IMG/VR virus record: IMGVR_UViG_3300048541_000085
Span: 1 to 57,599 of that record
Length of the DNA stretch: 57,599 nucleotides
Reading direction: 5' to 3' (one strand)
Source of the DNA: a virus
Lineage: Duplodnaviria; Caudoviricetes
Of the stretch, positions 1 to 57,599 are shown piece after piece; within the stretch, counting starts at the first letter, position 1; every line of letters starts with the position of its first letter. The notes under the pieces are model-generated. The model ran no database searches, had not been told where the DNA came from, and saw only the letters and a program-made list of their open reading frames with translations. The position numbers were made by a program, and so were the translations under genes.

Positions 1-137
1 CTCTGCGTGGGTTTCAACAATACGGCCATATCTAATTAACAACAAGACGACAAGAAGCTACGACACAATGGTTATCCCCGCGTCCGCTGGCTCAAATTAT
101 GAATTGTTTAGCAAGGTTCGGGATACCACCGCAGTGT
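1..137. repeat. Terminal direct repeat / circular assembly overlap (left copy)
   Basis: 1-137 equals 57463-57599 except C127 vs T57589. Confidence 0.97.
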
Positions 138-229
138 CGATAGACCCAGATGTGTACGCAACTTGGTTCTTGGCTAACGGCAACACACAAGTTGCTGTTA
201 CCAACAATAAATTGGTAGTAACGATATGA
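1..229 (+). CDS. 3' part of tail fibre/anchor protein that starts at 56651 and crosses the circular join
   Basis: Frame starting at base 2 is open (SAWVSTIRPY...NNKLVVTI) to TGA 227-229, which overlaps the ATG at 226 (ATGA); in frame with the ORF from 56651. Confidence 0.9.
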   Translation, partial: SAWVSTIRPYLINNKTTRSYDTMVIPASAGSNYELFSKVRDTTAVSIDPDVYATWFLANGNTQVAVTNNKLVVTI

Positions 230-2022
230 ACATATTAGACGTTTCAAAACTCGGAAATCGCTGGAAGGGCACGTTTAGTTCCACCGCCTCCTACAACAAG
301 GGGGATGTGGTGCGTGTCGGTGACAAAACCCAAGTATTTACTGACAGTGCTGGCACAAAAATAGATTTTGCAGTCGGGCAAGTACAGTTTACCCAAAAGG
401 GTCAGGTGGCGGCAAACCAGACAGACTTTCCTGTAGGACGAAGCGGCCAAGAGTTTCATTCTGTTTCAGACGGTTCTGGTGGATTTAAGTCAGAGTTTCG
501 TCATGACAAGGAAAGAAACGGGACTAGGGTTGTTAGCTTAACTCAAGATGCGCCTAGCAGAAATGTTGGTTGCATATATGTAGGCGGGTACAGCCCCACC
601 TTTACAATGACTGACGGCACCCTTCGTGGTTATGGCGAGATGCACAACGGTGCCCTCGGCAAAGGGGCAGTAAGCCAAAACAGAAAAGACCCAGTTACCA
701 TACCTCTCCCATTTGGCAAGCGTGTAAAAAAACATTGGACACCCGGATACAGGCACCTGTTTGTACTAGATGAAGACAATGTTCTTTATGGAAGTGGCTA
801 TCAGTGGTCTGGTCAAGGCACGGGCACAACCGCAACAGTTTATGGTTTACTGAGACCTATCAGCCACGATAGCGGAGACGACATACAAGAAGAAATAACA
901 ACCATTGTAGGAGGTTATGACTATCAGGGTTATAACAGCTTCATGGCTCTTGGAGTTAGCGGCAAGGTGTACGCTTGGGGCACACAGCGGGGCTCAGTTT
1001 ATCCATTTGGCTTGCCCTTAACATCAGACTACGAAAGACCAACCCTTATACCTTGGACTGCCGACAGGCCAATCAAGCGCGTCTTTAATTACGCTGGTTA
1101 CTACCCTCGGTCTTTCCTTATAGACTTTGATGGCAAAATGTATTGTGCTGGACAAAACAGCCGAAACCTACTCGGAACAAACACAACTGCCTACGACCCG
1201 TCAAACCCAACAACTGGACACCAACTTTTTGACCCTTGGGGTGCAGAAAACGCAAAGGTTAAGTGGGTAATGAACCATTCCAGTGACGGTCACTGGGCTG
1301 CTGGTACACAGTATTACTGCCATACGGCAATTACCCTTGAGGACGGCAGATGCTACGTTGTGGGCAATGGCAACAACCAAGTTGGCTGGCAACCAAACGG
1401 TGGCTGGACATACGGATGGAATCTGAACGCTAACTATCCATTCCACACAGGCGTGGAAAAACTGATGACCAAAAACGGTGGCTATGCAAGCGCAGTGGCT
1501 TTGATGAAGGACGGAACCATAGAACATAATGGTGCGTCCTACGCCAGCGCAACCAACACCGCAACTGGCACAAACCATTGGCAAAAATTTAATCAAGCGG
1601 CAACGGCTGGTTACAACGGCCCAGACCTAAACAATGTTGTTGATTTGCAAGGACTGGGTGCTCGTTACGGTGAGAAGTGGGCGGTACGACAAGCGGACGG
1701 AAAAATGTTTGTATGGGGTATCAACGGACAAGGTGGTTGCGGCACAGGAAACACATCCACCCCTCAGAATGGTGGAACCACAAACGGCGCGGCGGGAATA
1801 AGTTCTACTGGACAAAACACTGGTCATCACACCTACGCATTGCTACCCGCCAACATTGTAGACTTTAGAATGTACGGGTATGCTACAGATGCTACGGATT
1901 ACGCAAACATTGTAGCTCTGGATGACACTGGACAGGCTTGGAGTTGGGGTTACGGTGCCCAGACAACAAACCAAGACGATGACAACGAGGACAACAGAAC
2001 TCCTCGTAAATTAAGGTTTTAG
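226..2022 (+). CDS. Tail fibre/receptor-binding protein with RCC1-like beta-propeller repeats
   Basis: 598 aa; repeated G-x-V-Y/F-x-W-G units (GKVYAWG, GKMFVWGINGQGGCGTG, GQAWSWGYG); N-terminal W-x-G...Y-x-x-GDVV motif resembling CBM5/12. Confidence 0.7.
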   Translation: MNILDVSKLGNRWKGTFSSTASYNKGDVVRVGDKTQVFTDSAGTKIDFAVGQVQFTQKGQVAANQTDFPVGRSGQEFHSVSDGSGGFKSEFRHDKERNGTRVVSLTQDAPSRNVGCIYVGGYSPTFTMTDGTLRGYGEMHNGALGKGAVSQNRKDPVTIPLPFGKRVKKHWTPGYRHLFVLDEDNVLYGSGYQWSGQGTGTTATVYGLLRPISHDSGDDIQEEITTIVGGYDYQGYNSFMALGVSGKVYAWGTQRGSVYPFGLPLTSDYERPTLIPWTADRPIKRVFNYAGYYPRSFLIDFDGKMYCAGQNSRNLLGTNTTAYDPSNPTTGHQLFDPWGAENAKVKWVMNHSSDGHWAAGTQYYCHTAITLEDGRCYVVGNGNNQVGWQPNGGWTYGWNLNANYPFHTGVEKLMTKNGGYASAVALMKDGTIEHNGASYASATNTATGTNHWQKFNQAATAGYNGPDLNNVVDLQGLGARYGEKWAVRQADGKMFVWGINGQGGCGTGNTSTPQNGGTTNGAAGISSTGQNTGHHTYALLPANIVDFRMYGYATDATDYANIVALDDTGQAWSWGYGAQTTNQDDDNEDNRTPRKLRF

Positions 2023-2031
2023 GAGACAGAC

Positions 2032-4185
2032 ATGCCAACAATAAATCTAGGAACCATTGGTTTTACATATCGAGGTGTCTATGACGCTACCCTGTCATAC
2101 AACAAGCAAGATATTGTTAAACAGGCCAATGACACTTACGTTTCATTGGTTGATGGAACCACTGGCGTTACTCCCGGAACAGACGCAACAAAATGGGAAA
2201 TCTTTACAACCGGGATAGGCCAGAACAGTGGAACTAACAATGGGGGCATCTGGTATTATGACGGCGCAAATGTTGCCGCTTTGTCTCCGGGAAACGCTGA
2301 AAGTGTTCTGAGAATTAACAACAGTGGCTTACCAGAATGGTCACTAGACGATAGCCGTTCGGGCGTAAGAGTTTCTAATCTTACATGCGGAAGACAAAAC
2401 CAATCCTACCGTAGGCACATGGTTATCATGGAGGGTGGAACAGTATCTTGGTGGGGCGACAACGGCTCCTACCAGCACGGCACTGGGAATTATACTGCCG
2501 CCAAGTCACAGCCAGTACAGTCAGCCTTCCCTCATGGTTTTGTCGGCGCAAAAGAAGATACATATCAGCTTACAAATTGTAACCCAACAACTGTTACTTT
2601 TGCGGTAACTGTTGCAAATAGCGTTTTTGAGTTAGACGCTGTTGCGGCGGCGGCTGACACACCAATGACCAAGGGCAACATATATAAATTTGACCAATCA
2701 GATGCCACTAATGTTGGGCATCAGGTTGTTATAGAGGAAAGCACTGACGGGGGAACCACATGGACAGCGATGGCCTCGACTGGTGCCGACATCGGAGATG
2801 GAGAAACAACAAGCGTTTATACAACAGGAACATTAGGTTCAGCAGGCGCGAGTACATATCTTCGCATTTCTCAAGACGAAACAAATTCATACCGATACGT
2901 TTGCCAAGCTCACGGCGCGGGTATGGGAGCGACAATACTTCTTAACACAACTGGGTTCATGAAGATTTTCCGAGCACGCGGCAAATACGCTTGGTGCAAC
3001 TATGGTAATGCCGCAGGCATTATCGATAAAAATAGTAAGGTTTGGCAGTGGGGCAACAACAGTAATGGCGTTGTCGGCACAGGGAACACGACTAACCAGT
3101 TTATCCCTTACAACGCCACAGACGACAACCTCAACTCAATTCACAACAAGACCGCCAAAAACTTCTCTAGCGAATTAGCTGGAGAAAGCAACAACACCAT
3201 GATTTACGTTTTATGCACAGACGGCACTGTTCATCACTGTGGCTACAGCGCACATGGCCAGACAGGTACTGGCTCTGCGGCTACTAACAGGTTTGTTCAG
3301 GTTGTCAACGCAACGAATGTTGTTCAAATCGAGCAAAGCGATGACTGGGCCGCTTTCCTTATAATGCTAGAAAAGGACGGCTCGCTAAAGCACGTTGGCT
3401 ATGGAAACGAAAACACAAACGGTGCTGGCAACCTGAACAACAACACCGTTGCCGGAAGCGTAAGTTTGGTAACGCAGAAAGTTGCTGAGATACTTTATGT
3501 TGGCTCACGGATGGTGTGGGTGCGTGACATTGACGGCAACACATGGAACTGGGGAGACGACAACTACGGCTTCCTAGCTCGTGGCGGCACTGCTGGTGCA
3601 TACAACCCAGCTATTGTAAGCACGAACAACGCCAGTGGCACCAACTGCATTACAGAGGTTGTTGGCAACCCAGACCACAGTCAGTATGAGCATATAGTCG
3701 CACGAAGAGCAGACGGCACGATACTGACTGCTGGGTACAACGGTTACGGACAGCTTGGTGATGGCACTCAAACCCAGCGAACTTCCTTTATAACCGCATC
3801 AAACTCCCTCACCCCGTACTACACTGATGATGGATGGGGCGCAACATTTCCTACAAATGCCAAGAAGCTGTTGAACATGGGCTCAAACAGCTATGGCACA
3901 TCAGGAGTTCTTTTTGATGACGGCATGGTTTTGCTTTGGGGTTACAATGGAAACGGCCAAGGTGGAGTGGGAAGCACAAGTAACGTACTAAACAGCGGCA
4001 AAGCCATGAAACAACGCATAATGAAAACTGTCATAGATTTTGCCCCCATGGGTTACTCCAGTGAGACTGGCGTTTCCTTCCTTTGTGAAGACGGTGAGTT
4101 ATATTGTGTGGGCTATGGAGGCTCCTCAATGATGGCTGACGATGACGCTGAAGCCTCGTACACACCAAAACCAATCTTGTTCTAG
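2032..4185 (+). CDS. Tail fibre/receptor-binding protein, RCC1-like repeats plus cupredoxin-like insertion
   Basis: 717 aa; AGGAG RBS; repeats such as WGNNSNGVVGTG, GYNGYGQLGDG, WGYNGNGQGGVG; paralogous ends to the 226 ORF; YRYVCQAHGAGMG motif. Confidence 0.72.
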   Translation: MPTINLGTIGFTYRGVYDATLSYNKQDIVKQANDTYVSLVDGTTGVTPGTDATKWEIFTTGIGQNSGTNNGGIWYYDGANVAALSPGNAESVLRINNSGLPEWSLDDSRSGVRVSNLTCGRQNQSYRRHMVIMEGGTVSWWGDNGSYQHGTGNYTAAKSQPVQSAFPHGFVGAKEDTYQLTNCNPTTVTFAVTVANSVFELDAVAAAADTPMTKGNIYKFDQSDATNVGHQVVIEESTDGGTTWTAMASTGADIGDGETTSVYTTGTLGSAGASTYLRISQDETNSYRYVCQAHGAGMGATILLNTTGFMKIFRARGKYAWCNYGNAAGIIDKNSKVWQWGNNSNGVVGTGNTTNQFIPYNATDDNLNSIHNKTAKNFSSELAGESNNTMIYVLCTDGTVHHCGYSAHGQTGTGSAATNRFVQVVNATNVVQIEQSDDWAAFLIMLEKDGSLKHVGYGNENTNGAGNLNNNTVAGSVSLVTQKVAEILYVGSRMVWVRDIDGNTWNWGDDNYGFLARGGTAGAYNPAIVSTNNASGTNCITEVVGNPDHSQYEHIVARRADGTILTAGYNGYGQLGDGTQTQRTSFITASNSLTPYYTDDGWGATFPTNAKKLLNMGSNSYGTSGVLFDDGMVLLWGYNGNGQGGVGSTSNVLNSGKAMKQRIMKTVIDFAPMGYSSETGVSFLCEDGELYCVGYGGSSMMADDDAEASYTPKPILF

Positions 4186-4192
4186 GGCGGTC

Positions 4193-4456
4193 ATGGCAAA
4201 CGAAACTTTTACATCCTTGTCTAAACAAGAGTTAGAGTCTCTTTTGGCAACAGCGGCAGAGCGTGGTGCAAAAGAAGCATTGTGCAAGGTTGGGTTGCAT
4301 GACGAGGAGGCTGGTAACGATATTCGTGACTTACGAGTTTTGGTTGATGGGTGGCGTGGCATCAAAAAAACTGCTACAAGAACATTTGTACAGTGGTTAA
4401 TTTTATTTATCCTCGGACTTATAGCGATGGGCACATGGCAAAACTTTCACAAGTGA
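4193..4456 (+). CDS. Small membrane protein, DUF6127-like (possible holin/anti-holin)
   Basis: 87 aa from ATG 4193; LLATAAERGAKEALCKVGLHDEEAGNDIRDLR signature and a C-terminal hydrophobic helix. Confidence 0.55.
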   Translation: MANETFTSLSKQELESLLATAAERGAKEALCKVGLHDEEAGNDIRDLRVLVDGWRGIKKTATRTFVQWLILFILGLIAMGTWQNFHK

Positions 4457-4734
4457 GCAATAAAAAAGCACTAGAATTAGTGCAAGACGTACAGAAACAC
4501 GATGGCTGGTTATTTATCAAAGAAATCATGCAAGACGAAATAATGACCGCCGCGCACAAGTTGGCAGAAACTCCACAAATGAGCTTGGAGGAACTGCACT
4601 TTAGGCGGGGGGCCATGTGGGCCGCTCGAAAACTAATCGATGTACCGACCATACTAGCGTCAAAGCTAGAAAACGATGTAGCAATGGAAGTGCTACAAGC
4701 CGAGGAAGTGTACAAAGGTACTAAAACAAAATAG
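4453..4734 (+). CDS. Hypothetical protein (head-assembly region)
   Basis: GTG start overlapping the upstream TGA (GTGA); 93 aa helical protein immediately before the scaffold. Confidence 0.7.
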   Translation: MSNKKALELVQDVQKHDGWLFIKEIMQDEIMTAAHKLAETPQMSLEELHFRRGAMWAARKLIDVPTILASKLENDVAMEVLQAEEVYKGTKTK

Positions 4735-4772
4735 CATGCTACGGCTTGCGCAAACAGTCCGCTACGGCTGAC
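4734..4772 (+). promoter_or_regulatory. Twin C(UACG)G hairpins directly upstream of the scaffold RBS
   Basis: GCATGCTACGGCTTGC (4734-4749) and GTCCGCTACGGCTGAC (4757-4772), then AGGAG at 4773. Confidence 0.5.
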
Positions 4773-4785
4773 AGGAGAAAAAAAC

Positions 4786-5853
4786 ATGAACGACCTAGTA
4801 GAACAAATCGCGGCTCAGAAGCTCGGCGAAGCAACCACACAGCAAGTCCAACAACAAGTGGCGCAAGACGCGGCTCAAGCCGAAGCGGCACAACAACCAC
4901 CAACACCGGGAGCAGATTCAGCCACGCCAGCCCCAACCGAACAGGAGCAGGCCAATGCGGCTATCTCACCCAAAACAGAGGGAGATAGGCAGGCCGATAG
5001 CTCATATATTACGGTAGACTTTGGCGATGGTGATGTACGCACCATGTCGGATATGCAAGTCCGTGAAACTATGAAGCGTTACAAAGACCTAAATTACAAA
5101 CATCAGACCCAATACGCACCCATGTCAGCACCCATGGATTTCATCAATGAGATTGCCGGGAACTTGCAGGCGCAGGGACAAGACGTTAATGGTGATGAGA
5201 TTGCACAGTTTCTTCGTGCGGCATCACAAGCGTTTGTATCAAACCCAACCATGGGCGGGCAAGTAGACCCAACCCCAGATACCATGGGCATCCCCCTAGA
5301 TGCTCTTGAGCAACAAATGGCCGCATGGGAAGATGAGAACGCTGTTTCTCTGCCGCCTATGTACAAAGATGCGGCTAGGCAGATGGGTCAGTTGCAGTCT
5401 GAAAACCAAGAAATTAAGCAAATGCTCGCGCAGATTGCTGGGCAAGCAGGGGACTTGAACATGCAGGCGGCTGAACAAGTCAAAGATGCCGCTATGCAAC
5501 AGAACAACGCCGCACGGCAACAGGCCGCGAACAATCTAAACGTGGCACAGCAGAAGTATCAGCTTCCTGACCAAGACGAACAGGACTTCTTTAACTTTGC
5601 CTTTGAACGCGGATACACCATCGAGGACTTTATTGACCCCCGTCTTACAGACATGGTTATGGCTGATTTCTCTAACAACAGGAACGGCCCTGAGATGGAT
5701 AGGCTCAGGCAAATGGCGGCACGAAGGCAGGCGTACACTGGCCAAGTTGGCGCAACACCAGCCGCTGGCGGACAGCCAGAAGCACCAAGCCAAGACGAAC
5801 AGTTTATCGGTGCTGTCGCACAGCAGGCCATGCAAAGACGAAACATGGTCTAA
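4786..5853 (+). CDS. Capsid scaffolding protein
   Basis: 355 aa, acidic Q/A-rich helical protein with disordered N-terminus, directly upstream of the major capsid gene. Confidence 0.7.
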   Translation: MNDLVEQIAAQKLGEATTQQVQQQVAQDAAQAEAAQQPPTPGADSATPAPTEQEQANAAISPKTEGDRQADSSYITVDFGDGDVRTMSDMQVRETMKRYKDLNYKHQTQYAPMSAPMDFINEIAGNLQAQGQDVNGDEIAQFLRAASQAFVSNPTMGGQVDPTPDTMGIPLDALEQQMAAWEDENAVSLPPMYKDAARQMGQLQSENQEIKQMLAQIAGQAGDLNMQAAEQVKDAAMQQNNAARQQAANNLNVAQQKYQLPDQDEQDFFNFAFERGYTIEDFIDPRLTDMVMADFSNNRNGPEMDRLRQMAARRQAYTGQVGATPAAGGQPEAPSQDEQFIGAVAQQAMQRRNMV

Positions 5854-5856
5854 CAG

Positions 5857-5888
5857 GGACGACAGTAGTATTTTTATATAGTTACAAT
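5857..5888 (+). promoter_or_regulatory. Putative late promoter GGACGAC-N19-TACAAT
   Basis: Intergenic, upstream of the capsid gene; same motif and spacing recur at several other sites. Confidence 0.7.
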
Positions 5889-6020
5889 GAGGCTGTGGCA
5901 GATGCTACGGCCTCATTTATGTCACAGACGAAACTCGGCAATATTCGCTGATAGACGAAGGAAGCTAGAGGATAGTCAACTAACCATACTCGAAAACCCA
6001 TTTTGGCAAGGAGAAATACA

Positions 6021-7202
6021 ATGACTGCCATTCAAGGACTTCGTGGGACTGGTCAGTTTACATCTGACTTCCGTCCTACCAATTACCGGGAGCTTTTCAC
6101 GCTCCTAGAACCAAACGGCACTGCGCCGTTGCAGGCTCTGTTAGCCATGACTGGCTCGGAGAGCACAGATGACCCTAAATACAACCACTTCCGTGATGAG
6201 TTGCCTGACCGGACGCTGACTACTTCAGCTACTGTAGGTGCCGCCGCAACATCTGTTGTTTACACAAACGATGATGATGAGGCTTTCATTGTGGCTGGAA
6301 CATTGATTTATGTCCCAGAAACTGGTGAAGTAATTCGGGTAACTGCAAACAACACCACAACCAACACACTTACTGTTACTCGTGGCGTTGGCCAAGCTGG
6401 TACTGGTCAGGCGATTACGTCTGGTGCAGAACTGGTTATTGCTGGTCATGCTGACCAAGAAGGTGGCACTAGCCCCGACCCAATCAGCTTCGACCCAACC
6501 ACTGACTTTAACTATACTCAGATTTTCAAGACGAGTATTTCTGTTAGTGGAACTCTGCAAAACACCTATCTACGGACTGGTGATAAAGAGCAAGAGCAAC
6601 TTACTAAAGCCCTAAAACTTCACATGGGTGATATTGAGCGTGCAATGTTCTTTGGTCGCAGAGACGAAGTGAACGGTACAACTGCAAACCCAACTCGTTA
6701 CACTGGTGGCTTGTTCGCAAGCATCACTAATGTTTCCGATGCGGCTTCAGCATTTGCATCAGCTAACACCATCACAGAGAAAGAGTTCGACCGCCTGCTG
6801 GTGGAAGACATCTTTGCTTACGGCTCAAACGAAAAGATTATGTTTGCTGGCCCACGCTGTGTCTCTAACTTGATGGAAATCGGCAAAAACCGTTGGCAAC
6901 CAACCTCTATCGACAACGCATACGGCGTGTCATTCACTCGTTACACCACATTTGCTGGTGACTTGCTTGTGTATATGCACCCAATGTTCCGTCAGGTAGC
7001 TGGTCTGGAAAAGCAGGCTGTTGTTCTTGATATGCCTCACCTGAAGTATCGCTACCTCGAAGGTCGCGACACATCATTGGTGCGTGATATCCAAGGCAAC
7101 GACTTCGATGGCGTAAAGCACATGTACATGACAGAGTGTGGTCTGGAAATGACCCATTCAAAAGTACACCACGTTATCAAGAACTGGAACGCAGTGTCCT
7201 AA
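6021..7202 (+). CDS. Major capsid protein (DUF5309/SU10-type, HK97 fold)
   Basis: 393 aa from ATG 6021 after AAGGAG; NYTQIFKTSISVSGT, DIERAMFFG, RYTGGL and TECGLEM motifs; follows the scaffold; terminator downstream. Confidence 0.88.
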   Translation: MTAIQGLRGTGQFTSDFRPTNYRELFTLLEPNGTAPLQALLAMTGSESTDDPKYNHFRDELPDRTLTTSATVGAAATSVVYTNDDDEAFIVAGTLIYVPETGEVIRVTANNTTTNTLTVTRGVGQAGTGQAITSGAELVIAGHADQEGGTSPDPISFDPTTDFNYTQIFKTSISVSGTLQNTYLRTGDKEQEQLTKALKLHMGDIERAMFFGRRDEVNGTTANPTRYTGGLFASITNVSDAASAFASANTITEKEFDRLLVEDIFAYGSNEKIMFAGPRCVSNLMEIGKNRWQPTSIDNAYGVSFTRYTTFAGDLLVYMHPMFRQVAGLEKQAVVLDMPHLKYRYLEGRDTSLVRDIQGNDFDGVKHMYMTECGLEMTHSKVHHVIKNWNAVS

Positions 7203-7203
7203 A

Positions 7204-7235
7204 GGACGACAAAGTGCGCTAGAAAAGCGGATACT
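7204..7235 (+). promoter_or_regulatory. Putative late promoter GGACGAC-N19-GATACT
   Basis: Starts one base after the capsid stop; motif and spacing conserved. Confidence 0.65.
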
Positions 7236-7265
7236 AGAGCCGGGGCAAGTCCTCGGCTCTTTTTT
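7236..7265 (+). terminator. Rho-independent terminator after the capsid gene
   Basis: AGAGCCGGGG-CAAGT-CCTCGGCTCT followed by a T-run. Confidence 0.85.
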
Positions 7266-7280
7266 ATTTAGGAGAAATAA

Positions 7281-7589
7281 ATGTCTGAAGATATCAACGC
7301 TGAAAAGAAAAAGGCGACAGTTACACGCAAAGAGAACCGTGCAAAGGAAGCCGCATCACGGCAGAAGGCATCAGAAAAAGAAAAGAAGATGGACAGCGAT
7401 TTTGTGTACTTCATCTCTTCTAATCCTGAACAGGTCTCTTTTAACATTCGTCTTGCTGGACAGCAGTTCAAGGGAACTTGGGATGACGAGCATGAGTACC
7501 TATGCTGGCGCATACCCCACAAACTAAAAGACAGAATGATGTCTCACTTTTTTGTGAAAGAAAAGCGGATTATCGTAGGGGAAGAGTAG
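7281..7589 (+). CDS. Hypothetical virion-associated protein
   Basis: 102 aa; AGGAG RBS; charged N-terminus. Confidence 0.8.
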   Translation: MSEDINAEKKKATVTRKENRAKEAASRQKASEKEKKMDSDFVYFISSNPEQVSFNIRLAGQQFKGTWDDEHEYLCWRIPHKLKDRMMSHFFVKEKRIIVGEE

Positions 7590-7590
7590 C

Positions 7591-8298
7591 ATGTCATATC
7601 ATTCGTCATCTTCTAGTTCATCTTCAAGCTCATCATCCAGTTCAACTGGGACAACCACTGGCAATGCTTCTAGCAAAGTGTCAAGCACTGACATGGCGAA
7701 GCCAACAGGGGAGCCAACGCATGAAATGGCGGACGGCTCAATACATGTAGGCCCAGTACATCCCAGAGATACAGTTACGAAACAGAAGTCTGACACTGCC
7801 ACTGCTAATACAATAGAGTGGCTGGATAACAATACAGAGGATAGAAATAGACACTCCCCCTCTACACCACACCTGAACTCTCCTCACGCTAGTCTTGAGT
7901 CTTTAGTTTTTCAGGCGTTGCGTAGATACGGAGACATGCACCCCGGCACAGTCGATGGTGAAGTGATGATGATGTTTGTTGAGTTTGCCAATATGGTTAT
8001 TGAGGATTTACGTTCTCACCCGTACTGGGACAACATTGAAATGGATTTCTACACACACCCTCAAGAAATACGAAAAGTTCCTGACAGCATAATGGTTCAG
8101 GGGTTGCTATATCATTATTCGGTACAGCAACAATCGTCAAAAGTTGAAGCATACGGCCCAATGTATTTTAAGGGAATGAACCGCGTTCTTTACAATCGCA
8201 AGTTTGGCAACGCCCCCATTGAAATGTCTCCTTGGGATAGAGGCGTTGGCAATAGGCCATCAGGGGTAAAGTCATACGACACTTCCAGAGGTAACTAA
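7591..8298 (+). CDS. Putative head-tail adaptor (tail tubular A-like) with Ser-rich N-terminal extension
   Basis: 235 aa; position between capsid and nozzle; helical C-terminal domain; poly-Ser N-terminus. Confidence 0.5.
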   Translation: MSYHSSSSSSSSSSSSSSTGTTTGNASSKVSSTDMAKPTGEPTHEMADGSIHVGPVHPRDTVTKQKSDTATANTIEWLDNNTEDRNRHSPSTPHLNSPHASLESLVFQALRRYGDMHPGTVDGEVMMMFVEFANMVIEDLRSHPYWDNIEMDFYTHPQEIRKVPDSIMVQGLLYHYSVQQQSSKVEAYGPMYFKGMNRVLYNRKFGNAPIEMSPWDRGVGNRPSGVKSYDTSRGN

Positions 8299-10091
8299 TG
8301 TCCACAACCTACTCTCCATCTGGCGTAAGGGTAAAGGTATATCCTTACGAAGACTTCCAAGGAATTGATGCCTCAAGAGATGTATCCGCTCTGGACACAG
8401 GGCAGAAACAGCACATGATTGAGATTGAAAATGGTTTTGCCGATTGGAGAGGCACCATTGTTAGAGAAGCTGGCGCAAAACAGCGTACAGAGGGCGACAA
8501 GCTCATCAAGCATCTCAACTTCTTTGGTAGAAACTTGGCAGTATGGGCGCAGAAGGAAGGCTCCGGCATCGCTTTGCAGTCAGAGCGTAGCGCAATAGTA
8601 AATGAAAACATAAACTCCAATACAATATTCCTGACGATAACCGAAAGGGGTAGCGGGTATGACCAAGCTAACCCCCCAACCGTTACCTTCTCAGCCCCAA
8701 CAGCGGATGGTGTTACTCCGTCAGTGGCCACAGGCACGGCGGTCATTGATGCTAATGGAGAGTTGGACAGTATAACAATTACATCTCAGGGTAATGGTTA
8801 CTTACCAGACCCCACGGTAACTGTTGATGCGCCAGCAACTGGCACAACAGCGTTAGTCACCGCGAAGATGGGCACAGATGTAAGGACAAGAACCCATTAT
8901 ATTGAGGGCGCATACCCAGCATCGTCCATTGTCACATCCACAGTTTTTAACAACTCCGCAATGTTCTTCTCTAGGGACAAGACCCCGTATAAGTATGATG
9001 GATTGCAATGGAAGAAAATTGAGGCAGGCTCAGACCCAAGACCAGCTTTCGGAGTTTCTATTCAACGCCGTCTCGCCATATCTGGTGCGCCAGCAAAAAG
9101 AACAGTTATCGACTTCAGCAGAGTTGACCAGCTTGTATTCCCAGAAGACGAAGACCCCGGCTCAACAGATGTATTGAAAGCCGCAGACATTGATATTGGA
9201 AACATTATCGGTACTGCCGATGAAATCAAGGGATTGGGGGTGTTTGAAAACAATCGTCTTGCTGTGTTCACGAATGACCAAACTCTTGTTTACCAGATAA
9301 GCCCAGACCTAACCCAATGGGCAATCGATGACAAGGCGAACATTAAGGTTGGAACCATTAGCCACAACACGATAGCAACAGCAGGCGCAGACCTGATGTT
9401 CTGTTCTCGTGAAGGCGTACACTCTTTAAGACGCTCAGACACAAACGGTATCACGATATTCTCGATACCTATGTCAAACAAGATTGACCTTGTGTACAGA
9501 GAGTATCTTGCTCTCGTCAGGGACAAAGAGCAGATAAACGCTTTCTATGACCAAGACGAAGGCCAGTATCATATATTCTTTCCTGTTTCGGATTTGATTT
9601 GTAAACGCTTAACAATAACACTCAACCCTATGCAGGGTGGAGAAAGTAAATGGTCTTCAGGCACATTCCTCAACGCTACTTGCGGCAGGCAACTGGGAGA
9701 AAACACTCTTCTGGGAACCCCCGGAGGTATATGGGAGCGTTCAGAGATTGAGGACATAGAAGAGTTTAGTCCAGAAATGGTGGTTACTACACCAATACTC
9801 TGGCAAGGGTCTATCAATGACACAAAAGAAAGCTATAGTTTTATATTGCAAGCCACAGGACAGGGCGAGTTACAGGTAGAGGCTTTTGACGAAAGAGGTC
9901 GATACCTTTCAGCATTGCAATTTTTAATTCAAGACGGAGGGGCGGACGACAAATTCCCCGATGTGCCGTTAAATAGACAGTACGAGAGAAGGTTTGAACA
10001 TCGCTATCGTGGTGTTCAGTTTAGATTTACCACGCGAGGCAAGGGGCTCTTGAAGATTATTGGCTTCGCTGTAACCGTAAGGCAGGGATAA
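8298..10091 (+). CDS. Putative tail nozzle / stabilisation protein (tail tubular B / P22 gp10-like)
   Basis: 597 aa, beta-rich; GTISHNTI...LMFCSREGVHSL motif typical of podovirus nozzle proteins; gene position. Confidence 0.6.
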   Translation: MSTTYSPSGVRVKVYPYEDFQGIDASRDVSALDTGQKQHMIEIENGFADWRGTIVREAGAKQRTEGDKLIKHLNFFGRNLAVWAQKEGSGIALQSERSAIVNENINSNTIFLTITERGSGYDQANPPTVTFSAPTADGVTPSVATGTAVIDANGELDSITITSQGNGYLPDPTVTVDAPATGTTALVTAKMGTDVRTRTHYIEGAYPASSIVTSTVFNNSAMFFSRDKTPYKYDGLQWKKIEAGSDPRPAFGVSIQRRLAISGAPAKRTVIDFSRVDQLVFPEDEDPGSTDVLKAADIDIGNIIGTADEIKGLGVFENNRLAVFTNDQTLVYQISPDLTQWAIDDKANIKVGTISHNTIATAGADLMFCSREGVHSLRRSDTNGITIFSIPMSNKIDLVYREYLALVRDKEQINAFYDQDEGQYHIFFPVSDLICKRLTITLNPMQGGESKWSSGTFLNATCGRQLGENTLLGTPGGIWERSEIEDIEEFSPEMVVTTPILWQGSINDTKESYSFILQATGQGELQVEAFDERGRYLSALQFLIQDGGADDKFPDVPLNRQYERRFEHRYRGVQFRFTTRGKGLLKIIGFAVTVRQG

Positions 10092-10092
10092 A

Positions 10093-11925
10093 ATGGCGCG
10101 ATTAAGACAACAGCACCCGCAGAATTATGTCAATTCGGGTAACATTCATACGGATTTTGAAAATGTAATCCGCTACTTAAACGCCGCAGAACTTGGCAAC
10201 AAGACTGTGGGTGAACTGCTGAAGGTTCTATTTAACGAAAGTGGCGACTTCCGTGGCCCAGTTGAGTTTCGGGTAGACAACCAAACAGGCTTGCAGTATC
10301 GCGTTGGTGAGTATGCAAACGATGACGAGGCTTGGATTACCCTCGTACAAATATCTGACCTTCGTGGCCCATCGGGCGCGAACACAGGAACCGTTGAAGG
10401 GCCGCTATTTTTTAATCGCCAAGATAGCGTTGTTTCAACAGGCATCTCTGGCGGTGTTTTTACAATCACAAGCGGAGGAACTGGATACACTGTTGCGCCA
10501 ACAATATCATTCAGCAATCCAGACGGAGACCCCATCAATGGTGTGAACCCATCCGCTACATGTACAATAGATGTCAACGGCCTTGTCGATACAATCACAA
10601 TGGTAAGCCCCGGTTCGGGCTACCTAACGCCACCAACAATGACATTTACGCCACCCACAACTGGTACTACAGCTACTGCAACAGTTACGCTGGGTGCCAT
10701 TGCGGCAACTTCAAATGTAATCTCTTACACATTTGACCCGACAACTGACGACATTGTTGTTTACAAGAACGGCCTGTTGCAGACTGAAAGTGCTCCATCA
10801 AGTGAGTACACAAAAAGTTCTGCCAACAACGAGGTTACGCTTGCGGCAGTACAGTTGGCTGACAAGATTACAATCTACTCAATACGTTCGCAGGCCGTCA
10901 CAAACTTCCGCAGGCTTGACGAGACAATCGCACAGGCCAAGACGAGCGTAACATTTATTCACACAGCAAACGAAAAGCTGTTGGTTTACAAAAACGGTAT
11001 CTTGCAAGAAGAGGGTGGTAATGATGACTACCTGACAAACCCTGCTACCGCCACCATTACATTCACAAGCACACTGATAGTGGGCGACAAGGTTTCCGTT
11101 ATCACAGTTGAAAACCAGTCCTTGAAAACAGTGGCTGGTCTAATGTTTGAAGACGAATACACGGACACAAGTGGATTCATCAGGTATGCAAAACTTGCCA
11201 TAGACAATAACGAAATTCCACAAACAAAGGTTTCCAATCTTGCTACCTCCCTTGCAGGCAAGGCAAACCTTTTGTCATCCAACTCGTCCCCGACATCCCC
11301 AGCTACTGGAGATTTGTGGTTGGATATCTCACAGGTTCCAGCGATTTTGAAGTTCTACGATGGTACGCAGTGGCTAGAGACCTCCCCAGAAAGCTCACTG
11401 CCAACCTTCGTGCAATCAAATGCAAACCAGTACGTTCGTGTGAACGGCACAGGCACTGCGCTTGAGTACGGGGACTTGGACTTCACATCGCTGGTTCCTA
11501 AAACATTCATGGGCGCACAGAACGGTGTTGCCAGCTTGGACAGTAGCTCAAAGATACCTGTTGCCCAGTTGCCTGACATCTTTGCCACAACCACACTGCC
11601 ATTCAAAAATCAGTGGGAAGACACCAGTGCCACAGTGACGAACAAAACATATTTCATAACTCGTGTTTGGAAACAGAAACTCCGTATTGATGGCATCAAC
11701 TACCAGCTATCTGGCGGTACAGCCACCATCCAGCTTTCTTTGGACGGAACTCCCATTTCAGGAACAACCCTAAACGCGACAACAACGAACCAATCACAGA
11801 GCTTTAGCCAGATTATTGAGGTTGACGGAAACACTTCAGGTCGCCGATTGGAGGTCGTGGTAACAAACGCCTCGTCCGCATCTGGCCTTGAGCTTGGTGT
11901 AGCGGCGGCAACACTATCGGTATAG
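10093..11925 (+). CDS. Tail fibre/spike protein
   Basis: 610 aa; T/S-rich; two VYKNG...DY repeats, PTSPATGDLW and NGVASLD..KIP..QLP tail-fibre motifs. Confidence 0.7.
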   Translation: MARLRQQHPQNYVNSGNIHTDFENVIRYLNAAELGNKTVGELLKVLFNESGDFRGPVEFRVDNQTGLQYRVGEYANDDEAWITLVQISDLRGPSGANTGTVEGPLFFNRQDSVVSTGISGGVFTITSGGTGYTVAPTISFSNPDGDPINGVNPSATCTIDVNGLVDTITMVSPGSGYLTPPTMTFTPPTTGTTATATVTLGAIAATSNVISYTFDPTTDDIVVYKNGLLQTESAPSSEYTKSSANNEVTLAAVQLADKITIYSIRSQAVTNFRRLDETIAQAKTSVTFIHTANEKLLVYKNGILQEEGGNDDYLTNPATATITFTSTLIVGDKVSVITVENQSLKTVAGLMFEDEYTDTSGFIRYAKLAIDNNEIPQTKVSNLATSLAGKANLLSSNSSPTSPATGDLWLDISQVPAILKFYDGTQWLETSPESSLPTFVQSNANQYVRVNGTGTALEYGDLDFTSLVPKTFMGAQNGVASLDSSSKIPVAQLPDIFATTTLPFKNQWEDTSATVTNKTYFITRVWKQKLRIDGINYQLSGGTATIQLSLDGTPISGTTLNATTTNQSQSFSQIIEVDGNTSGRRLEVVVTNASSASGLELGVAAATLSV

Positions 11926-11935
11926 GTGTGACACA

Positions 11936-13282
11936 ATGCCAAACGAACGCAAGAACACAACATTATCTGGACAGCCCAGACTTGAAGATAGCTACGGAGT
12001 CCGAGAGGCACTCGATGACTATGGGCCAGTGTCAAACTTCATGCGTTGGTACAACGAAAACGTCATGGGCAAACCAGCACATGATGACGAAATACCCCTC
12101 ATGCCTCCCGGTCTCGGCGGTCTCGGATTTGATGTTCTTAGCAATGACCCAGACAGAAAAACACAACAACAACTTATCGAAGAAGAACGTGAGGCGTTTG
12201 ACGAGATACGAAAGCGCAGGCAATTTAAGGACAGTACCATGAATAATTTAATTGACGGCGATGACATGATGGATTTTGACTTTGCGTCTGCAAGAAAAGA
12301 TACGCAGATGGCGAAGACACAGCCGGGTGACTTGATTATCCCAGCAGAGTTACAGGGCATGAACCCAGAACTTTATCAAGCGTTCCGCGCTGGGTTGTTC
12401 ATGGAGGGCATAGACCCAGACGAATTTACATCTGGCTCTTCCAAAGTAAAAATAAACCCCGTAACTGGAGAAGAGCAATACTTCCTTAACAAGATTGCTA
12501 AGGCTATCAAGAAGACTGTCAAGAAGGTTGCTTCAAACCCCATAGGTCGCACACTAATCAACGTGGGTGCCGCCACACTGTCAGGCGGAAACCCATACGT
12601 TATCGGTGCAACGAACGCATTGACTGCAAAGGCGGCAGGCGCAAACGACACAACAGCCGCCCTGTCCGGCCTTGGTGCTGGGTTTGGTTCCAGCATGATG
12701 AACAACGCCGCAGGCGGTACTGGCGTGATGAGCAAGATTGCTCCCACAGGAACTATCAATAATTCATTGTCCACAGCTTCAACAGGGTTTGGTTCAGGTA
12801 TTACAAACTATGTGAAAACCCTCGGAGCGCAAGGTCTTGCTGGTCTGGGGCAGATGGGCAATTTAGGTAGCACACTAGCTATGAACATAGGTAACACATC
12901 CTTGGCTTCACTAGCTGGAGCGCAGTTGGGTGGCGGGCTTGGCTCTATGGCAGGCATGATGATTTCACCGCCAGCGATGCAGGCCATGCCAGACATGGCA
13001 TCCTTTGCTCAACAAAACGCATCAGCATTACCTAATGTCGCTACAGGCGGAAACTTGCCGTACAGTACAGGGGTGAACTACACATACGCTCCACAAACTC
13101 AAATGCCTTATTTCAACCCAATGATGGGTGGTATGGGTGGTGGGCCTAGCTACGTTTCAGCAGGCATGAACAATCGTGGACAGATGATGAACTACGCCAG
13201 CAACATGTTTGGTAATCGTCTTGCTGAAAATTCAAGACGAAGTGGTCTTTCAGGTTTTGGTCAGGGGATAACATTTTACTAG
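11936..13282 (+). CDS. Putative ejection (internal virion/pilot) protein
   Basis: 448 aa, no Cys, INPVTG motif then an amphipathic helix and G/A-rich hydrophobic segments. Confidence 0.55.
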   Translation: MPNERKNTTLSGQPRLEDSYGVREALDDYGPVSNFMRWYNENVMGKPAHDDEIPLMPPGLGGLGFDVLSNDPDRKTQQQLIEEEREAFDEIRKRRQFKDSTMNNLIDGDDMMDFDFASARKDTQMAKTQPGDLIIPAELQGMNPELYQAFRAGLFMEGIDPDEFTSGSSKVKINPVTGEEQYFLNKIAKAIKKTVKKVASNPIGRTLINVGAATLSGGNPYVIGATNALTAKAAGANDTTAALSGLGAGFGSSMMNNAAGGTGVMSKIAPTGTINNSLSTASTGFGSGITNYVKTLGAQGLAGLGQMGNLGSTLAMNIGNTSLASLAGAQLGGGLGSMAGMMISPPAMQAMPDMASFAQQNASALPNVATGGNLPYSTGVNYTYAPQTQMPYFNPMMGGMGGGPSYVSAGMNNRGQMMNYASNMFGNRLAENSRRSGLSGFGQGITFY

Positions 13283-13723
13283 ATGATAAGAGACGCGGAG
13301 CATGACGATGTTGAAGAGTGTTTGGAATTGGGTCACAGAATGTACTTGGCAAGCCAGTACAGCAGTCTCCCTTGGAGTTCGGAAAAGTGTAGGCGGCTTG
13401 GCCATGCGTTTGTCGAACGCGAAGACCGCTACTTCAAACTTTATGAAAAAGATAATCGCCCAGTTGGCTTCTGTATGGGGGGGATTGAAGACCTCATTTT
13501 TAGCGAAGAGCACATGGGCAAAGAATACTTGTTGTTCACTTCTGAAGAAGTTCCGTTGGTGGGACTAAGGTTAATGAGAGACTTTGAGAAGTGGTGTATA
13601 GGATGGGGTGTTATGGAGATTGATTTTTCCACAACATCGCAAGGAGAAGACGAGCGGTTTGAGGCTTTCGCAAATCGTCTTGGATATCGCCAAGCTGGGC
13701 GGCATTGGAAAAGGAGACTGTAA
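13283..13723 (+). CDS. GNAT-family acetyltransferase-like protein
   Basis: 146 aa; MIRDA...D start, PVGF strand, GLRLMRDFEKW, RLGY motif; located in the ejection cassette. Confidence 0.7.
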   Translation: MIRDAEHDDVEECLELGHRMYLASQYSSLPWSSEKCRRLGHAFVEREDRYFKLYEKDNRPVGFCMGGIEDLIFSEEHMGKEYLLFTSEEVPLVGLRLMRDFEKWCIGWGVMEIDFSTTSQGEDERFEAFANRLGYRQAGRHWKRRL

Positions 13724-14925
13724 TGGGTGACGGGCCAAGCGGTGGTGATAGCGACCAAGTAAACACCACCACCAACACAAACAAAAAAAGCACAGGCACT
13801 GGCAAGACCGTTGCAATGGATAGCTATGAAGTCGAGGCCATGGCCGAAGAGGAAGCCTCAAAAGGCTATAGCTCTGGTTTCTATGGTAATGAAGGTACAG
13901 ACAGTAGCGGCAACCGAGTTTTCAGCGAGACATACAAGTCTGGCAACTGGAACAATGCGCCCACAAAAACCAGAACATATACAGGCACAGATACAGGCTT
14001 CACAAACACAATCATGGGTTCTGCAAACCCCCAAGAAGCCTTGTATGATTACTCAAATAAAGTCCGCTCTGGAACTGCGGGCAAGGTTACAAACGCAGAG
14101 CTAAATGCTTTAGAAGCACAAGGTCTTGATACTTTTGGTATGGGTCTTAGGGGGACAGAAGGTTTTGGTGGCAAGATGGGCCATGATGACTACGGCACTC
14201 CAATGAGCCGACAGTCATACAATCCCGGCTTTTTGAACCAAGGCGGAGACCCCACAGACGAAGCCCAACGGGTAAACAACCCTATGATGTCTGGCTTGGT
14301 CGGCCTTATGGCTGGCATGACACCCATCGGAACAATCGCGAAGGGTGCGCAGATGTTTGGGTTGGCCGACCCAATTGGCTCACCGCCAACCAACATGATG
14401 GGAAAAATATCTGGTGCTCTGACAATGGGTTTAACAAACCCAGCAAACCCTGACTTGTATGATGCTGGTAATTACACGCAAGCAGTTGACAGGGCGGCGG
14501 CTACCAGTCAGATGGGTGTAGAATTTGACCGCTCTAAAGGTTCTATGTTTAGCCCCGGAGGGCAAGACAAAGATAACGAAGCTGGCACAGTAGGGCAAAA
14601 CCTAAACTCTGGCGGTAGCGGTGGAGGCACCTCATCAAGTGGAGGAGGAAGCGGTAGCACCCCTAACTATGATGCGGCGGCAACAGTAACAGGCTTTGAC
14701 ATGAATGGTGGTGGTGCCGGAAACGCGATGGTCAACTACCTTAGTAACATGGGACGAAACAGAAGCACTGGAAATGTTACAGTGGATGCAGACAAACAGA
14801 ACTTCGGCGCGTTCAGAAGGATGAATTTTGACAACTTCAATGTTGGAGACCAGCAAAACTTTGACCTCAGCGATTGGCGTAAGAGTAGACGCTTTGGTGC
14901 TGGGTTCTTTAACATGTTCAAATAG
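13723..14925 (+). CDS. Putative ejection protein
   Basis: 400 aa from ATG 13723 (TAATG coupling, AGGAG RBS); G/S/N-rich, no Cys. Confidence 0.55.
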   Translation: MGDGPSGGDSDQVNTTTNTNKKSTGTGKTVAMDSYEVEAMAEEEASKGYSSGFYGNEGTDSSGNRVFSETYKSGNWNNAPTKTRTYTGTDTGFTNTIMGSANPQEALYDYSNKVRSGTAGKVTNAELNALEAQGLDTFGMGLRGTEGFGGKMGHDDYGTPMSRQSYNPGFLNQGGDPTDEAQRVNNPMMSGLVGLMAGMTPIGTIAKGAQMFGLADPIGSPPTNMMGKISGALTMGLTNPANPDLYDAGNYTQAVDRAAATSQMGVEFDRSKGSMFSPGGQDKDNEAGTVGQNLNSGGSGGGTSSSGGGSGSTPNYDAAATVTGFDMNGGGAGNAMVNYLSNMGRNRSTGNVTVDADKQNFGAFRRMNFDNFNVGDQQNFDLSDWRKSRRFGAGFFNMFK

Positions 14926-14934
14926 GAGTAGACA

Positions 14935-15945
14935 ATGCGCGACCCGTTTATGATTAAAAAGCCTTGGAGCGATGCTCCCGGAATGGAAGAGTTCTATGAC
15001 AGCCTAGACCCAATGGAATTAAAGATGGGTCTTTTCGGCGGCGGCTCTGGCGGTAACGATGGCGGTGGCGGGCCTCCAAACAGAACTCGCGCACCTAACA
15101 ATCGCAACCGCAACCGCAACAACAACAACAACAACGATGGCGGCAACGATGGCGGTGGCTACAACGCACCACGGCCAGCAAACAGACGGCCAACACCTCA
15201 ATACAAGGCACAGTCTGCGGGGCCAAAGGGATATTCCTTCGGCGGCGGACAACCACAGCCGGGTGCGGCGGCAGGGCAAGAGGGTACAGGATACCGCGCT
15301 GGCGTTATGCCATCGGGTGCTCAAGGTTTTGCTGGTGGACAGAGGCGTGGAGAAGGTGCTTTCGTAAGAGGGAGCGATGGAACATTACGGCGTTCAGCCG
15401 AGTTCCAGAGAAAAGAAGACCTTTACGGACAAGAGGGCTTACGGTATGACCCCACAGCCTTTTATGCAAGTGGCATCCGTGGATTTGGCCAAGGCCGTCA
15501 AGCTGTAGAACAGGGAAGACGAATTGAAAGCATGTCTGAAAGCGGCGTTCCTATTGACGGAGAATTTTCTGTAGAGCGTCAGCAATACGCGGACGCAGTT
15601 GGCGGCGGCGAAGTTGGCGTTGGTGAACAGGGCTTCGGACGCAGGGCGATGCTTGGCGGCGAAGGTGAGGTTGCTGAAAACTTATCTGGGGAAGAGAACT
15701 ACCAGACAGAAATGCCAGCAGAGGTAGCTGGTTCAGACCTAGAGGGCGACCCCGGTGCTCCACCTATAACACCGCAGTCCAACATTATACCTGACGTAAA
15801 CTATTTGGTTCCAACGGTTGAGCGAGACGAACAGTCAATGAGCTTTATACCCGGCGAAAGTGCTGGGCAAGTAGCAACCGGGCCACTGTCTAGGAATCTC
15901 ACTGGTTCAAGACGAGGTTTTGGCTCAAGTATCGTAGTTTATTAG
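14935..15945 (+). CDS. Putative ejection protein, low complexity
   Basis: 336 aa; AGGAG RBS; G/N/R-rich disordered sequence, no Cys. Confidence 0.55.
   Translation: MRDPFMIKKPWSDAPGMEEFYDSLDPMELKMGLFGGGSGGNDGGGGPPNRTRAPNNRNRNRNNNNNNDGGNDGGGYNAPRPANRRPTPQYKAQSAGPKGYSFGGGQPQPGAAAGQEGTGYRAGVMPSGAQGFAGGQRRGEGAFVRGSDGTLRRSAEFQRKEDLYGQEGLRYDPTAFYASGIRGFGQGRQAVEQGRRIESMSESGVPIDGEFSVERQQYADAVGGGEVGVGEQGFGRRAMLGGEGEVAENLSGEENYQTEMPAEVAGSDLEGDPGAPPITPQSNIIPDVNYLVPTVERDEQSMSFIPGESAGQVATGPLSRNLTGSRRGFGSSIVVY
15097..15159 (+). repeat. Coding microsatellite (CGCAAC)n/(AAC)n and AACGATGGCGG repeat
   Basis: Encodes NNRNRNRNNNNNNDGGNDGGG. Confidence 0.8.
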
Positions 15946-15955
15946 GAGGGCTGAA

Positions 15956-16759
15956 ATGTCATTTGGTGATGTGCTCGGCGCAGTAACAGGGAATAGTTTT
16001 CTTGGTGATATAGGTCAGGCTGGTTTCGACATGTACAATTCTGTGCAGGCGAACAATGAGCGTGAGGAAGTGCGCCAACAGCAAAATGCAATGACCCGCA
16101 TGAGGCTACAGCAAGAAGCCGCAGAACGAGCCGAACAGGTTGCGTTGCGTAACAGGCTTTTACAGCAGTCAACCAACCTTTCTGAAGCACTCGGCAATGT
16201 GTACAATTTTCTTGGCATGCCATATCAAGCAGACCCAAGACGAATTACACAGGACTACCTCGCTCTACGAAATCAAAACTACGGTGATGTAGACAGACTC
16301 CTTACAATGATAGGCTCAAAAGGCACCGCAAGCGCAATAACTCGTGGCGTAGAGGGCGGCGTGATGGACTTCGAGAAGCAACAGCTTGCTCGTAAGTATA
16401 GCGATGTTTACCAGAAGGCAGACCAAAGCGCATACGATGCCTCTATCGCTCGCAACAAGTCTTTGGTGGACACGCTAAACACCAGCAGACAAAACACAGT
16501 GGGCGAGATAAAAGATTTGTACGGCACGCAGTTCGAGATGGAGAAGGGTCTCTACAAGGGTAGTTCTGGAAGAGACGCCACTAGCGCACTGAACCAGATG
16601 TCACAGGACTCCTACAAGGTCGCTGACAGTGCTACAGACATGATGGGCAAGAGCTTCGGTGCTGTAGTAGAGCGATTAGAAAAAGACGCATACGACCAAA
16701 CCGTTAAACAAACCTTGGCGAGAGCAACTCAAAACCAAGGGGCACCAATTTTTACATAG
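15956..16759 (+). CDS. Putative ejection protein
   Basis: 267 aa; AGGAGG RBS; hydrophobic Gly-rich N-terminus then coiled coil; no Cys. Confidence 0.6.
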   Translation: MSFGDVLGAVTGNSFLGDIGQAGFDMYNSVQANNEREEVRQQQNAMTRMRLQQEAAERAEQVALRNRLLQQSTNLSEALGNVYNFLGMPYQADPRRITQDYLALRNQNYGDVDRLLTMIGSKGTASAITRGVEGGVMDFEKQQLARKYSDVYQKADQSAYDASIARNKSLVDTLNTSRQNTVGEIKDLYGTQFEMEKGLYKGSSGRDATSALNQMSQDSYKVADSATDMMGKSFGAVVERLEKDAYDQTVKQTLARATQNQGAPIFT

Positions 16760-16767
16760 GTTAAAAT

Positions 16768-19017
16768 ATGGCATTTTACTACGGCTCAAAAGAACAAGGA
16801 TTTAAGTCTGGCTACGAAGGTCAGATTGACCGTATGCGCAATCAGCGCATCAAAAACAAAGAGCTATTTGATAACTGGAAAAAAGAAAAACTGCGGAATG
16901 GTGAAAGCGTTTCCGTAGATGACCTTATACAGCAAAGGGAAACGCTTGCTGGTGGGGATAATTACTTTTTGTCTGGGCTTGTTACTGATGCAGAGTCAGA
17001 GAACATGGCCAAGCGTCACAACGAACAAGTGGCCAGTAAAATAATTACTGAAGCTACAGGCAATATGGAGAACCAAGTAAAGCAACAAAACATCTTTGAA
17101 GACGCGATAGGTATCAAAGACGGAGTGACCTACAACGATTATGTAAAGGACGCTTCTCGCTTTTTTGGCGGAGACGAAGCCGCCGCAAGAACTGCTTTTG
17201 ACGATATGGGCGGGGAAGATTGGTTCAATAACAAACAGATAGAAAAACGCTCGTTGAAGGCTGAGGATTTAATTGCTAACGACAGCCGCTTTACCAGAGC
17301 CCAGAGCCCAGAAGACCTCAAAAAGTATTTTGGCAACGAGCCTGCGGATGTGCAAGCCGACATATTAGCGGCATGGAAAAAGGGTGAAGACGACAAGAGG
17401 GCGGCAGAGGTTGACAAGGTTGAGGGTTACATTGCGGCACTAAACAGCGACACGCTTTTGTACTCTGATGATGCCCAAATTAAACAAATGATAAGAGGCC
17501 AGTATCTAAACATAAGTGATACCGACCTAGATGGTTTGGTAAGTTTCTGGAAGGGCCAACAAGCCTCTCTAAGGACAGCCAAAGGCAATCAGCAAAAGTC
17601 AGCCTTCCTAAAAGAGATTGGCTCAGACAAAGAGCTGTTAAAGATATACGGTCAACAAGGTGTAGACCCTTCAGATATCATGACACGAATAAACGAAATT
17701 GGCCGGAAGTATGACTTCTTGAGCGAAACAAACTGGTCAACCATGGATGGGTTTGAAAAGTGGATAGGCGATGATGCTTGGCTAGAGAACACCATGAAGA
17801 AGGGCTACACAGGTCAATACGAAAGTCTTGAGGAAAAGCTAAATAGCACCGCCGTGGAAAGCGGAAAGGCGGCATTAGACAGAAGCATGACTACGGTTAC
17901 TCAGGAAGTAAATGATATACGCAGAGCAAATAAAGAAGCTGGAGATGACGCGCCAAAAGAAGACTTGGCGTTTGAAGAAGGCGGCGTGGCATCTGCGGCG
18001 TTAGCAATCGTTGGAGAGAAGTACATTCTAAGGGCTGGAGGAGCACAAACTATAATCTCCCACGCCAGAGAGCTTGTAAAAACAGACCCCAACATTGGCA
18101 CACAAACTCTTGCCAATGCACTTGAAGCCCTACTGATGGACGGCAACCAGCTACAGACATTGTCTGAATACCAAGAGTCTTATGTACAACAAGGTCTTGA
18201 AGGGGAAGGTTATTCTATAGCACCGGGCGAAACTGTACAGGCTTACGCTACAGATTTGACGACCTCTGTGGATGCAGTTATAGAAGAAATTAGCAAGACG
18301 TTACAGAACGCGCCTTCTGGTAGCTATGAAATAGTAAACGGCAGAACAATCTGGTTCGGGGATACTGGGGAATCTGCGGCATACCAAACAGCGGTTACTG
18401 ACATCAAGGCTATGATTTCTGCTGTAAAGAAAGACTTTAATAACCACAAGTCAGCCCTATTTTCTGACATGGAGGGGCAAGTAGAGATAGATGGGGTCAT
18501 GTATAGAGGCTCAGATGCTGGCCAACCTTTAATAACTATGCTGGAAGAAAAGCTGAAATCCCTTGAGGCAATACACAAAACAACAAAGCCAACACCAAGA
18601 ACATCTGGTAGCACTAACCCAGCCACTGGTCTTGCCAGCGATGTTGAGACAGACTATGGCTCTTTGGGTGTTGACCAGAGTTCAAGACTGCCAAAAGATT
18701 TTGACTTTATGCCAATGAACGACACTGCTGTAAATGCCTCATTTGTTTCACAAACAATGGAAGGACTATTTGACCAAGACCCACAGATACTTGCTGTGGC
18801 TCAAACAATTATCAGCAACCAAGGGAACCGTAGCATAACCGAGGTTGCAAGACAGCTTAGAAACCTTATCGGCTCTCCAAAAACCAACGAGCGGACTAGA
18901 CCGGGCGGTCAGGGTTTCTGGATACACAGGCAAGGTGCTGAATTTGCACCCGGCGAAAAGAAATTCTACACTAAACTCGCTCGCCTCCTACAGGCGGAAG
19001 CGTTTTCGGATGAGTAA
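16768..19017 (+). CDS. Putative ejection protein (large, helical)
   Basis: 749 aa acidic helical protein, no Cys, before the giant virion protein. Confidence 0.6.
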   Translation: MAFYYGSKEQGFKSGYEGQIDRMRNQRIKNKELFDNWKKEKLRNGESVSVDDLIQQRETLAGGDNYFLSGLVTDAESENMAKRHNEQVASKIITEATGNMENQVKQQNIFEDAIGIKDGVTYNDYVKDASRFFGGDEAAARTAFDDMGGEDWFNNKQIEKRSLKAEDLIANDSRFTRAQSPEDLKKYFGNEPADVQADILAAWKKGEDDKRAAEVDKVEGYIAALNSDTLLYSDDAQIKQMIRGQYLNISDTDLDGLVSFWKGQQASLRTAKGNQQKSAFLKEIGSDKELLKIYGQQGVDPSDIMTRINEIGRKYDFLSETNWSTMDGFEKWIGDDAWLENTMKKGYTGQYESLEEKLNSTAVESGKAALDRSMTTVTQEVNDIRRANKEAGDDAPKEDLAFEEGGVASAALAIVGEKYILRAGGAQTIISHARELVKTDPNIGTQTLANALEALLMDGNQLQTLSEYQESYVQQGLEGEGYSIAPGETVQAYATDLTTSVDAVIEEISKTLQNAPSGSYEIVNGRTIWFGDTGESAAYQTAVTDIKAMISAVKKDFNNHKSALFSDMEGQVEIDGVMYRGSDAGQPLITMLEEKLKSLEAIHKTTKPTPRTSGSTNPATGLASDVETDYGSLGVDQSSRLPKDFDFMPMNDTAVNASFVSQTMEGLFDQDPQILAVAQTIISNQGNRSITEVARQLRNLIGSPKTNERTRPGGQGFWIHRQGAEFAPGEKKFYTKLARLLQAEAFSDE

Positions 19018-19117
19018 TATGTTTATGTGGCTCTTAACAATCTTCCAGAGTAACCCTGCTGGAGACCTTTCCAAGCACAGAAAGCACACGGCAAAGTACG
19101 AAGACCTGTGTATGTAG
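19010..19117 (+). CDS. 35-aa hypothetical peptide
   Basis: MSNMFMWLLTIFQSNPAGDLSKHRKHTAKYEDLCM; overlaps the upstream stop and exactly fills the gap before the next promoter motif. Confidence 0.5.
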   Translation: MSNMFMWLLTIFQSNPAGDLSKHRKHTAKYEDLCM

Positions 19118-19120
19118 CAG

Positions 19121-19152
19121 GGACGACCAATGCCCTACACCTTCGGTAAACT
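19121..19152 (+). promoter_or_regulatory. Putative late promoter GGACGAC-N19-TAAACT
   Basis: Intergenic, 27 nt upstream of the giant ORF. Confidence 0.7.
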
Positions 19153-19179
19153 CTATGTATCGGAAACTGGAGTACCGAA

Positions 19180-22100
19180 ATGGACAATTCAAAATCACGT
19201 TGGTCGCGTAAGCCCGTAGATGTTAGCCGCTATCAGGCAAAAACAGCAAAACAAACAGGCCCACTTGGATATGCGCAGGGGCTTTCCAAAATGGAAGCTG
19301 TGGAGATGCTCTCCGACAGCCGCTTCCTCCAAGATGTAAAAGACTTCTACTATCAAAGAGATGGCCGGATGTTCTCTTCAGACGAAGAGGCTGTTGAAAA
19401 GTTTTGGTCTGATAGAACTTGGCGCAACTCAAACGTACTTATGACAGGCGTTGATGCCATTGCATCACAAGGATACACCACAGAACAAAAAGAGCGTCTA
19501 GGTAGAATACAGACAGTATTCGACAGCAACCCCAATTTCTGGGAAGACGGTGGCCGAGGCGCAGAGGGTTTCTGGGCAAACGCCGGAGCAATGCTGTTAG
19601 ACCCAACAAACCTAATTGGTTTTGGTATTGGTGGTGTCGGCGCGAAAGCCGCCGCGAAGGCCGCGACTATGGCAGGCCGAAAAGCTACAGGGTATGAATT
19701 AGCAAAAGCAGGCTTTATTCGAGGCGGTGCTTCAGAAGCCGTTGCTTCAGGCGGAATAGAGGCGGGAGCAGACGCTCTCGTCCAAAACAGGGACATGTCA
19801 GTTGGTATCCAAGACGAATACAGTCTTGGCAGAACAGCAATGGCTGGGGGTATTGGCGCAACAGTTGGCGGTGGTATTGGTGGCGTTCTTGGTGGTCTCG
19901 CCCCAACAGTTGGCAGAAAAGCCAGTGAGCTAACAGGCATAGACAAGCTAGACTTTATCAAAAGTGGAGAGGCCGAAGGTCGCGTAGAGTTACAAAGAAT
20001 TGAAATGGAAAATGCGGCAAAAGCCGCACAAGAAGAAGAAGCCGCGCAAGATGTAGATGGCCTGTTTGGTGAGTACGACACTCAGTTGCGCAAGAACGCA
20101 GAAAACGGACAAGATGTTTTGTCGAATGTTGGCCTGCGTCCAGATGTAAATATTTCTATAGAAGCTGGTTCAGGTAGGTACAATACAGCAGAAGAGTTTG
20201 CTGAGGCTGTTGGTGTTGACTTAAACAGCCCTGACTTTGCGCAAGTAAAAGATGTATTTGACCAAATAAAACTACGCACCGAGCACCAAAGAATGAAGTC
20301 TGTGCCATCAGAGGTGGCCAATCTTCGTGCGCAAGCTGACAAAGCACAAGTAAACTCTGCCCGTGGGGATGCGGCGGCAGACCCCAACAAAATTGATGCG
20401 AACATAACTAATGCACAGGGCTACCGTTCAAGAGCTAACTCCCTTGAAGCGGCCTATGACAGGTACACAACTTGGTTACGCTCTGGTGCCTTCAGGAATG
20501 ATGATGTTCCTCCACCTGATGTGCGCAGTGCTATGGATGAGGTTACTGGTCTTCTTGGTAGAGAGCCAGAAACAGGAGTTGTCCCAGCCAATCCTCGTGA
20601 CCGAGGAGATGGCTTTACCATGCGTGATGACGCGGACGCTGATGCTGTTCAACAGCAACGTGCGGCTCGTGGGCTAGACGACCCAACAATTCCTCCATCC
20701 CGGCAGATACCTGAAGCACCTCCGGGGCCACGAAACGTATCGGGAGATGGATTTGAAGCAGTTGTTGACACATCTGAAGCGGCACAGACCACAGCACCGA
20801 GGACAGCCGCAGAGGCAGAGTTGTCCAACGCCAAAGAAATGTACGACAACACTCTCGCAAAGCGAGACGAAGCACACCGTGCAATCAAAAACCTTCAGGC
20901 AAAAGCAAGACGAGGCAGTATCGGGGAAGACGAGACTGCCGAACTCTCAGACCTTATCAAAACTAGAGCACAGCTAAGAAAAGAACTGAAGCAATCTTCT
21001 GTTCGCGTAACAGCCGCTGAAAACGCTCTGTCAAAATTGGCTAACGATATAGTCGATGACATTACAGACACACCAACGCAGATGGTGGAGGAAGGTGCTG
21101 AAGCACAACTTGCAGAAGCGGCAGAGGGAGTCCTTGAGACCGATGCACCTATTGCCGTTGAAAGAACCCTTGAAGACGGTGCTATAGAAACAGCCAAAAC
21201 GGAAGGCGAGACACTTGCCTTCTTGGATGCGCTTGGCTTTGACAAGAAAAAGATGCGCAGAGAAGTTCGCGCCCTAACGAACGGCGTTACAAGAGCCGAA
21301 GCTAGGGTTATCAGAGCTCAGTTTGCTACAGAAAAAGTGAACCGACTTCATGCCGCGAGCTATGTTCAGCAAGCTATTGATATGATAGGCGGCGTGGACA
21401 AGCCAGAAGTTTATATCATTAGTGCAATGCGCTCTGTTATCAAGAGCTTGGACATGGAGCCCGGAGTAGAGGAGTTAGCTCTTGATGTTTACAATGACTT
21501 TGTTATCGACAATGCTCCGTCAATCTTAAACCAAGTTGTTGAAGGTATTGGCCTTGGTAGGTCGGTAGATGATTACTTTGATTTCATTCGCGTCAACTAC
21601 GGCGATGAGTTGGTCGATGTGTTGCACCGACACATGCGCGGCGAACTTGATACTTTAGACCGTATCGAGACCAGCAGAATTGATATGCCAAAGATTAGTG
21701 ACTTTACTCCGTCAGAGCAAAAGGCACTAAAAGAGGCAATGGATATATTGCAGTCAGATGGCCGCACGCAGGGATGGAACAAGTCTGCGATACAAATGTT
21801 TGCAAACCAGTTCATTGCAAATCTAAGGCAGAAGAAAGCTGATGGGATTAACCCATTCCGTGATGGTGCTCATGAGGGTAAAAGCGTAGAGAGCTTTGGC
21901 ACAATCACAGTAAACGGAAAAGAATACTCTGGCCACAAGCTGGGAAAAACGCAATCAATCCTGTCCCCCGCAAAAAAAGGCAAGGGTGATTACAAGTATT
22001 ACGGACAACTCATCTCCGCACTAAAGAGGGATGGAGTAACTATGACTGGGCGAGAGGCCGCTTATCGTGCGGCGGATGAAGCCAAGTTGGAAACAGCCAC

Positions 22101-25100
22101 AAACTCCATGCGGCGCGACCCAGTAAAATATAACAAGAAAACCGTTGACGGCGAAACGGTGCATGAAGGCATAAACGCTGAACCTGTTCGCAAGATTGAT
22201 GAAGCCCGCAAGGCTTTGAAAGGCATAGACCCTACCGAGGATGCTACAGAAATCAGAGCATTACTCATATCCGAGGGCGTTATACCAAACGTAGAACTGG
22301 CCAAGTCGTCTTTCCGTCCACAGGAGATGGAGCTTGGAGACCCTATATCAATTAAGAGCAATTACCCAAAGAACGTGACAGGCTACAAAGCACTTTCTGG
22401 AAGCAAGAGAACAGACGGTTCTGTGTTCGTCTTGCGGCGTGCAATTCCTTTGACTGGTGAAGCACTCAAGAAAACAGCGGCAGGCAAGGTTCGTCTTGAT
22501 GGCCCTCGTGTAGGCAGGGCAACGATAAAAGTAATAACACCACAGGGTGTCAAAGAAATACCCAACCACGAGATAATCGATGGGATACTTTATGAGCGTA
22601 TCCTAGCCTCCCCCGGACAGGAAACGGAAACCCCTTCTGGGTTTAACACTTTTAGTGGTGGCGACAAGGTTTTTGCAGACCCAAATTCAAAGCGTCTGTT
22701 TGCTACAGCGGAAGACATTCCAGAGAACCAGCGTGGGACAACTATTGAAGACCTGACGCAAGACCTCTTGGCACAACGAAAATTACTTACGCAAAGCACA
22801 GACCTAGAAATGAAGGCGAGGGACATAGAGAACTTCCGCTCTTCTGATAGGGCGCAGTTTGAAGCCAAGTACCGTGAGTACAGAAACGCGGCACGCGAGC
22901 TACAAAAGATGAAAGAAGCAAAGGCGAAGCCTGTACAGGTTTTGGCTATGGAGCGTGCGGTACAGGCTAAAAAGAAAGAGATAAGAACAGAGTACCCAGA
23001 AATGTGGAAAGACCGCAAAGTTATCAAGAAGGGCTTGGTTGAGCTTGAGCTTGCAAACAACGCGGGAAAAATTGACGATATGAAAAAAGAGGTTGCCGAC
23101 CTAGCTGATGAGGCTGGAGACGCACCAACACCAGAGGACAAATCTGTAGCAAAGGTTGCCGCTGACAAGGCGAGCCAGCAGTATGCAGACGCCAACAAGG
23201 TCTCATTGGCCTACCAAGATGCTGTCGCTAGGTTCCAAGAACACGGTGACGCAAGGCTTCTTGATGAAGAGCTTGCCAAAATCAGGATGGAAGCCTCAAA
23301 AGTTTCCCATGAAAAACCTAAAACAAAGCCACGGGCGAAGCGTATGCCCATGGTTGTTAAGCATCGTGGTGTAGAGGTTGACCTAGAAAACCATTTCTCC
23401 TTTACAGGAACGGAAGACGAGGGCTTCGACCTTGGTTTTCTTGGGCAAAAGATTGGACGCATAGAAAAAACTGAAGAAGGGTTCGAGGTTATCAGTGATG
23501 ACCTTGATTCAACACCAGTTTACGACAGCTTCGACTTGGCCAAGCGCGGCCTTGTAGACGATTTTGAGCCACGCATCAAGGTTGCTTTCAGAGAAGGCAA
23601 GCTGATGGCGGCTGATGCGCCTGAAGAGGTTAGCTTCCACGAGCCAAACCATCAGAACACAAATACATACAAGAACGCAAAACAAACTGACGCGGCAGAC
23701 GAAGACGATATTGCGGAAAAGTTTCTCGGCTCTGACGAAAGGCTGAACCAGTCTGGCGCAGACTACTCTTCTCAAGTTCCTCCGGGGCGTAAGTTTGCTA
23801 TCGGCATCAAGACAGGGCCGTTTGCTGGCGTTGCACGGGCACCAAGCACAGAAGAAAAGTTGGTTGGAGTTGTTCTTTCAAAACAGTCCGAACAAGAGTT
23901 CGTCTTGGGACATGTAGCGGAGGGAACAAACGGAACGAAGGCATCAAACTCTTTCATACCATTTGACCCTGAAGACAGCTTTGAGTCATCTACAAAGGGA
24001 CAGGTCAAGAAAGAGAGAAAGCCTAGAAAGAACGAGTTACTCGAACAAGACCCAGACCTCGAAGACCCAGCGAAACAGGCGGTTTCCCTGAACAAGACGA
24101 GGGCAATGGACTTAGACCAAGAGGATTTGCCGGAGGACTTACAGGGCAAGTTCAAGACTGTCTATGACTTGCATGATGAGATAGTGAACCTTGAGCGTTT
24201 ACCTTGGAACTCACCGCAGTTTGCGAGCAAGCAAGACTATCAGCGTTTTGTAATGCACTTGCGCACATTGAACGGCTTGCTAGACCAGTACGCCCCCCAT
24301 GGTATAAAGCTACCAAACGCATCTCGGCACGCATCAATGAGACAGCTAACTGCTGTTATGGGTGAGCGTCCAGTTGGTGAAATAAATGCGGTAATGTCTG
24401 TCCTTCGCAATCTTTCTGAAGGCGACAGTCGCATGCCAAGGTTTATCCAAGACCCTAACGCCTACTCACACAGACCAGCCAACTACGCCAATACAGCAGA
24501 GCTTAACTCTATATCTGTAGCTGAAGACTTAACCCCAGATGTGATACCCGGATTTGCGAAAACAATTCATGAGATTGGGCACTGGGCATACTTTAATGTA
24601 TTGACCCCAGCGGAACGGTCTACATTCTGGGATGCAATGGGTAAGTATATCACTGCCGAAGGCGTTGATATGGGCATGATAAAGAAAAGATTGCCTGAAA
24701 TTGGTGGCAACGAGTTGCGTTCACCACAAGAGTTCTTTGCACAGCAGTTTACACAGTTCGCAATCTCACAAAAGAGGGCTGGCGAAACAACTTCGTTAAT
24801 GAAGCTCTGGACAAAAGTGGCGGAAAAAGTTCAAAAGATTATGCGTGCGTTTTTTATTGAGGATGCGGACGCTATTGACGCAGACCTAATGCCTATCTTT
24901 GAAAGAATACTCCCAGAGGATGACGGCAGTGTGAACAAGTTCATGCAAGTCGCCAAAAAATACAGTGAGGCAGGCACAAGAGTTGGTTATCCAGCGCAAA
25001 AACTTGCTGTGTTTGAGGACATTCGTCTTGAGATAGGGCGTGCTATCGACACTGGCAACGAAGACGCCATCGAAGATGCGCTTCGTGGCTTTGTTCGTGA

Positions 25101-28100
25101 GGTGTACGCATATTCTGGAAAGCCGGGCAACAAGACCATAACCAACAGAAACACCGGGAAGAAGATTAGCCGTGTTCGCCTCTTCGATGCAAAGCAAATT
25201 GGAGAAGCCGCAGACGGAACCAAGAAGCATGACTTTGTAAACTCACATTTTGTAAGACAAAACCTTGTGCAAAGAATGTACGCAATACAAAGGCACCTTG
25301 CAGAAAACCCAAAGAAGGTACTCAGCGAAGAGGACAGGTTGGCAGAGATAGACAAGCTGTTGGCCTCCCAAAACTCTGATGACTTTGGCGAATTAAACAG
25401 AGCATCAATGACATCAACCGTCATGGAAGCCACCGCCGCTGTCGCAGAGGACGCAAGCGAAGGGTTGGTTCTTTTAGCTAATGATGTTCTTGGCTCTATA
25501 AATGAAGCGCAAACAGAACTTCGCAGACGTATTGCAAGAAGCGTGGGCAAGACAGACACAGGTGCTGGTGTAAAGATTACTCCAGAAGGCAAAGAGGTCG
25601 CCACACAAGATAGCGTGAAAGGCAACAAGTTCAGAAAGCGTGCGCAGAAGAGAAAGCAATCTGTTGCAGAGAACGCAGAGCAAAGCGTACAAGACACACT
25701 AGCGAAGATGGAAGCCGCAATATCTGGCATGCCTAGCAAGATGTCAGCACCACAAAGTGGCGCGGAGACACCTAGCCTAAAAGGCGAGAGCGTTATTGGC
25801 TTGCTAACAAGATACAAAAAGACAAGAGCCGACAGCCCAGAGAAGCGTGAGATTGCTCAGGAAGTTGCAAACAGAATGGCGGCACGGCCAGAGCTAACTC
25901 CTCTGGAAGAGTTGCCTATGGATTTGCAGACAGAGTATTCTGACAAGTTCAAAAAGGAAACAATGTCCTTACACGAGGCTATTGTCGGTATGCAAAAGGC
26001 AATGGACGATGGCGACCTAGTAAAGGCTCACCAATACCAGAGCTTTGTTGGTGCGGTTTATGGAACTTTAGAAATACCAAGCATGCTTCGGTCTGTTCAC
26101 AAGGCTATTGACACAGAGACGAGCCACAACTTCGGCTCGCAGACAGAGAATGGCGTGCCATCAAGTGCGCCGCAAGCTGTCAAAAACGCTCTTGGCCTAA
26201 TAACACACAGAGACAAGCGAGTTGAATACACAGGAAGAACAGTTCTCTATCGTGTACTAAACCTTATGGGTAAGGCAGAAAAAGACTTGGTAAATCAAAC
26301 CGAGTTCCTAACCTTTGCAGAGCTACAAAACATTATAGGTAATGTAGCAAGTGAAGCACCAAAAAGTGCAAAGCGTGCAATGGAAGTGATGGACGAGAGC
26401 TATGGCACTTACCTTGGGCAAGAGGGTGCGAATAGAAACAACGCTCTCATGAACGCCTTGAGAAAGCACTTCAGAAAGATAGGAACAAACATATCAAAAC
26501 AAGGTGCGCCTCTCCGCCTCGTGGCTTCTGGTGCACAGAACGCAAACACTGGCACACAAATAAGAACAGCCCTTCACGAAGTTGGGCACATGCTTGTTCG
26601 CACAAAGTTTGACGAGCCAAAGATGCAACAGTTGCGGAAGTTCCTTGACGACAAGCTAGACGCTGGAGACGAAACAGCGAGCAAGTTTGTTAAGAACTAC
26701 GGGACTGAAGCGGCGGCAGAAGAGTATTTTGTTGATGAGTTCGCCAAGTGGATGGCAGGCCGTGTTTCTGCACAAGACGCATTTGGAGAAGCCAACTTAC
26801 AGAACGGCATGATGCGCATAATAAAAGAACTTGGCGAAATGGTTGCTTACGTCATGAACGGCTTGGTGAGAAACAAGACAATGCGCCAAGAGTTTAGAAG
26901 TCTTACAGGGTATGGCGACATGTTCCGCGTAAGAAAGCGGGTACAGAAGCCGACTGTACAGGCCGTAGCGTCAACAGACAGCTACTCTATGCCTGCAACC
27001 CTAGCACCAAGATATGCACAAGAAACATTGGCGAACATGCCCGATGGACAGCGCATTTCAGCAAGAGAATTTGTTGGGGCACGCGAAGGCGAAGACCTTA
27101 TGGACTTTGTTTACTATCACGGAACACCAAACGGAAGGGCGTTTAGCAGAGCAGAAAACCCTGATGTCGTCTTGGAGCCTTCAGGGAACCAGTCTCTTTA
27201 CGGGCCGGGAATATATGTGACAAAGAAGCAGGGTGTTGCTGAAGACTACTCTGTCATAGGCCATAGAGCTTCGTTTGAAAGAATGATTAACGAAGCAACA
27301 GATGACCCTGCAAAGCGTGCAGAAGGCGCAGAACTAACATCAATGTTAATCAACGCTCGTGAGGAAATAAACACCATACAGCGCGAGATGAATAGCACGC
27401 AGTACAGTCAGCAAACTCTTGACAGAGCAAAGCGCATTACCAGTGGCGAAATTGAAGACTACAGCACAGACGGCTTTGATTACCAGTTATCCCAGCACCA
27501 GCGCAGACTGACAGACAAAGTTATGGAAGAGGACGCTTTGTGGAAAGCGTTAGAAAAGGCAACTGGCGTTACAAGAAAGCCAGCGGTTCTTCCTCTTCTG
27601 GTTCGGGCAGACGAAACCTTTAACATGGATGCAAACACCTTCTACAGATTTGGTGAAGGCACGAATAGTGTTAATTGGCTCATAGACGAAATGGCGAAGT
27701 CAGGGACTATTCCTACGGACGGTGCTATGAAAGTTATGCAACGCATTGGCACAAGAGACTTCAGCGGTGAAGACTTGTACGAAGCGTTGGTGGAAGGTGT
27801 GCGAGAGCAGGGCATCGGTGAGAATGATGCTAAGGCAGAAATAGCCGGGTTCTTGAAAGACCTTGGATATGACAGCATGCGTATCACAGAGGTAAACCCT
27901 AATAGCTCAGACATGATTGAAGCCTTAGTTCTGTTTGAACCAACACAGGTCAAACATGTTGACGCTCAAACATTCGATTACGAAAACCCTGAAATATACC
28001 AGCTTCGTCTTGGTGAGGGTGGGTTCTTGGGAGAGCTTGGAGAAGCTATCATAGACAACCCAGATGTAGACATTGCACAAATGCGTGCAACGATACTGAA

Positions 28101-30744
28101 CGCCGCAGAAAGAATGGGTGCGCCCAAGCCTGTGCGAGAGTTTATAAACAAAACATCTAGGGGTGAGGCACTTACACCAAGTGATATAGAGGGTGTAAGC
28201 CGTTCGTACAAAGGAAATCTGCTTGGTGAAAACTCGGCTTTCTTCAGAAAGAATGGCGCGGCATGGATTGGAAACATACTAAAGCCATCCAATGGCGCGG
28301 GTCTTTTCCAGAAACATAACGCTGACCTAGCCAAGACACTTGGCCCAGTTCTTACAGCGTTGAGAAGCGTGCCCGATTACGGAAACTCCGCAAAGCGGTT
28401 CTTTGAAAAATCAAAAGGACTTGCGGCCCCACTAATGAAATCTGCAAGGCAGACGAAGCAACCAGCTTCGCATGACCGTATTATGCGTGCGTTGCGTCAA
28501 GACGATTTATCGTCTTTGTCTACTGGTGAGCGTGCAATAGCACAGCAACTTGCTGATGTGTTTGCGCAAGAACTGGTTGACCTGAAAGCGGCTGGGTACA
28601 ATGTTGGCGATGTCTTGCGGCTCGGCAAAAGATACTACATCCCACAAGCGTGGGACACTGGCATGATTAGGGACAACCCTCGTAGGTTCCTTAACATTAT
28701 GACAGATAGGTTTATCAAAGACAGACGGCAGGCTGGCATGCCAGCAGACCGTGCGCAGGCAGAGCTTGCGGCGAAGACTATGATGGAGCGCATGCTTGAC
28801 ACGGATGGTCGTATCGATACAGACCCAATCCTCAACAAGAAGATGCAGTCTGACCCATTCTATCAGCGTATGATTAACCTTGACCCAGAAGAAATCCCAG
28901 AATTTGAGGAGTTCTTGGTGAATGACCTTGAGGGTATTGTAACCCGGTACTTTGACAAAACTACCCGGAAGCTCGTCTTGGCAAGAGAGTTTGGCGTTCA
29001 GGGCCATGGCTTCATGAGCTACCGTGCAGTAGCAGAGGGTGGTATAGAAGCCGCCATCAGAGTTTTGCAAACCAGCAAGATTGTAAAAAGTGTGCGAAGA
29101 GATATGGAGGTTGAGGCTGAGGTTGAAGATGTGGTTATCCCACCTCTTCGCAAAACCGATGAAGAAATCAAATCGATACTCACACAAATTCAAACTATGG
29201 TCGGCGGAACTACCGCACAAAAAACGGCGCAAAAGCAAGCCGCAATAGACTATCTGTTTAACAGTGGCGACCTGTCCAACATGGACATTGGCATGAGAAA
29301 CAACTGGCGAAAGCGTTCAGAGGGAATTGTAAACGCTATCGCAGACTTCCCAATGCCAGCGCACGCAAGGTTGCTCAAACAAATGGACAAGATGTTCAAC
29401 GCAATAAACAAGCGTCCGATTGACGGAGGAGATGGTACAGAGCTTGTAGACAATGTTAGCCGAAAGGTTCGAGGCTTTAATGCAGTCACACTACTGGGGT
29501 GGACAACCCTTACGTCCGCACCTGACGCTGTATTGCCCCTAATCCGCAGTGGCAACTTTATGGCTTGGCAAAAAGGCATGAGACAAATCATGCAGAAAGA
29601 CCCATCATATAGGCAGGCGGCACGAGACATTGGTGTAGGCATTGAAAACCTAATCCACGACCGCATGACGCACATGTCTGGCGAGGGTTCACAAAGATTC
29701 ACAAACGCATTTTTCAATGCGACATTGCTAACGCCTTGGACTAACTTCATGCGAGAGGCATCCGCAATCGTTGGCTTCAATGCTATGAAAGCAGAGGCAG
29801 ACACTGCAAGACGGCTCGCACAACAGGGCAAGTTTGGAACCAGATACAAAACAGCAGTCAGGTTCTTGGCGAGATACGGTCTGGAAGATTATGCTGACCC
29901 TCAAGGGCCACAGCTTATGGATGTTACACAGCATGTGCGAGACGACAAGATACGTTACGCAATCATGAGGTTTACCTCTGAGACAATCTTTACTCCAGAC
30001 CCGAACGACATACCTTTGTGGTCACAGACACCTGTTGGAAAAATTGTATTCCAGTTGAAGTCTTTCCCAGTAATGATGCAACGCATGGTCTTCGGTGAAG
30101 GCGGTGTAATGTCTGAGGCGTTTGGCAAAAACACAGACGGAACATACAAAGGAAACTTTGGGCCGCTCCTAGCCTTGGTAACTGCGGGCTCCGCTTTCGG
30201 TGGCGGGTCTCTTGCGCTAAAGGATTTAGCACAGTCTCGTGGCGGTGATGACGATAGAAGCCGTGAGCTTCGCAACAGAAAGATTAGTGACACAATCTTT
30301 GCAGACATTGCCAAAGCCATGGGTGTAGACCCGAAGGACTACGCTGGCCGTCCAGACGAACTGGTAGGCTGGTGGCTTGAGGGTATTGTGGCTGTCGGTG
30401 GCCTCGGCTTCCTCGCAGAGCTTATGTACAACTCCGCAGAGCAACTGGACAACGGAGCATACGGAGCCACAAGAATAGCCAGTGGCATACTTGGCCCCGG
30501 CGTAGGCAACTTTATGGATGTTATAAATGTCGGTGCTGGAATCGAACAGGGTCTTCTTGGAGACGGAGACAGCGCAGGGAAGCAACGCCAAGCGGCAAGA
30601 ACTGTAGCTGGAAGAGTGCCAGTGTTGGGTGGTGTTCGTAGCTTCAGAGAAGGCGCGGCAGACTTGATGGGAGACCCAAGAAGCACGAGCAAGAACGGGC
30701 CAAAAGTAAAAGACCCATTAGCTAAATGGAAAAAAGATATATGA
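19180..30744 (+). CDS. Giant ejected polyvalent protein: two zincin metallopeptidase domains plus ADP-ribosyltransferase (ART-PolyVal-like)
   Basis: 3854 aa; HEIGH...QEFFA (24568), HEVGH...EEYF (26575), YHGT...GPGIY...Y...GYDS...EALVLFEPTQVK (27115-27954); hydrophobic Gly-rich termini; no Cys seen. Confidence 0.8.
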   Translation: MDNSKSRWSRKPVDVSRYQAKTAKQTGPLGYAQGLSKMEAVEMLSDSRFLQDVKDFYYQRDGRMFSSDEEAVEKFWSDRTWRNSNVLMTGVDAIASQGYTTEQKERLGRIQTVFDSNPNFWEDGGRGAEGFWANAGAMLLDPTNLIGFGIGGVGAKAAAKAATMAGRKATGYELAKAGFIRGGASEAVASGGIEAGADALVQNRDMSVGIQDEYSLGRTAMAGGIGATVGGGIGGVLGGLAPTVGRKASELTGIDKLDFIKSGEAEGRVELQRIEMENAAKAAQEEEAAQDVDGLFGEYDTQLRKNAENGQDVLSNVGLRPDVNISIEAGSGRYNTAEEFAEAVGVDLNSPDFAQVKDVFDQIKLRTEHQRMKSVPSEVANLRAQADKAQVNSARGDAAADPNKIDANITNAQGYRSRANSLEAAYDRYTTWLRSGAFRNDDVPPPDVRSAMDEVTGLLGREPETGVVPANPRDRGDGFTMRDDADADAVQQQRAARGLDDPTIPPSRQIPEAPPGPRNVSGDGFEAVVDTSEAAQTTAPRTAAEAELSNAKEMYDNTLAKRDEAHRAIKNLQAKARRGSIGEDETAELSDLIKTRAQLRKELKQSSVRVTAAENALSKLANDIVDDITDTPTQMVEEGAEAQLAEAAEGVLETDAPIAVERTLEDGAIETAKTEGETLAFLDALGFDKKKMRREVRALTNGVTRAEARVIRAQFATEKVNRLHAASYVQQAIDMIGGVDKPEVYIISAMRSVIKSLDMEPGVEELALDVYNDFVIDNAPSILNQVVEGIGLGRSVDDYFDFIRVNYGDELVDVLHRHMRGELDTLDRIETSRIDMPKISDFTPSEQKALKEAMDILQSDGRTQGWNKSAIQMFANQFIANLRQKKADGINPFRDGAHEGKSVESFGTITVNGKEYSGHKLGKTQSILSPAKKGKGDYKYYGQLISALKRDGVTMTGREAAYRAADEAKLETATNSMRRDPVKYNKKTVDGETVHEGINAEPVRKIDEARKALKGIDPTEDATEIRALLISEGVIPNVELAKSSFRPQEMELGDPISIKSNYPKNVTGYKALSGSKRTDGSVFVLRRAIPLTGEALKKTAAGKVRLDGPRVGRATIKVITPQGVKEIPNHEIIDGILYERILASPGQETETPSGFNTFSGGDKVFADPNSKRLFATAEDIPENQRGTTIEDLTQDLLAQRKLLTQSTDLEMKARDIENFRSSDRAQFEAKYREYRNAARELQKMKEAKAKPVQVLAMERAVQAKKKEIRTEYPEMWKDRKVIKKGLVELELANNAGKIDDMKKEVADLADEAGDAPTPEDKSVAKVAADKASQQYADANKVSLAYQDAVARFQEHGDARLLDEELAKIRMEASKVSHEKPKTKPRAKRMPMVVKHRGVEVDLENHFSFTGTEDEGFDLGFLGQKIGRIEKTEEGFEVISDDLDSTPVYDSFDLAKRGLVDDFEPRIKVAFREGKLMAADAPEEVSFHEPNHQNTNTYKNAKQTDAADEDDIAEKFLGSDERLNQSGADYSSQVPPGRKFAIGIKTGPFAGVARAPSTEEKLVGVVLSKQSEQEFVLGHVAEGTNGTKASNSFIPFDPEDSFESSTKGQVKKERKPRKNELLEQDPDLEDPAKQAVSLNKTRAMDLDQEDLPEDLQGKFKTVYDLHDEIVNLERLPWNSPQFASKQDYQRFVMHLRTLNGLLDQYAPHGIKLPNASRHASMRQLTAVMGERPVGEINAVMSVLRNLSEGDSRMPRFIQDPNAYSHRPANYANTAELNSISVAEDLTPDVIPGFAKTIHEIGHWAYFNVLTPAERSTFWDAMGKYITAEGVDMGMIKKRLPEIGGNELRSPQEFFAQQFTQFAISQKRAGETTSLMKLWTKVAEKVQKIMRAFFIEDADAIDADLMPIFERILPEDDGSVNKFMQVAKKYSEAGTRVGYPAQKLAVFEDIRLEIGRAIDTGNEDAIEDALRGFVREVYAYSGKPGNKTITNRNTGKKISRVRLFDAKQIGEAADGTKKHDFVNSHFVRQNLVQRMYAIQRHLAENPKKVLSEEDRLAEIDKLLASQNSDDFGELNRASMTSTVMEATAAVAEDASEGLVLLANDVLGSINEAQTELRRRIARSVGKTDTGAGVKITPEGKEVATQDSVKGNKFRKRAQKRKQSVAENAEQSVQDTLAKMEAAISGMPSKMSAPQSGAETPSLKGESVIGLLTRYKKTRADSPEKREIAQEVANRMAARPELTPLEELPMDLQTEYSDKFKKETMSLHEAIVGMQKAMDDGDLVKAHQYQSFVGAVYGTLEIPSMLRSVHKAIDTETSHNFGSQTENGVPSSAPQAVKNALGLITHRDKRVEYTGRTVLYRVLNLMGKAEKDLVNQTEFLTFAELQNIIGNVASEAPKSAKRAMEVMDESYGTYLGQEGANRNNALMNALRKHFRKIGTNISKQGAPLRLVASGAQNANTGTQIRTALHEVGHMLVRTKFDEPKMQQLRKFLDDKLDAGDETASKFVKNYGTEAAAEEYFVDEFAKWMAGRVSAQDAFGEANLQNGMMRIIKELGEMVAYVMNGLVRNKTMRQEFRSLTGYGDMFRVRKRVQKPTVQAVASTDSYSMPATLAPRYAQETLANMPDGQRISAREFVGAREGEDLMDFVYYHGTPNGRAFSRAENPDVVLEPSGNQSLYGPGIYVTKKQGVAEDYSVIGHRASFERMINEATDDPAKRAEGAELTSMLINAREEINTIQREMNSTQYSQQTLDRAKRITSGEIEDYSTDGFDYQLSQHQRRLTDKVMEEDALWKALEKATGVTRKPAVLPLLVRADETFNMDANTFYRFGEGTNSVNWLIDEMAKSGTIPTDGAMKVMQRIGTRDFSGEDLYEALVEGVREQGIGENDAKAEIAGFLKDLGYDSMRITEVNPNSSDMIEALVLFEPTQVKHVDAQTFDYENPEIYQLRLGEGGFLGELGEAIIDNPDVDIAQMRATILNAAERMGAPKPVREFINKTSRGEALTPSDIEGVSRSYKGNLLGENSAFFRKNGAAWIGNILKPSNGAGLFQKHNADLAKTLGPVLTALRSVPDYGNSAKRFFEKSKGLAAPLMKSARQTKQPASHDRIMRALRQDDLSSLSTGERAIAQQLADVFAQELVDLKAAGYNVGDVLRLGKRYYIPQAWDTGMIRDNPRRFLNIMTDRFIKDRRQAGMPADRAQAELAAKTMMERMLDTDGRIDTDPILNKKMQSDPFYQRMINLDPEEIPEFEEFLVNDLEGIVTRYFDKTTRKLVLAREFGVQGHGFMSYRAVAEGGIEAAIRVLQTSKIVKSVRRDMEVEAEVEDVVIPPLRKTDEEIKSILTQIQTMVGGTTAQKTAQKQAAIDYLFNSGDLSNMDIGMRNNWRKRSEGIVNAIADFPMPAHARLLKQMDKMFNAINKRPIDGGDGTELVDNVSRKVRGFNAVTLLGWTTLTSAPDAVLPLIRSGNFMAWQKGMRQIMQKDPSYRQAARDIGVGIENLIHDRMTHMSGEGSQRFTNAFFNATLLTPWTNFMREASAIVGFNAMKAEADTARRLAQQGKFGTRYKTAVRFLARYGLEDYADPQGPQLMDVTQHVRDDKIRYAIMRFTSETIFTPDPNDIPLWSQTPVGKIVFQLKSFPVMMQRMVFGEGGVMSEAFGKNTDGTYKGNFGPLLALVTAGSAFGGGSLALKDLAQSRGGDDDRSRELRNRKISDTIFADIAKAMGVDPKDYAGRPDELVGWWLEGIVAVGGLGFLAELMYNSAEQLDNGAYGATRIASGILGPGVGNFMDVINVGAGIEQGLLGDGDSAGKQRQAARTVAGRVPVLGGVRSFREGAADLMGDPRSTSKNGPKVKDPLAKWKKDI

Positions 30745-31133
30745 GCAAGTACGCAACAGAGTTCTTCACATACAATGAACTGAGATGCAGGGGCTGTGAC
30801 GGCTCCTGTTCTTGGTCTAGTAACGATAAGCCATTGTTCAATGTAGACGAAAGAGCTTTGGGCATGCTGTCAGAACTTCGCAAGCTCATAGGAAAACCAT
30901 TCACACCGAACTCATGCACGAGATGCCCGATACACAACGCTCGTGTAGGAGGGGCACCCAAGTCACAGCACAGGGCAACCTTTGACAAACCAGCATACGC
31001 CTTTGATGTGCCTCTGGTTGTGCCGAAAGAGGAAATAATCAAAGCCGCCGAAGAAGTTGGCTTCATGGGTATAGGCGGTAACTACAAAACATTTGTCCAC
31101 ATGGACGCAAGGTTGAGGAAAGCAAGATGGTAG
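30741..31133 (+). CDS. Endolysin, peptidase M15A family
   Basis: 130 aa from ATG 30741 (ATGA overlap); RCPIHNARVGGAPKSQH...AFD...FVHMDAR Zn-peptidase motifs. Confidence 0.88.
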   Translation: MSKYATEFFTYNELRCRGCDGSCSWSSNDKPLFNVDERALGMLSELRKLIGKPFTPNSCTRCPIHNARVGGAPKSQHRATFDKPAYAFDVPLVVPKEEIIKAAEEVGFMGIGGNYKTFVHMDARLRKARW

Positions 31134-31363
31134 ACAACATAATCCACTTCCCGTTGAGTCAGCAAGACGAACTAAAGATAGAGGTAAACTTTGATGTGGA
31201 ACCTTCAGAGGTTCTTCACGAAGCTGACAGCAACGAACTCGAAAGTGTTATCGTCTTGGGTTTCAAAGACGGACACTTCTACGGTACATCGAGTGAAAGC
31301 GACCCAGCCCAAGTAATAATGATGATGGAAAAAGCCAAAGCAATAATACTGGAGAGCCTGTAA
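31127..31363 (+). CDS. Hypothetical protein
   Basis: 78 aa acidic; GAGG RBS; coupled to neighbours. Confidence 0.7.
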   Translation: MVDNIIHFPLSQQDELKIEVNFDVEPSEVLHEADSNELESVIVLGFKDGHFYGTSSESDPAQVIMMMEKAKAIILESL

Positions 31364-31815
31364 TGGAAACAATTATGACTGCGCTGTTCGGCGGCGCAAC
31401 TGGAATCATTGGCACTGTAATCGGAAAGGCCGCTGGCTACTTCGAGAAGAAGCAAGAGATGGAGATTCTGAAGGAAAACAACAAGCACGAGCTTTCCCTC
31501 CAAGAAATGCAAATTAGCGCACGAGCTCAGGAGCTTGAGAGTGAGGCTGTTATTGCAGAGACGAAAGCGTTTTCAGAAATGCGCTCGGCATCGTATGACC
31601 ATGACGCATCCTACGGAAAGCCGTACAGGTGGGTCATAACTCTTCTCAGGTTGGTACGACCAATCCTGACAATCATGCTTATTATACTGACAGCAATATT
31701 GTTTTTTAACTTATCAGAAAATGGTCGAGACGAAATTGCGAGCCAAGTCATTTTTTTGACAGGCATGAGTATCTCTTGGTGGTTTGGTGACAGATATAAA
31801 GGAGGCGGAAAATGA
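31363..31815 (+). CDS. Putative holin (3-TM type)
   Basis: 150 aa; N-terminal hydrophobic segment, coiled coil, LVRP..T plus two C-terminal TM helices ending WWFGDR; next to the endolysin. Confidence 0.6.
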   Translation: METIMTALFGGATGIIGTVIGKAAGYFEKKQEMEILKENNKHELSLQEMQISARAQELESEAVIAETKAFSEMRSASYDHDASYGKPYRWVITLLRLVRPILTIMLIILTAILFFNLSENGRDEIASQVIFLTGMSISWWFGDRYKGGGK

Positions 31816-31982
31816 TGAAGGGCACAGGAAATGTGATGCCGAAAAACTCTCGGCCAACAGATTATGGTAAGGGTGGACGATACGGAAACATGATGGCTTC
31901 GTCTTGTCCATGCGTAGCAAAGAGGAAAGACAATGGCAAGTCGAACAAAAAAATCGAAATCATCGCCGTCAAAAGGGTCTAA
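31812..31982 (+). CDS. 56-aa basic hypothetical protein
   Basis: MMKGTGNVMPKNSRPTDYGKGGRYG...; ATGA coupling to the holin stop, GGAGG RBS. Confidence 0.5.
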   Translation: MMKGTGNVMPKNSRPTDYGKGGRYGNMMASSCPCVAKRKDNGKSNKKIEIIAVKRV

Positions 31983-32118
31983 AAAAGACGCTTGTTACCA
32001 TAAGGTGAAGTCTCGCTACAAGGTTTGGCCAAGTGCTTATGCTTCGGGAGCTTTGGTAAAGTGCCGGAAGGTTGGCGCAAAGAACTGGGGCAACAGTAAA
32101 AAGAAGGGTAAGAAATAA
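31933..32118 (+). CDS. Small Lys-rich protein
   Basis: 61 aa; KKDACYHKVKSRYKVWPSAYASGALVKCRK; GAGG RBS. Confidence 0.75.
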   Translation: MASRTKKSKSSPSKGSKKDACYHKVKSRYKVWPSAYASGALVKCRKVGAKNWGNSKKKGKK

Positions 32119-32288
32119 TGGCACGGACGAAGAAGGTTTGCGAAGAGCCAAGTGCGGCAGAAAGAATAATAGCACTGGCAACTGGCAAGAAGGCGACCCG
32201 CAAATGCAAGCGGGTCAGAGTGAAGAAAGAAGATGCCGAGAGTATTGCGTCTTCTATAAACTGGGGCAATCAACATAAAGGAACTTAG
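32118..32288 (+). CDS. 56-aa basic hypothetical protein
   Basis: MARTKKVCEEPSAAERIIALATGKKATRKCKRVRVKK...; TAATG coupling. Confidence 0.55.
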   Translation: MARTKKVCEEPSAAERIIALATGKKATRKCKRVRVKKEDAESIASSINWGNQHKGT

Positions 32289-32290
32289 TT

Positions 32291-32332
32291 ATGTACGGAA
32301 AGAAAAAAGGCAAGGGCGGTAAAAAGAAGTGA
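32291..32332 (+). CDS. 13-aa Lys/Gly micro-peptide MYGKKKGKGGKKK
   Basis: AAGGA RBS; stop overlaps the next GTG start. Confidence 0.45.
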   Translation: MYGKKKGKGGKKK

Positions 32333-32481
32333 CCGCAAAGAAAGACGAACAGGTTGCCAAGTTGTATGAGCAAGCCGCAAAGGATTGGGCTTCTGGAAAC
32401 AGGCTATCAAATAACCGAACGATGCACATTAACAGGTATGTGTTGAGGAACAGGAATAAAGGCAATGCCAAGAAAAAGTAG
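32329..32481 (+). CDS. 50-aa basic hypothetical protein
   Basis: GTG start in a GTGA overlap; MTAKKDEQVAKLYEQAAKDWASG... Confidence 0.45.
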   Translation: MTAKKDEQVAKLYEQAAKDWASGNRLSNNRTMHINRYVLRNRNKGNAKKK

Positions 32482-32677
32482 TTCCTCAGACAGCCTGAAA
32501 AAATGGTTCAGTCGAAACGGTGGGAAAGGTTGGATTGACTGCAAGACGGGGAAGCCGTGTGGTCGCCGTAAGGGCGAGAAGCGCAAAGGCTACCCCGCTT
32601 GCAGGCCAACCAAAGCTCAGTGCAACAGTTCTGCACGGAAGAAGAAAGGGCCGCAAAGGATTAGCTGGAAGAAGTAG
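32465..32677 (+). CDS. Small Lys/Arg-rich Cys-containing protein
   Basis: 70 aa; LKKWF...WIDCKTGKPCGR...YPACRP. Confidence 0.75.
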   Translation: MPRKSSSSDSLKKWFSRNGGKGWIDCKTGKPCGRRKGEKRKGYPACRPTKAQCNSSARKKKGPQRISWKK

Positions 32678-32686
32678 GAGGATTAA

Positions 32687-33145
32687 ATGGAACCGCTGAC
32701 TACCGCAGTCGCCGCTTTTAGCGCGGTAAAGGCGGGTATAAAAATAGGGAAAGACGCTCAGTCTCTTTTCAAGGATGTGGCGAAAGCGTGGGGTGCCATC
32801 GAGGCAGTAAAGAACAGCCACAACAAAGCAAAAAATTCTGTAAAAAATAAACTTATGTCAGTTGAAGAAGAAGCCATGGAAACTTTTGTGGCTAAAAAGC
32901 AGGCAGAGGATATGGAAAAACAGTTACGCGAGATTGTCTTGGCGACAAGGGGCATCGGCGGCTGGCAAGAACTGTTGCGTATGAGGGCTGAAGTTTCGCG
33001 AGAGCGCAAGGAGGCCGAAAGGCAGGCAAGACGAAAGGCCGAAGAACAACTAGAACACTTCCTGATTGGCATTGGGATTTTGTTTTGTGTGTTGCTGGTT
33101 GCTGGCCTTATATACTTCGTCATGTCAGCAAAGAATTTGGTATAG
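32687..33145 (+). CDS. Coiled-coil protein with C-terminal membrane anchor
   Basis: 152 aa; AGGAGG RBS; hydrophobic C-terminal helix. Confidence 0.8.
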   Translation: MEPLTTAVAAFSAVKAGIKIGKDAQSLFKDVAKAWGAIEAVKNSHNKAKNSVKNKLMSVEEEAMETFVAKKQAEDMEKQLREIVLATRGIGGWQELLRMRAEVSRERKEAERQARRKAEEQLEHFLIGIGILFCVLLVAGLIYFVMSAKNLV

Positions 33146-33640
33146 CTTTGCTGTCAGTTCCGCCGGGGAACCGTTATTTTGTACGGTGTAATCCACTTTG
33201 AAGTCTTGTTCTTCTGATATGTGCCCTGATTGCTGTATATCAGGGCGAACGATACGAATAACAAAACCGTCCATTTCACGAATAATCCGAGCTTCATTTT
33301 CGTACCGAATGTCATCGGTCACTACACCTATATTTAAGTTGAGGAGTTCTTGGGCTTGATGCGCCCACATGTTTACCCATACATCCTCACCGATTGTGTG
33401 TCGTCCCCACTCCGTGCCCAATGTTTGCATTGCATAACGTGGGGTTTTTCCACACAACAACTCACAAGGCTTCTCCTTCAGAGAGCCTTCAATGTGATTG
33501 TAATCAAGACCCACAGAACGCAACATCGTCTTGAGGGGGTCAGCCATCTTTAGCTTTTTGAAATCTGCCGTTGAACAAAGCCAGTCTGCGGCAAGTGTCT
33601 TTCCGCTACCGATAAGCCCCGTGAACCCTACAACATTCAT
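33125..33640 (-). CDS. Deoxynucleoside monophosphate kinase
   Basis: GFTGLIGSGKT P-loop, MADPLK, TPRYAMQTLGTEWGR, DDIRYENE, GHISE motifs. Confidence 0.92.
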   Translation of the reverse strand: MNVVGFTGLIGSGKTLAADWLCSTADFKKLKMADPLKTMLRSVGLDYNHIEGSLKEKPCELLCGKTPRYAMQTLGTEWGRHTIGEDVWVNMWAHQAQELLNLNIGVVTDDIRYENEARIIREMDGFVIRIVRPDIQQSGHISEEQDFKVDYTVQNNGSPAELTAKLYQILC

Positions 33641-33831
33641 AGCTTTCCCTTCTCTATCTCAAGTAACTCTGCTCTAACCTTCCGCAGTTTATCCTTGGCT
33701 TTCTTTAGTTCTATTTCCCAATCTTCTCTGTTATCGACATGAAAGCCACGGTCATACTCCCAACGAAGCTCTTCAATACGCTCCCTTATGGCAACAATCT
33801 GTGCCTTCAATTCGAGCGCAACTTCACTCAT
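33637..33831 (-). CDS. Small coiled-coil hypothetical protein
   Basis: 64 aa; coupled to neighbours; GAGG RBS. Confidence 0.65.
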   Translation of the reverse strand: MSEVALELKAQIVAIRERIEELRWEYDRGFHVDNREDWEIELKKAKDKLRKVRAELLEIEKGKL

Positions 33832-34258
33832 CGTCCTCTATCCCTTCCAGTATAAATTTGTCAGGCTGAATAAACATGACAGGTATGTGGTGCTTGCGAC
33901 AAAATTCTATTTCTCTTGTCACACCGATACTATTCTGCCAGCCATCAAGCATGAGAACCGCCATTCCGTGGGCGTGTGTAAGGTATGCGAAGTCCATCTG
34001 CAACCACTCCGTGGTGTTTATACACAACGGCCACCTAGAATTTTGTATTGCATGAGAGTGCGTGACAGGGCTGAAGACGTTCATGCCCATTACCATCATC
34101 ATGTGAGCGCATCGTGTAACTTGCTCATACCTTTTTTCCATTTCGTTTTCTTCAGCACTACCATTCAATGTATATGGTGAGGCTAAATATATTATGTTTT
34201 TGGGAGAGGCTTCCAGCGTTTCCAACTCAGGCACTCCTCTTGACATCCTTTCTCGCAT
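33824..34258 (-). CDS. DUF1937 / nucleoside 2-deoxyribosyltransferase-like protein
   Basis: IYLASPY, VFSPVTHSH, W...D, GW..S.GV..EI motifs; AGGAG RBS. Confidence 0.78.
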   Translation of the reverse strand: MRERMSRGVPELETLEASPKNIIYLASPYTLNGSAEENEMEKRYEQVTRCAHMMMVMGMNVFSPVTHSHAIQNSRWPLCINTTEWLQMDFAYLTHAHGMAVLMLDGWQNSIGVTREIEFCRKHHIPVMFIQPDKFILEGIEDDE

Positions 34259-34989
34259 ACAAAATCTCCTTCTTTATTTGGCATGGCATTTGCACATGTT
34301 CGTTTCGTCTTGGGCACTGGCTTGTCTTCCCAACAAGACTCCCGCTTGAAACATCCACGGCAACGCCAATCTGTTTCGTCTTTTGAAATTCTTTTGCAGT
34401 TGCCAGAAAGAATGTTTTCTACTCTTTGTGACAGAAAAGCATAGTAAATATCATCAAAATGTATCTCTTCTTCGGCATACTCACTCGTGTTCTTGTTGTA
34501 AGACACGAAGAAACACCTTTGTATTTTAGATAAGCCCATCATAAATTGAACTTGCGCATAGTAGTTTCGGTGTGAAACCTTTACGCCATCTTTTGCAAAG
34601 CTCTTGAACTTGTTGTCGTTCATAGACTTTATCTCTACCAGCCATATCTCTCCGTCTGGTGCCTCGTAAAGTCCGTCCGCATGACCTATTGCGTGGCCAC
34701 CAAAGCCAGTGTACTCCCACTGCCTTTTTGTCATGGGGTCTTTTTCCATGACGTTGATGCCAGCCAGCTTTAGGTCTCGGACAACATCATTCTCGATACG
34801 GTGTCCGTCTCGGAAAATTCTTTTGAGCCTTGGGTCGGGTGCGGTGTCTGTGTACCCGCGAAGGGCAAAGTGTACAGCCGCCTCGCACTCGTTACCTATG
34901 CCTGATGCGCCAATGTAAGAACGTGTTTTTTCTTTTTTCTTTTCGTTCCGCTGTGCCTCATCAAGGCGATAAACAAAATCAATGCCCAA
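34192..34989 (-). CDS. Cas4-like PD-(D/E)xK exonuclease
   Basis: YIGASGIGNEC, GHADG, LVEIKS, YAQVQ and C-terminal CRGC...C cluster; TTG start after GGAG. Confidence 0.85.
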   Translation of the reverse strand: MGIDFVYRLDEAQRNEKKKEKTRSYIGASGIGNECEAAVHFALRGYTDTAPDPRLKRIFRDGHRIENDVVRDLKLAGINVMEKDPMTKRQWEYTGFGGHAIGHADGLYEAPDGEIWLVEIKSMNDNKFKSFAKDGVKVSHRNYYAQVQFMMGLSKIQRCFFVSYNKNTSEYAEEEIHFDDIYYAFLSQRVENILSGNCKRISKDETDWRCRGCFKRESCWEDKPVPKTKRTCANAMPNKEGDFVCEKGCQEECLSWKRWKPLPKT

Positions 34990-35016
34990 TGTAAAACTCC
35001 GTAATTTATGGGGGGA

Positions 35017-35050
35017 TACGCTATAAGTAACTACTGTTACTTATAGCGTA
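35017..35050. repeat. Perfect 15-bp inverted repeat
   Basis: TACGCTATAAGTAAC-TACT-GTTACTTATAGCGTA. Confidence 0.9.
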
Positions 35051-35085
35051 AAAGGGCGAGGAAGGGAGTACCCCGCCCTCGTCTT
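35050..35085 (-). terminator. Probable terminator after the SSB gene
   Basis: GC-rich imperfect hairpin followed by TTTT on the minus strand. Confidence 0.5.
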
Positions 35086-35087
35086 GG

Positions 35088-35570
35088 TTAAAACGGGATG
35101 TCGTCATCCAAGTCTTGTTCAGATGAAGGCGCACCCGTGGCATCGCCGGAGGAAACATTGCCAACGGGTGTGGTTCCCAACTTGAAAAAGCCAGAAACCT
35201 TGGAGCCATCACGCTCCACGCCATCTCTGTCTGTGTACTTATCTAAAGACACAGAGACACCCAGCTTCAGACCACGCATGGTGGAAATATCTCCGGGTTT
35301 ATTAGGGTTGGGATGACCACCAAAGGTCAGCAACTTTTTAAGTGTTTCTCGCCCAATGCTTTCAGCTTTTGGGTTGGAATTAACTACGTTTATCATACCG
35401 CTGATAACGCCGTCATCATTTCCAAGAGTGTACTTGACAGCACTGCCACCAGATTTAGTCTCGTACCACTCTGCCCAAGTGACAGAAACTTCGTGCCGTC
35501 CGGGCTTTAATACCTGTGCCTGTGTCGAAAACTCAACAGAGGAAAGGTCAAGGTCTTTGAATGAACTCAT
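35088..35570 (-). CDS. Single-stranded DNA-binding protein (DUF669-like)
   Basis: LKPG.HEV, TKSGG motifs and acidic DDDIPF C-terminus; follows a Sak4-like ATPase. Confidence 0.8.
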   Translation of the reverse strand: MSSFKDLDLSSVEFSTQAQVLKPGRHEVSVTWAEWYETKSGGSAVKYTLGNDDGVISGMINVVNSNPKAESIGRETLKKLLTFGGHPNPNKPGDISTMRGLKLGVSVSLDKYTDRDGVERDGSKVSGFFKLGTTPVGNVSSGDATGAPSSEQDLDDDIPF

Positions 35571-35574
35571 ATTC

Positions 35575-36366
35575 TTATGCTCCTAGTTTGTTATATTCTT
35601 CGTCTGATAGGTCAAGACGCTTGAGTAACTCGACAACACTGCCAGTCTTTTCGATTGGCTTGAGTCTGCGTTTTTCGTCTCGCACCTTGCCGTGCCAGCC
35701 CTTCACCTCATCAGTGATGATGTAGCGGAGAACCTTTTGCTTTCCGTCTTCTTCATGCGTAACGCGAACACCGCAGAAAACACAGTCGAATATTCCGGGT
35801 AGCTGTTGCATGGTCGCCTTGCCATCAACCATTGGCCAATACTCTGTTTCGCCATTTTCGTTAGAGCTTTCTTTTGCAAGACATGTAACGATAACGTGAA
35901 GGTTCATGTCACGAATAGCCTTACATGCGCCAATCATTTGTGCGGCGTGGTTTCCCCAGACAGCAAAGCCGTCCTCTTGTTTCTTGCCCTTGGCTTTTGC
36001 GTCAGCTACTGCCTCAGCTTTGGCATGCTTGTATGACAAATACGAAAGCTCTGTTAGGCTGTCGATGCCTATCCACTTGTAACCAGCTTCGGCAAATTCA
36101 TCAGTTCGCGTCCATTTGTAAATGTCCATGAAGCTGTATTCACCTTTGTCTGGGTCTGATTTACCACCCCATGTTTGGAATGGTAGGTAATCAATGCCAG
36201 CATCCCTGATGGAGGACAGGCCACTTTCGCCAGATATAATAAAGCCTTTACCATATTCCTTCTGGAAGTGTGCCATCTGTGTGGTCTTCCCCCACCCGTG
36301 GTGTCCGTAAAGAAGAACCTTACGGCGAGCAGTCTCTTCGTCTGCTGTGCTCATTGGTTTGAACAT
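35575..36366 (-). CDS. Sak4-like (AAA_24) recombination ATPase
   Basis: LLYGHHGWGKTT Walker A, ESGL, IGIDSLTE Walker B, KVRD; AAGGAG RBS. Confidence 0.88.
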   Translation of the reverse strand: MFKPMSTADEETARRKVLLYGHHGWGKTTQMAHFQKEYGKGFIISGESGLSSIRDAGIDYLPFQTWGGKSDPDKGEYSFMDIYKWTRTDEFAEAGYKWIGIDSLTELSYLSYKHAKAEAVADAKAKGKKQEDGFAVWGNHAAQMIGACKAIRDMNLHVIVTCLAKESSNENGETEYWPMVDGKATMQQLPGIFDCVFCGVRVTHEEDGKQKVLRYIITDEVKGWHGKVRDEKRRLKPIEKTGSVVELLKRLDLSDEEYNKLGA

Positions 36367-36767
36367 CAATCGCTCCTTGTAATTTTAATTGATACTGGCC
36401 CCGGATTGCGTGTAAGCGCAGGGACGAGGGGTGCTTGCTCATGCTCATCAAGGCTTTGGAATACCCTCTTGTCCACTGTGAGCCTACGCTTCACATGGTC
36501 AGGTATAACTTCGTCTTGATATATTTTGCTGAGAAGGTCTTGGTTCCAGACATACCGCTCTTGACGGTTGATGGTCAGAACTTTGTTTCCTACTACCCGT
36601 GAGTGTTCACCAAAGTCTTCTGGAAAGTCTGAGATGAGTTGCTTCTCGATGCGTTTAATCTTTTCATCGAGGTCACTCCTTTGGATTACAAGATTTTCAT
36701 ATTCCTCAATCATCCTTGAGGTTTCGCGGCTCTCGCTACCACTACTTAGCATATCCCAATCGGACAT
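36366..36767 (-). CDS. Hypothetical protein of the recombination module
   Basis: 133 aa; GGAGG RBS; N-terminal coiled coil; first gene of the leftward operon. Confidence 0.75.
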   Translation of the reverse strand: MSDWDMLSSGSESRETSRMIEEYENLVIQRSDLDEKIKRIEKQLISDFPEDFGEHSRVVGNKVLTINRQERYVWNQDLLSKIYQDEVIPDHVKRRLTVDKRVFQSLDEHEQAPLVPALTRNPGPVSIKITRSD

Positions 36768-36931
36768 ATTTTCGCCTCCGTTTTAGTTTGTGTGTGAACA
36801 CACTATATCAGTTTCGCTTGTGGGACAATATGTATTGCAGACAAAACTTTGTACCGTAAACGATACAGTTATTGATGTATGTATATATATGTGTAAATGT
36901 ACCACCATTAACACAAGCAAAGGAGAGGCTT
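36768..36931. promoter_or_regulatory. AT-rich divergent control region with operator-like sites
   Basis: Between divergent operons; TGTA-N10-TACA at 36850-36867, a related site at 36831-36848, and GACAAAACTTTGTAC at 36840. Confidence 0.7.
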
Positions 36932-37141
36932 ATGCAGTTCAACGCAAAGCAGTTGATTGATGATTGCGGCGGCGTTCGAGCGGTCGCGGATGCACTTGGG
37001 AAGCACCGAACCGCACCCTACCGAATGATGAAAACTCGCCACATGACAACGTGGCAACTTGAAATACTCAAATATCAAAACCCAGACCTAAACCTAGACG
37101 ATTACTTCGAGGATAACAATGACAGTAGAAACACTGAGTGA
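36932..37141 (+). CDS. Cro-like HTH protein
   Basis: 69 aa from ATG 36932 after AAGGAG; LIDDCGGVRAVADALG HTH pattern. Confidence 0.7.
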   Translation: MQFNAKQLIDDCGGVRAVADALGKHRTAPYRMMKTRHMTTWQLEILKYQNPDLNLDDYFEDNNDSRNTE

Positions 37142-39116
37142 TGCGCTTTATGAGCAGGCCGTAAAAGCTATTGAATTGGGATGGACAGTGTTCCCACTTT
37201 CCGTCTCAAGCAAGAGGCCATTGAATGAATGGAAGCACTACCAAACAAATGCAACAACCCTTGAAGAGGTTGAGGATTGGTTTGAAAACGGTGCGCCCAC
37301 CACCAACGGTAGCCGTGTCAAGTTGTTCAACTTGGCACTGGTTACTGGCGACATATCTGGTGTAGTGGTGCTTGATTGTGACAACGTGGAAGCCGTTGCC
37401 TACGCAAACAAGAACAACCTTGTGTCGCCATTTGCTGTGAAGACCACGCGAGGTATGCACTTTTACTTTTCGCACGGTGGTCACGGGAAGAAGTTCCAAA
37501 ACAAAGTAGGTGGAACTAGCTACGACTGGCCTTCTGTTCATGGACTAGACCTTCGCGGAGACGGCGGGTATGTGGTTATGCCACCATCTGTCAAGACGGA
37601 TAAGGAAGGTAAGGTTGTCCATACATACGAGTGGGACATTGGATACGGTCTTGGGTGGGACGACCTTGAAGATTTCCAGTGGCGTGGCGCACCAACAACC
37701 GTATCAACGGACGCTCTGACGTTCGACACACTTGACCTAACAAATGTTTCCATCCACACGCCTGATGCAAATGCAACCGTATGGGAGCAAACCGAACAAC
37801 GTGTCGCCGTGCTTGGTCGGAAACTACAAGAAGGAGACGGAACTGATGCTTGGATGGTTCGCTTCTGCGGCCAAAAGGTAAGGCAGGGATTACTTGGCAA
37901 AGACCTTGAGCATGTGGTGCGTAACTATTATGCAGAGTTTTTTGTAGATGAGTACCCAAAAGAAGCCACAGAACGCTGGCTTGTGGCCAAAATGCGGTCG
38001 GCAACAGAAATGGATATGCGTAATTACCCCGAACAGTATGACAAAGAGGGTAATCGCACAGACAAAAAGAAAGAGATTGCCGTCATTGATAGCTCTCGGC
38101 TGGTTCCAATCTATGCGGATGCAGTTGAGCGGTTGCTTTCGGAGATGCGAGACGAGGTTTATTGGGTAAACCCATTGATACCTGAAGGCACAATCACACA
38201 GGTTGTGGGCTTCAATGGTCACGGCAAGTCATATTTTCTGTCTGCGATGCTGAACAGCATGGCCGCTGGGCGTGACGAGTTCGGTCCATACGAAACGCCG
38301 AAGCCTGCTAGGGTATTCTATATGGACTATGATAACCCAAGACGGACAGCTTTGCGCAGGCTCCGCGACTTCAATAAAACATTTGGTTACACCAATGAGC
38401 ACTTCGGCCTCTGGTCGCCAACTCTGATTTCATCTGAGGACGGCGGCGAGGTTGACCTCATGACAGAGAAGGGTATCCGTCTTCTTGGCGACTGGCTTGA
38501 TGTTGTTCAGCCGGACATACTTGTGATAGACACAATCCGTAACGCATTTCGTGGGTTGGAAGAGGCAAGCCCGACAGAGTGGGCGAAGGTGAACTTCGTT
38601 GCAAAGCTGGTGCGTAACAAAGGAATATCTGTCGTCTTGGTTCATCACCGAAACAAGCCGGGAGAAAACGGGCTGGGCCGGGAGGCAGGCTCGACAGCAC
38701 AGCTTACAGATGTGGACACACAGGTTTTTGTCACCCAAATCTTTCAAGACAAGACCGAAGTCAAGGCGAAAGCTGGGCTTCTTGATTCAGATTTGGCTGT
38801 GTTTACTCTTGATGGTAAAGAGTACACACCATACGGATACTTGTTGAAGATTGCTGGCAAGGACTCTCGCCTTCAAATGGTCACACAAATATCGTTTGGT
38901 AAGGTGCGACAGCAAACAGAGTTGCATGAAACGCACTACATAGGTTGGTGTGAGAGCCTTGTGACTGGCGATAAATTTATCGTGTCAACAAAATCAAAGA
39001 AACAAAAGGCTCTGTTCTTGAACACTCAGGGATACAACGCCTTCGACATCAGCAGGGAAATCAAAGTTCCCCAAGATGAAATTCGCTCTTGGTTAGGAAT
39101 TGTGGATGCCACTTAA
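37119..39116 (+). CDS. Bifunctional primase-polymerase fused to RecA-type (AAA_25/RepA) helicase
   Basis: GWTVFPL, NLALVTG, VVVLDCD, GMHFYF, DLRGDGGYVVMPPS; Walker A GFNGHGKS, Walker B ILVIDT, VHHRNK. Confidence 0.92.
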   Translation: MTVETLSDALYEQAVKAIELGWTVFPLSVSSKRPLNEWKHYQTNATTLEEVEDWFENGAPTTNGSRVKLFNLALVTGDISGVVVLDCDNVEAVAYANKNNLVSPFAVKTTRGMHFYFSHGGHGKKFQNKVGGTSYDWPSVHGLDLRGDGGYVVMPPSVKTDKEGKVVHTYEWDIGYGLGWDDLEDFQWRGAPTTVSTDALTFDTLDLTNVSIHTPDANATVWEQTEQRVAVLGRKLQEGDGTDAWMVRFCGQKVRQGLLGKDLEHVVRNYYAEFFVDEYPKEATERWLVAKMRSATEMDMRNYPEQYDKEGNRTDKKKEIAVIDSSRLVPIYADAVERLLSEMRDEVYWVNPLIPEGTITQVVGFNGHGKSYFLSAMLNSMAAGRDEFGPYETPKPARVFYMDYDNPRRTALRRLRDFNKTFGYTNEHFGLWSPTLISSEDGGEVDLMTEKGIRLLGDWLDVVQPDILVIDTIRNAFRGLEEASPTEWAKVNFVAKLVRNKGISVVLVHHRNKPGENGLGREAGSTAQLTDVDTQVFVTQIFQDKTEVKAKAGLLDSDLAVFTLDGKEYTPYGYLLKIAGKDSRLQMVTQISFGKVRQQTELHETHYIGWCESLVTGDKFIVSTKSKKQKALFLNTQGYNAFDISREIKVPQDEIRSWLGIVDAT

Positions 39117-39334
39117 AGACTTAAAGACTTTAGCAGACCCGAACACCCGAAGGGGTGTGAGGCTATGTGTTGCTCTGTGTTACCTAAAGGATTGTACTGA
39201 GCATCTCTTGGGTACGTCAAGGCAACTTTTTGTACTGGGAAGGTCGGTGGCAGTGGCCACCGCCCCAAAACCCGTTGCAATAAAAGGATTATAACGATGA
39301 AGGACAAAACTTTGTACTGAAAGGAGGAGACCGA

Positions 39335-39664
39335 ATGGGTAAGGCTAGAAGAATTTCGGAGAAAGACCGAAAATATCTAGCCAAGTCGCTCAAAACCGAG
39401 ACACCCTACACAGAAATGGCCGTTCACATGGGCGTATGTGTAGACACACTGAAACGAATACTGCAACGCGAGGGCTTGGCTGAATTTGATGCCGCAAAAT
39501 ACGCGGTTAGCTTGAGCTTTGAGACACAAAAAACATGGGTGAGGCCGTGCATGAGATGCAGGGACGAAGCTCCTCGCCCGAAGTGGCAATATATTTGTGA
39601 CAAATGCAAAGAACGAAACGAACAATATTCTGGTGTGGATGAGGAGTGGTTATGGGAAGACTGA
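39335..39664 (+). CDS. HTH plus C4 zinc-finger protein, candidate transcription activator
   Basis: 109 aa; YTEMAVHMGVCVDTLKRIL HTH; CMRC...CDKC; AAGGAGG RBS. Confidence 0.6.
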   Translation: MGKARRISEKDRKYLAKSLKTETPYTEMAVHMGVCVDTLKRILQREGLAEFDAAKYAVSLSFETQKTWVRPCMRCRDEAPRPKWQYICDKCKERNEQYSGVDEEWLWED

Positions 39665-40098
39665 GCCCAAGAGGAAGCAAGGCGAAGGGCGACAAGTATG
39701 AACGCGAACTCGCCGAGTATTTTAATGAAGCCCTTTATGGTGGAGAACCAAAGATATTCCGAGCCCCGTTGTCTGGCGGAGGACGAAGCACATTCGGCGG
39801 CGGAAGTGCTGACCTAACTGGCACACCGTTCGTCTGGGTAGAGGCAAAGCGCACAGAAAAGTTCGCGCCATACGCCGCAATGGAACAAGCCGAACGTGGA
39901 ATCGCCGGGAAGAAGAGCCGGGATGTCCCGGTGGTAGTATCAAGACGAAACCAGATGACTACAAGCGACAGCTTGGTAGTCATGAGGATGAAAGATTGGA
40001 TTGATATGTATCACTCTTACCTTGATATGAAGGGAGAGCTTTCCAAGGACGACACAGAAGAGACCCCAACGATATACTCAGAGTATGAGGAGATTTAA
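39646..40098 (+). CDS. Holliday junction resolvase (PD-(D/E)xK, Hjc-like)
   Basis: SKAKGDKYEREL, RAPLSGG, ADL, VEAKR, PVVVSRRN. Confidence 0.82.
   Translation: MVMGRLSPRGSKAKGDKYERELAEYFNEALYGGEPKIFRAPLSGGGRSTFGGGSADLTGTPFVWVEAKRTEKFAPYAAMEQAERGIAGKKSRDVPVVVSRRNQMTTSDSLVVMRMKDWIDMYHSYLDMKGELSKDDTEETPTIYSEYEEI
40047..40078 (+). promoter_or_regulatory. Putative late promoter GGACGAC-N19-TATACT
   Basis: In the resolvase 3' end, upstream of GAGGAG and a run of small ORFs. Confidence 0.7.
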
Positions 40099-40103
40099 GT
40101 GTT

Positions 40104-40232
40104 ATGGATTGGGTCACTGCTGAACTCGTAGATACGGTACACAACATCTCTTGGTTTGATGGCATTGTGTATATTGCGCTGGGTCTATCTGTGTATGCGG
40201 TGGTCAAGTACATAAACAAAAGGTTTAAGTGA
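40104..40232 (+). CDS. 42-aa single-pass membrane peptide
   Basis: MDWVTAELVDTVHNISWFDGIVYIALGLSVYAVVKYINKRFK; stop overlaps the next ATG. Confidence 0.6.
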   Translation: MDWVTAELVDTVHNISWFDGIVYIALGLSVYAVVKYINKRFK

Positions 40233-40486
40233 TGGCAAAGAAGGTCAGCAAAAAATCTATGCCTTGCAACAAGCCTCGCAGACAAAAGTCTGGTGGCAAG
40301 AAGTTCGTTGTGAAGGCATGTGCGAACGGTAAGGAAAAGATTATCCGCTTTGGTGATGCAAACATGACCATCAAGTCTGGCAACCCGAAGCGCAAGAAGT
40401 CATACTGCGCCCGCTCTGGTGGCATAAAGGGCAAGAGCAATAAGTTGAGCGCAAACTATTGGTCAAGACGAGCGTGGAAGTGTTGA
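40232..40486 (+). CDS. Small Lys-rich protein
   Basis: 84 aa; KKFVVKAC...IIRFGD..MTIK..NP.RKKSYCAR...SANYWS. Confidence 0.78.
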   Translation: MAKKVSKKSMPCNKPRRQKSGGKKFVVKACANGKEKIIRFGDANMTIKSGNPKRKKSYCARSGGIKGKSNKLSANYWSRRAWKC

Positions 40487-40487
40487 T

Positions 40488-40697
40488 ATGGAAGCGGTGG
40501 TTTTGTTCATGGTCATGCAGATGCCTTTCAACACACCGATTCTGATGCGAGACCAAGAGCAATATATGACACACAAGGAGTGTCAAGAGACAGGCAAATT
40601 TAAGGCTAGAGAAATTGCCGAAGAGATGGCAGAAAACATTGGAGCCCCGATAAGGTTTAGTTATTGGTGCGAAGGCGAAGAAAGGACGGAAACGTAA
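40488..40697 (+). CDS. Hypothetical protein (hydrophobic N-terminus, two Cys)
   Basis: 69 aa; coupled to neighbours. Confidence 0.6.
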   Translation: MEAVVLFMVMQMPFNTPILMRDQEQYMTHKECQETGKFKAREIAEEMAENIGAPIRFSYWCEGEERTET

Positions 40698-40879
40698 TGT
40701 CTAATTGTTCACATTGTAAGAGCCCACAGGCTTGCAGAAACGGATGCGTTGCAGAGGTAACTCGCGGCATTTACGGTCAGAAAAGTAAAGTGCGTGAGAT
40801 ACCAGTCACAAGCAACAAGAAGAAGACAACCATATCTGGCATGCCGAACGCAGAACTTTTGCGCAAGACAAATTTCTAA
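40697..40879 (+). CDS. 60-aa Cys-rich basic hypothetical protein
   Basis: MSNCSHCKSPQACRNGC...; TAATG coupling at both ends. Confidence 0.6.
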   Translation: MSNCSHCKSPQACRNGCVAEVTRGIYGQKSKVREIPVTSNKKKTTISGMPNAELLRKTNF

Positions 40880-40998
40880 TGGGTTATCCCAAAGCCCCGC
40901 CAAGAAAGAGGACTCAAAGCATCCCCAGAAGTGCGGGGACAAAGCGTGTTGCCCGCAGGCCAAAGCCCCCTATTCCGAGACGAACCAGACGAGTGTAA
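40879..40998 (+). CDS. 39-aa Arg/Pro-rich peptide
   Basis: MGYPKAPPRKRTQSIPRSAGTKRVARRPKPPIPRRTRRV; TAATG coupling, stop abuts the next ATG. Confidence 0.6.
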   Translation: MGYPKAPPRKRTQSIPRSAGTKRVARRPKPPIPRRTRRV

Positions 40999-41472
40999 AT
41001 GGAACGCCGTGTTTGCAGGGTGTGCAAACAGGACAAAGATATAGACCAGTACGAGCAATATCATCACACCAAAACAAGACGAACGATGTGCTACCGCTGT
41101 TTGTACGACAAGCGAACCAAAGCGTACACCGCAAATTCCACAGTCTTCATAGAAAGAATGGTGTCGCAACTAAAGTCTGGCAGAAGAAAGCAGGGCATAG
41201 ATTTTGATTTAACCCCTGAGTTTTTTCTGAAGATGTTTGATAACCAAGACGGACTATGTGCCGTCACTGGAAGGAAAATGACATGGCAGAGAAAACCCGA
41301 CAGGCGAAACGATATGAACATTTCGATAGACAGGATAGAGCCGAAGGGGAATTACGAGGAAAGCAACGTGAGGTTGGTCTGCAAGAGAGTGAATTTGATG
41401 AAGCACAACATGACAGACGAGGAGTTGCTGGACTGGAGCAAGACGATATTAGCTACCCTTGCGTTGAAATAG
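40999..41472 (+). CDS. HNH-superfamily endonuclease with Zn-finger N-terminus
   Basis: CRVC...CYRC; QDGLCAVTG; SIDRIEPKGNYEESNVRLVCKRVNLMK. Confidence 0.78.
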   Translation: MERRVCRVCKQDKDIDQYEQYHHTKTRRTMCYRCLYDKRTKAYTANSTVFIERMVSQLKSGRRKQGIDFDLTPEFFLKMFDNQDGLCAVTGRKMTWQRKPDRRNDMNISIDRIEPKGNYEESNVRLVCKRVNLMKHNMTDEELLDWSKTILATLALK

Positions 41473-41599
41473 TTCCTAACGCGATAATCTTGTACATGTG
41501 TGATGGGAAGGGAATGTATCTGCAAGCTGAGGAAGGTATGCTTCTCAGCGAATTGCTTGCAGAGGCATCCGCTGAGTGCTTGTTTTGTGAGATGGATAG

Positions 41600-42136
41600 C
41601 TAGACGGCTTTCAACCACCAACGTGGTAACGTGCGACAGCCACCCCATTTGGCAAACCTAGACTTAGCTTGTCTGTAATATTCTCGGTAAGCCTCAACCA
41701 CACCATCGTGGCTTGATGTATCGATACTGTCAGTGATGTATTTGTAATCACCAAAAGCACATGGCGGTGGGGGCATATCATCGTAGCTTTCCGCACCAGC
41801 TAGATACTTTGGAATGATTACAAGGTGCCCTCGCAGTTCGGTGTACTTGTGTTCGCGTCCGTAACGCTCAACGTATTCGAGAAGAAGTTCTTCCCACATG
41901 CTGAACACATAGCAGTATTGAAACAATCCGCTTCTTGTCCATACATTTGATGGGTGGTTCACATGAGTTTGCTTAATCAGGCAACGCTCTGCCAAATCAC
42001 GTTCGTCTTGATTGGGGCTTTGGTGCCATGCTGTTGACAGCATTTGCGCATACTCCATGACCATCTTCCGCAGATGGTCGTCACAGTGCATCCTCGCCGC
42101 TGTCCTCGGATTTCTGTCCAAGTAAAAGATGTTCAT
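41600..42136 (-). CDS. Pyrimidine dimer DNA glycosylase / endonuclease V-like
   Basis: MNIFYLD...HCDDHLRKMVMEYAQMLSTA, THVNHPS..W, EY..RYG..H, VEAYREYY. Confidence 0.85.
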   Translation of the reverse strand: MNIFYLDRNPRTAARMHCDDHLRKMVMEYAQMLSTAWHQSPNQDERDLAERCLIKQTHVNHPSNVWTRSGLFQYCYVFSMWEELLLEYVERYGREHKYTELRGHLVIIPKYLAGAESYDDMPPPPCAFGDYKYITDSIDTSSHDGVVEAYREYYRQAKSRFAKWGGCRTLPRWWLKAV

Positions 42137-42434
42137 TGTCAGCGTCCTCCAGTTTGTTTAAGCATCTACCACAGTAGAAACCATCGGGTCGCACAAGTGC
42201 TCTGGTCTTTTCAGTTCCACAGAAATCACATGAACGCCACCTTGTTGTATCCCACATCGTTTCCATCCTACCCCCTAGCACATGGACAACGGCCTCGAAG
42301 TTTCCCAGCTTGGGTTCGTGCCGTCTCCATGACTTGATAGTTGATACGGACACACCCGCTTGACGAGCGATATCGTCTAGGGTGCGTCCGCTTGCACGAA
42401 TGTGCATGAACATATCGTGCAATAAAGGGTTCAC
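42081..42434 (-). CDS. XRE-type HTH protein with C-terminal CxxC...CxxC
   Basis: TLDDIARQAGVSVSTIKSWRRHEPKLGNFEAV; CDFC...CGRC. Confidence 0.75.
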   Translation of the reverse strand: MNPLLHDMFMHIRASGRTLDDIARQAGVSVSTIKSWRRHEPKLGNFEAVVHVLGGRMETMWDTTRWRSCDFCGTEKTRALVRPDGFYCGRCLNKLEDADNEHLLLGQKSEDSGEDAL

Positions 42435-42859
42435 AGCGAAATATGATTTCTGTTTGCACGATAGTAATCGATGATAAAGGCTAGTGCATCTTGCACAGTA
42501 TGCCCAGACAAAGTAGCAAGTGCCTTAACGTATTCGCTATCGTCCTTGGACATCCACACAGATTTGTGAGGAACCAAGTTGCTCTTCTTGCGAGGAGTGC
42601 GAACCGTCTTGCGCTTGGCCTTCGTCTTCTTGCCACGGTCTTCGAGGAAACTTGGCTGGCACCACTTGTAGATGACAGCTTTGTGAACATTATACTTGTC
42701 ACATATAGTATCAATAGGAACGCCAGCCTCTTTGAGGGAGCGAACCTCTTGCAACGTAACAAGCGGAACCGATTTGATTACACCGTTGGATTTGCGCGGG
42801 GCATCTCGCAATGCAATTTGCCCAGCGGTCAGGTTAAGGGTTGGTTTTGTATGTAGCAT
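42431..42859 (-). CDS. HTH DNA-binding protein, candidate repressor
   Basis: GVPIDTICDKYNVHKAVIYKW HTH, basic linker, RHH-like C-terminus; GGAGG RBS. Confidence 0.7.
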   Translation of the reverse strand: MLHTKPTLNLTAGQIALRDAPRKSNGVIKSVPLVTLQEVRSLKEAGVPIDTICDKYNVHKAVIYKWCQPSFLEDRGKKTKAKRKTVRTPRKKSNLVPHKSVWMSKDDSEYVKALATLSGHTVQDALAFIIDYYRANRNHISL

Positions 42860-42880
42860 TTAGACCTCCAGTTTTAATGC

Positions 42881-42927
42881 TGTATCACTTACAGTACATA
42901 ATTAGTACCGTCAGCAATACATGTCAA
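42881..42927 (-). promoter_or_regulatory. Sigma70-type promoter TTGACA-N17-TAATTA overlapped by two GTA-N10-TAC operators
   Basis: -35 at 42927-42922, -10 at 42904-42899; operators at 42881-42898 and 42904-42921. Confidence 0.7.
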
Positions 42928-42937
42928 CATATTTTTT

Positions 42938-43771
42938 TTATAGTGATGCAACCGCGTTGATTGCACGAGAAGGCACGAAGCCTCTATACCGCATGGTCTG
43001 CGATATATCTTTGTGCCCCATCAGTAATTGTAAGTCACCGATGTCGGCACCGTTTTGAGCCGCAATGAAAGCGAACGTGTGTCGCAAGTCATGAACCCTC
43101 AACACCTCATGTTTCATCTGCCCACATATCGAGCGCATGATTGAGTTGAAAAGTATTGACGCTTCATGCGCCGACTTGAATGGTTTGCCCTTGGCTTTCA
43201 GAAAGGCATAGCCCCAGTCGGGAAGAAGAGGAATAATAGATTGCATACGCGAAGACAGTGGTATCTGACGGTAAACTGTCTTACCAAACTTGCCCTGCTT
43301 CTGAACCTTTAACTCACCAGATGTTAAGTCGGACACCTGTACCCGTAGAAGTTCGCCAAGACGAACGCCTGTATGCACAAGTGTTGTGAAGTGCGGTGTG
43401 TAAAATGTGTATGGACTAGCTTCGATTGCATCGAGAAACAATGGAACAACATGCGAGTCGAAATGTATCTCTCGTGCATCGTCAACCGTTGGCCTCTTCA
43501 CACGAGGCACTGCAATACCCCATGTGTCTCCGGCCAGTTGCATGATGGCTGAAAGAATATTCAGCCACCTTCGTCTTGAATTTGGTTTCAGCTTGGCAAA
43601 CCGCTTGGCAGTGCGGGTGGCAATGACATCGTTTGTGACATTGGGGATGTCTAAGTTCCCAAACGTATCACGAAAGAAATCAACCTTCGTGTTCGTGTCG
43701 AGGGATAGCCTGTCCTCCCCCTGTTTGATTGCGAGGTAAAGGTCGCAAGCCTCAGTAAATTTTTTCATCAT
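42938..43771 (-). CDS. Tyrosine recombinase / integrase
   Basis: 277 aa from ATG 43771 after GGAG; catalytic set HTGVRLGE, HDLRH, MGH, TMRY. Confidence 0.92.
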   Translation of the reverse strand: MMKKFTEACDLYLAIKQGEDRLSLDTNTKVDFFRDTFGNLDIPNVTNDVIATRTAKRFAKLKPNSRRRWLNILSAIMQLAGDTWGIAVPRVKRPTVDDAREIHFDSHVVPLFLDAIEASPYTFYTPHFTTLVHTGVRLGELLRVQVSDLTSGELKVQKQGKFGKTVYRQIPLSSRMQSIIPLLPDWGYAFLKAKGKPFKSAHEASILFNSIMRSICGQMKHEVLRVHDLRHTFAFIAAQNGADIGDLQLLMGHKDISQTMRYRGFVPSRAINAVASL

Positions 43772-43783
43772 TTTCTCCGTTTG

Positions 43784-43801
43784 TGTATCCTCAGTGTTAC
43801 A
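43784..43801. promoter_or_regulatory. TGTA-N10-TACA operator upstream of the recombinase RBS
   Basis: TGTATCCTCAGTGTTACA; 43781-43802 matches 51189-51210 at 19/22 positions in inverted orientation. Confidence 0.65.
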
Positions 43802-43817
43802 TACCGAGGTGGGTTGG

Positions 43818-44309
43818 TCAAGCGGCGTGTGGTATTCCGCTGAAGTTTTTCGCGTTGGCAATCAACGTGGCGTAGTCGCCCTCTTCAAACTCATGCTTTA
43901 GTTCAAAGTCCTTGAGCGTAAACTCCTTGCCACTCTCCCACTTGTCCTTGAAGATTTTGTCCTTCTTGACCGTGCCGAGCAACAGACCGAAGCCGGGGAT
44001 AGAAACCATTACCCATGTCCCGTCATCCAGCTTGGCGGACAAGTCCCAGACGTTTGCCCATTCGCCTACAATCGCAAAGCCATTTGGATTTGCATCATAC
44101 TTGATGGCCTCAATCGTCTTAGCCCAACGCTTAGGACGCTTCATCGCCTTGGATTTTTGTGAAGCGGACAACTGTGAAGCTGGTATCATCACATACTTCT
44201 CTCCGCATACAGTAGACATTGCGTCAGTAACAACGGTTGCAACCTTGCGAACTTGCTTGCTATCAACACCACCCAAAAGATTTTTAATCACAACAGAAAT
44301 GTCTTGCAT
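43818..44309 (-). CDS. Hypothetical early protein
   Basis: 163 aa; TAATG coupling; GGAG RBS. Confidence 0.75.
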   Translation of the reverse strand: MQDISVVIKNLLGGVDSKQVRKVATVVTDAMSTVCGEKYVMIPASQLSASQKSKAMKRPKRWAKTIEAIKYDANPNGFAIVGEWANVWDLSAKLDDGTWVMVSIPGFGLLLGTVKKDKIFKDKWESGKEFTLKDFELKHEFEEGDYATLIANAKNFSGIPHAA

Positions 44310-44515
44310 TACTCGTCTCCATTTTCGTTTACTGGTTTGCCATATTTATCGACCGCCGTGATAGTCAAAACACGAGCGTCTTCTTTGCGTGCACCCACAA
44401 GAGAGCATGCTTCTCGCACAGCCAATGTGTGGGCTTCGTCTTCGTCATGTGCCAAGACAATAACAGTTCGTGTCGTTGGCACCTCGACCTCGACTTCGTA
44501 ATTGTATTTCTTCAT
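44309..44515 (-). CDS. Hypothetical early protein
   Basis: 68 aa from ATG 44515 (TAATG coupling); VIVLAHDEDEA motif. Confidence 0.65.
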   Translation of the reverse strand: MKKYNYEVEVEVPTTRTVIVLAHDEDEAHTLAVREACSLVGARKEDARVLTITAVDKYGKPVNENGDE

Positions 44516-44844
44516 TACATTTCCTTTCCGCGCTCTTCGCGCAACAGTTCGCTTACCCACTTGTGAGTTCGCTTTAGTAGTTTTTCCATCCATCCTTCGT
44601 CTTGAAGGCAGCGGGTTATTCCGACAGCAAGCAACGCCGCTTCGTTCATCTTCTTGCTGGCATCAAAAGTAACCTCAATCACTGGTTCGGTTTCCTTGAA
44701 TGTGAAGTTGCGAACAACGATGACCGCATCGCCGTTGTTCACAGTAATTGTTTGTGTTTCATCCGCTTCCTCTTGCTTAGGAACCGCATCCTTTTCCGCA
44801 ACCCACGCTTGGTATTGCTTGTCAGCTTCGGTGAGTTTGGCCAT
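44515..44844 (-). CDS. Hypothetical early protein
   Basis: 109 aa; GGAGG RBS. Confidence 0.7.
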   Translation of the reverse strand: MAKLTEADKQYQAWVAEKDAVPKQEEADETQTITVNNGDAVIVVRNFTFKETEPVIEVTFDASKKMNEAALLAVGITRCLQDEGWMEKLLKRTHKWVSELLREERGKEM

Positions 44845-45037
44845 TGTCTATTTCCTCCCCATCCTGTGTATAGAAACAGCGATGAACTCTGTTTTGGTTG
44901 TACTGTTCGGGGTATCTTGAGCCAGCATACTCGTCAGCAATTTCCTCGGCTTTCGCCTCGGCTTCACCCACACTGTTGGCATCAACCTCAATGACAACGC
45001 CCTCTTCAAAGCAAATAGCTACTCTAAACTTTGCCAT
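44822..45037 (-). CDS. Hypothetical early protein
   Basis: 71 aa; IEVDANSVGEA motif. Confidence 0.65.
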   Translation of the reverse strand: MAKFRVAICFEEGVVIEVDANSVGEAEAKAEEIADEYAGSRYPEQYNQNRVHRCFYTQDGEEIDNGQTHRS

Positions 45038-45278
45038 ATTTCAGTTTCCCTTCCTTCACAAAATATTCAATCAACAAGCCAACATCTCTCGTCATTTCGT
45101 TGATGTCATTCAACACGTTTGTCGTGTCTCGGTATTCGTTGGCTTCGATGCAATGCTCTTCACACCATTGCAACTGAAGCTCTTCATCGGCTTCGAGCAA
45201 CTCTTCAGGGAAATGCTCTGTTAAGTGCATCCCTGAAGCCCATCTGAACAGCGTGTTTTCCATGTGTGCATAAGACAT
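45024..45278 (-). CDS. Hypothetical acidic early protein
   Basis: 84 aa; AGGAGGAG RBS. Confidence 0.7.
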   Translation of the reverse strand: MSYAHMENTLFRWASGMHLTEHFPEELLEADEELQLQWCEEHCIEANEYRDTTNVLNDINEMTRDVGLLIEYFVKEGKLKYGKV

Positions 45279-45291
45279 GTTTACTCTCCTC

Positions 45292-45540
45292 CTAGAACGA
45301 TGCGATTAGGTTGGGGTTGATGTGATAATCACCGTCAGAGGTGATTATTTTTACGATGGCGTAGTGCTTTTCAGTGTACTCATTCTCCTCGATGTACTCA
45401 TCACGAAACTCAAGAGCCTTCACGCCCTCAAATGTTTGGCATTGTGTGACCACGGTAAGTGCGAACTCTGGGTCACTTTCAGCACCATCGAGCAGTGCCT
45501 TCTCAAGCACACGCAGTACAGTTGATTTGTATCCATTCAT
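45292..45540 (-). CDS. Hypothetical early protein
   Basis: 82 aa; GAGGAG RBS. Confidence 0.7.
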   Translation of the reverse strand: MNGYKSTVLRVLEKALLDGAESDPEFALTVVTQCQTFEGVKALEFRDEYIEENEYTEKHYAIVKIITSDGDYHINPNLIASF

Positions 45541-45716
45541 TTCATTAACTCCTCATTTACGATTGATTGTATTTGTTTGATGTTATCTCTTCGCACACCA
45601 CGCTTCTTGGCAAGACGATGCACTCGCACCCAGAAACGTAAGCGTTGTCCGGGTGCAAGGCTGAACCAATAACTTGGTATGCGAGGGATGGGTTTGCGGA
45701 ATCTACGAGGCAACAT
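45537..45716 (-). CDS. Basic hypothetical protein
   Basis: 59 aa from ATG 45716; fills the gap in the operon with an ATGA overlap. Confidence 0.5.
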   Translation of the reverse strand: MLPRRFRKPIPRIPSYWFSLAPGQRLRFWVRVHRLAKKRGVRRDNIKQIQSIVNEELMK

Positions 45717-47763
45717 TGATAAGCGCACTGTTGTCAATGTGAAAGCGATTGCCCAACAGTAGCTTGGCAAGTCTGTCCATTACCTCGCGAGACAGGTCGT
45801 CCATGTTCCTCACAACAACATAGTCGGGGAAGAACTCCTTGAGCCCATCGTATTGGATGCCGACACCAACCATGTCGATACCCATGTCACAACATGTGAC
45901 CACCGCCTTTCGGGTTTGTTGAGACAACTCGTGGTCTGTCAGGTCGGTGACATGTTCTGGATGGCCATCAGCAAGAACCATCATGACCTTACGTTTCTCG
46001 GCACGCTTGGCAAGGCGGTGAGCAACCATGAGGTATGCGTCAGGGTCAGCGTTGTGGGCAAGAGCCATGCTTGCAATGGTGCCCATCTCAGCAATCGACT
46101 GGCGCATGGTCTTGTCATACGTTTTGAACTCGAAGATGCGGACAGCATCTCGTCTTGCCCATTTCCCTTTGCCGTACCGTGCCTCGTAGTCTAGCTTGCT
46201 ATCGGCATGAGGCACCGCAGTGTGACCAAGAACCTCGACTGGTATGCCCGCACCATCGAGCGCAATCGCAATCGCAATCGCAGTCTTGGCCGCCGTCTCC
46301 ATGCGGTCACGAGAACGCATCGAACCAGAGCAATCCACAAGCAAGGACACGCAAGTGTCGATAGCGTCAGCCTCTTCTAGCTTGCGGAATATCTTGTCGT
46401 CTGCCCTCATGATACCGACACCACGCTTGCGCACATCCAACTTGCCAGAGCGACCGCCAACCCACTCGCTCCGTGTCTTGGTAATCAATGCTTGCTCTAG
46501 CTTTCTGCGCATCGTAGCAACCTTGGCACCAAGCTCGTCTCTGTGGCATGTGAACTCTCTGCGAGCATCTTCTCTGTTCCCTTCATACCACCAAGGGTCT
46601 GCCTCTCTACTAGGTGAGAAGGGTGGGAAAAAGCCATCGCTTGATGTGCATATCGGTGCGTAGATTATCGTCTTGCCCGCACGCTTCTTGGTCTTCTTGT
46701 TGTCAAGCATGTCCTTTATCTGTTCGAGACCAGATTCGATAGGCTTGGTGCTCATCCAGTCGAAGGACTTTTCCCCATCTCCTTCACTACGTCCATCAGT
46801 TCCATCAGATGTGTCATCTGGCTTTCCGCGCTCTCCTCCCGCAGTATCGCCTCCATCGCCAGTCTCACCTTCATGTGAGTGTCCATCGTCTTGGCCATCA
46901 TCAGACTCTGAAGAAGCATCACCGTCTGCATCTCGCTCATCAGTGCCCGTGTCACCTCGTCCACGCTTCGTACCTTCGCCATCTTCATCTTCCTTTCTGC
47001 CCTTCGGCTTTTCACGTTTCTCTTCTTCTTCTGCAAGCTCCTTGCTCACAAGCACTGCGAGGTCAAGCGCAGACTTCGTGCCGTTGTATGCCTTGGCCTT
47101 GTCTACCTTGCCAACACCCTCAACACCTGTGTCCAAGCCAAGTATTGCATCAGCAATCTTGAACGCTCGGTCTGTGATGTGTCCTGAGAGATTGTCCAGT
47201 GCGGCGGTCAAGTGTGGTGATGGATACCCAAGACGAACGCGACCAGCCCATGTCACTGCGAGTGGAAGTGTTGCCCAAATATCACATGCAAGGTCAGGGT
47301 CAGCCTCAAACTGTTTGGCAACCTCACGAGTGACCGCCTCGGCAGTGTGGTCAATCGACTTGGCGATGCCCGGATACAGCGTCAGACCACCATGCTCGAT
47401 GCGGATATCCTCAATGGCGTTGCCCATTGAGGTTGTCCACGACAAACCCTTTTCCTCGTTGTCCCTTGCGAACTGCGACCATGCTTCCATGTCCGTGAGG
47501 ATTTGGTGCAAGGCTTCGTGGTTCCCATAGCCACGACCAACATTGACCTGTCGTAATGTCATTGGGCTTTCGGGACATTGCGTAGGCAAGTACACGTTCT
47601 TGCCATCCGTTGCGGCACCATCGCCGTGGAACACAACATTGGTATCAAGCTCGCTCGAAATCGTCTTGATGCCAGTCGTCATGCCATCCATGTATTCACG
47701 ACCAGTGATGTAGTCCTTGTCCAAATCAGGGTCGTCAGGGGGTAGGTAAAAGTTATCAGCCAT
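45703..47763 (-). CDS. CobT-like vWA-domain protein with N-terminal HExxH domain
   Basis: HEALH...NAIEDIRIE; acidic linker; SGKLD; MIDAS DCSGS, VLADG, VGVGI. Confidence 0.88.
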   Translation of the reverse strand: MADNFYLPPDDPDLDKDYITGREYMDGMTTGIKTISSELDTNVVFHGDGAATDGKNVYLPTQCPESPMTLRQVNVGRGYGNHEALHQILTDMEAWSQFARDNEEKGLSWTTSMGNAIEDIRIEHGGLTLYPGIAKSIDHTAEAVTREVAKQFEADPDLACDIWATLPLAVTWAGRVRLGYPSPHLTAALDNLSGHITDRAFKIADAILGLDTGVEGVGKVDKAKAYNGTKSALDLAVLVSKELAEEEEKREKPKGRKEDEDGEGTKRGRGDTGTDERDADGDASSESDDGQDDGHSHEGETGDGGDTAGGERGKPDDTSDGTDGRSEGDGEKSFDWMSTKPIESGLEQIKDMLDNKKTKKRAGKTIIYAPICTSSDGFFPPFSPSREADPWWYEGNREDARREFTCHRDELGAKVATMRRKLEQALITKTRSEWVGGRSGKLDVRKRGVGIMRADDKIFRKLEEADAIDTCVSLLVDCSGSMRSRDRMETAAKTAIAIAIALDGAGIPVEVLGHTAVPHADSKLDYEARYGKGKWARRDAVRIFEFKTYDKTMRQSIAEMGTIASMALAHNADPDAYLMVAHRLAKRAEKRKVMMVLADGHPEHVTDLTDHELSQQTRKAVVTCCDMGIDMVGVGIQYDGLKEFFPDYVVVRNMDDLSREVMDRLAKLLLGNRFHIDNSALINVAS

Positions 47764-48277
47764 TGTTATCAGTCTCCCTTGGTTGTATTTTTAGCGCACG
47801 ATACATGTTGCCATCGTAGTGCTTGGTGTTGTCACGGATTGCCTGCCACAACAACAGCTTGGCTTTGTTGCTGGCGTTCCCACCGAGCCAAATCAATCCG
47901 AGATGTTCAAGTACATTGCCCAACTCGACATGAACCGCATCAACCACTTTGCACCAGTCATCGTAGCCCATGTGTGTGGCTGTAATGTCGTACACCTCAA
48001 ACTTGGCGCGATGCTTCGCAAGCATGTCAGCGTTGCCAACTGGCGGTGTTGGTTGCCAGTCTGTCCTCGGCTCAATCTTCGTCTTGCGTCTGTCCAAGAA
48101 CGGTGGGATGTCAGGCATCTCGAAGAGGTCGGGGTCTCTTCGCTTGATGCGAGGGTTAGGTGGTCTCTTGATGCGGTCAGAGGGAACATAAGGTTCCACC
48201 ACTGGCGCGACTGGCGCGGGTTGCTTGGTCTCAAAGCCAAGTTCCGCAAGTTGCTTTTGTATGATTTTGTCTGTCAT
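47756..48277 (-). CDS. Hypothetical early protein with DIPPFLDRR motif
   Basis: 173 aa; GGAGG RBS; Pro-rich N-terminal half. Confidence 0.75.
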   Translation of the reverse strand: MTDKIIQKQLAELGFETKQPAPVAPVVEPYVPSDRIKRPPNPRIKRRDPDLFEMPDIPPFLDRRKTKIEPRTDWQPTPPVGNADMLAKHRAKFEVYDITATHMGYDDWCKVVDAVHVELGNVLEHLGLIWLGGNASNKAKLLLWQAIRDNTKHYDGNMYRALKIQPRETDNNG

Positions 48278-48351
48278 TATTGACCTCCGCTTTGTGCAAG
48301 GATAATCAGTCCAAGCAAGATGTTGATGAACGCAAATTCAAGTCCTGTCAT
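48277..48351 (-). CDS. 24-aa hydrophobic peptide
   Basis: MTGLEFAFINILLGLIILAQSGGQ; AGGAGG RBS; TAATG coupling to the next gene. Confidence 0.6.
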   Translation of the reverse strand: MTGLEFAFINILLGLIILAQSGGQ

Positions 48352-48360
48352 ATAAACCTC

Positions 48361-50385
48361 CTATAGAAATTTGCAGTTGGGGAAATGCTTGTCAGCAATC
48401 TCGATGATGCGCTGTCGGTTATCGATTGGCGCACGGTCGATGACCGCCGTCTCGATAGCCATCTCGATTGCCTTGGCATTGGTTGGCAAGATGTTGTCGA
48501 AGAACGGTATCATCTCGCATATTGATTGCAGACCACGAGGCGAACATGGCACGGTAATCTCGCCATTGGTGAACGCCTTGCGCATGCTCTTTGCAAACTG
48601 CACAAGGTGTGTCCTCGTCTCGTCCGCAACTTCTGGGTAGTTCTTCTTCAGCACAACGCCCTCTTCCTTCTCGGTGAGGTAGTCAACTTCGATGAACACT
48701 GGGAACCTGTCGAGCAATGCGCCGTTGATGGGTCGCACACCAGCATAGATGCCGTGCTCATCACCTTGGCCACGAGAGTTGGCGGTAGCGCAGAAGCGGA
48801 ACAGTGGGTGAGGCGTGACGATACGACCACCGTCTTCGGTCAACATGAGACCCTTGCCCTCGGATGCACGCTGTATCACGAAGAGCAAGTCAGCACGCCC
48901 AGCATCAAACTCGTCAAGCACAAGTGCGCATGGTTGGGTCATGACCCTCGGCAACACACCTTCCTCGAACTTGGACACCGTGGTGCCACCGTCATTGGCA
49001 AGCGTGATGTTGCCCACGAGGTCAGCACGTTCGAGTGCACTGTCGAGGTTTACACGAAACACTGGCATGCCAAGACGAGCAAAGAACTGTTCATACAATG
49101 TCGTCTTGCCCGAACCAGTGTGGCCATGTGCAAAGACGTTCTTGCCCTTGAGAAATGCAGTGCATAGCTTGAGCAAGTGCATGGCTCGTATGACATAGTT
49201 CTCGTCAATGTCAGGGCATTGTGGATGCCGTACCTCGTTGCCATCCTTGTCTGTCCACACGAGTGTCGGCAACTCGAACGACAGTTCAGTGTGCTTCTTG
49301 CCCGTGATGGGGTTCTTGAACAAATCGCATGCCTTGACCATGACAACCTTGTACGTCAGCGTTGAGCCATCGACTTCGACACCACCACTGGCGGTCATCG
49401 CTGGCGCAGTCATTGCCCGTGACTTCAGCACGGACACTTCGTCTTCGAGTTTCTTGGCCAGTGTTTGCGCAGTGGATAGGTCGGTGAGCATCCGCTTCAC
49501 ATCACCCACCTTGCCCTTGGTAGCCTGCGTGAGCAGTGCGTTGATAGCCGTCTCAACACTCGTGTCGATGTCAGGCACATCAGCCGTTGGGGTTGGTGCA
49601 GGCACATCATCCTCGGTCTCGCCAAGTATCTTCATGGCAATAGTTGCGGGTACTTCGGTTTCATTCGCCTTGACATCATCAAACGAACAGCCGGTTTTAG
49701 CCGCTTCAATGTCGTCTGCCATAAGGTCGAAGGCGGCTCGTGCGCTGACACGTTGCTTGGCATTGAGTTCATACTCGTCACATAGTGAGTTGAGCATGTC
49801 ATCAGTGCGGTCTCGCATGTCTTTGGGTGAGCCGTAAGGGTCGGCATCGATAGCCATTGTTGCAAGTTTGAGTGCCTGCATAAGCACATTGCTTGGGTTG
49901 AAATCGTCCATAGGTTCTCCGTCTGTTGTTATAAGTTGGGTGTCTTTGAGTTCGGCCATCTTTGTGCCGATGCCAAACTCGTGGGTGATGATGTCCACAT
50001 CCTTGGTGAGGATGCCTTCGTATTTGCGTGGGTAGAACTTACCCACCTTGCCACCACGAACGACTGTCAGGTCGCCATTGTGCTGACAAGTCTCGATGTA
50101 TTGCATCTGCTTCGCCAAGGCACGAGGGAATAGGCTTCCTTTGTGCACATCGACTGCTGAGAAGATGAGAAAGCCAGCGATTGCGTTGGGGTTCATATCG
50201 TCAACGCTACGGTTGAACGTCTGCCCCCACTCGCAAGACCAACTTGTCATCACATCGCTCAACACAGATTCGTCTTTGCACGCATCCACAACCTCGGACA
50301 CCAACGCCTTCAGCGCATTACGCTTGGCATCCGCAGTCATTCGGCTTGCGTCCATGATACGTTTGAGCAAGTCGTAGCAATTCAT
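48361..50385 (-). CDS. CobS/MoxR-family AAA+ ATPase with long N-terminal extension
   Basis: GHTGSGKTT Walker A, LVLDEFD Walker B, ATANS.G.GD..G.Y.G, ALLDRF, SPRGL. Confidence 0.9.
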   Translation of the reverse strand: MNCYDLLKRIMDASRMTADAKRNALKALVSEVVDACKDESVLSDVMTSWSCEWGQTFNRSVDDMNPNAIAGFLIFSAVDVHKGSLFPRALAKQMQYIETCQHNGDLTVVRGGKVGKFYPRKYEGILTKDVDIITHEFGIGTKMAELKDTQLITTDGEPMDDFNPSNVLMQALKLATMAIDADPYGSPKDMRDRTDDMLNSLCDEYELNAKQRVSARAAFDLMADDIEAAKTGCSFDDVKANETEVPATIAMKILGETEDDVPAPTPTADVPDIDTSVETAINALLTQATKGKVGDVKRMLTDLSTAQTLAKKLEDEVSVLKSRAMTAPAMTASGGVEVDGSTLTYKVVMVKACDLFKNPITGKKHTELSFELPTLVWTDKDGNEVRHPQCPDIDENYVIRAMHLLKLCTAFLKGKNVFAHGHTGSGKTTLYEQFFARLGMPVFRVNLDSALERADLVGNITLANDGGTTVSKFEEGVLPRVMTQPCALVLDEFDAGRADLLFVIQRASEGKGLMLTEDGGRIVTPHPLFRFCATANSRGQGDEHGIYAGVRPINGALLDRFPVFIEVDYLTEKEEGVVLKKNYPEVADETRTHLVQFAKSMRKAFTNGEITVPCSPRGLQSICEMIPFFDNILPTNAKAIEMAIETAVIDRAPIDNRQRIIEIADKHFPNCKFL

Positions 50386-50421
50386 GTTGCTTCCTTTCTG
50401 TTTTGGTTTCGGTTTCAGTTA

Positions 50422-50449
50422 AGCACTCCTATCTCTCTCTGAGAGATAG
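50422..50449. repeat. AGCACTCC-N2/3-CTCTCTCTGAGAG hairpin element, copy 1
   Basis: Matches 52171-52197; stem CTATCTCTC-TCT-GAGAGATAG. Confidence 0.75.
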
Positions 50450-50545
50450 AGACGCGAAGGGGTCATTATCGGCAAGGACACATCACGAAGACGAGAAACA
50501 CTAGGATTGCCGCCTCGGCAATGTACCGCTTGATTTCGTGTGGCA

Positions 50546-50818
50546 TCATTTCCAAGTTCCCTTCGTGACTTCGTAGTTGAAGAAGAGCCAGTCGGGATGA
50601 CATGTGCCAGTCTGCCAAGTGCCATCGGCAAAATACTCAGCTTGCCCACACCCCGTGATGATGTTCATGAAGATGAGCATGAACATGAGGTAGCCAAGCA
50701 ATCCAAGGGTTGTGTAGCCGATGACCGTGACGAGAACTTGCGCCCAATGTTTGCGACCGTACAGACGAGAAGCCTCTTCGTCCGTAAGCCTGCGATAGTT
50801 GTATCTGCGCTTACTCAT
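50546..50818 (-). CDS. Small membrane protein
   Basis: 90 aa; basic N-terminus, long hydrophobic segment, GCG...GTC. Confidence 0.65.
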   Translation of the reverse strand: MSKRRYNYRRLTDEEASRLYGRKHWAQVLVTVIGYTTLGLLGYLMFMLIFMNIITGCGQAEYFADGTWQTGTCHPDWLFFNYEVTKGTWK

Positions 50819-51159
50819 GACGGCATCAGCCTTTGCTCACACTTGGCGTGACCAGTGGCTTTTTCCTCGACCCAGTACACGCATGGCAAGCCATCGGGAA
50901 GTGATAACGACCACATTTGCGTGCCATCGGGTGCAAAAGCGTAATCAGCCTCGAAGTCCACGAAGAACTGCTTGGCATCCAAGAACTTCTGATTGGGTCG
51001 AGGCTTTGTGAAGTTGTTTATGTATTGGCGGTGCAACTTGAGCAATCGCGCCAATACTGTCGCAGGGATTGTTTTGACCGTGACCCTCTGCAAGTCCGCA
51101 AAGAGACACATGTTGCGAGCCTTGCTCGCATCATCGTGATAGGGTTTTACTAACGGCAT
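50815..51159 (-). CDS. Hypothetical early protein
   Basis: 114 aa from ATG 51159 after AGGAGG. Confidence 0.7.
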   Translation of the reverse strand: MPLVKPYHDDASKARNMCLFADLQRVTVKTIPATVLARLLKLHRQYINNFTKPRPNQKFLDAKQFFVDFEADYAFAPDGTQMWSLSLPDGLPCVYWVEEKATGHAKCEQRLMPS

Positions 51160-51169
51160 ATAGTCCTCC

Positions 51170-51216
51170 TGTACCGTGTGTGATACTGATGTAACACTGA
51201 TGTTACACCAATGCAA
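51170..51216 (-). promoter_or_regulatory. Putative early promoter (TTGCAT-N17-TACATC) with two operators
   Basis: Palindrome TGTAACA-CTGA-TGTTACA 51190-51207 and TGTA-N10-TACT 51170-51187. Confidence 0.6.
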
Positions 51217-51238
51217 GTGCTGTCTTGTAGACAGACAC

Positions 51239-51273
51239 AAAAAAACCCCCCACCAGCGAACCCGTGAGGGGTT
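51239..51273 (-). terminator. Rho-independent terminator
   Basis: GC-rich hairpin with TTCG loop followed by a T-run on the minus strand. Confidence 0.75.
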
Positions 51274-51277
51274 GATG

Positions 51278-51463
51278 TTAGCGAAGCCACGAGATTAACT
51301 CTCGCTTGGCTTGTCGGCGGTCGCCACGGTTCGCAGTGCGCTTGATGTCGCGCTTGCTTGTGCGTGGTGTCTGCCCAATCTCGCGAAGATAACGGTTGTT
51401 GTTCCGTACATCCACGAAATCGTATGCGACCGCCTTGTGAGCGGATGATTGTGGCTTGGGCAT
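51278..51463 (-). CDS. Basic hypothetical early protein
   Basis: 61 aa Arg/Lys-rich; GGAGG RBS; TAATG coupling. Confidence 0.7.
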   Translation of the reverse strand: MPKPQSSAHKAVAYDFVDVRNNNRYLREIGQTPRTSKRDIKRTANRGDRRQAKRELISWLR

Positions 51464-51672
51464 TAGTCCTCCATGCCTATTGGCGTTTGGTCAATGATTG
51501 CGTGATGCGTGATGTAGTACACAATCTCAGGAATGTTGATGTGTTCTGCATCGTTGTCATACACGAGACCGTCCTTGGACTGCTTCGTCTTCGCGTGCAT
51601 GATTAGCGAGTAGAAGTGATTGGCGATGTCGTGATTTGACATCGAGATGAGTTGTGATTTCGTTGCGGTCAT
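51463..51672 (-). CDS. Hypothetical early protein
   Basis: 69 aa; AAGGAGG RBS. Confidence 0.72.
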   Translation of the reverse strand: MTATKSQLISMSNHDIANHFYSLIMHAKTKQSKDGLVYDNDAEHINIPEIVYYITHHAIIDQTPIGMED

Positions 51673-51698
51673 GTGTAATCCTCCTTGCAGATATGCAC

Positions 51699-51733
51699 AA
51701 AAAAAGCCCCCATCGCTTGCGCGATGAGGGCTT
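51699..51733 (-). terminator. Rho-independent terminator
   Basis: AAGCCCTCATCGC-GCAA-GCGATGGGGGC followed by a T-run on the minus strand. Confidence 0.85.
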
Positions 51734-51747
51734 GAGGTTGGGTTGGT

Positions 51748-52104
51748 CTAGCCAAGCAGAGCCATGATGGCCTTGCGCTCGGCTGGCTTGAGCGCGTTGA
51801 GCTTCGCCGCGAAGGCAACCGCTGACGCTTCCTCGGCGGAAGACTTGGGCTTGGAAGCCTTCGGCTTCGGCGCAAGTGCGGTCTTGAGTGCGACCACCTT
51901 GTCGAGGTTCGCGGAAATCTTCGCGACCTTGCCCTCGATGAATTTCGCCGAGAGGGGTTCACCCTTGCGTGAGTGCGTGCGCGACTTGGCGTTCGCCAAG
52001 CGTGCCTCGAACACGGCGATGATTGGGTCGATGTCGCCAACGGTCTTGGCGGTCTCCGCTTGCGCGATGAGTTGCTCTGCGAGCAGTGCGTTGAGTGCTG
52101 TCAT
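51748..52104 (-). CDS. First early gene, Ala/Lys-rich helical protein
   Basis: 118 aa; AAGGAG RBS; own terminator; visibly GC-richer codons. Confidence 0.8.
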   Translation of the reverse strand: MTALNALLAEQLIAQAETAKTVGDIDPIIAVFEARLANAKSRTHSRKGEPLSAKFIEGKVAKISANLDKVVALKTALAPKPKASKPKSSAEEASAVAFAAKLNALKPAERKAIMALLG

Positions 52105-52170
52105 GATGTATCTCCTTCTGATGCACGTTGGTTCAACTGGCTGACTGCCGAAGCAACAGCCGACCTAAAT

Positions 52171-52197
52171 AGCACTCCCCCTCTCTCTGAGAGGTAG
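52171..52197. repeat. AGCACTCC-N2/3-CTCTCTCTGAGAG hairpin element, copy 2
   Basis: Matches 50422-50449. Confidence 0.75.
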
Positions 52198-52210
52198 GCG
52201 CACATGCGCG

Positions 52211-52242
52211 GGACGATGGGTGGGCTAAGTCCCTGTTATGAT
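52211..52242 (+). promoter_or_regulatory. Putative late promoter variant GGACGAT-N19-TATGAT
   Basis: Same spacing as the other copies; upstream of the terminase operon. Confidence 0.5.
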
Positions 52243-52511
52243 TGGGCATGGTGCTAAGAACCCCCATTGAACCCCGCTTTGTCTGTGCAAATCGAAGATT
52301 TGTAACCAAAGCATCGCCGATTGTCCCTCAATGGGACACAAAAACCGTTGAAAATCAACGACTTGTCGTTGGGTCAGGCAGTTTTGTGACACGGCAAAGC
52401 CGTGTGACGGGCGGGGTGGGGTGCGACCCGCCGCCCGCATGCGTTATCGTGTCATCCGGGCAACCGAATTTTCGCACCAAATTTTGAAAACCTTGTACTA
52501 TAGGAGATACA
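52243..52511. other. Hairpin-dense non-coding region, candidate packaging site / genome end
   Basis: Between divergent early and terminase operons; at least five inverted repeats and a G-rich/C-rich tract. Confidence 0.45.
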
Positions 52512-52901
52512 ATGCCAGCAGTTCGCAAACACCCGCACCCAACAAAAGGCTCAGGCGGATTAACCGCAGTAACGCCAGTTGAGATAGACCGTGTAAGACG
52601 AAGTGTGCTAGATGTAGTAAGGAACAACATTCCACAGGTGCGTGAAGTTCTTGACGGCTCCCGCAAGTGGGACAATCAACAGGTTCGCCTGTTTGGCATG
52701 ATGTTAAACAAGGTAATGCCCGACTTGCACCATAGTTTTAACCAGCACTCGGTCGAGACGAAGGACGTACACGAACTGAGCATAGCGGAATTAGAAGAAA
52801 TAGCCGCCAAATCTGAGGAGATTGAGCCCGATGAGAGTGACGAGAGCCGAAGCGGCGAAATACTTGTTGAAGTTAAAGAAGGCGAAGACCAGCTTTCCTG
52901 A
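52512..52901 (+). CDS. terS: Terminase small subunit (putative)
   Basis: 129 aa directly before terL; LNKVMPDL and LSIAELEEI motifs; AGGAG RBS. Confidence 0.65.
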   Translation: MPAVRKHPHPTKGSGGLTAVTPVEIDRVRRSVLDVVRNNIPQVREVLDGSRKWDNQQVRLFGMMLNKVMPDLHHSFNQHSVETKDVHELSIAELEEIAAKSEEIEPDESDESRSGEILVEVKEGEDQLS

Positions 52902-54468
52902 TTTTGTTAGGGCCATGAACCCCGACTTTGAATTTGCACCCTTCCAACTAGAGCTAATGGAGACCTTAGATGCCCTCGAAAAAGACGAACTCGGTGTACG
53001 AAGACTTCTTATTACTATGCCCCCCAGACACGCCAAGTCTTTCATCGCGACTGTACACTTTCCTGTCTACTATCTGGCCAAAAAGCCTGTCCGCAATGTC
53101 CTCAGCACCTCGTACAATCAGGATTTGGCAAAGACTTTTGGTCGCCAAGTACGCGATTTGGCTCGTGAGCCTATCGTTACTCAGGCGTTCGATGATTTCC
53201 AAATGTCGGAAGAGAGTCGCGCAGTTGATGACTGGCGCACTAGCCTTAACGGCACTTATTTTGCTACTGGCATTGGCGGTTCCACTACGGGCCGTGCGGC
53301 TACTATGCTCATACTTGATGACCCTATCAAAGCCCGTGAGGAAGCTGACAGTGCCACCCAGCGTAACAAAACTTGGTCGTACTATGTATCGGCTCTTACA
53401 ACTCGTAAACAACCTGAGCCAGACGGAACTTCGGCACTGGAAATTGTTATCCTAACACGCTGGCACCCAGATGATGTAGCGGGTCGTCTCATGGAGACGG
53501 AGGATTGGAAAGAGGGAATGTGGAAGCACATAGATTTCCCTGCGATACAGAGAGTAAAAGGCAATGTCAAAAAATCCGTGGCTTCTCTCCCAGAAGATGA
53601 CCCGCGCTTCATTCCGCAGGGTGAGCTCAGTAAGGTCGCCCCATCAAAAAGACACTACAGTGAAGAAAGCGAAGAAGCTCTCTGGCCAGAGCGGTTCCCA
53701 CTTGACGAACTCAAAAAACGAGAAAGACTAGACCCTCGCGAGTTTGCCAGTCTTTACCAGCAATCACCGTATGTAGCTGGGGGAAACCTAATCAAGTCGT
53801 CTTGGTGGAAAACCTATGACCCAGAAGAAACAAACATAACTACGGTTATCATAAGTGCGGACACAGCCTTCAAGAAAAACGAGCGGGCAGACTATTCTGT
53901 TCTTATGACCATCGGCATGGATAACGCTGGTGACATATACATTATGGAGATACGCCGCGAAAAAATGGACTTTCCAGAATTAAAGAGAGCTTGCATAGGC
54001 ATAAACGGAAAGTGGAGAGGAAGAGGCTTGAGGGGTTTTTATGTTGAGGACAAGGCTTCAGGGCAGTCTTTGATACAAGAATTAAAAAACCAATCCGGCA
54101 TGGCGGTCATACCGTACAAGGTTAGTACAGATAAAGTTTCTCGCCTAAACGCTGTCACTCCAATAATCGAGGGTGGCAGAGTTCATCTCCCAAAGACAGC
54201 ACCGTGGGTAGATGCCTTTATGGAAGAGGCTCAATCCTTCCCCTCTGGCAAACACGATGACCAGATAGACGCTTTGTCTATGGGGTTGGATGCAATAAGC
54301 CGTATGGGTGGCGGAAACTTAAACATGATAAACTCTCCCATCGAGCTTTCGGACAGCCTTTACTCGCAATTTGAACCTATTGGCGGGGGGTCATCCCTCC
54401 AATCCCAGTGGTCAGACAGCCTATCGAAGTCTCGTGACAAGAGATTTGTCAACTGGGGCGAGTTATAG
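52831..54468 (+). CDS. terL: Terminase large subunit
   Basis: MPPRHAKS Walker A, LILDDP Walker B, TRWHPDD, ISADTA, VEDKASG, KHDDQIDA nuclease motifs. Confidence 0.95.
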   Translation: MRVTRAEAAKYLLKLKKAKTSFPDFVRAMNPDFEFAPFQLELMETLDALEKDELGVRRLLITMPPRHAKSFIATVHFPVYYLAKKPVRNVLSTSYNQDLAKTFGRQVRDLAREPIVTQAFDDFQMSEESRAVDDWRTSLNGTYFATGIGGSTTGRAATMLILDDPIKAREEADSATQRNKTWSYYVSALTTRKQPEPDGTSALEIVILTRWHPDDVAGRLMETEDWKEGMWKHIDFPAIQRVKGNVKKSVASLPEDDPRFIPQGELSKVAPSKRHYSEESEEALWPERFPLDELKKRERLDPREFASLYQQSPYVAGGNLIKSSWWKTYDPEETNITTVIISADTAFKKNERADYSVLMTIGMDNAGDIYIMEIRREKMDFPELKRACIGINGKWRGRGLRGFYVEDKASGQSLIQELKNQSGMAVIPYKVSTDKVSRLNAVTPIIEGGRVHLPKTAPWVDAFMEEAQSFPSGKHDDQIDALSMGLDAISRMGGGNLNMINSPIELSDSLYSQFEPIGGGSSLQSQWSDSLSKSRDKRFVNWGEL

Positions 54469-54498
54469 GACGACAAACAGCTTAGTTTTTAGGATTAT
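54468..54498 (+). promoter_or_regulatory. Putative late promoter GGACGAC-N18-GATTAT
   Basis: Overlaps the terL stop, just upstream of the portal ATG; spacer one base shorter than the other copies. Confidence 0.55.
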
Positions 54499-54504
54499 TA
54501 TTTC

Positions 54505-56394
54505 ATGTGGTATAAAGATTCAAGTTTAAGCAAAGATGATGTTGTTGTTGACCTGTCTAATTTGATGGAGCCAATAACTGCGTATGAAGACATATCTGAT
54601 ATGCTCACCGAAGACCAAGAGCGAAAGCTCATTGATTATGTTCGGGCGGCATCTCAAATGTCATGGCACAGCATTTCCCGCCGATACGACCATTGGAAGG
54701 ATGCTGACCGTGCCCACGATGTTTGGGTTCCGGCGGATACTACAAAGTTTAGGGAAAAGGCGGTCATTGCTGATACACGGGCAATAGCAGACACAGTTCT
54801 TACATATCAAATGGCGGCATTAGCTGGCCGTAACCCTATGTTTCAGCTTGAGGGATTAAACAGAAAGTCTCGCAAGTCTTCACTAATCCTTGAACGCTTA
54901 CTGCACCAGCACATGAGACGCACAGCAGGCGAGGCTCGTCTTGCTCAACTTCTTCTGGACAGCATCAGGTATGGCTTTGCTCCTACAAAAATTGTGTGGG
55001 ACACAAACGCAAACACTTCAAAGATTGTAAACTTTGACCCAAGAAAATGTTTTCCAGACCCACGAGTCTCGTGGGGTGACTGGGAACAAATGCAATTTAT
55101 TATTTTTACTGACTACGTTTCCACGAACGCTCTTTTGTCTAGCGGCATGTACCCGAAACTGTCCAAGTATCCGGGTCTAAGACGAAAGGCAAACAAGTCC
55201 AGCGGTTGGCTTTCTCACAAGTATTGGAAGGAAGAAGGCCGTGGACTGTCCATAAATCCAGAAGACCCTCGCGGGAACGAAAACGGATTTCACTTCACGC
55301 TCGACCAGTCTCGTACTATCGATGAAATGTGGGTGAGGTTTCAGGGCTATGAAATCGGCGTTCCCTCGGTCGAACAAATTTGGATGTGTGTGACAATACT
55401 AGACGAAGAGGCAGTTATACGTTGCCAGCTAAATCCTTACGGACAGCAGTTCCCGGTCGTTATAGGTGGACTTTATCAAGACAGCCACAAGACTTACAGC
55501 CAATCGCTGTATGACCTTTTACTGCCGCTACACGAAATCAGCACATGGTTGCTACGCTCTCGTATAGATAACGTGCAAGCCGCCCTTAATAACTTAGTCT
55601 TCGTTGACCCTACTCAGGTCTCCGTGCCAGACCTAATTGATAGAAACCCGTGGGGTGTTGTGCGAACTATGCCGGGTGCTAAACCGGGCGATGGTGTCTT
55701 TATCGCTGAAATACCAGACGTAACTCGCGGCCATTGGCAAGATATTGGTGCGATGTCTGACCTAAAACAGCGTATTAGTGCCGCGTCAGATGCCCAGCAA
55801 GGTGTCCCAACCGCCGATGGTGTTCGTACAGCAACAGAAATACAGAGGCTAACTCAGTTGGGCTCACAACGTCTGGGCGTTATTGCTCGCATTATGTCAG
55901 CCACGACTATACGTCCCATGGTTCGCATGATGACTGCCAACCTACAGGATGCTCTTAATGTTGAGGGTAGCCTGAAGATTGACACAGACGGTGCTGGTGG
56001 ACAGCTTCAAGCTATGGCCAACGATGGCTATATCGATTTTGATTCCAGCATGATACAGGGTGATATTGATTACTTGGTAATTGATGGCACGCTCCCTGTA
56101 GAGCCAGCGAGGAACGCTGAGACATGGATGAACATGCTTCAAGTCATGGGCCAAACAGGGCTAAACATGGAATACAACACAGGCAAGATTCTTGAGGAGG
56201 CCATTCGTGCGATGGGCGTTAGCGACATCGAACAGTACAAGGTCTCTCAAGAACAGATGCAACAGCAAGGGCCATCACCTTCACAGCAAATGGCCATGGC
56301 AGAGAAAGCTAGAGGGGCAAGTGTTGTGTCCCAAGAACAACTTATGGAACAAGCGCAAAAAGGAAATGTTGTGCCAATGAGGGAGGCTCAGTAA
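54505..56394 (+). CDS. Portal protein
   Basis: 629 aa after terL; SIRYG, FPDP, NPYG..FP, RTATEI motifs and Q-rich C-terminus. Confidence 0.88.
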   Translation: MWYKDSSLSKDDVVVDLSNLMEPITAYEDISDMLTEDQERKLIDYVRAASQMSWHSISRRYDHWKDADRAHDVWVPADTTKFREKAVIADTRAIADTVLTYQMAALAGRNPMFQLEGLNRKSRKSSLILERLLHQHMRRTAGEARLAQLLLDSIRYGFAPTKIVWDTNANTSKIVNFDPRKCFPDPRVSWGDWEQMQFIIFTDYVSTNALLSSGMYPKLSKYPGLRRKANKSSGWLSHKYWKEEGRGLSINPEDPRGNENGFHFTLDQSRTIDEMWVRFQGYEIGVPSVEQIWMCVTILDEEAVIRCQLNPYGQQFPVVIGGLYQDSHKTYSQSLYDLLLPLHEISTWLLRSRIDNVQAALNNLVFVDPTQVSVPDLIDRNPWGVVRTMPGAKPGDGVFIAEIPDVTRGHWQDIGAMSDLKQRISAASDAQQGVPTADGVRTATEIQRLTQLGSQRLGVIARIMSATTIRPMVRMMTANLQDALNVEGSLKIDTDGAGGQLQAMANDGYIDFDSSMIQGDIDYLVIDGTLPVEPARNAETWMNMLQVMGQTGLNMEYNTGKILEEAIRAMGVSDIEQYKVSQEQMQQQGPSPSQQMAMAEKARGASVVSQEQLMEQAQKGNVVPMREAQ

Positions 56395-56651
56395 TGCCAG
56401 AGCAAAAAGCATATCAGCTAGAGCCACTTACAGGTTTTACGCCGCATGAAAAGAATTATATCAAAGCTCTTATCAGGGAAGCAATCGCAGAGATTCCAGC
56501 ACCTACACCTTCGTCTTGCAACTGTTCAGGGCAAGTTGACGGCGTGTCAAGACGAATCTCAGACCTTGAGGCTCGCTACGTTGAGGACGACAAATACGTT
56601 ATAACTAGGGCAAAATTAGCTGTGTTCATGAAAGAAGAGGGCATAGAATAA
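56394..56651 (+). CDS. Hypothetical protein
   Basis: 85 aa; TAATG coupling at both ends; GGAGG RBS. Confidence 0.7.
   Translation: MPEQKAYQLEPLTGFTPHEKNYIKALIREAIAEIPAPTPSSCNCSGQVDGVSRRISDLEARYVEDDKYVITRAKLAVFMKEEGIE
56585..56616 (+). promoter_or_regulatory. Putative late promoter GGACGAC-N19-CAAAAT
   Basis: 34 nt upstream of the tail-fibre ATG at 56651. Confidence 0.55.
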
Positions 56652-57599
56652 TGGCCATAACCCGTCCGTCAGGCGAACAGCTACGCTTTGAAAGCACCAA
56701 TACAGGAAGCCATGTGCTCGACACATATCTCGAAAATGCAGAGATAGGTGGGCGCAACCTGACAGATTTGCTTAGTGAACTGTTTGACACAAGCGGGAAT
56801 GTAAACCCAAACATTTTTCAGTTCAGAATAAATTCAACAACTTACAAACTGCAAGTCCGTATTGGTAACTTTGTACTCCCTAACGCTGGTTGGGTAGATG
56901 TTCCAGATGGAACATTCTTCCGCCCAACAGGCAACTATCAAGTTGGCTTTGATTACGTTATCCACGACCTGTTTAATTACAACGACAACCTGTACATGGT
57001 TACAGTGGCGCATACATCTGGCGCGATACCTGACTCATCTACGTCCTTTGTTGCAGTTTCTGGCGGCACAGGCAAAGTTCCGGCGACATCTACGCAACTT
57101 GCTGGACAAGTTGGCAAGTTTTTAACTGTCAACTCTGCACAAACTGGATACGAGCTTACATCTTTTACAGACAGCAACGTATTTTATGGGTTCTCCCAAG
57201 CAAGCAACGGTCTAGCCGTAAACGAGGTTGGCTTACAAGAAGTGTTGGCAGACGGCGCATTAGTACAAAGTCTTATAAATTTAGTAAACGGCACTACAGA
57301 CCCGCTCGTAACAGACGGCTTTTGGGATTTAACATTCACGGTTTCTGGTGTCCCATACAAATATTTTGACGCGGACACAAGCGGCAATGCGGCGGCAGAC
57401 AACGATGACTTGCAGGCGTTTGCAAACATTATAAACGGGACAACAACAAGTGGAAACTATTACTCTGCGTGGGTTTCAACAATACGGCCATATCTAATTA
57501 ACAACAAGACGACAAGAAGCTACGACACAATGGTTATCCCCGCGTCCGCTGGCTCAAATTATGAATTGTTTAGCAAGGTTCGGGATACTACCGCAGTGT
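56651..57599 (+). CDS. Tail fibre/anchor protein, 5' part (346 aa in total across the join)
   Basis: Open from ATG 56651 to the window end; MAITRPSGEQLRF...YLENAEIGGRNLTDLLSELFD; absent from the supplied ORF track because it wraps. Confidence 0.88.
   Translation, partial: MAITRPSGEQLRFESTNTGSHVLDTYLENAEIGGRNLTDLLSELFDTSGNVNPNIFQFRINSTTYKLQVRIGNFVLPNAGWVDVPDGTFFRPTGNYQVGFDYVIHDLFNYNDNLYMVTVAHTSGAIPDSSTSFVAVSGGTGKVPATSTQLAGQVGKFLTVNSAQTGYELTSFTDSNVFYGFSQASNGLAVNEVGLQEVLADGALVQSLINLVNGTTDPLVTDGFWDLTFTVSGVPYKYFDADTSGNAAADNDDLQAFANIINGTTTSGNYYSAWVSTIRPYLINNKTTRSYDTMVIPASAGSNYELFSKVRDTTAV
57463..57599. repeat. Terminal direct repeat / circular assembly overlap (right copy)
   Basis: Equals 1-137 with one mismatch. 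Confidence 0.97.

Follow-up and report, generated by a model that had tools for sequence, protein, structure and literature searches.

GGACGAC boxes along the window

The DNA analysed here (57,599 nt, hereafter the window) belongs to the CRP-810-type roseophage family of abundant marine podophages and represents a near-complete virus record. The word GGACGAC recurs along its + strand, around the major capsid gene, before the gene of a 3854-aa virion protein, at the terminase-portal junction and in several further places, and the features associated with it are collected in Table 1. A first-pass annotation of this DNA had listed eight sites, each with a downstream hexamer, as a phage-specific late promoter with the consensus GGACGAC-N19-NANNNT. 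All eight are present, with the spacers and hexamers described; in seven of them the hexamer has A in second and T in sixth position, the site at 9944 lacking the T. The four copies said to lie near stop codons do so: 5857 starts 3 nt past a TAA, 7204 starts 1 nt past a TAA, 19121 starts 3 nt past a short ORF ending in TAG, and the box at 54468 overlaps the terminase stop codon TAG.

The + strand carries exact GGACGAC at 5857, 7204, 9944, 19121, 37658, 40047, 54468 and 56585, the - strand at 33400 and 45796, i.e. 10 copies against a mean of 4.58 (sd 2.38) in shuffled sequence, where 10 was reached in one of 100 shuffles. The composite pattern GGACGAC-N18/19-NANNNT was matched six times, each time on the + strand, whereas 100 shuffles averaged 0.63 matches (sd 0.77, maximum 3) and none of them reached six, so that the motif with its spacing is enriched over shuffled sequence, as the promoter proposal supposed. 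The same pattern read backwards has no match on either strand of the window. When one mismatch was allowed in the box and a -10-like hexamer was sought at N17-20, 13 sites were found on the + strand and one on the - strand. Canonical sigma70-like promoters are not enriched (19 against 21.4 expected and 17 against 19.7). The copy within the primase/helicase gene is probably a chance occurrence.

Table 1. GGACGAC sites, the promoters proposed at them and associated features of the window.
Feature	Position	Strand	Details
Two UACG-tetraloop hairpins	4734..4772	+	51-nt gap upstream of gene 4786-5853; cores at 4738-4745 and 4761-4768
Promoter before major capsid gene	box 5857-5863	+	19-nt spacer; -10 TACAAT 5883-5888; predicted start ~5895
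Capsid mRNA 5'UTR hairpins	5889..5926	+	strong lineage-specific hairpin 5889-5914
Family-conserved stem, capsid 5'UTR	5894-5900 pairs with 5920-5926	+	cap GC[UACG]GC, core 5904-5911
Promoter directly after capsid stop codon	7204..7235	+	N19; -10 GATACT 7230-7235; predicted start ~7242
Intrinsic terminator	7236..7270	+	10-bp stem and T run; first base adjoins the -10; top terminator match
In-gene box	9944..9975	+	N19; weak -10 TAAATA; in gene 8298-10091, 147 nt before gene end
Candidate one-mismatch copy GGACGAA-N19-TACAGT	14752..14783	+	183 nt before gene 14935; weak
Promoter before gene of 3854-aa virion protein	19121..19152	+	N19; TAAACT; predicted start ~19159; ATG 19180
GGACGAC in primase/helicase gene	37658..37664	+	without -10-like hexamer; absent from the first-pass list
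109-aa protein gene	39335..39664	+	N-terminal three-helix HTH; C-terminal CxxC...CxxC zinc ribbon
Promoter in last 51 nt of RusA-like gene	40047..40078	+	N19; TATACT; predicted start ~40085
Variant GGACGAT-N19-TATGAT	52211..52242	+	head of packaging block; ~300 nt before ATG 52512
Portal promoter	54468..54507	+	box overlaps terminase stop codon; N18; -10 GATTAT 54493-54498; then 6 nt to portal ATG 54505
Promoter 66 nt before end of 85-aa gene after portal	56585..56616	+	N19; CAAAAT; next gene from 56651

Conservation in the CRP-810-type family

The motif was followed through 80 related loci (986,402 nt in total, capsid identity 61-92%) and through a whole-genome synteny comparison of five complete genomes, including CRP-810, G001 and G003. 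In the 80 loci, which share ancestry and whose counts must be read as phylogenetically non-independent, 338 copies of GGACGAC were counted on the gene strand and 16 on the opposite one, against about 68 per strand expected arithmetically from their base composition. The copies lie in fixed syntenic places where the spacers have diverged and a -10-like hexamer is kept 17-20 nt downstream, which bears out the expectation of conservation in relatives. Among 233 unique sites, 39% have a -10-like hexamer at N17-20 (defined by A in second and T in sixth position, with at least four of six bases as in TATAAT), compared with 3-12% at ten control offsets, a good hexamer being absent from the other 61%; spacers of 17, 18, 19 and 20 nt were counted 20, 27, 32 and 12 times, respectively. 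Conservation is confined to the 7 nt and the loose hexamer, the spacer between them being variable. In loci centred on the gene of the candidate reader (described below), 133 boxes lie on the gene strand and 78 on the opposite one, and genome G001 carries seven boxes on the other strand; the strand bias is therefore strong in the structural arm only.

Several individual sites are maintained at equivalent positions: (i) the site before the gene of the 3854-aa protein is syntenic in all five genomes, and in three of them the box directly adjoins the upstream stop codon, (ii) the homologue of gene 14935 is preceded by exact boxes 126-136 nt upstream in relatives, (iii) three relatives have a site equivalent to 40047 within the homologous gene, 51-75 nt from its end, (iv) boxes are also present at the head of the packaging block in CRP-810 and G003, and (v) three other genomes carry a box of the 56585 type 66-69 nt upstream of the gene end. 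In CRP-810, which infects a Roseobacter CHUG host, syntenic boxes stand on the complement strand of the record, at 57582, 54984, 52783, 44227, 41248 and 31279. In the window, the promoter at 40047 is followed by a GAGGAG and by a 42-aa ORF starting at 40104. The label of a late, structural-arm motif is too narrow for 40047 and its syntenic equivalents, which lie in the replication/recombination block before small non-structural genes.

The place of the in-gene box at 9944 is occupied in five of five genomes. The exact box is found in 32 of 39 unique homologous segments, always as the codons xxG GAC GAC, and neighbouring synonymous sites vary. For comparison, GAC and GAT codons are used 546 and 340 times in the + strand genes of the window. 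This box is held at its synonymous positions. The accompanying hexamers are poor at 9944 and its homologues (TAAATA, TATCAA, TAAGTA).

Overall, the reading of GGACGAC and its -10 as a promoter, with predicted starts, is well supported by this comparison. What the box itself represents can be considered in two ways. It could be a -35 element that a host sigma factor recognises by itself, without any phage protein, be it the housekeeping sigma with a deviant, ACGACA-like -35 and an 18-nt spacer or an alternative host sigma. No TTGACA-like hexamer is located 16-18 nt upstream of the -10, where the invariant word is GGACGAC, and the best resemblance to the canonical -35 is ACGACA, with four of six matches and 18-nt spacing, at two sites (5859 and 40049). 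Because of this resemblance in some copies, host sigma70 might contribute directly; the base directly 3' of the box, moreover, is A in 129 of the 233 unique sites, and the genome encodes no recognised phage sigma factor. However, an invariant GGAC stands upstream of ACGACA, the two leading T of the canonical -35 are never present, and the exact 7-mer is kept across phages with a capsid identity of only 57-75%, unlike a loose housekeeping -35. The -10 is A/T-rich and not G/C-rich as in ECF-type promoters. Direct reading by a host sigma factor is consequently held to be improbable. Of the proposal that a host-type -10 is combined with an upstream box replacing the -35, the architecture is strongly borne out by relatives, while the sequence is compatible with both an activator box and a -35 read by sigma.

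Sites at the capsid and portal genes

An exact box lies 150-265 nt upstream of the capsid match in 68 of the 80 related loci and 3-18 nt past it in 56 of the 80. At the upstream site the -10-like hexamers are kept despite diverged spacers, and a hairpin enclosing the UACG core starts 1-9 nt past the -10 in 42 of 45 unique sequences; transcripts from the capsid promoter would start at the foot of this conserved 5' hairpin. The second of the two UACG hairpins located before gene 4786-5853 adjoins the Shine-Dalgarno site. The UACG-tetraloop hairpin before the scaffold-position and capsid genes is a second conserved element. No Rfam family was matched at gathering score within the window.

All 35 unique sequences of the site that follows the capsid gene retain the -10 hexamer although their spacers differ, and each of them has a hairpin with a T-rich tail beginning 0-1 nt past the hexamer. 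In the window, the predicted start at 7242 falls within the 5' arm of the terminator. Capsid transcripts could stop at this terminator adjoining the -10, and transcripts initiated from the 7204 promoter would lack the 5' arm of the stem and would read through. In some relatives, the box itself is part of the terminator of the upstream gene, either as the loop or as the 5' arm.

Contigs from four of 22 public RNA runs were compared with positions 1-20000 of the window. Among the pieces listed, four left ends lie 6-30 nt past predicted starts, namely 5912 and 5925 (predicted start 5895), 7248 (7242) and 9989 (9982); contigs of this kind cannot show transcript starts, ends or levels.

The suggestion that the portal mRNA could be leaderless gains support from relatives. 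A geometry of 36-43 nt, which leaves no room for a Shine-Dalgarno sequence, is found in nine of 16 unique terminase-portal junctions and in CRP-810. Of the nine unique box-carrying junctions, eight place the portal ATG 5-8 nt past the -10 and without a ribosome-binding site, as do the window and CRP-810. The start would be located at or beside the ATG, so that the portal mRNA is probably leaderless, with a 5' end predicted from promoter geometry. The cI mRNA of phage lambda made from PRM is leaderless; like it, the portal transcript is predicted, here from promoter geometry only, to begin with the A of the ATG and to lack a Shine-Dalgarno sequence. Unlike the situation at PRM, the portal geometry alternates within the family with direct stop/start coupling of terminase and portal genes. 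A search of genome contigs with the portal protein gave a single match, on an 8-kb contig of a MAG.

These two loci also bear on the idea that GGACGAC is some other strand-specific signal, such as an RNA-processing or antitermination signal or a DNA site for packaging or recombination, with the hexamer as a by-product of terminator flanks. Many copies do stand at gene ends beside hairpins, the box is part of an upstream terminator in the relatives mentioned above, and the hexamer after the capsid gene adjoins a terminator stem. Yet the hexamer is kept at sites free of terminators (before the portal gene, before the giant gene and at the end of the RusA-like gene), A at position 2 with T at position 6 at a distance of 17-20 nt is the signature of a -10, and the close, ribosome-binding-site-free spacing at the portal ATG recurs in eight of nine box-carrying junctions and in CRP-810. 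Such a signal is very unlikely, and the promoter reading is retained.

Candidate readers and proposed mechanism

No phage RNA polymerase or sigma factor gene was recognised in the window (51 proteins compared with PHROGs, 46 with Pfam), and none of 14 small proteins examined gave a sigma domain at E <= 5; the first-pass statement that neither gene is recognisable therefore held. The same PHROGs and Pfam comparisons gave no relative of MotA or AsiA. The 3854-aa virion protein has no sequence match in Pfam, PHROGs or the PDB; its counterparts in CRP-810 are annotated as internal virion proteins, and its candidacy as a virion RNA polymerase found no support by sequence. Large parts of the genome are without family match, so a polymerase or sigma factor that reads the boxes could in principle have escaped recognition, for instance as a domain of the 3854-aa protein or in a small ORF. 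Two-part promoters with variable spacing are typical of the sigma-dependent bacterial polymerase, not of single-subunit phage polymerases. The promoter in question is of this former type (two-part, TAnAnT, spacing variable over 17-20 nt), with neither a polymerase family nor a contiguous conserved promoter of ~20 bp, and this, the annotation of the CRP-810 counterparts and the scan of the small proteins together leave a hidden phage polymerase or sigma factor with the slightest chance among the explanations considered.

The best candidate for the reader of the box, on the basis of position and conservation only, would be the 109-aa protein with an HTH and a zinc ribbon. Its gene is core, being present in five of five genomes (in CRP-810 as an unannotated ORF). 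In 28 homologues (43-83% identity), residues C35, D37, T38, K40, R41, L43 and R45 of the third helix and the four cysteines of the zinc ribbon are invariant. In 61 of 68 loci a box is located between -150 and +900 nt relative to the end of the gene, and box density changes there, with 22 boxes in 418,079 nt upstream of the gene against 111 in 291,670 nt from the gene start onward. HTH_38 matches 13 of the 28 family members. The structure model is moderate (pLDDT 73.2), and a fold search with it left nothing at E <= 0.001: the Hin DNA-binding domain came first (E 0.8), sigma region 4 domains followed at E 1.4-2.9 and Mu Mor stood at rank 40 (E 3.1). From the modelled fold, these matches say 'small HTH' only, and the weak match to Mor is no sign of kinship.

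Further leads on the identity of the reader were considered. A PDB profile match to 8vd6_A (E 2e-09) was rejected: its score adds up five weak repeats, each with an E-value of 5.8-18 on its own, and 8vd6_A is listed as a repeat protein in connection with a paper on de novo protein design. In the protein atlas, a neighbouring cluster (score 0.93) has the GcrA family in 33% of its members, and HMMER found a GcrA match in none of the 28 homologues; the cluster is no more than a lead. The gp13 of CRP-810, with a GerE/LuxR HTH, does not qualify as a universal reader, as it has no homologue in the window (best tblastn E 0.76; BLASTP against the syntenic 163-aa protein E 0.018). Other core early proteins may be readers, e.g. 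the Cro-like protein encoded at 36872-37141.

Taken together, GGACGAC-N17-20-TAnAnT is proposed, with a probability of about 0.75, as the middle/late promoter type used by this phage and throughout the CRP-810-type family, composed of a host sigma70-type -10 and a phage-specific 7-mer with a likely phage-encoded reader. In this mechanism, the downstream hexamer would be an ordinary -10 read by the sigma70-type host RNA polymerase, as its sequence and the flexible spacing suggest, and the invariant, asymmetric 7-mer at about -38 to -32, in place of a -35, would confer phage-specific recognition. The reader would most likely be a phage-encoded DNA-binding protein, with the 109-aa protein as the candidate. 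Since its gene is located in the early rightward operon, just upstream of the first box of that operon, the boxes would fire only once this protein has been made, and about 8-10 GGACGAC promoters could then re-start transcription along the + strand.

Comparable arrangements exist in other phages. At T4 middle promoters, MotA and AsiA carry out 'sigma appropriation': the host sigma70 -10 is kept, a box centred near -30 replaces the -35 and an early phage protein is required. The window likewise pairs a kept sigma70 -10 with a phage-specific box for the -35 and, as proposed, an early-made phage reader. It differs from T4 in the sequence of the box, in its position (about -38 to -32, centred at about -35, against near -30) and in the candidate reader, an HTH and zinc-ribbon protein of no described family. 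In lambda CII-, Mu Mor/C- and P2 Ogr-dependent promoters, phage activators bind at or beside a poor -35 region, next to a usable -10, within a temporal cascade. As proposed, the activator at the -35 region, the usable -10 and the cascade would be features in common with these; unlike their sites, which are repeats or dyads bound by oligomers, the site in the window is a single asymmetric 7-mer.

According to the abstract of PMC11288001, the family of CRP-810-type phages is diverse and globally distributed. Their transcription programme is not known to be described, and none of the words promoter, sigma, RNA polymerase and terminator stands in the main text of that paper. Among the titles listed in literature searches, no relevant paper on a GGACGAC phage promoter or a roseophage late-gene promoter was present, which cannot prove that the motif is unpublished. 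More speculatively, and rather doubtfully at this stage, the 109-aa protein could represent a new kind of monomeric '-35 reader' that replaces sigma region 4 at about ten GGACGAC promoters per genome in globally distributed marine phages, in combination with a terminator-embedded start, a leaderless portal mRNA and protein-recognised UACG-tetraloop hairpins on the scaffold-position and capsid mRNAs.

A defined promoter word would provide a transcription-unit map for hundreds of uncultured genomes, a simple handle on marine metatranscriptomes and a testable pair formed by a 7-bp site and a small protein of no described family. Furthermore, the terminator-embedded promoter and the leaderless portal start would be compact regulatory designs, directly testable in the cultured phage CRP-810.

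The GGACGAC box in the window and in its relatives

The first-pass annotation had read the GGACGAC box, followed by a -10-like hexamer, as a repeated late promoter, and every site that it listed on the + strand (5857; 7204; 9944; 19121; 40047; 52211; 54468; 56585) is present, with the spacer and hexamer it described. GGACGAC occurs eight times on the + strand and twice on the - strand, for 4.58 expected on both strands combined. Enrichment of the motif together with its spacing was confirmed: the composite GGACGAC-N18/19-NANNNT is found six times, always on the + strand, versus 0.63 expected, a count of six is reached in 0 of 100 shuffles, and the backwards composite pattern, taken as a control, gives 0 in the window. 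With at most one mismatch and a good hexamer at N17-20, 13 sites are found on the + strand and one on the - strand. The two - strand copies have no hexamer at the expected distance, and an additional, previously unlisted copy at 37658 is located deep inside the primase gene without a hexamer.

A capsid-protein scan of viral contigs yielded 122 relatives, and 80 loci (986,402 nt) were kept. The box is conserved there, with 338 copies on the gene strand versus 16 on the other (about 68 per strand calculated from base composition), these counts not being independent since the loci share ancestry. An exact box lies 150-265 nt upstream of the capsid match in 68/80 loci and 3-18 nt downstream of it in 56/80, part of the misses being loci without flank. 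Comparison of complete genomes (the window, three IMG/VR records and Roseobacter phage CRP-810; n=5) revealed recurrent positions (see table), and in three relatives the box of the giant gene begins at the base right after the upstream stop codon, where a long upstream gene ends. Beyond the structural arm the strand bias is weak (133 vs 78 in loci found with the 109-aa protein discussed below; 16 vs 7 in G001, one related complete genome).

Genes, hairpins and recurrent boxes (coordinates refer to the window unless an accession is given)
Feature	Location	Remark
Terminase	52822-54468	
Portal	54505-56394	
Major capsid protein	6003-7202	
3854-aa protein	19180-30744	without family match
UACG hairpins	4734-4772	two copies, before scaffold-position gene
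UACG hairpin	5894-5926	one copy, capsid 5'UTR
CRP-810 homologue of 109-aa protein	OR671924.1, ~14044-14316, complement	between gp22 and gp23
Recurrent box	behind terminase gene	complete-genome comparison, n=5
Recurrent box	66-69 nt upstream of end of small gene following portal	complete-genome comparison, n=5
Recurrent box	upstream and downstream of capsid gene	complete-genome comparison, n=5
Recurrent box	144-150 nt upstream of end of 8298-10091 homologue	5/5 genomes
Recurrent box	upstream of giant virion protein gene	5/5 genomes
Recurrent box	near RusA gene end	complete-genome comparison, n=5

The record is linear (57,599 bases; completeness rated 99%) and also encodes tail proteins, an endolysin and a gene block with an integrase, CobS/CobT-like proteins, a Cas4-type nuclease, Sak4, a primase/helicase and RusA. 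Its nearest cultured relative is CRP-810 (capsid protein identity 56.7%), described in PMC11288001; by term search, the main text of that paper does not contain the words promoter, sigma, RNA polymerase or terminator. Pfam, PHROG and PDB sequence searches with the giant 3854-aa ORF returned no match; genes of 3753-3800 aa occupy the same place in relatives, and the annotation of CRP-810 divides the counterpart into three genes (gp34-gp36), naming one internal virion protein D. A short ORF (19011-19117; about 35 aa, hydrophobic) occupies the space from gene 16768-19017 to the 19121 box. The leftward block and the packaging genes are separated by about 400 nt of non-coding sequence (52105-52511). 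Inverted repeats rich in G/C lie in it near 52385-52440, and the stretch may contain a packaging or attachment site or an origin.

A divergent intergenic region (36768-36930) is followed by a gene for a small Cro-like HTH protein (36872-37141), whose true start is likely the ATG after AAGGAGAGG. As this gene opens the rightward operon, with conservation in 4/4 relatives, the region and the gene together probably constitute a lysis-lysogeny switch.

The -10-like element and the promoter reading

Across related loci the spacers between box and hexamer diverge, and A2/T6 hexamers (A in the second, T in the sixth position) are retained. Defined by these two bases and at least 4/6 matches to TATAAT, a -10-like hexamer stands at N17-20 in 39% of 233 unique sites versus 3-12% at ten control offsets (background 1.5% per position), the other 61% having no good hexamer at N17-20. 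Spacers are of 17 (20 sites), 18 (27), 19 (32) or 20 nt (12), and the hexamers carry T at position 1 in 79% and A at position 4 in 76%. A two-part signal in which the A/T-rich hexamer is loose and its distance variable is characteristic of a sigma-dependent bacterial polymerase. Neither half of the genome is enriched in canonical sigma70-like promoters. The GGACGAC box would be recognised by a separate phage factor, a phage-specific reading limited by the similarity of ACGACA to a canonical -35 at two sites.

Activator-dependent phage promoters include those of T4 middle genes, lambda CII, Mu Mor/C and P2 Ogr, and the GGACGAC promoter probably works in the same way. It nevertheless falls outside the T4 system: the box and its position differ, and neither MotA nor AsiA was found among the window proteins, nor was any sigma factor or RNA polymerase family, in agreement with the first-pass annotation.

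Local designs at the portal and capsid genes

At 9/16 unique terminase-portal junctions a box overlaps or abuts the terminase stop codon, 36-43 nt upstream of the ATG. The hexamer lies 5-8 nt upstream of the portal ATG in 8/9 of these junctions (it is ambiguous in the remaining locus, L008), as well as in the window and in CRP-810, which leaves no space for a ribosome-binding site; this geometry supports the earlier suggestion that the portal mRNA could be leaderless. A box is missing from the other 7/16 junctions, most of which have terminase and portal genes that abut or overlap.

Downstream of the capsid gene, an A2/T6 hexamer is present in 35/35 unique sequences, and a hairpin of 8-14 pairs with a T-rich tail begins 0-1 nt past it; in the window this hairpin (7236-7260) is the terminator ranked first. 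A start about 7 nt past the hexamer would fall within the 5' arm; transcripts from it would be unable to make the stem and would continue past it, and capsid transcripts could terminate. Upstream of the capsid gene, in several lineages (L018, L037, L038, L049, L050 and other related capsid loci), the box makes up the loop or the 5' arm of the hairpin terminating the upstream gene. The T run of this terminator continues into the -10, so that both signals occupy the same 40 nt. The in-gene box at 9944 is exact in 32/39 unique homologues, always as xxG GAC GAC, with variation at adjacent synonymous sites and a GAC:GAT usage of 546:340; six unique segments, all of one clade and reading A/I-E-N, have lost it. 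Its role is uncertain because the hexamers there are poor.

In the 80 capsid loci, a second element, GCYACGGC, has 259 copies on the gene strand versus 35 on the opposite strand. It is located about 110 nt upstream of the capsid gene, and a tandem pair of it, about 1,300 nt upstream of that gene, precedes a 355-aa gene at the scaffold position. The surrounding sequence takes the hairpin form NNN-C-GC[UACG]GC-U-N'N'N', in which the three flanking pairs covary, being paired in 69-71/76 cases across widely varying sequences. The mismatch is conserved (C.U in 57/76, C.C in 14), and the alignment fold includes two pairs with 14-15/33 double changes. The capsid copy tops a longer stem, with covariation, whose first base lies 1-9 nt past the -10 in 42/45 unique sequences, where the mRNA is predicted to start. 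No Rfam family matches the UACG hairpin, which may stabilise the scaffold-position and capsid mRNAs or bind a protein as an operator.

A candidate protein for recognition of the box

The GerE-type regulator gp13 of CRP-810 was considered as the protein recognising the box; it has no homologue in the window. A 109-aa protein (39335-39664) shows weak HTH matches and a CxxC...CxxC ribbon, and its gene lies between the primase and RusA genes in 5/5 genomes, the CRP-810 homologue being an unannotated ORF (tblastn identity 44%, E 5e-21). The 28 homologues (43-83% identity) all share C35, D37, T38, K40, R41, L43 and R45 of the third helix, as well as the four cysteines of the ribbon, and HTH_38 is matched in 13/28. 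The predicted model (pLDDT 73.2) consists of three helices and then a small ribbon; a fold search with it gave no match at E 0.001. Immediately downstream of the start predicted for the 40047 promoter is a 42-aa membrane-like ORF (40104-40232) with a GAGGAG ribosome-binding site.

Among 80 loci found with the 109-aa protein, 68 have sufficient downstream sequence, and 61/68 carry a box within -150 to +900 nt of the end of its gene. Around this gene, 22 boxes are found in 418,079 nt upstream versus 111 in 291,670 nt from the gene start onward. The early rightward operon would produce the 109-aa protein, which would in turn switch on the boxes; their positions and density provide circumstantial support for such a cascade with the 109-aa protein as the switch, a role that other early proteins could also play.
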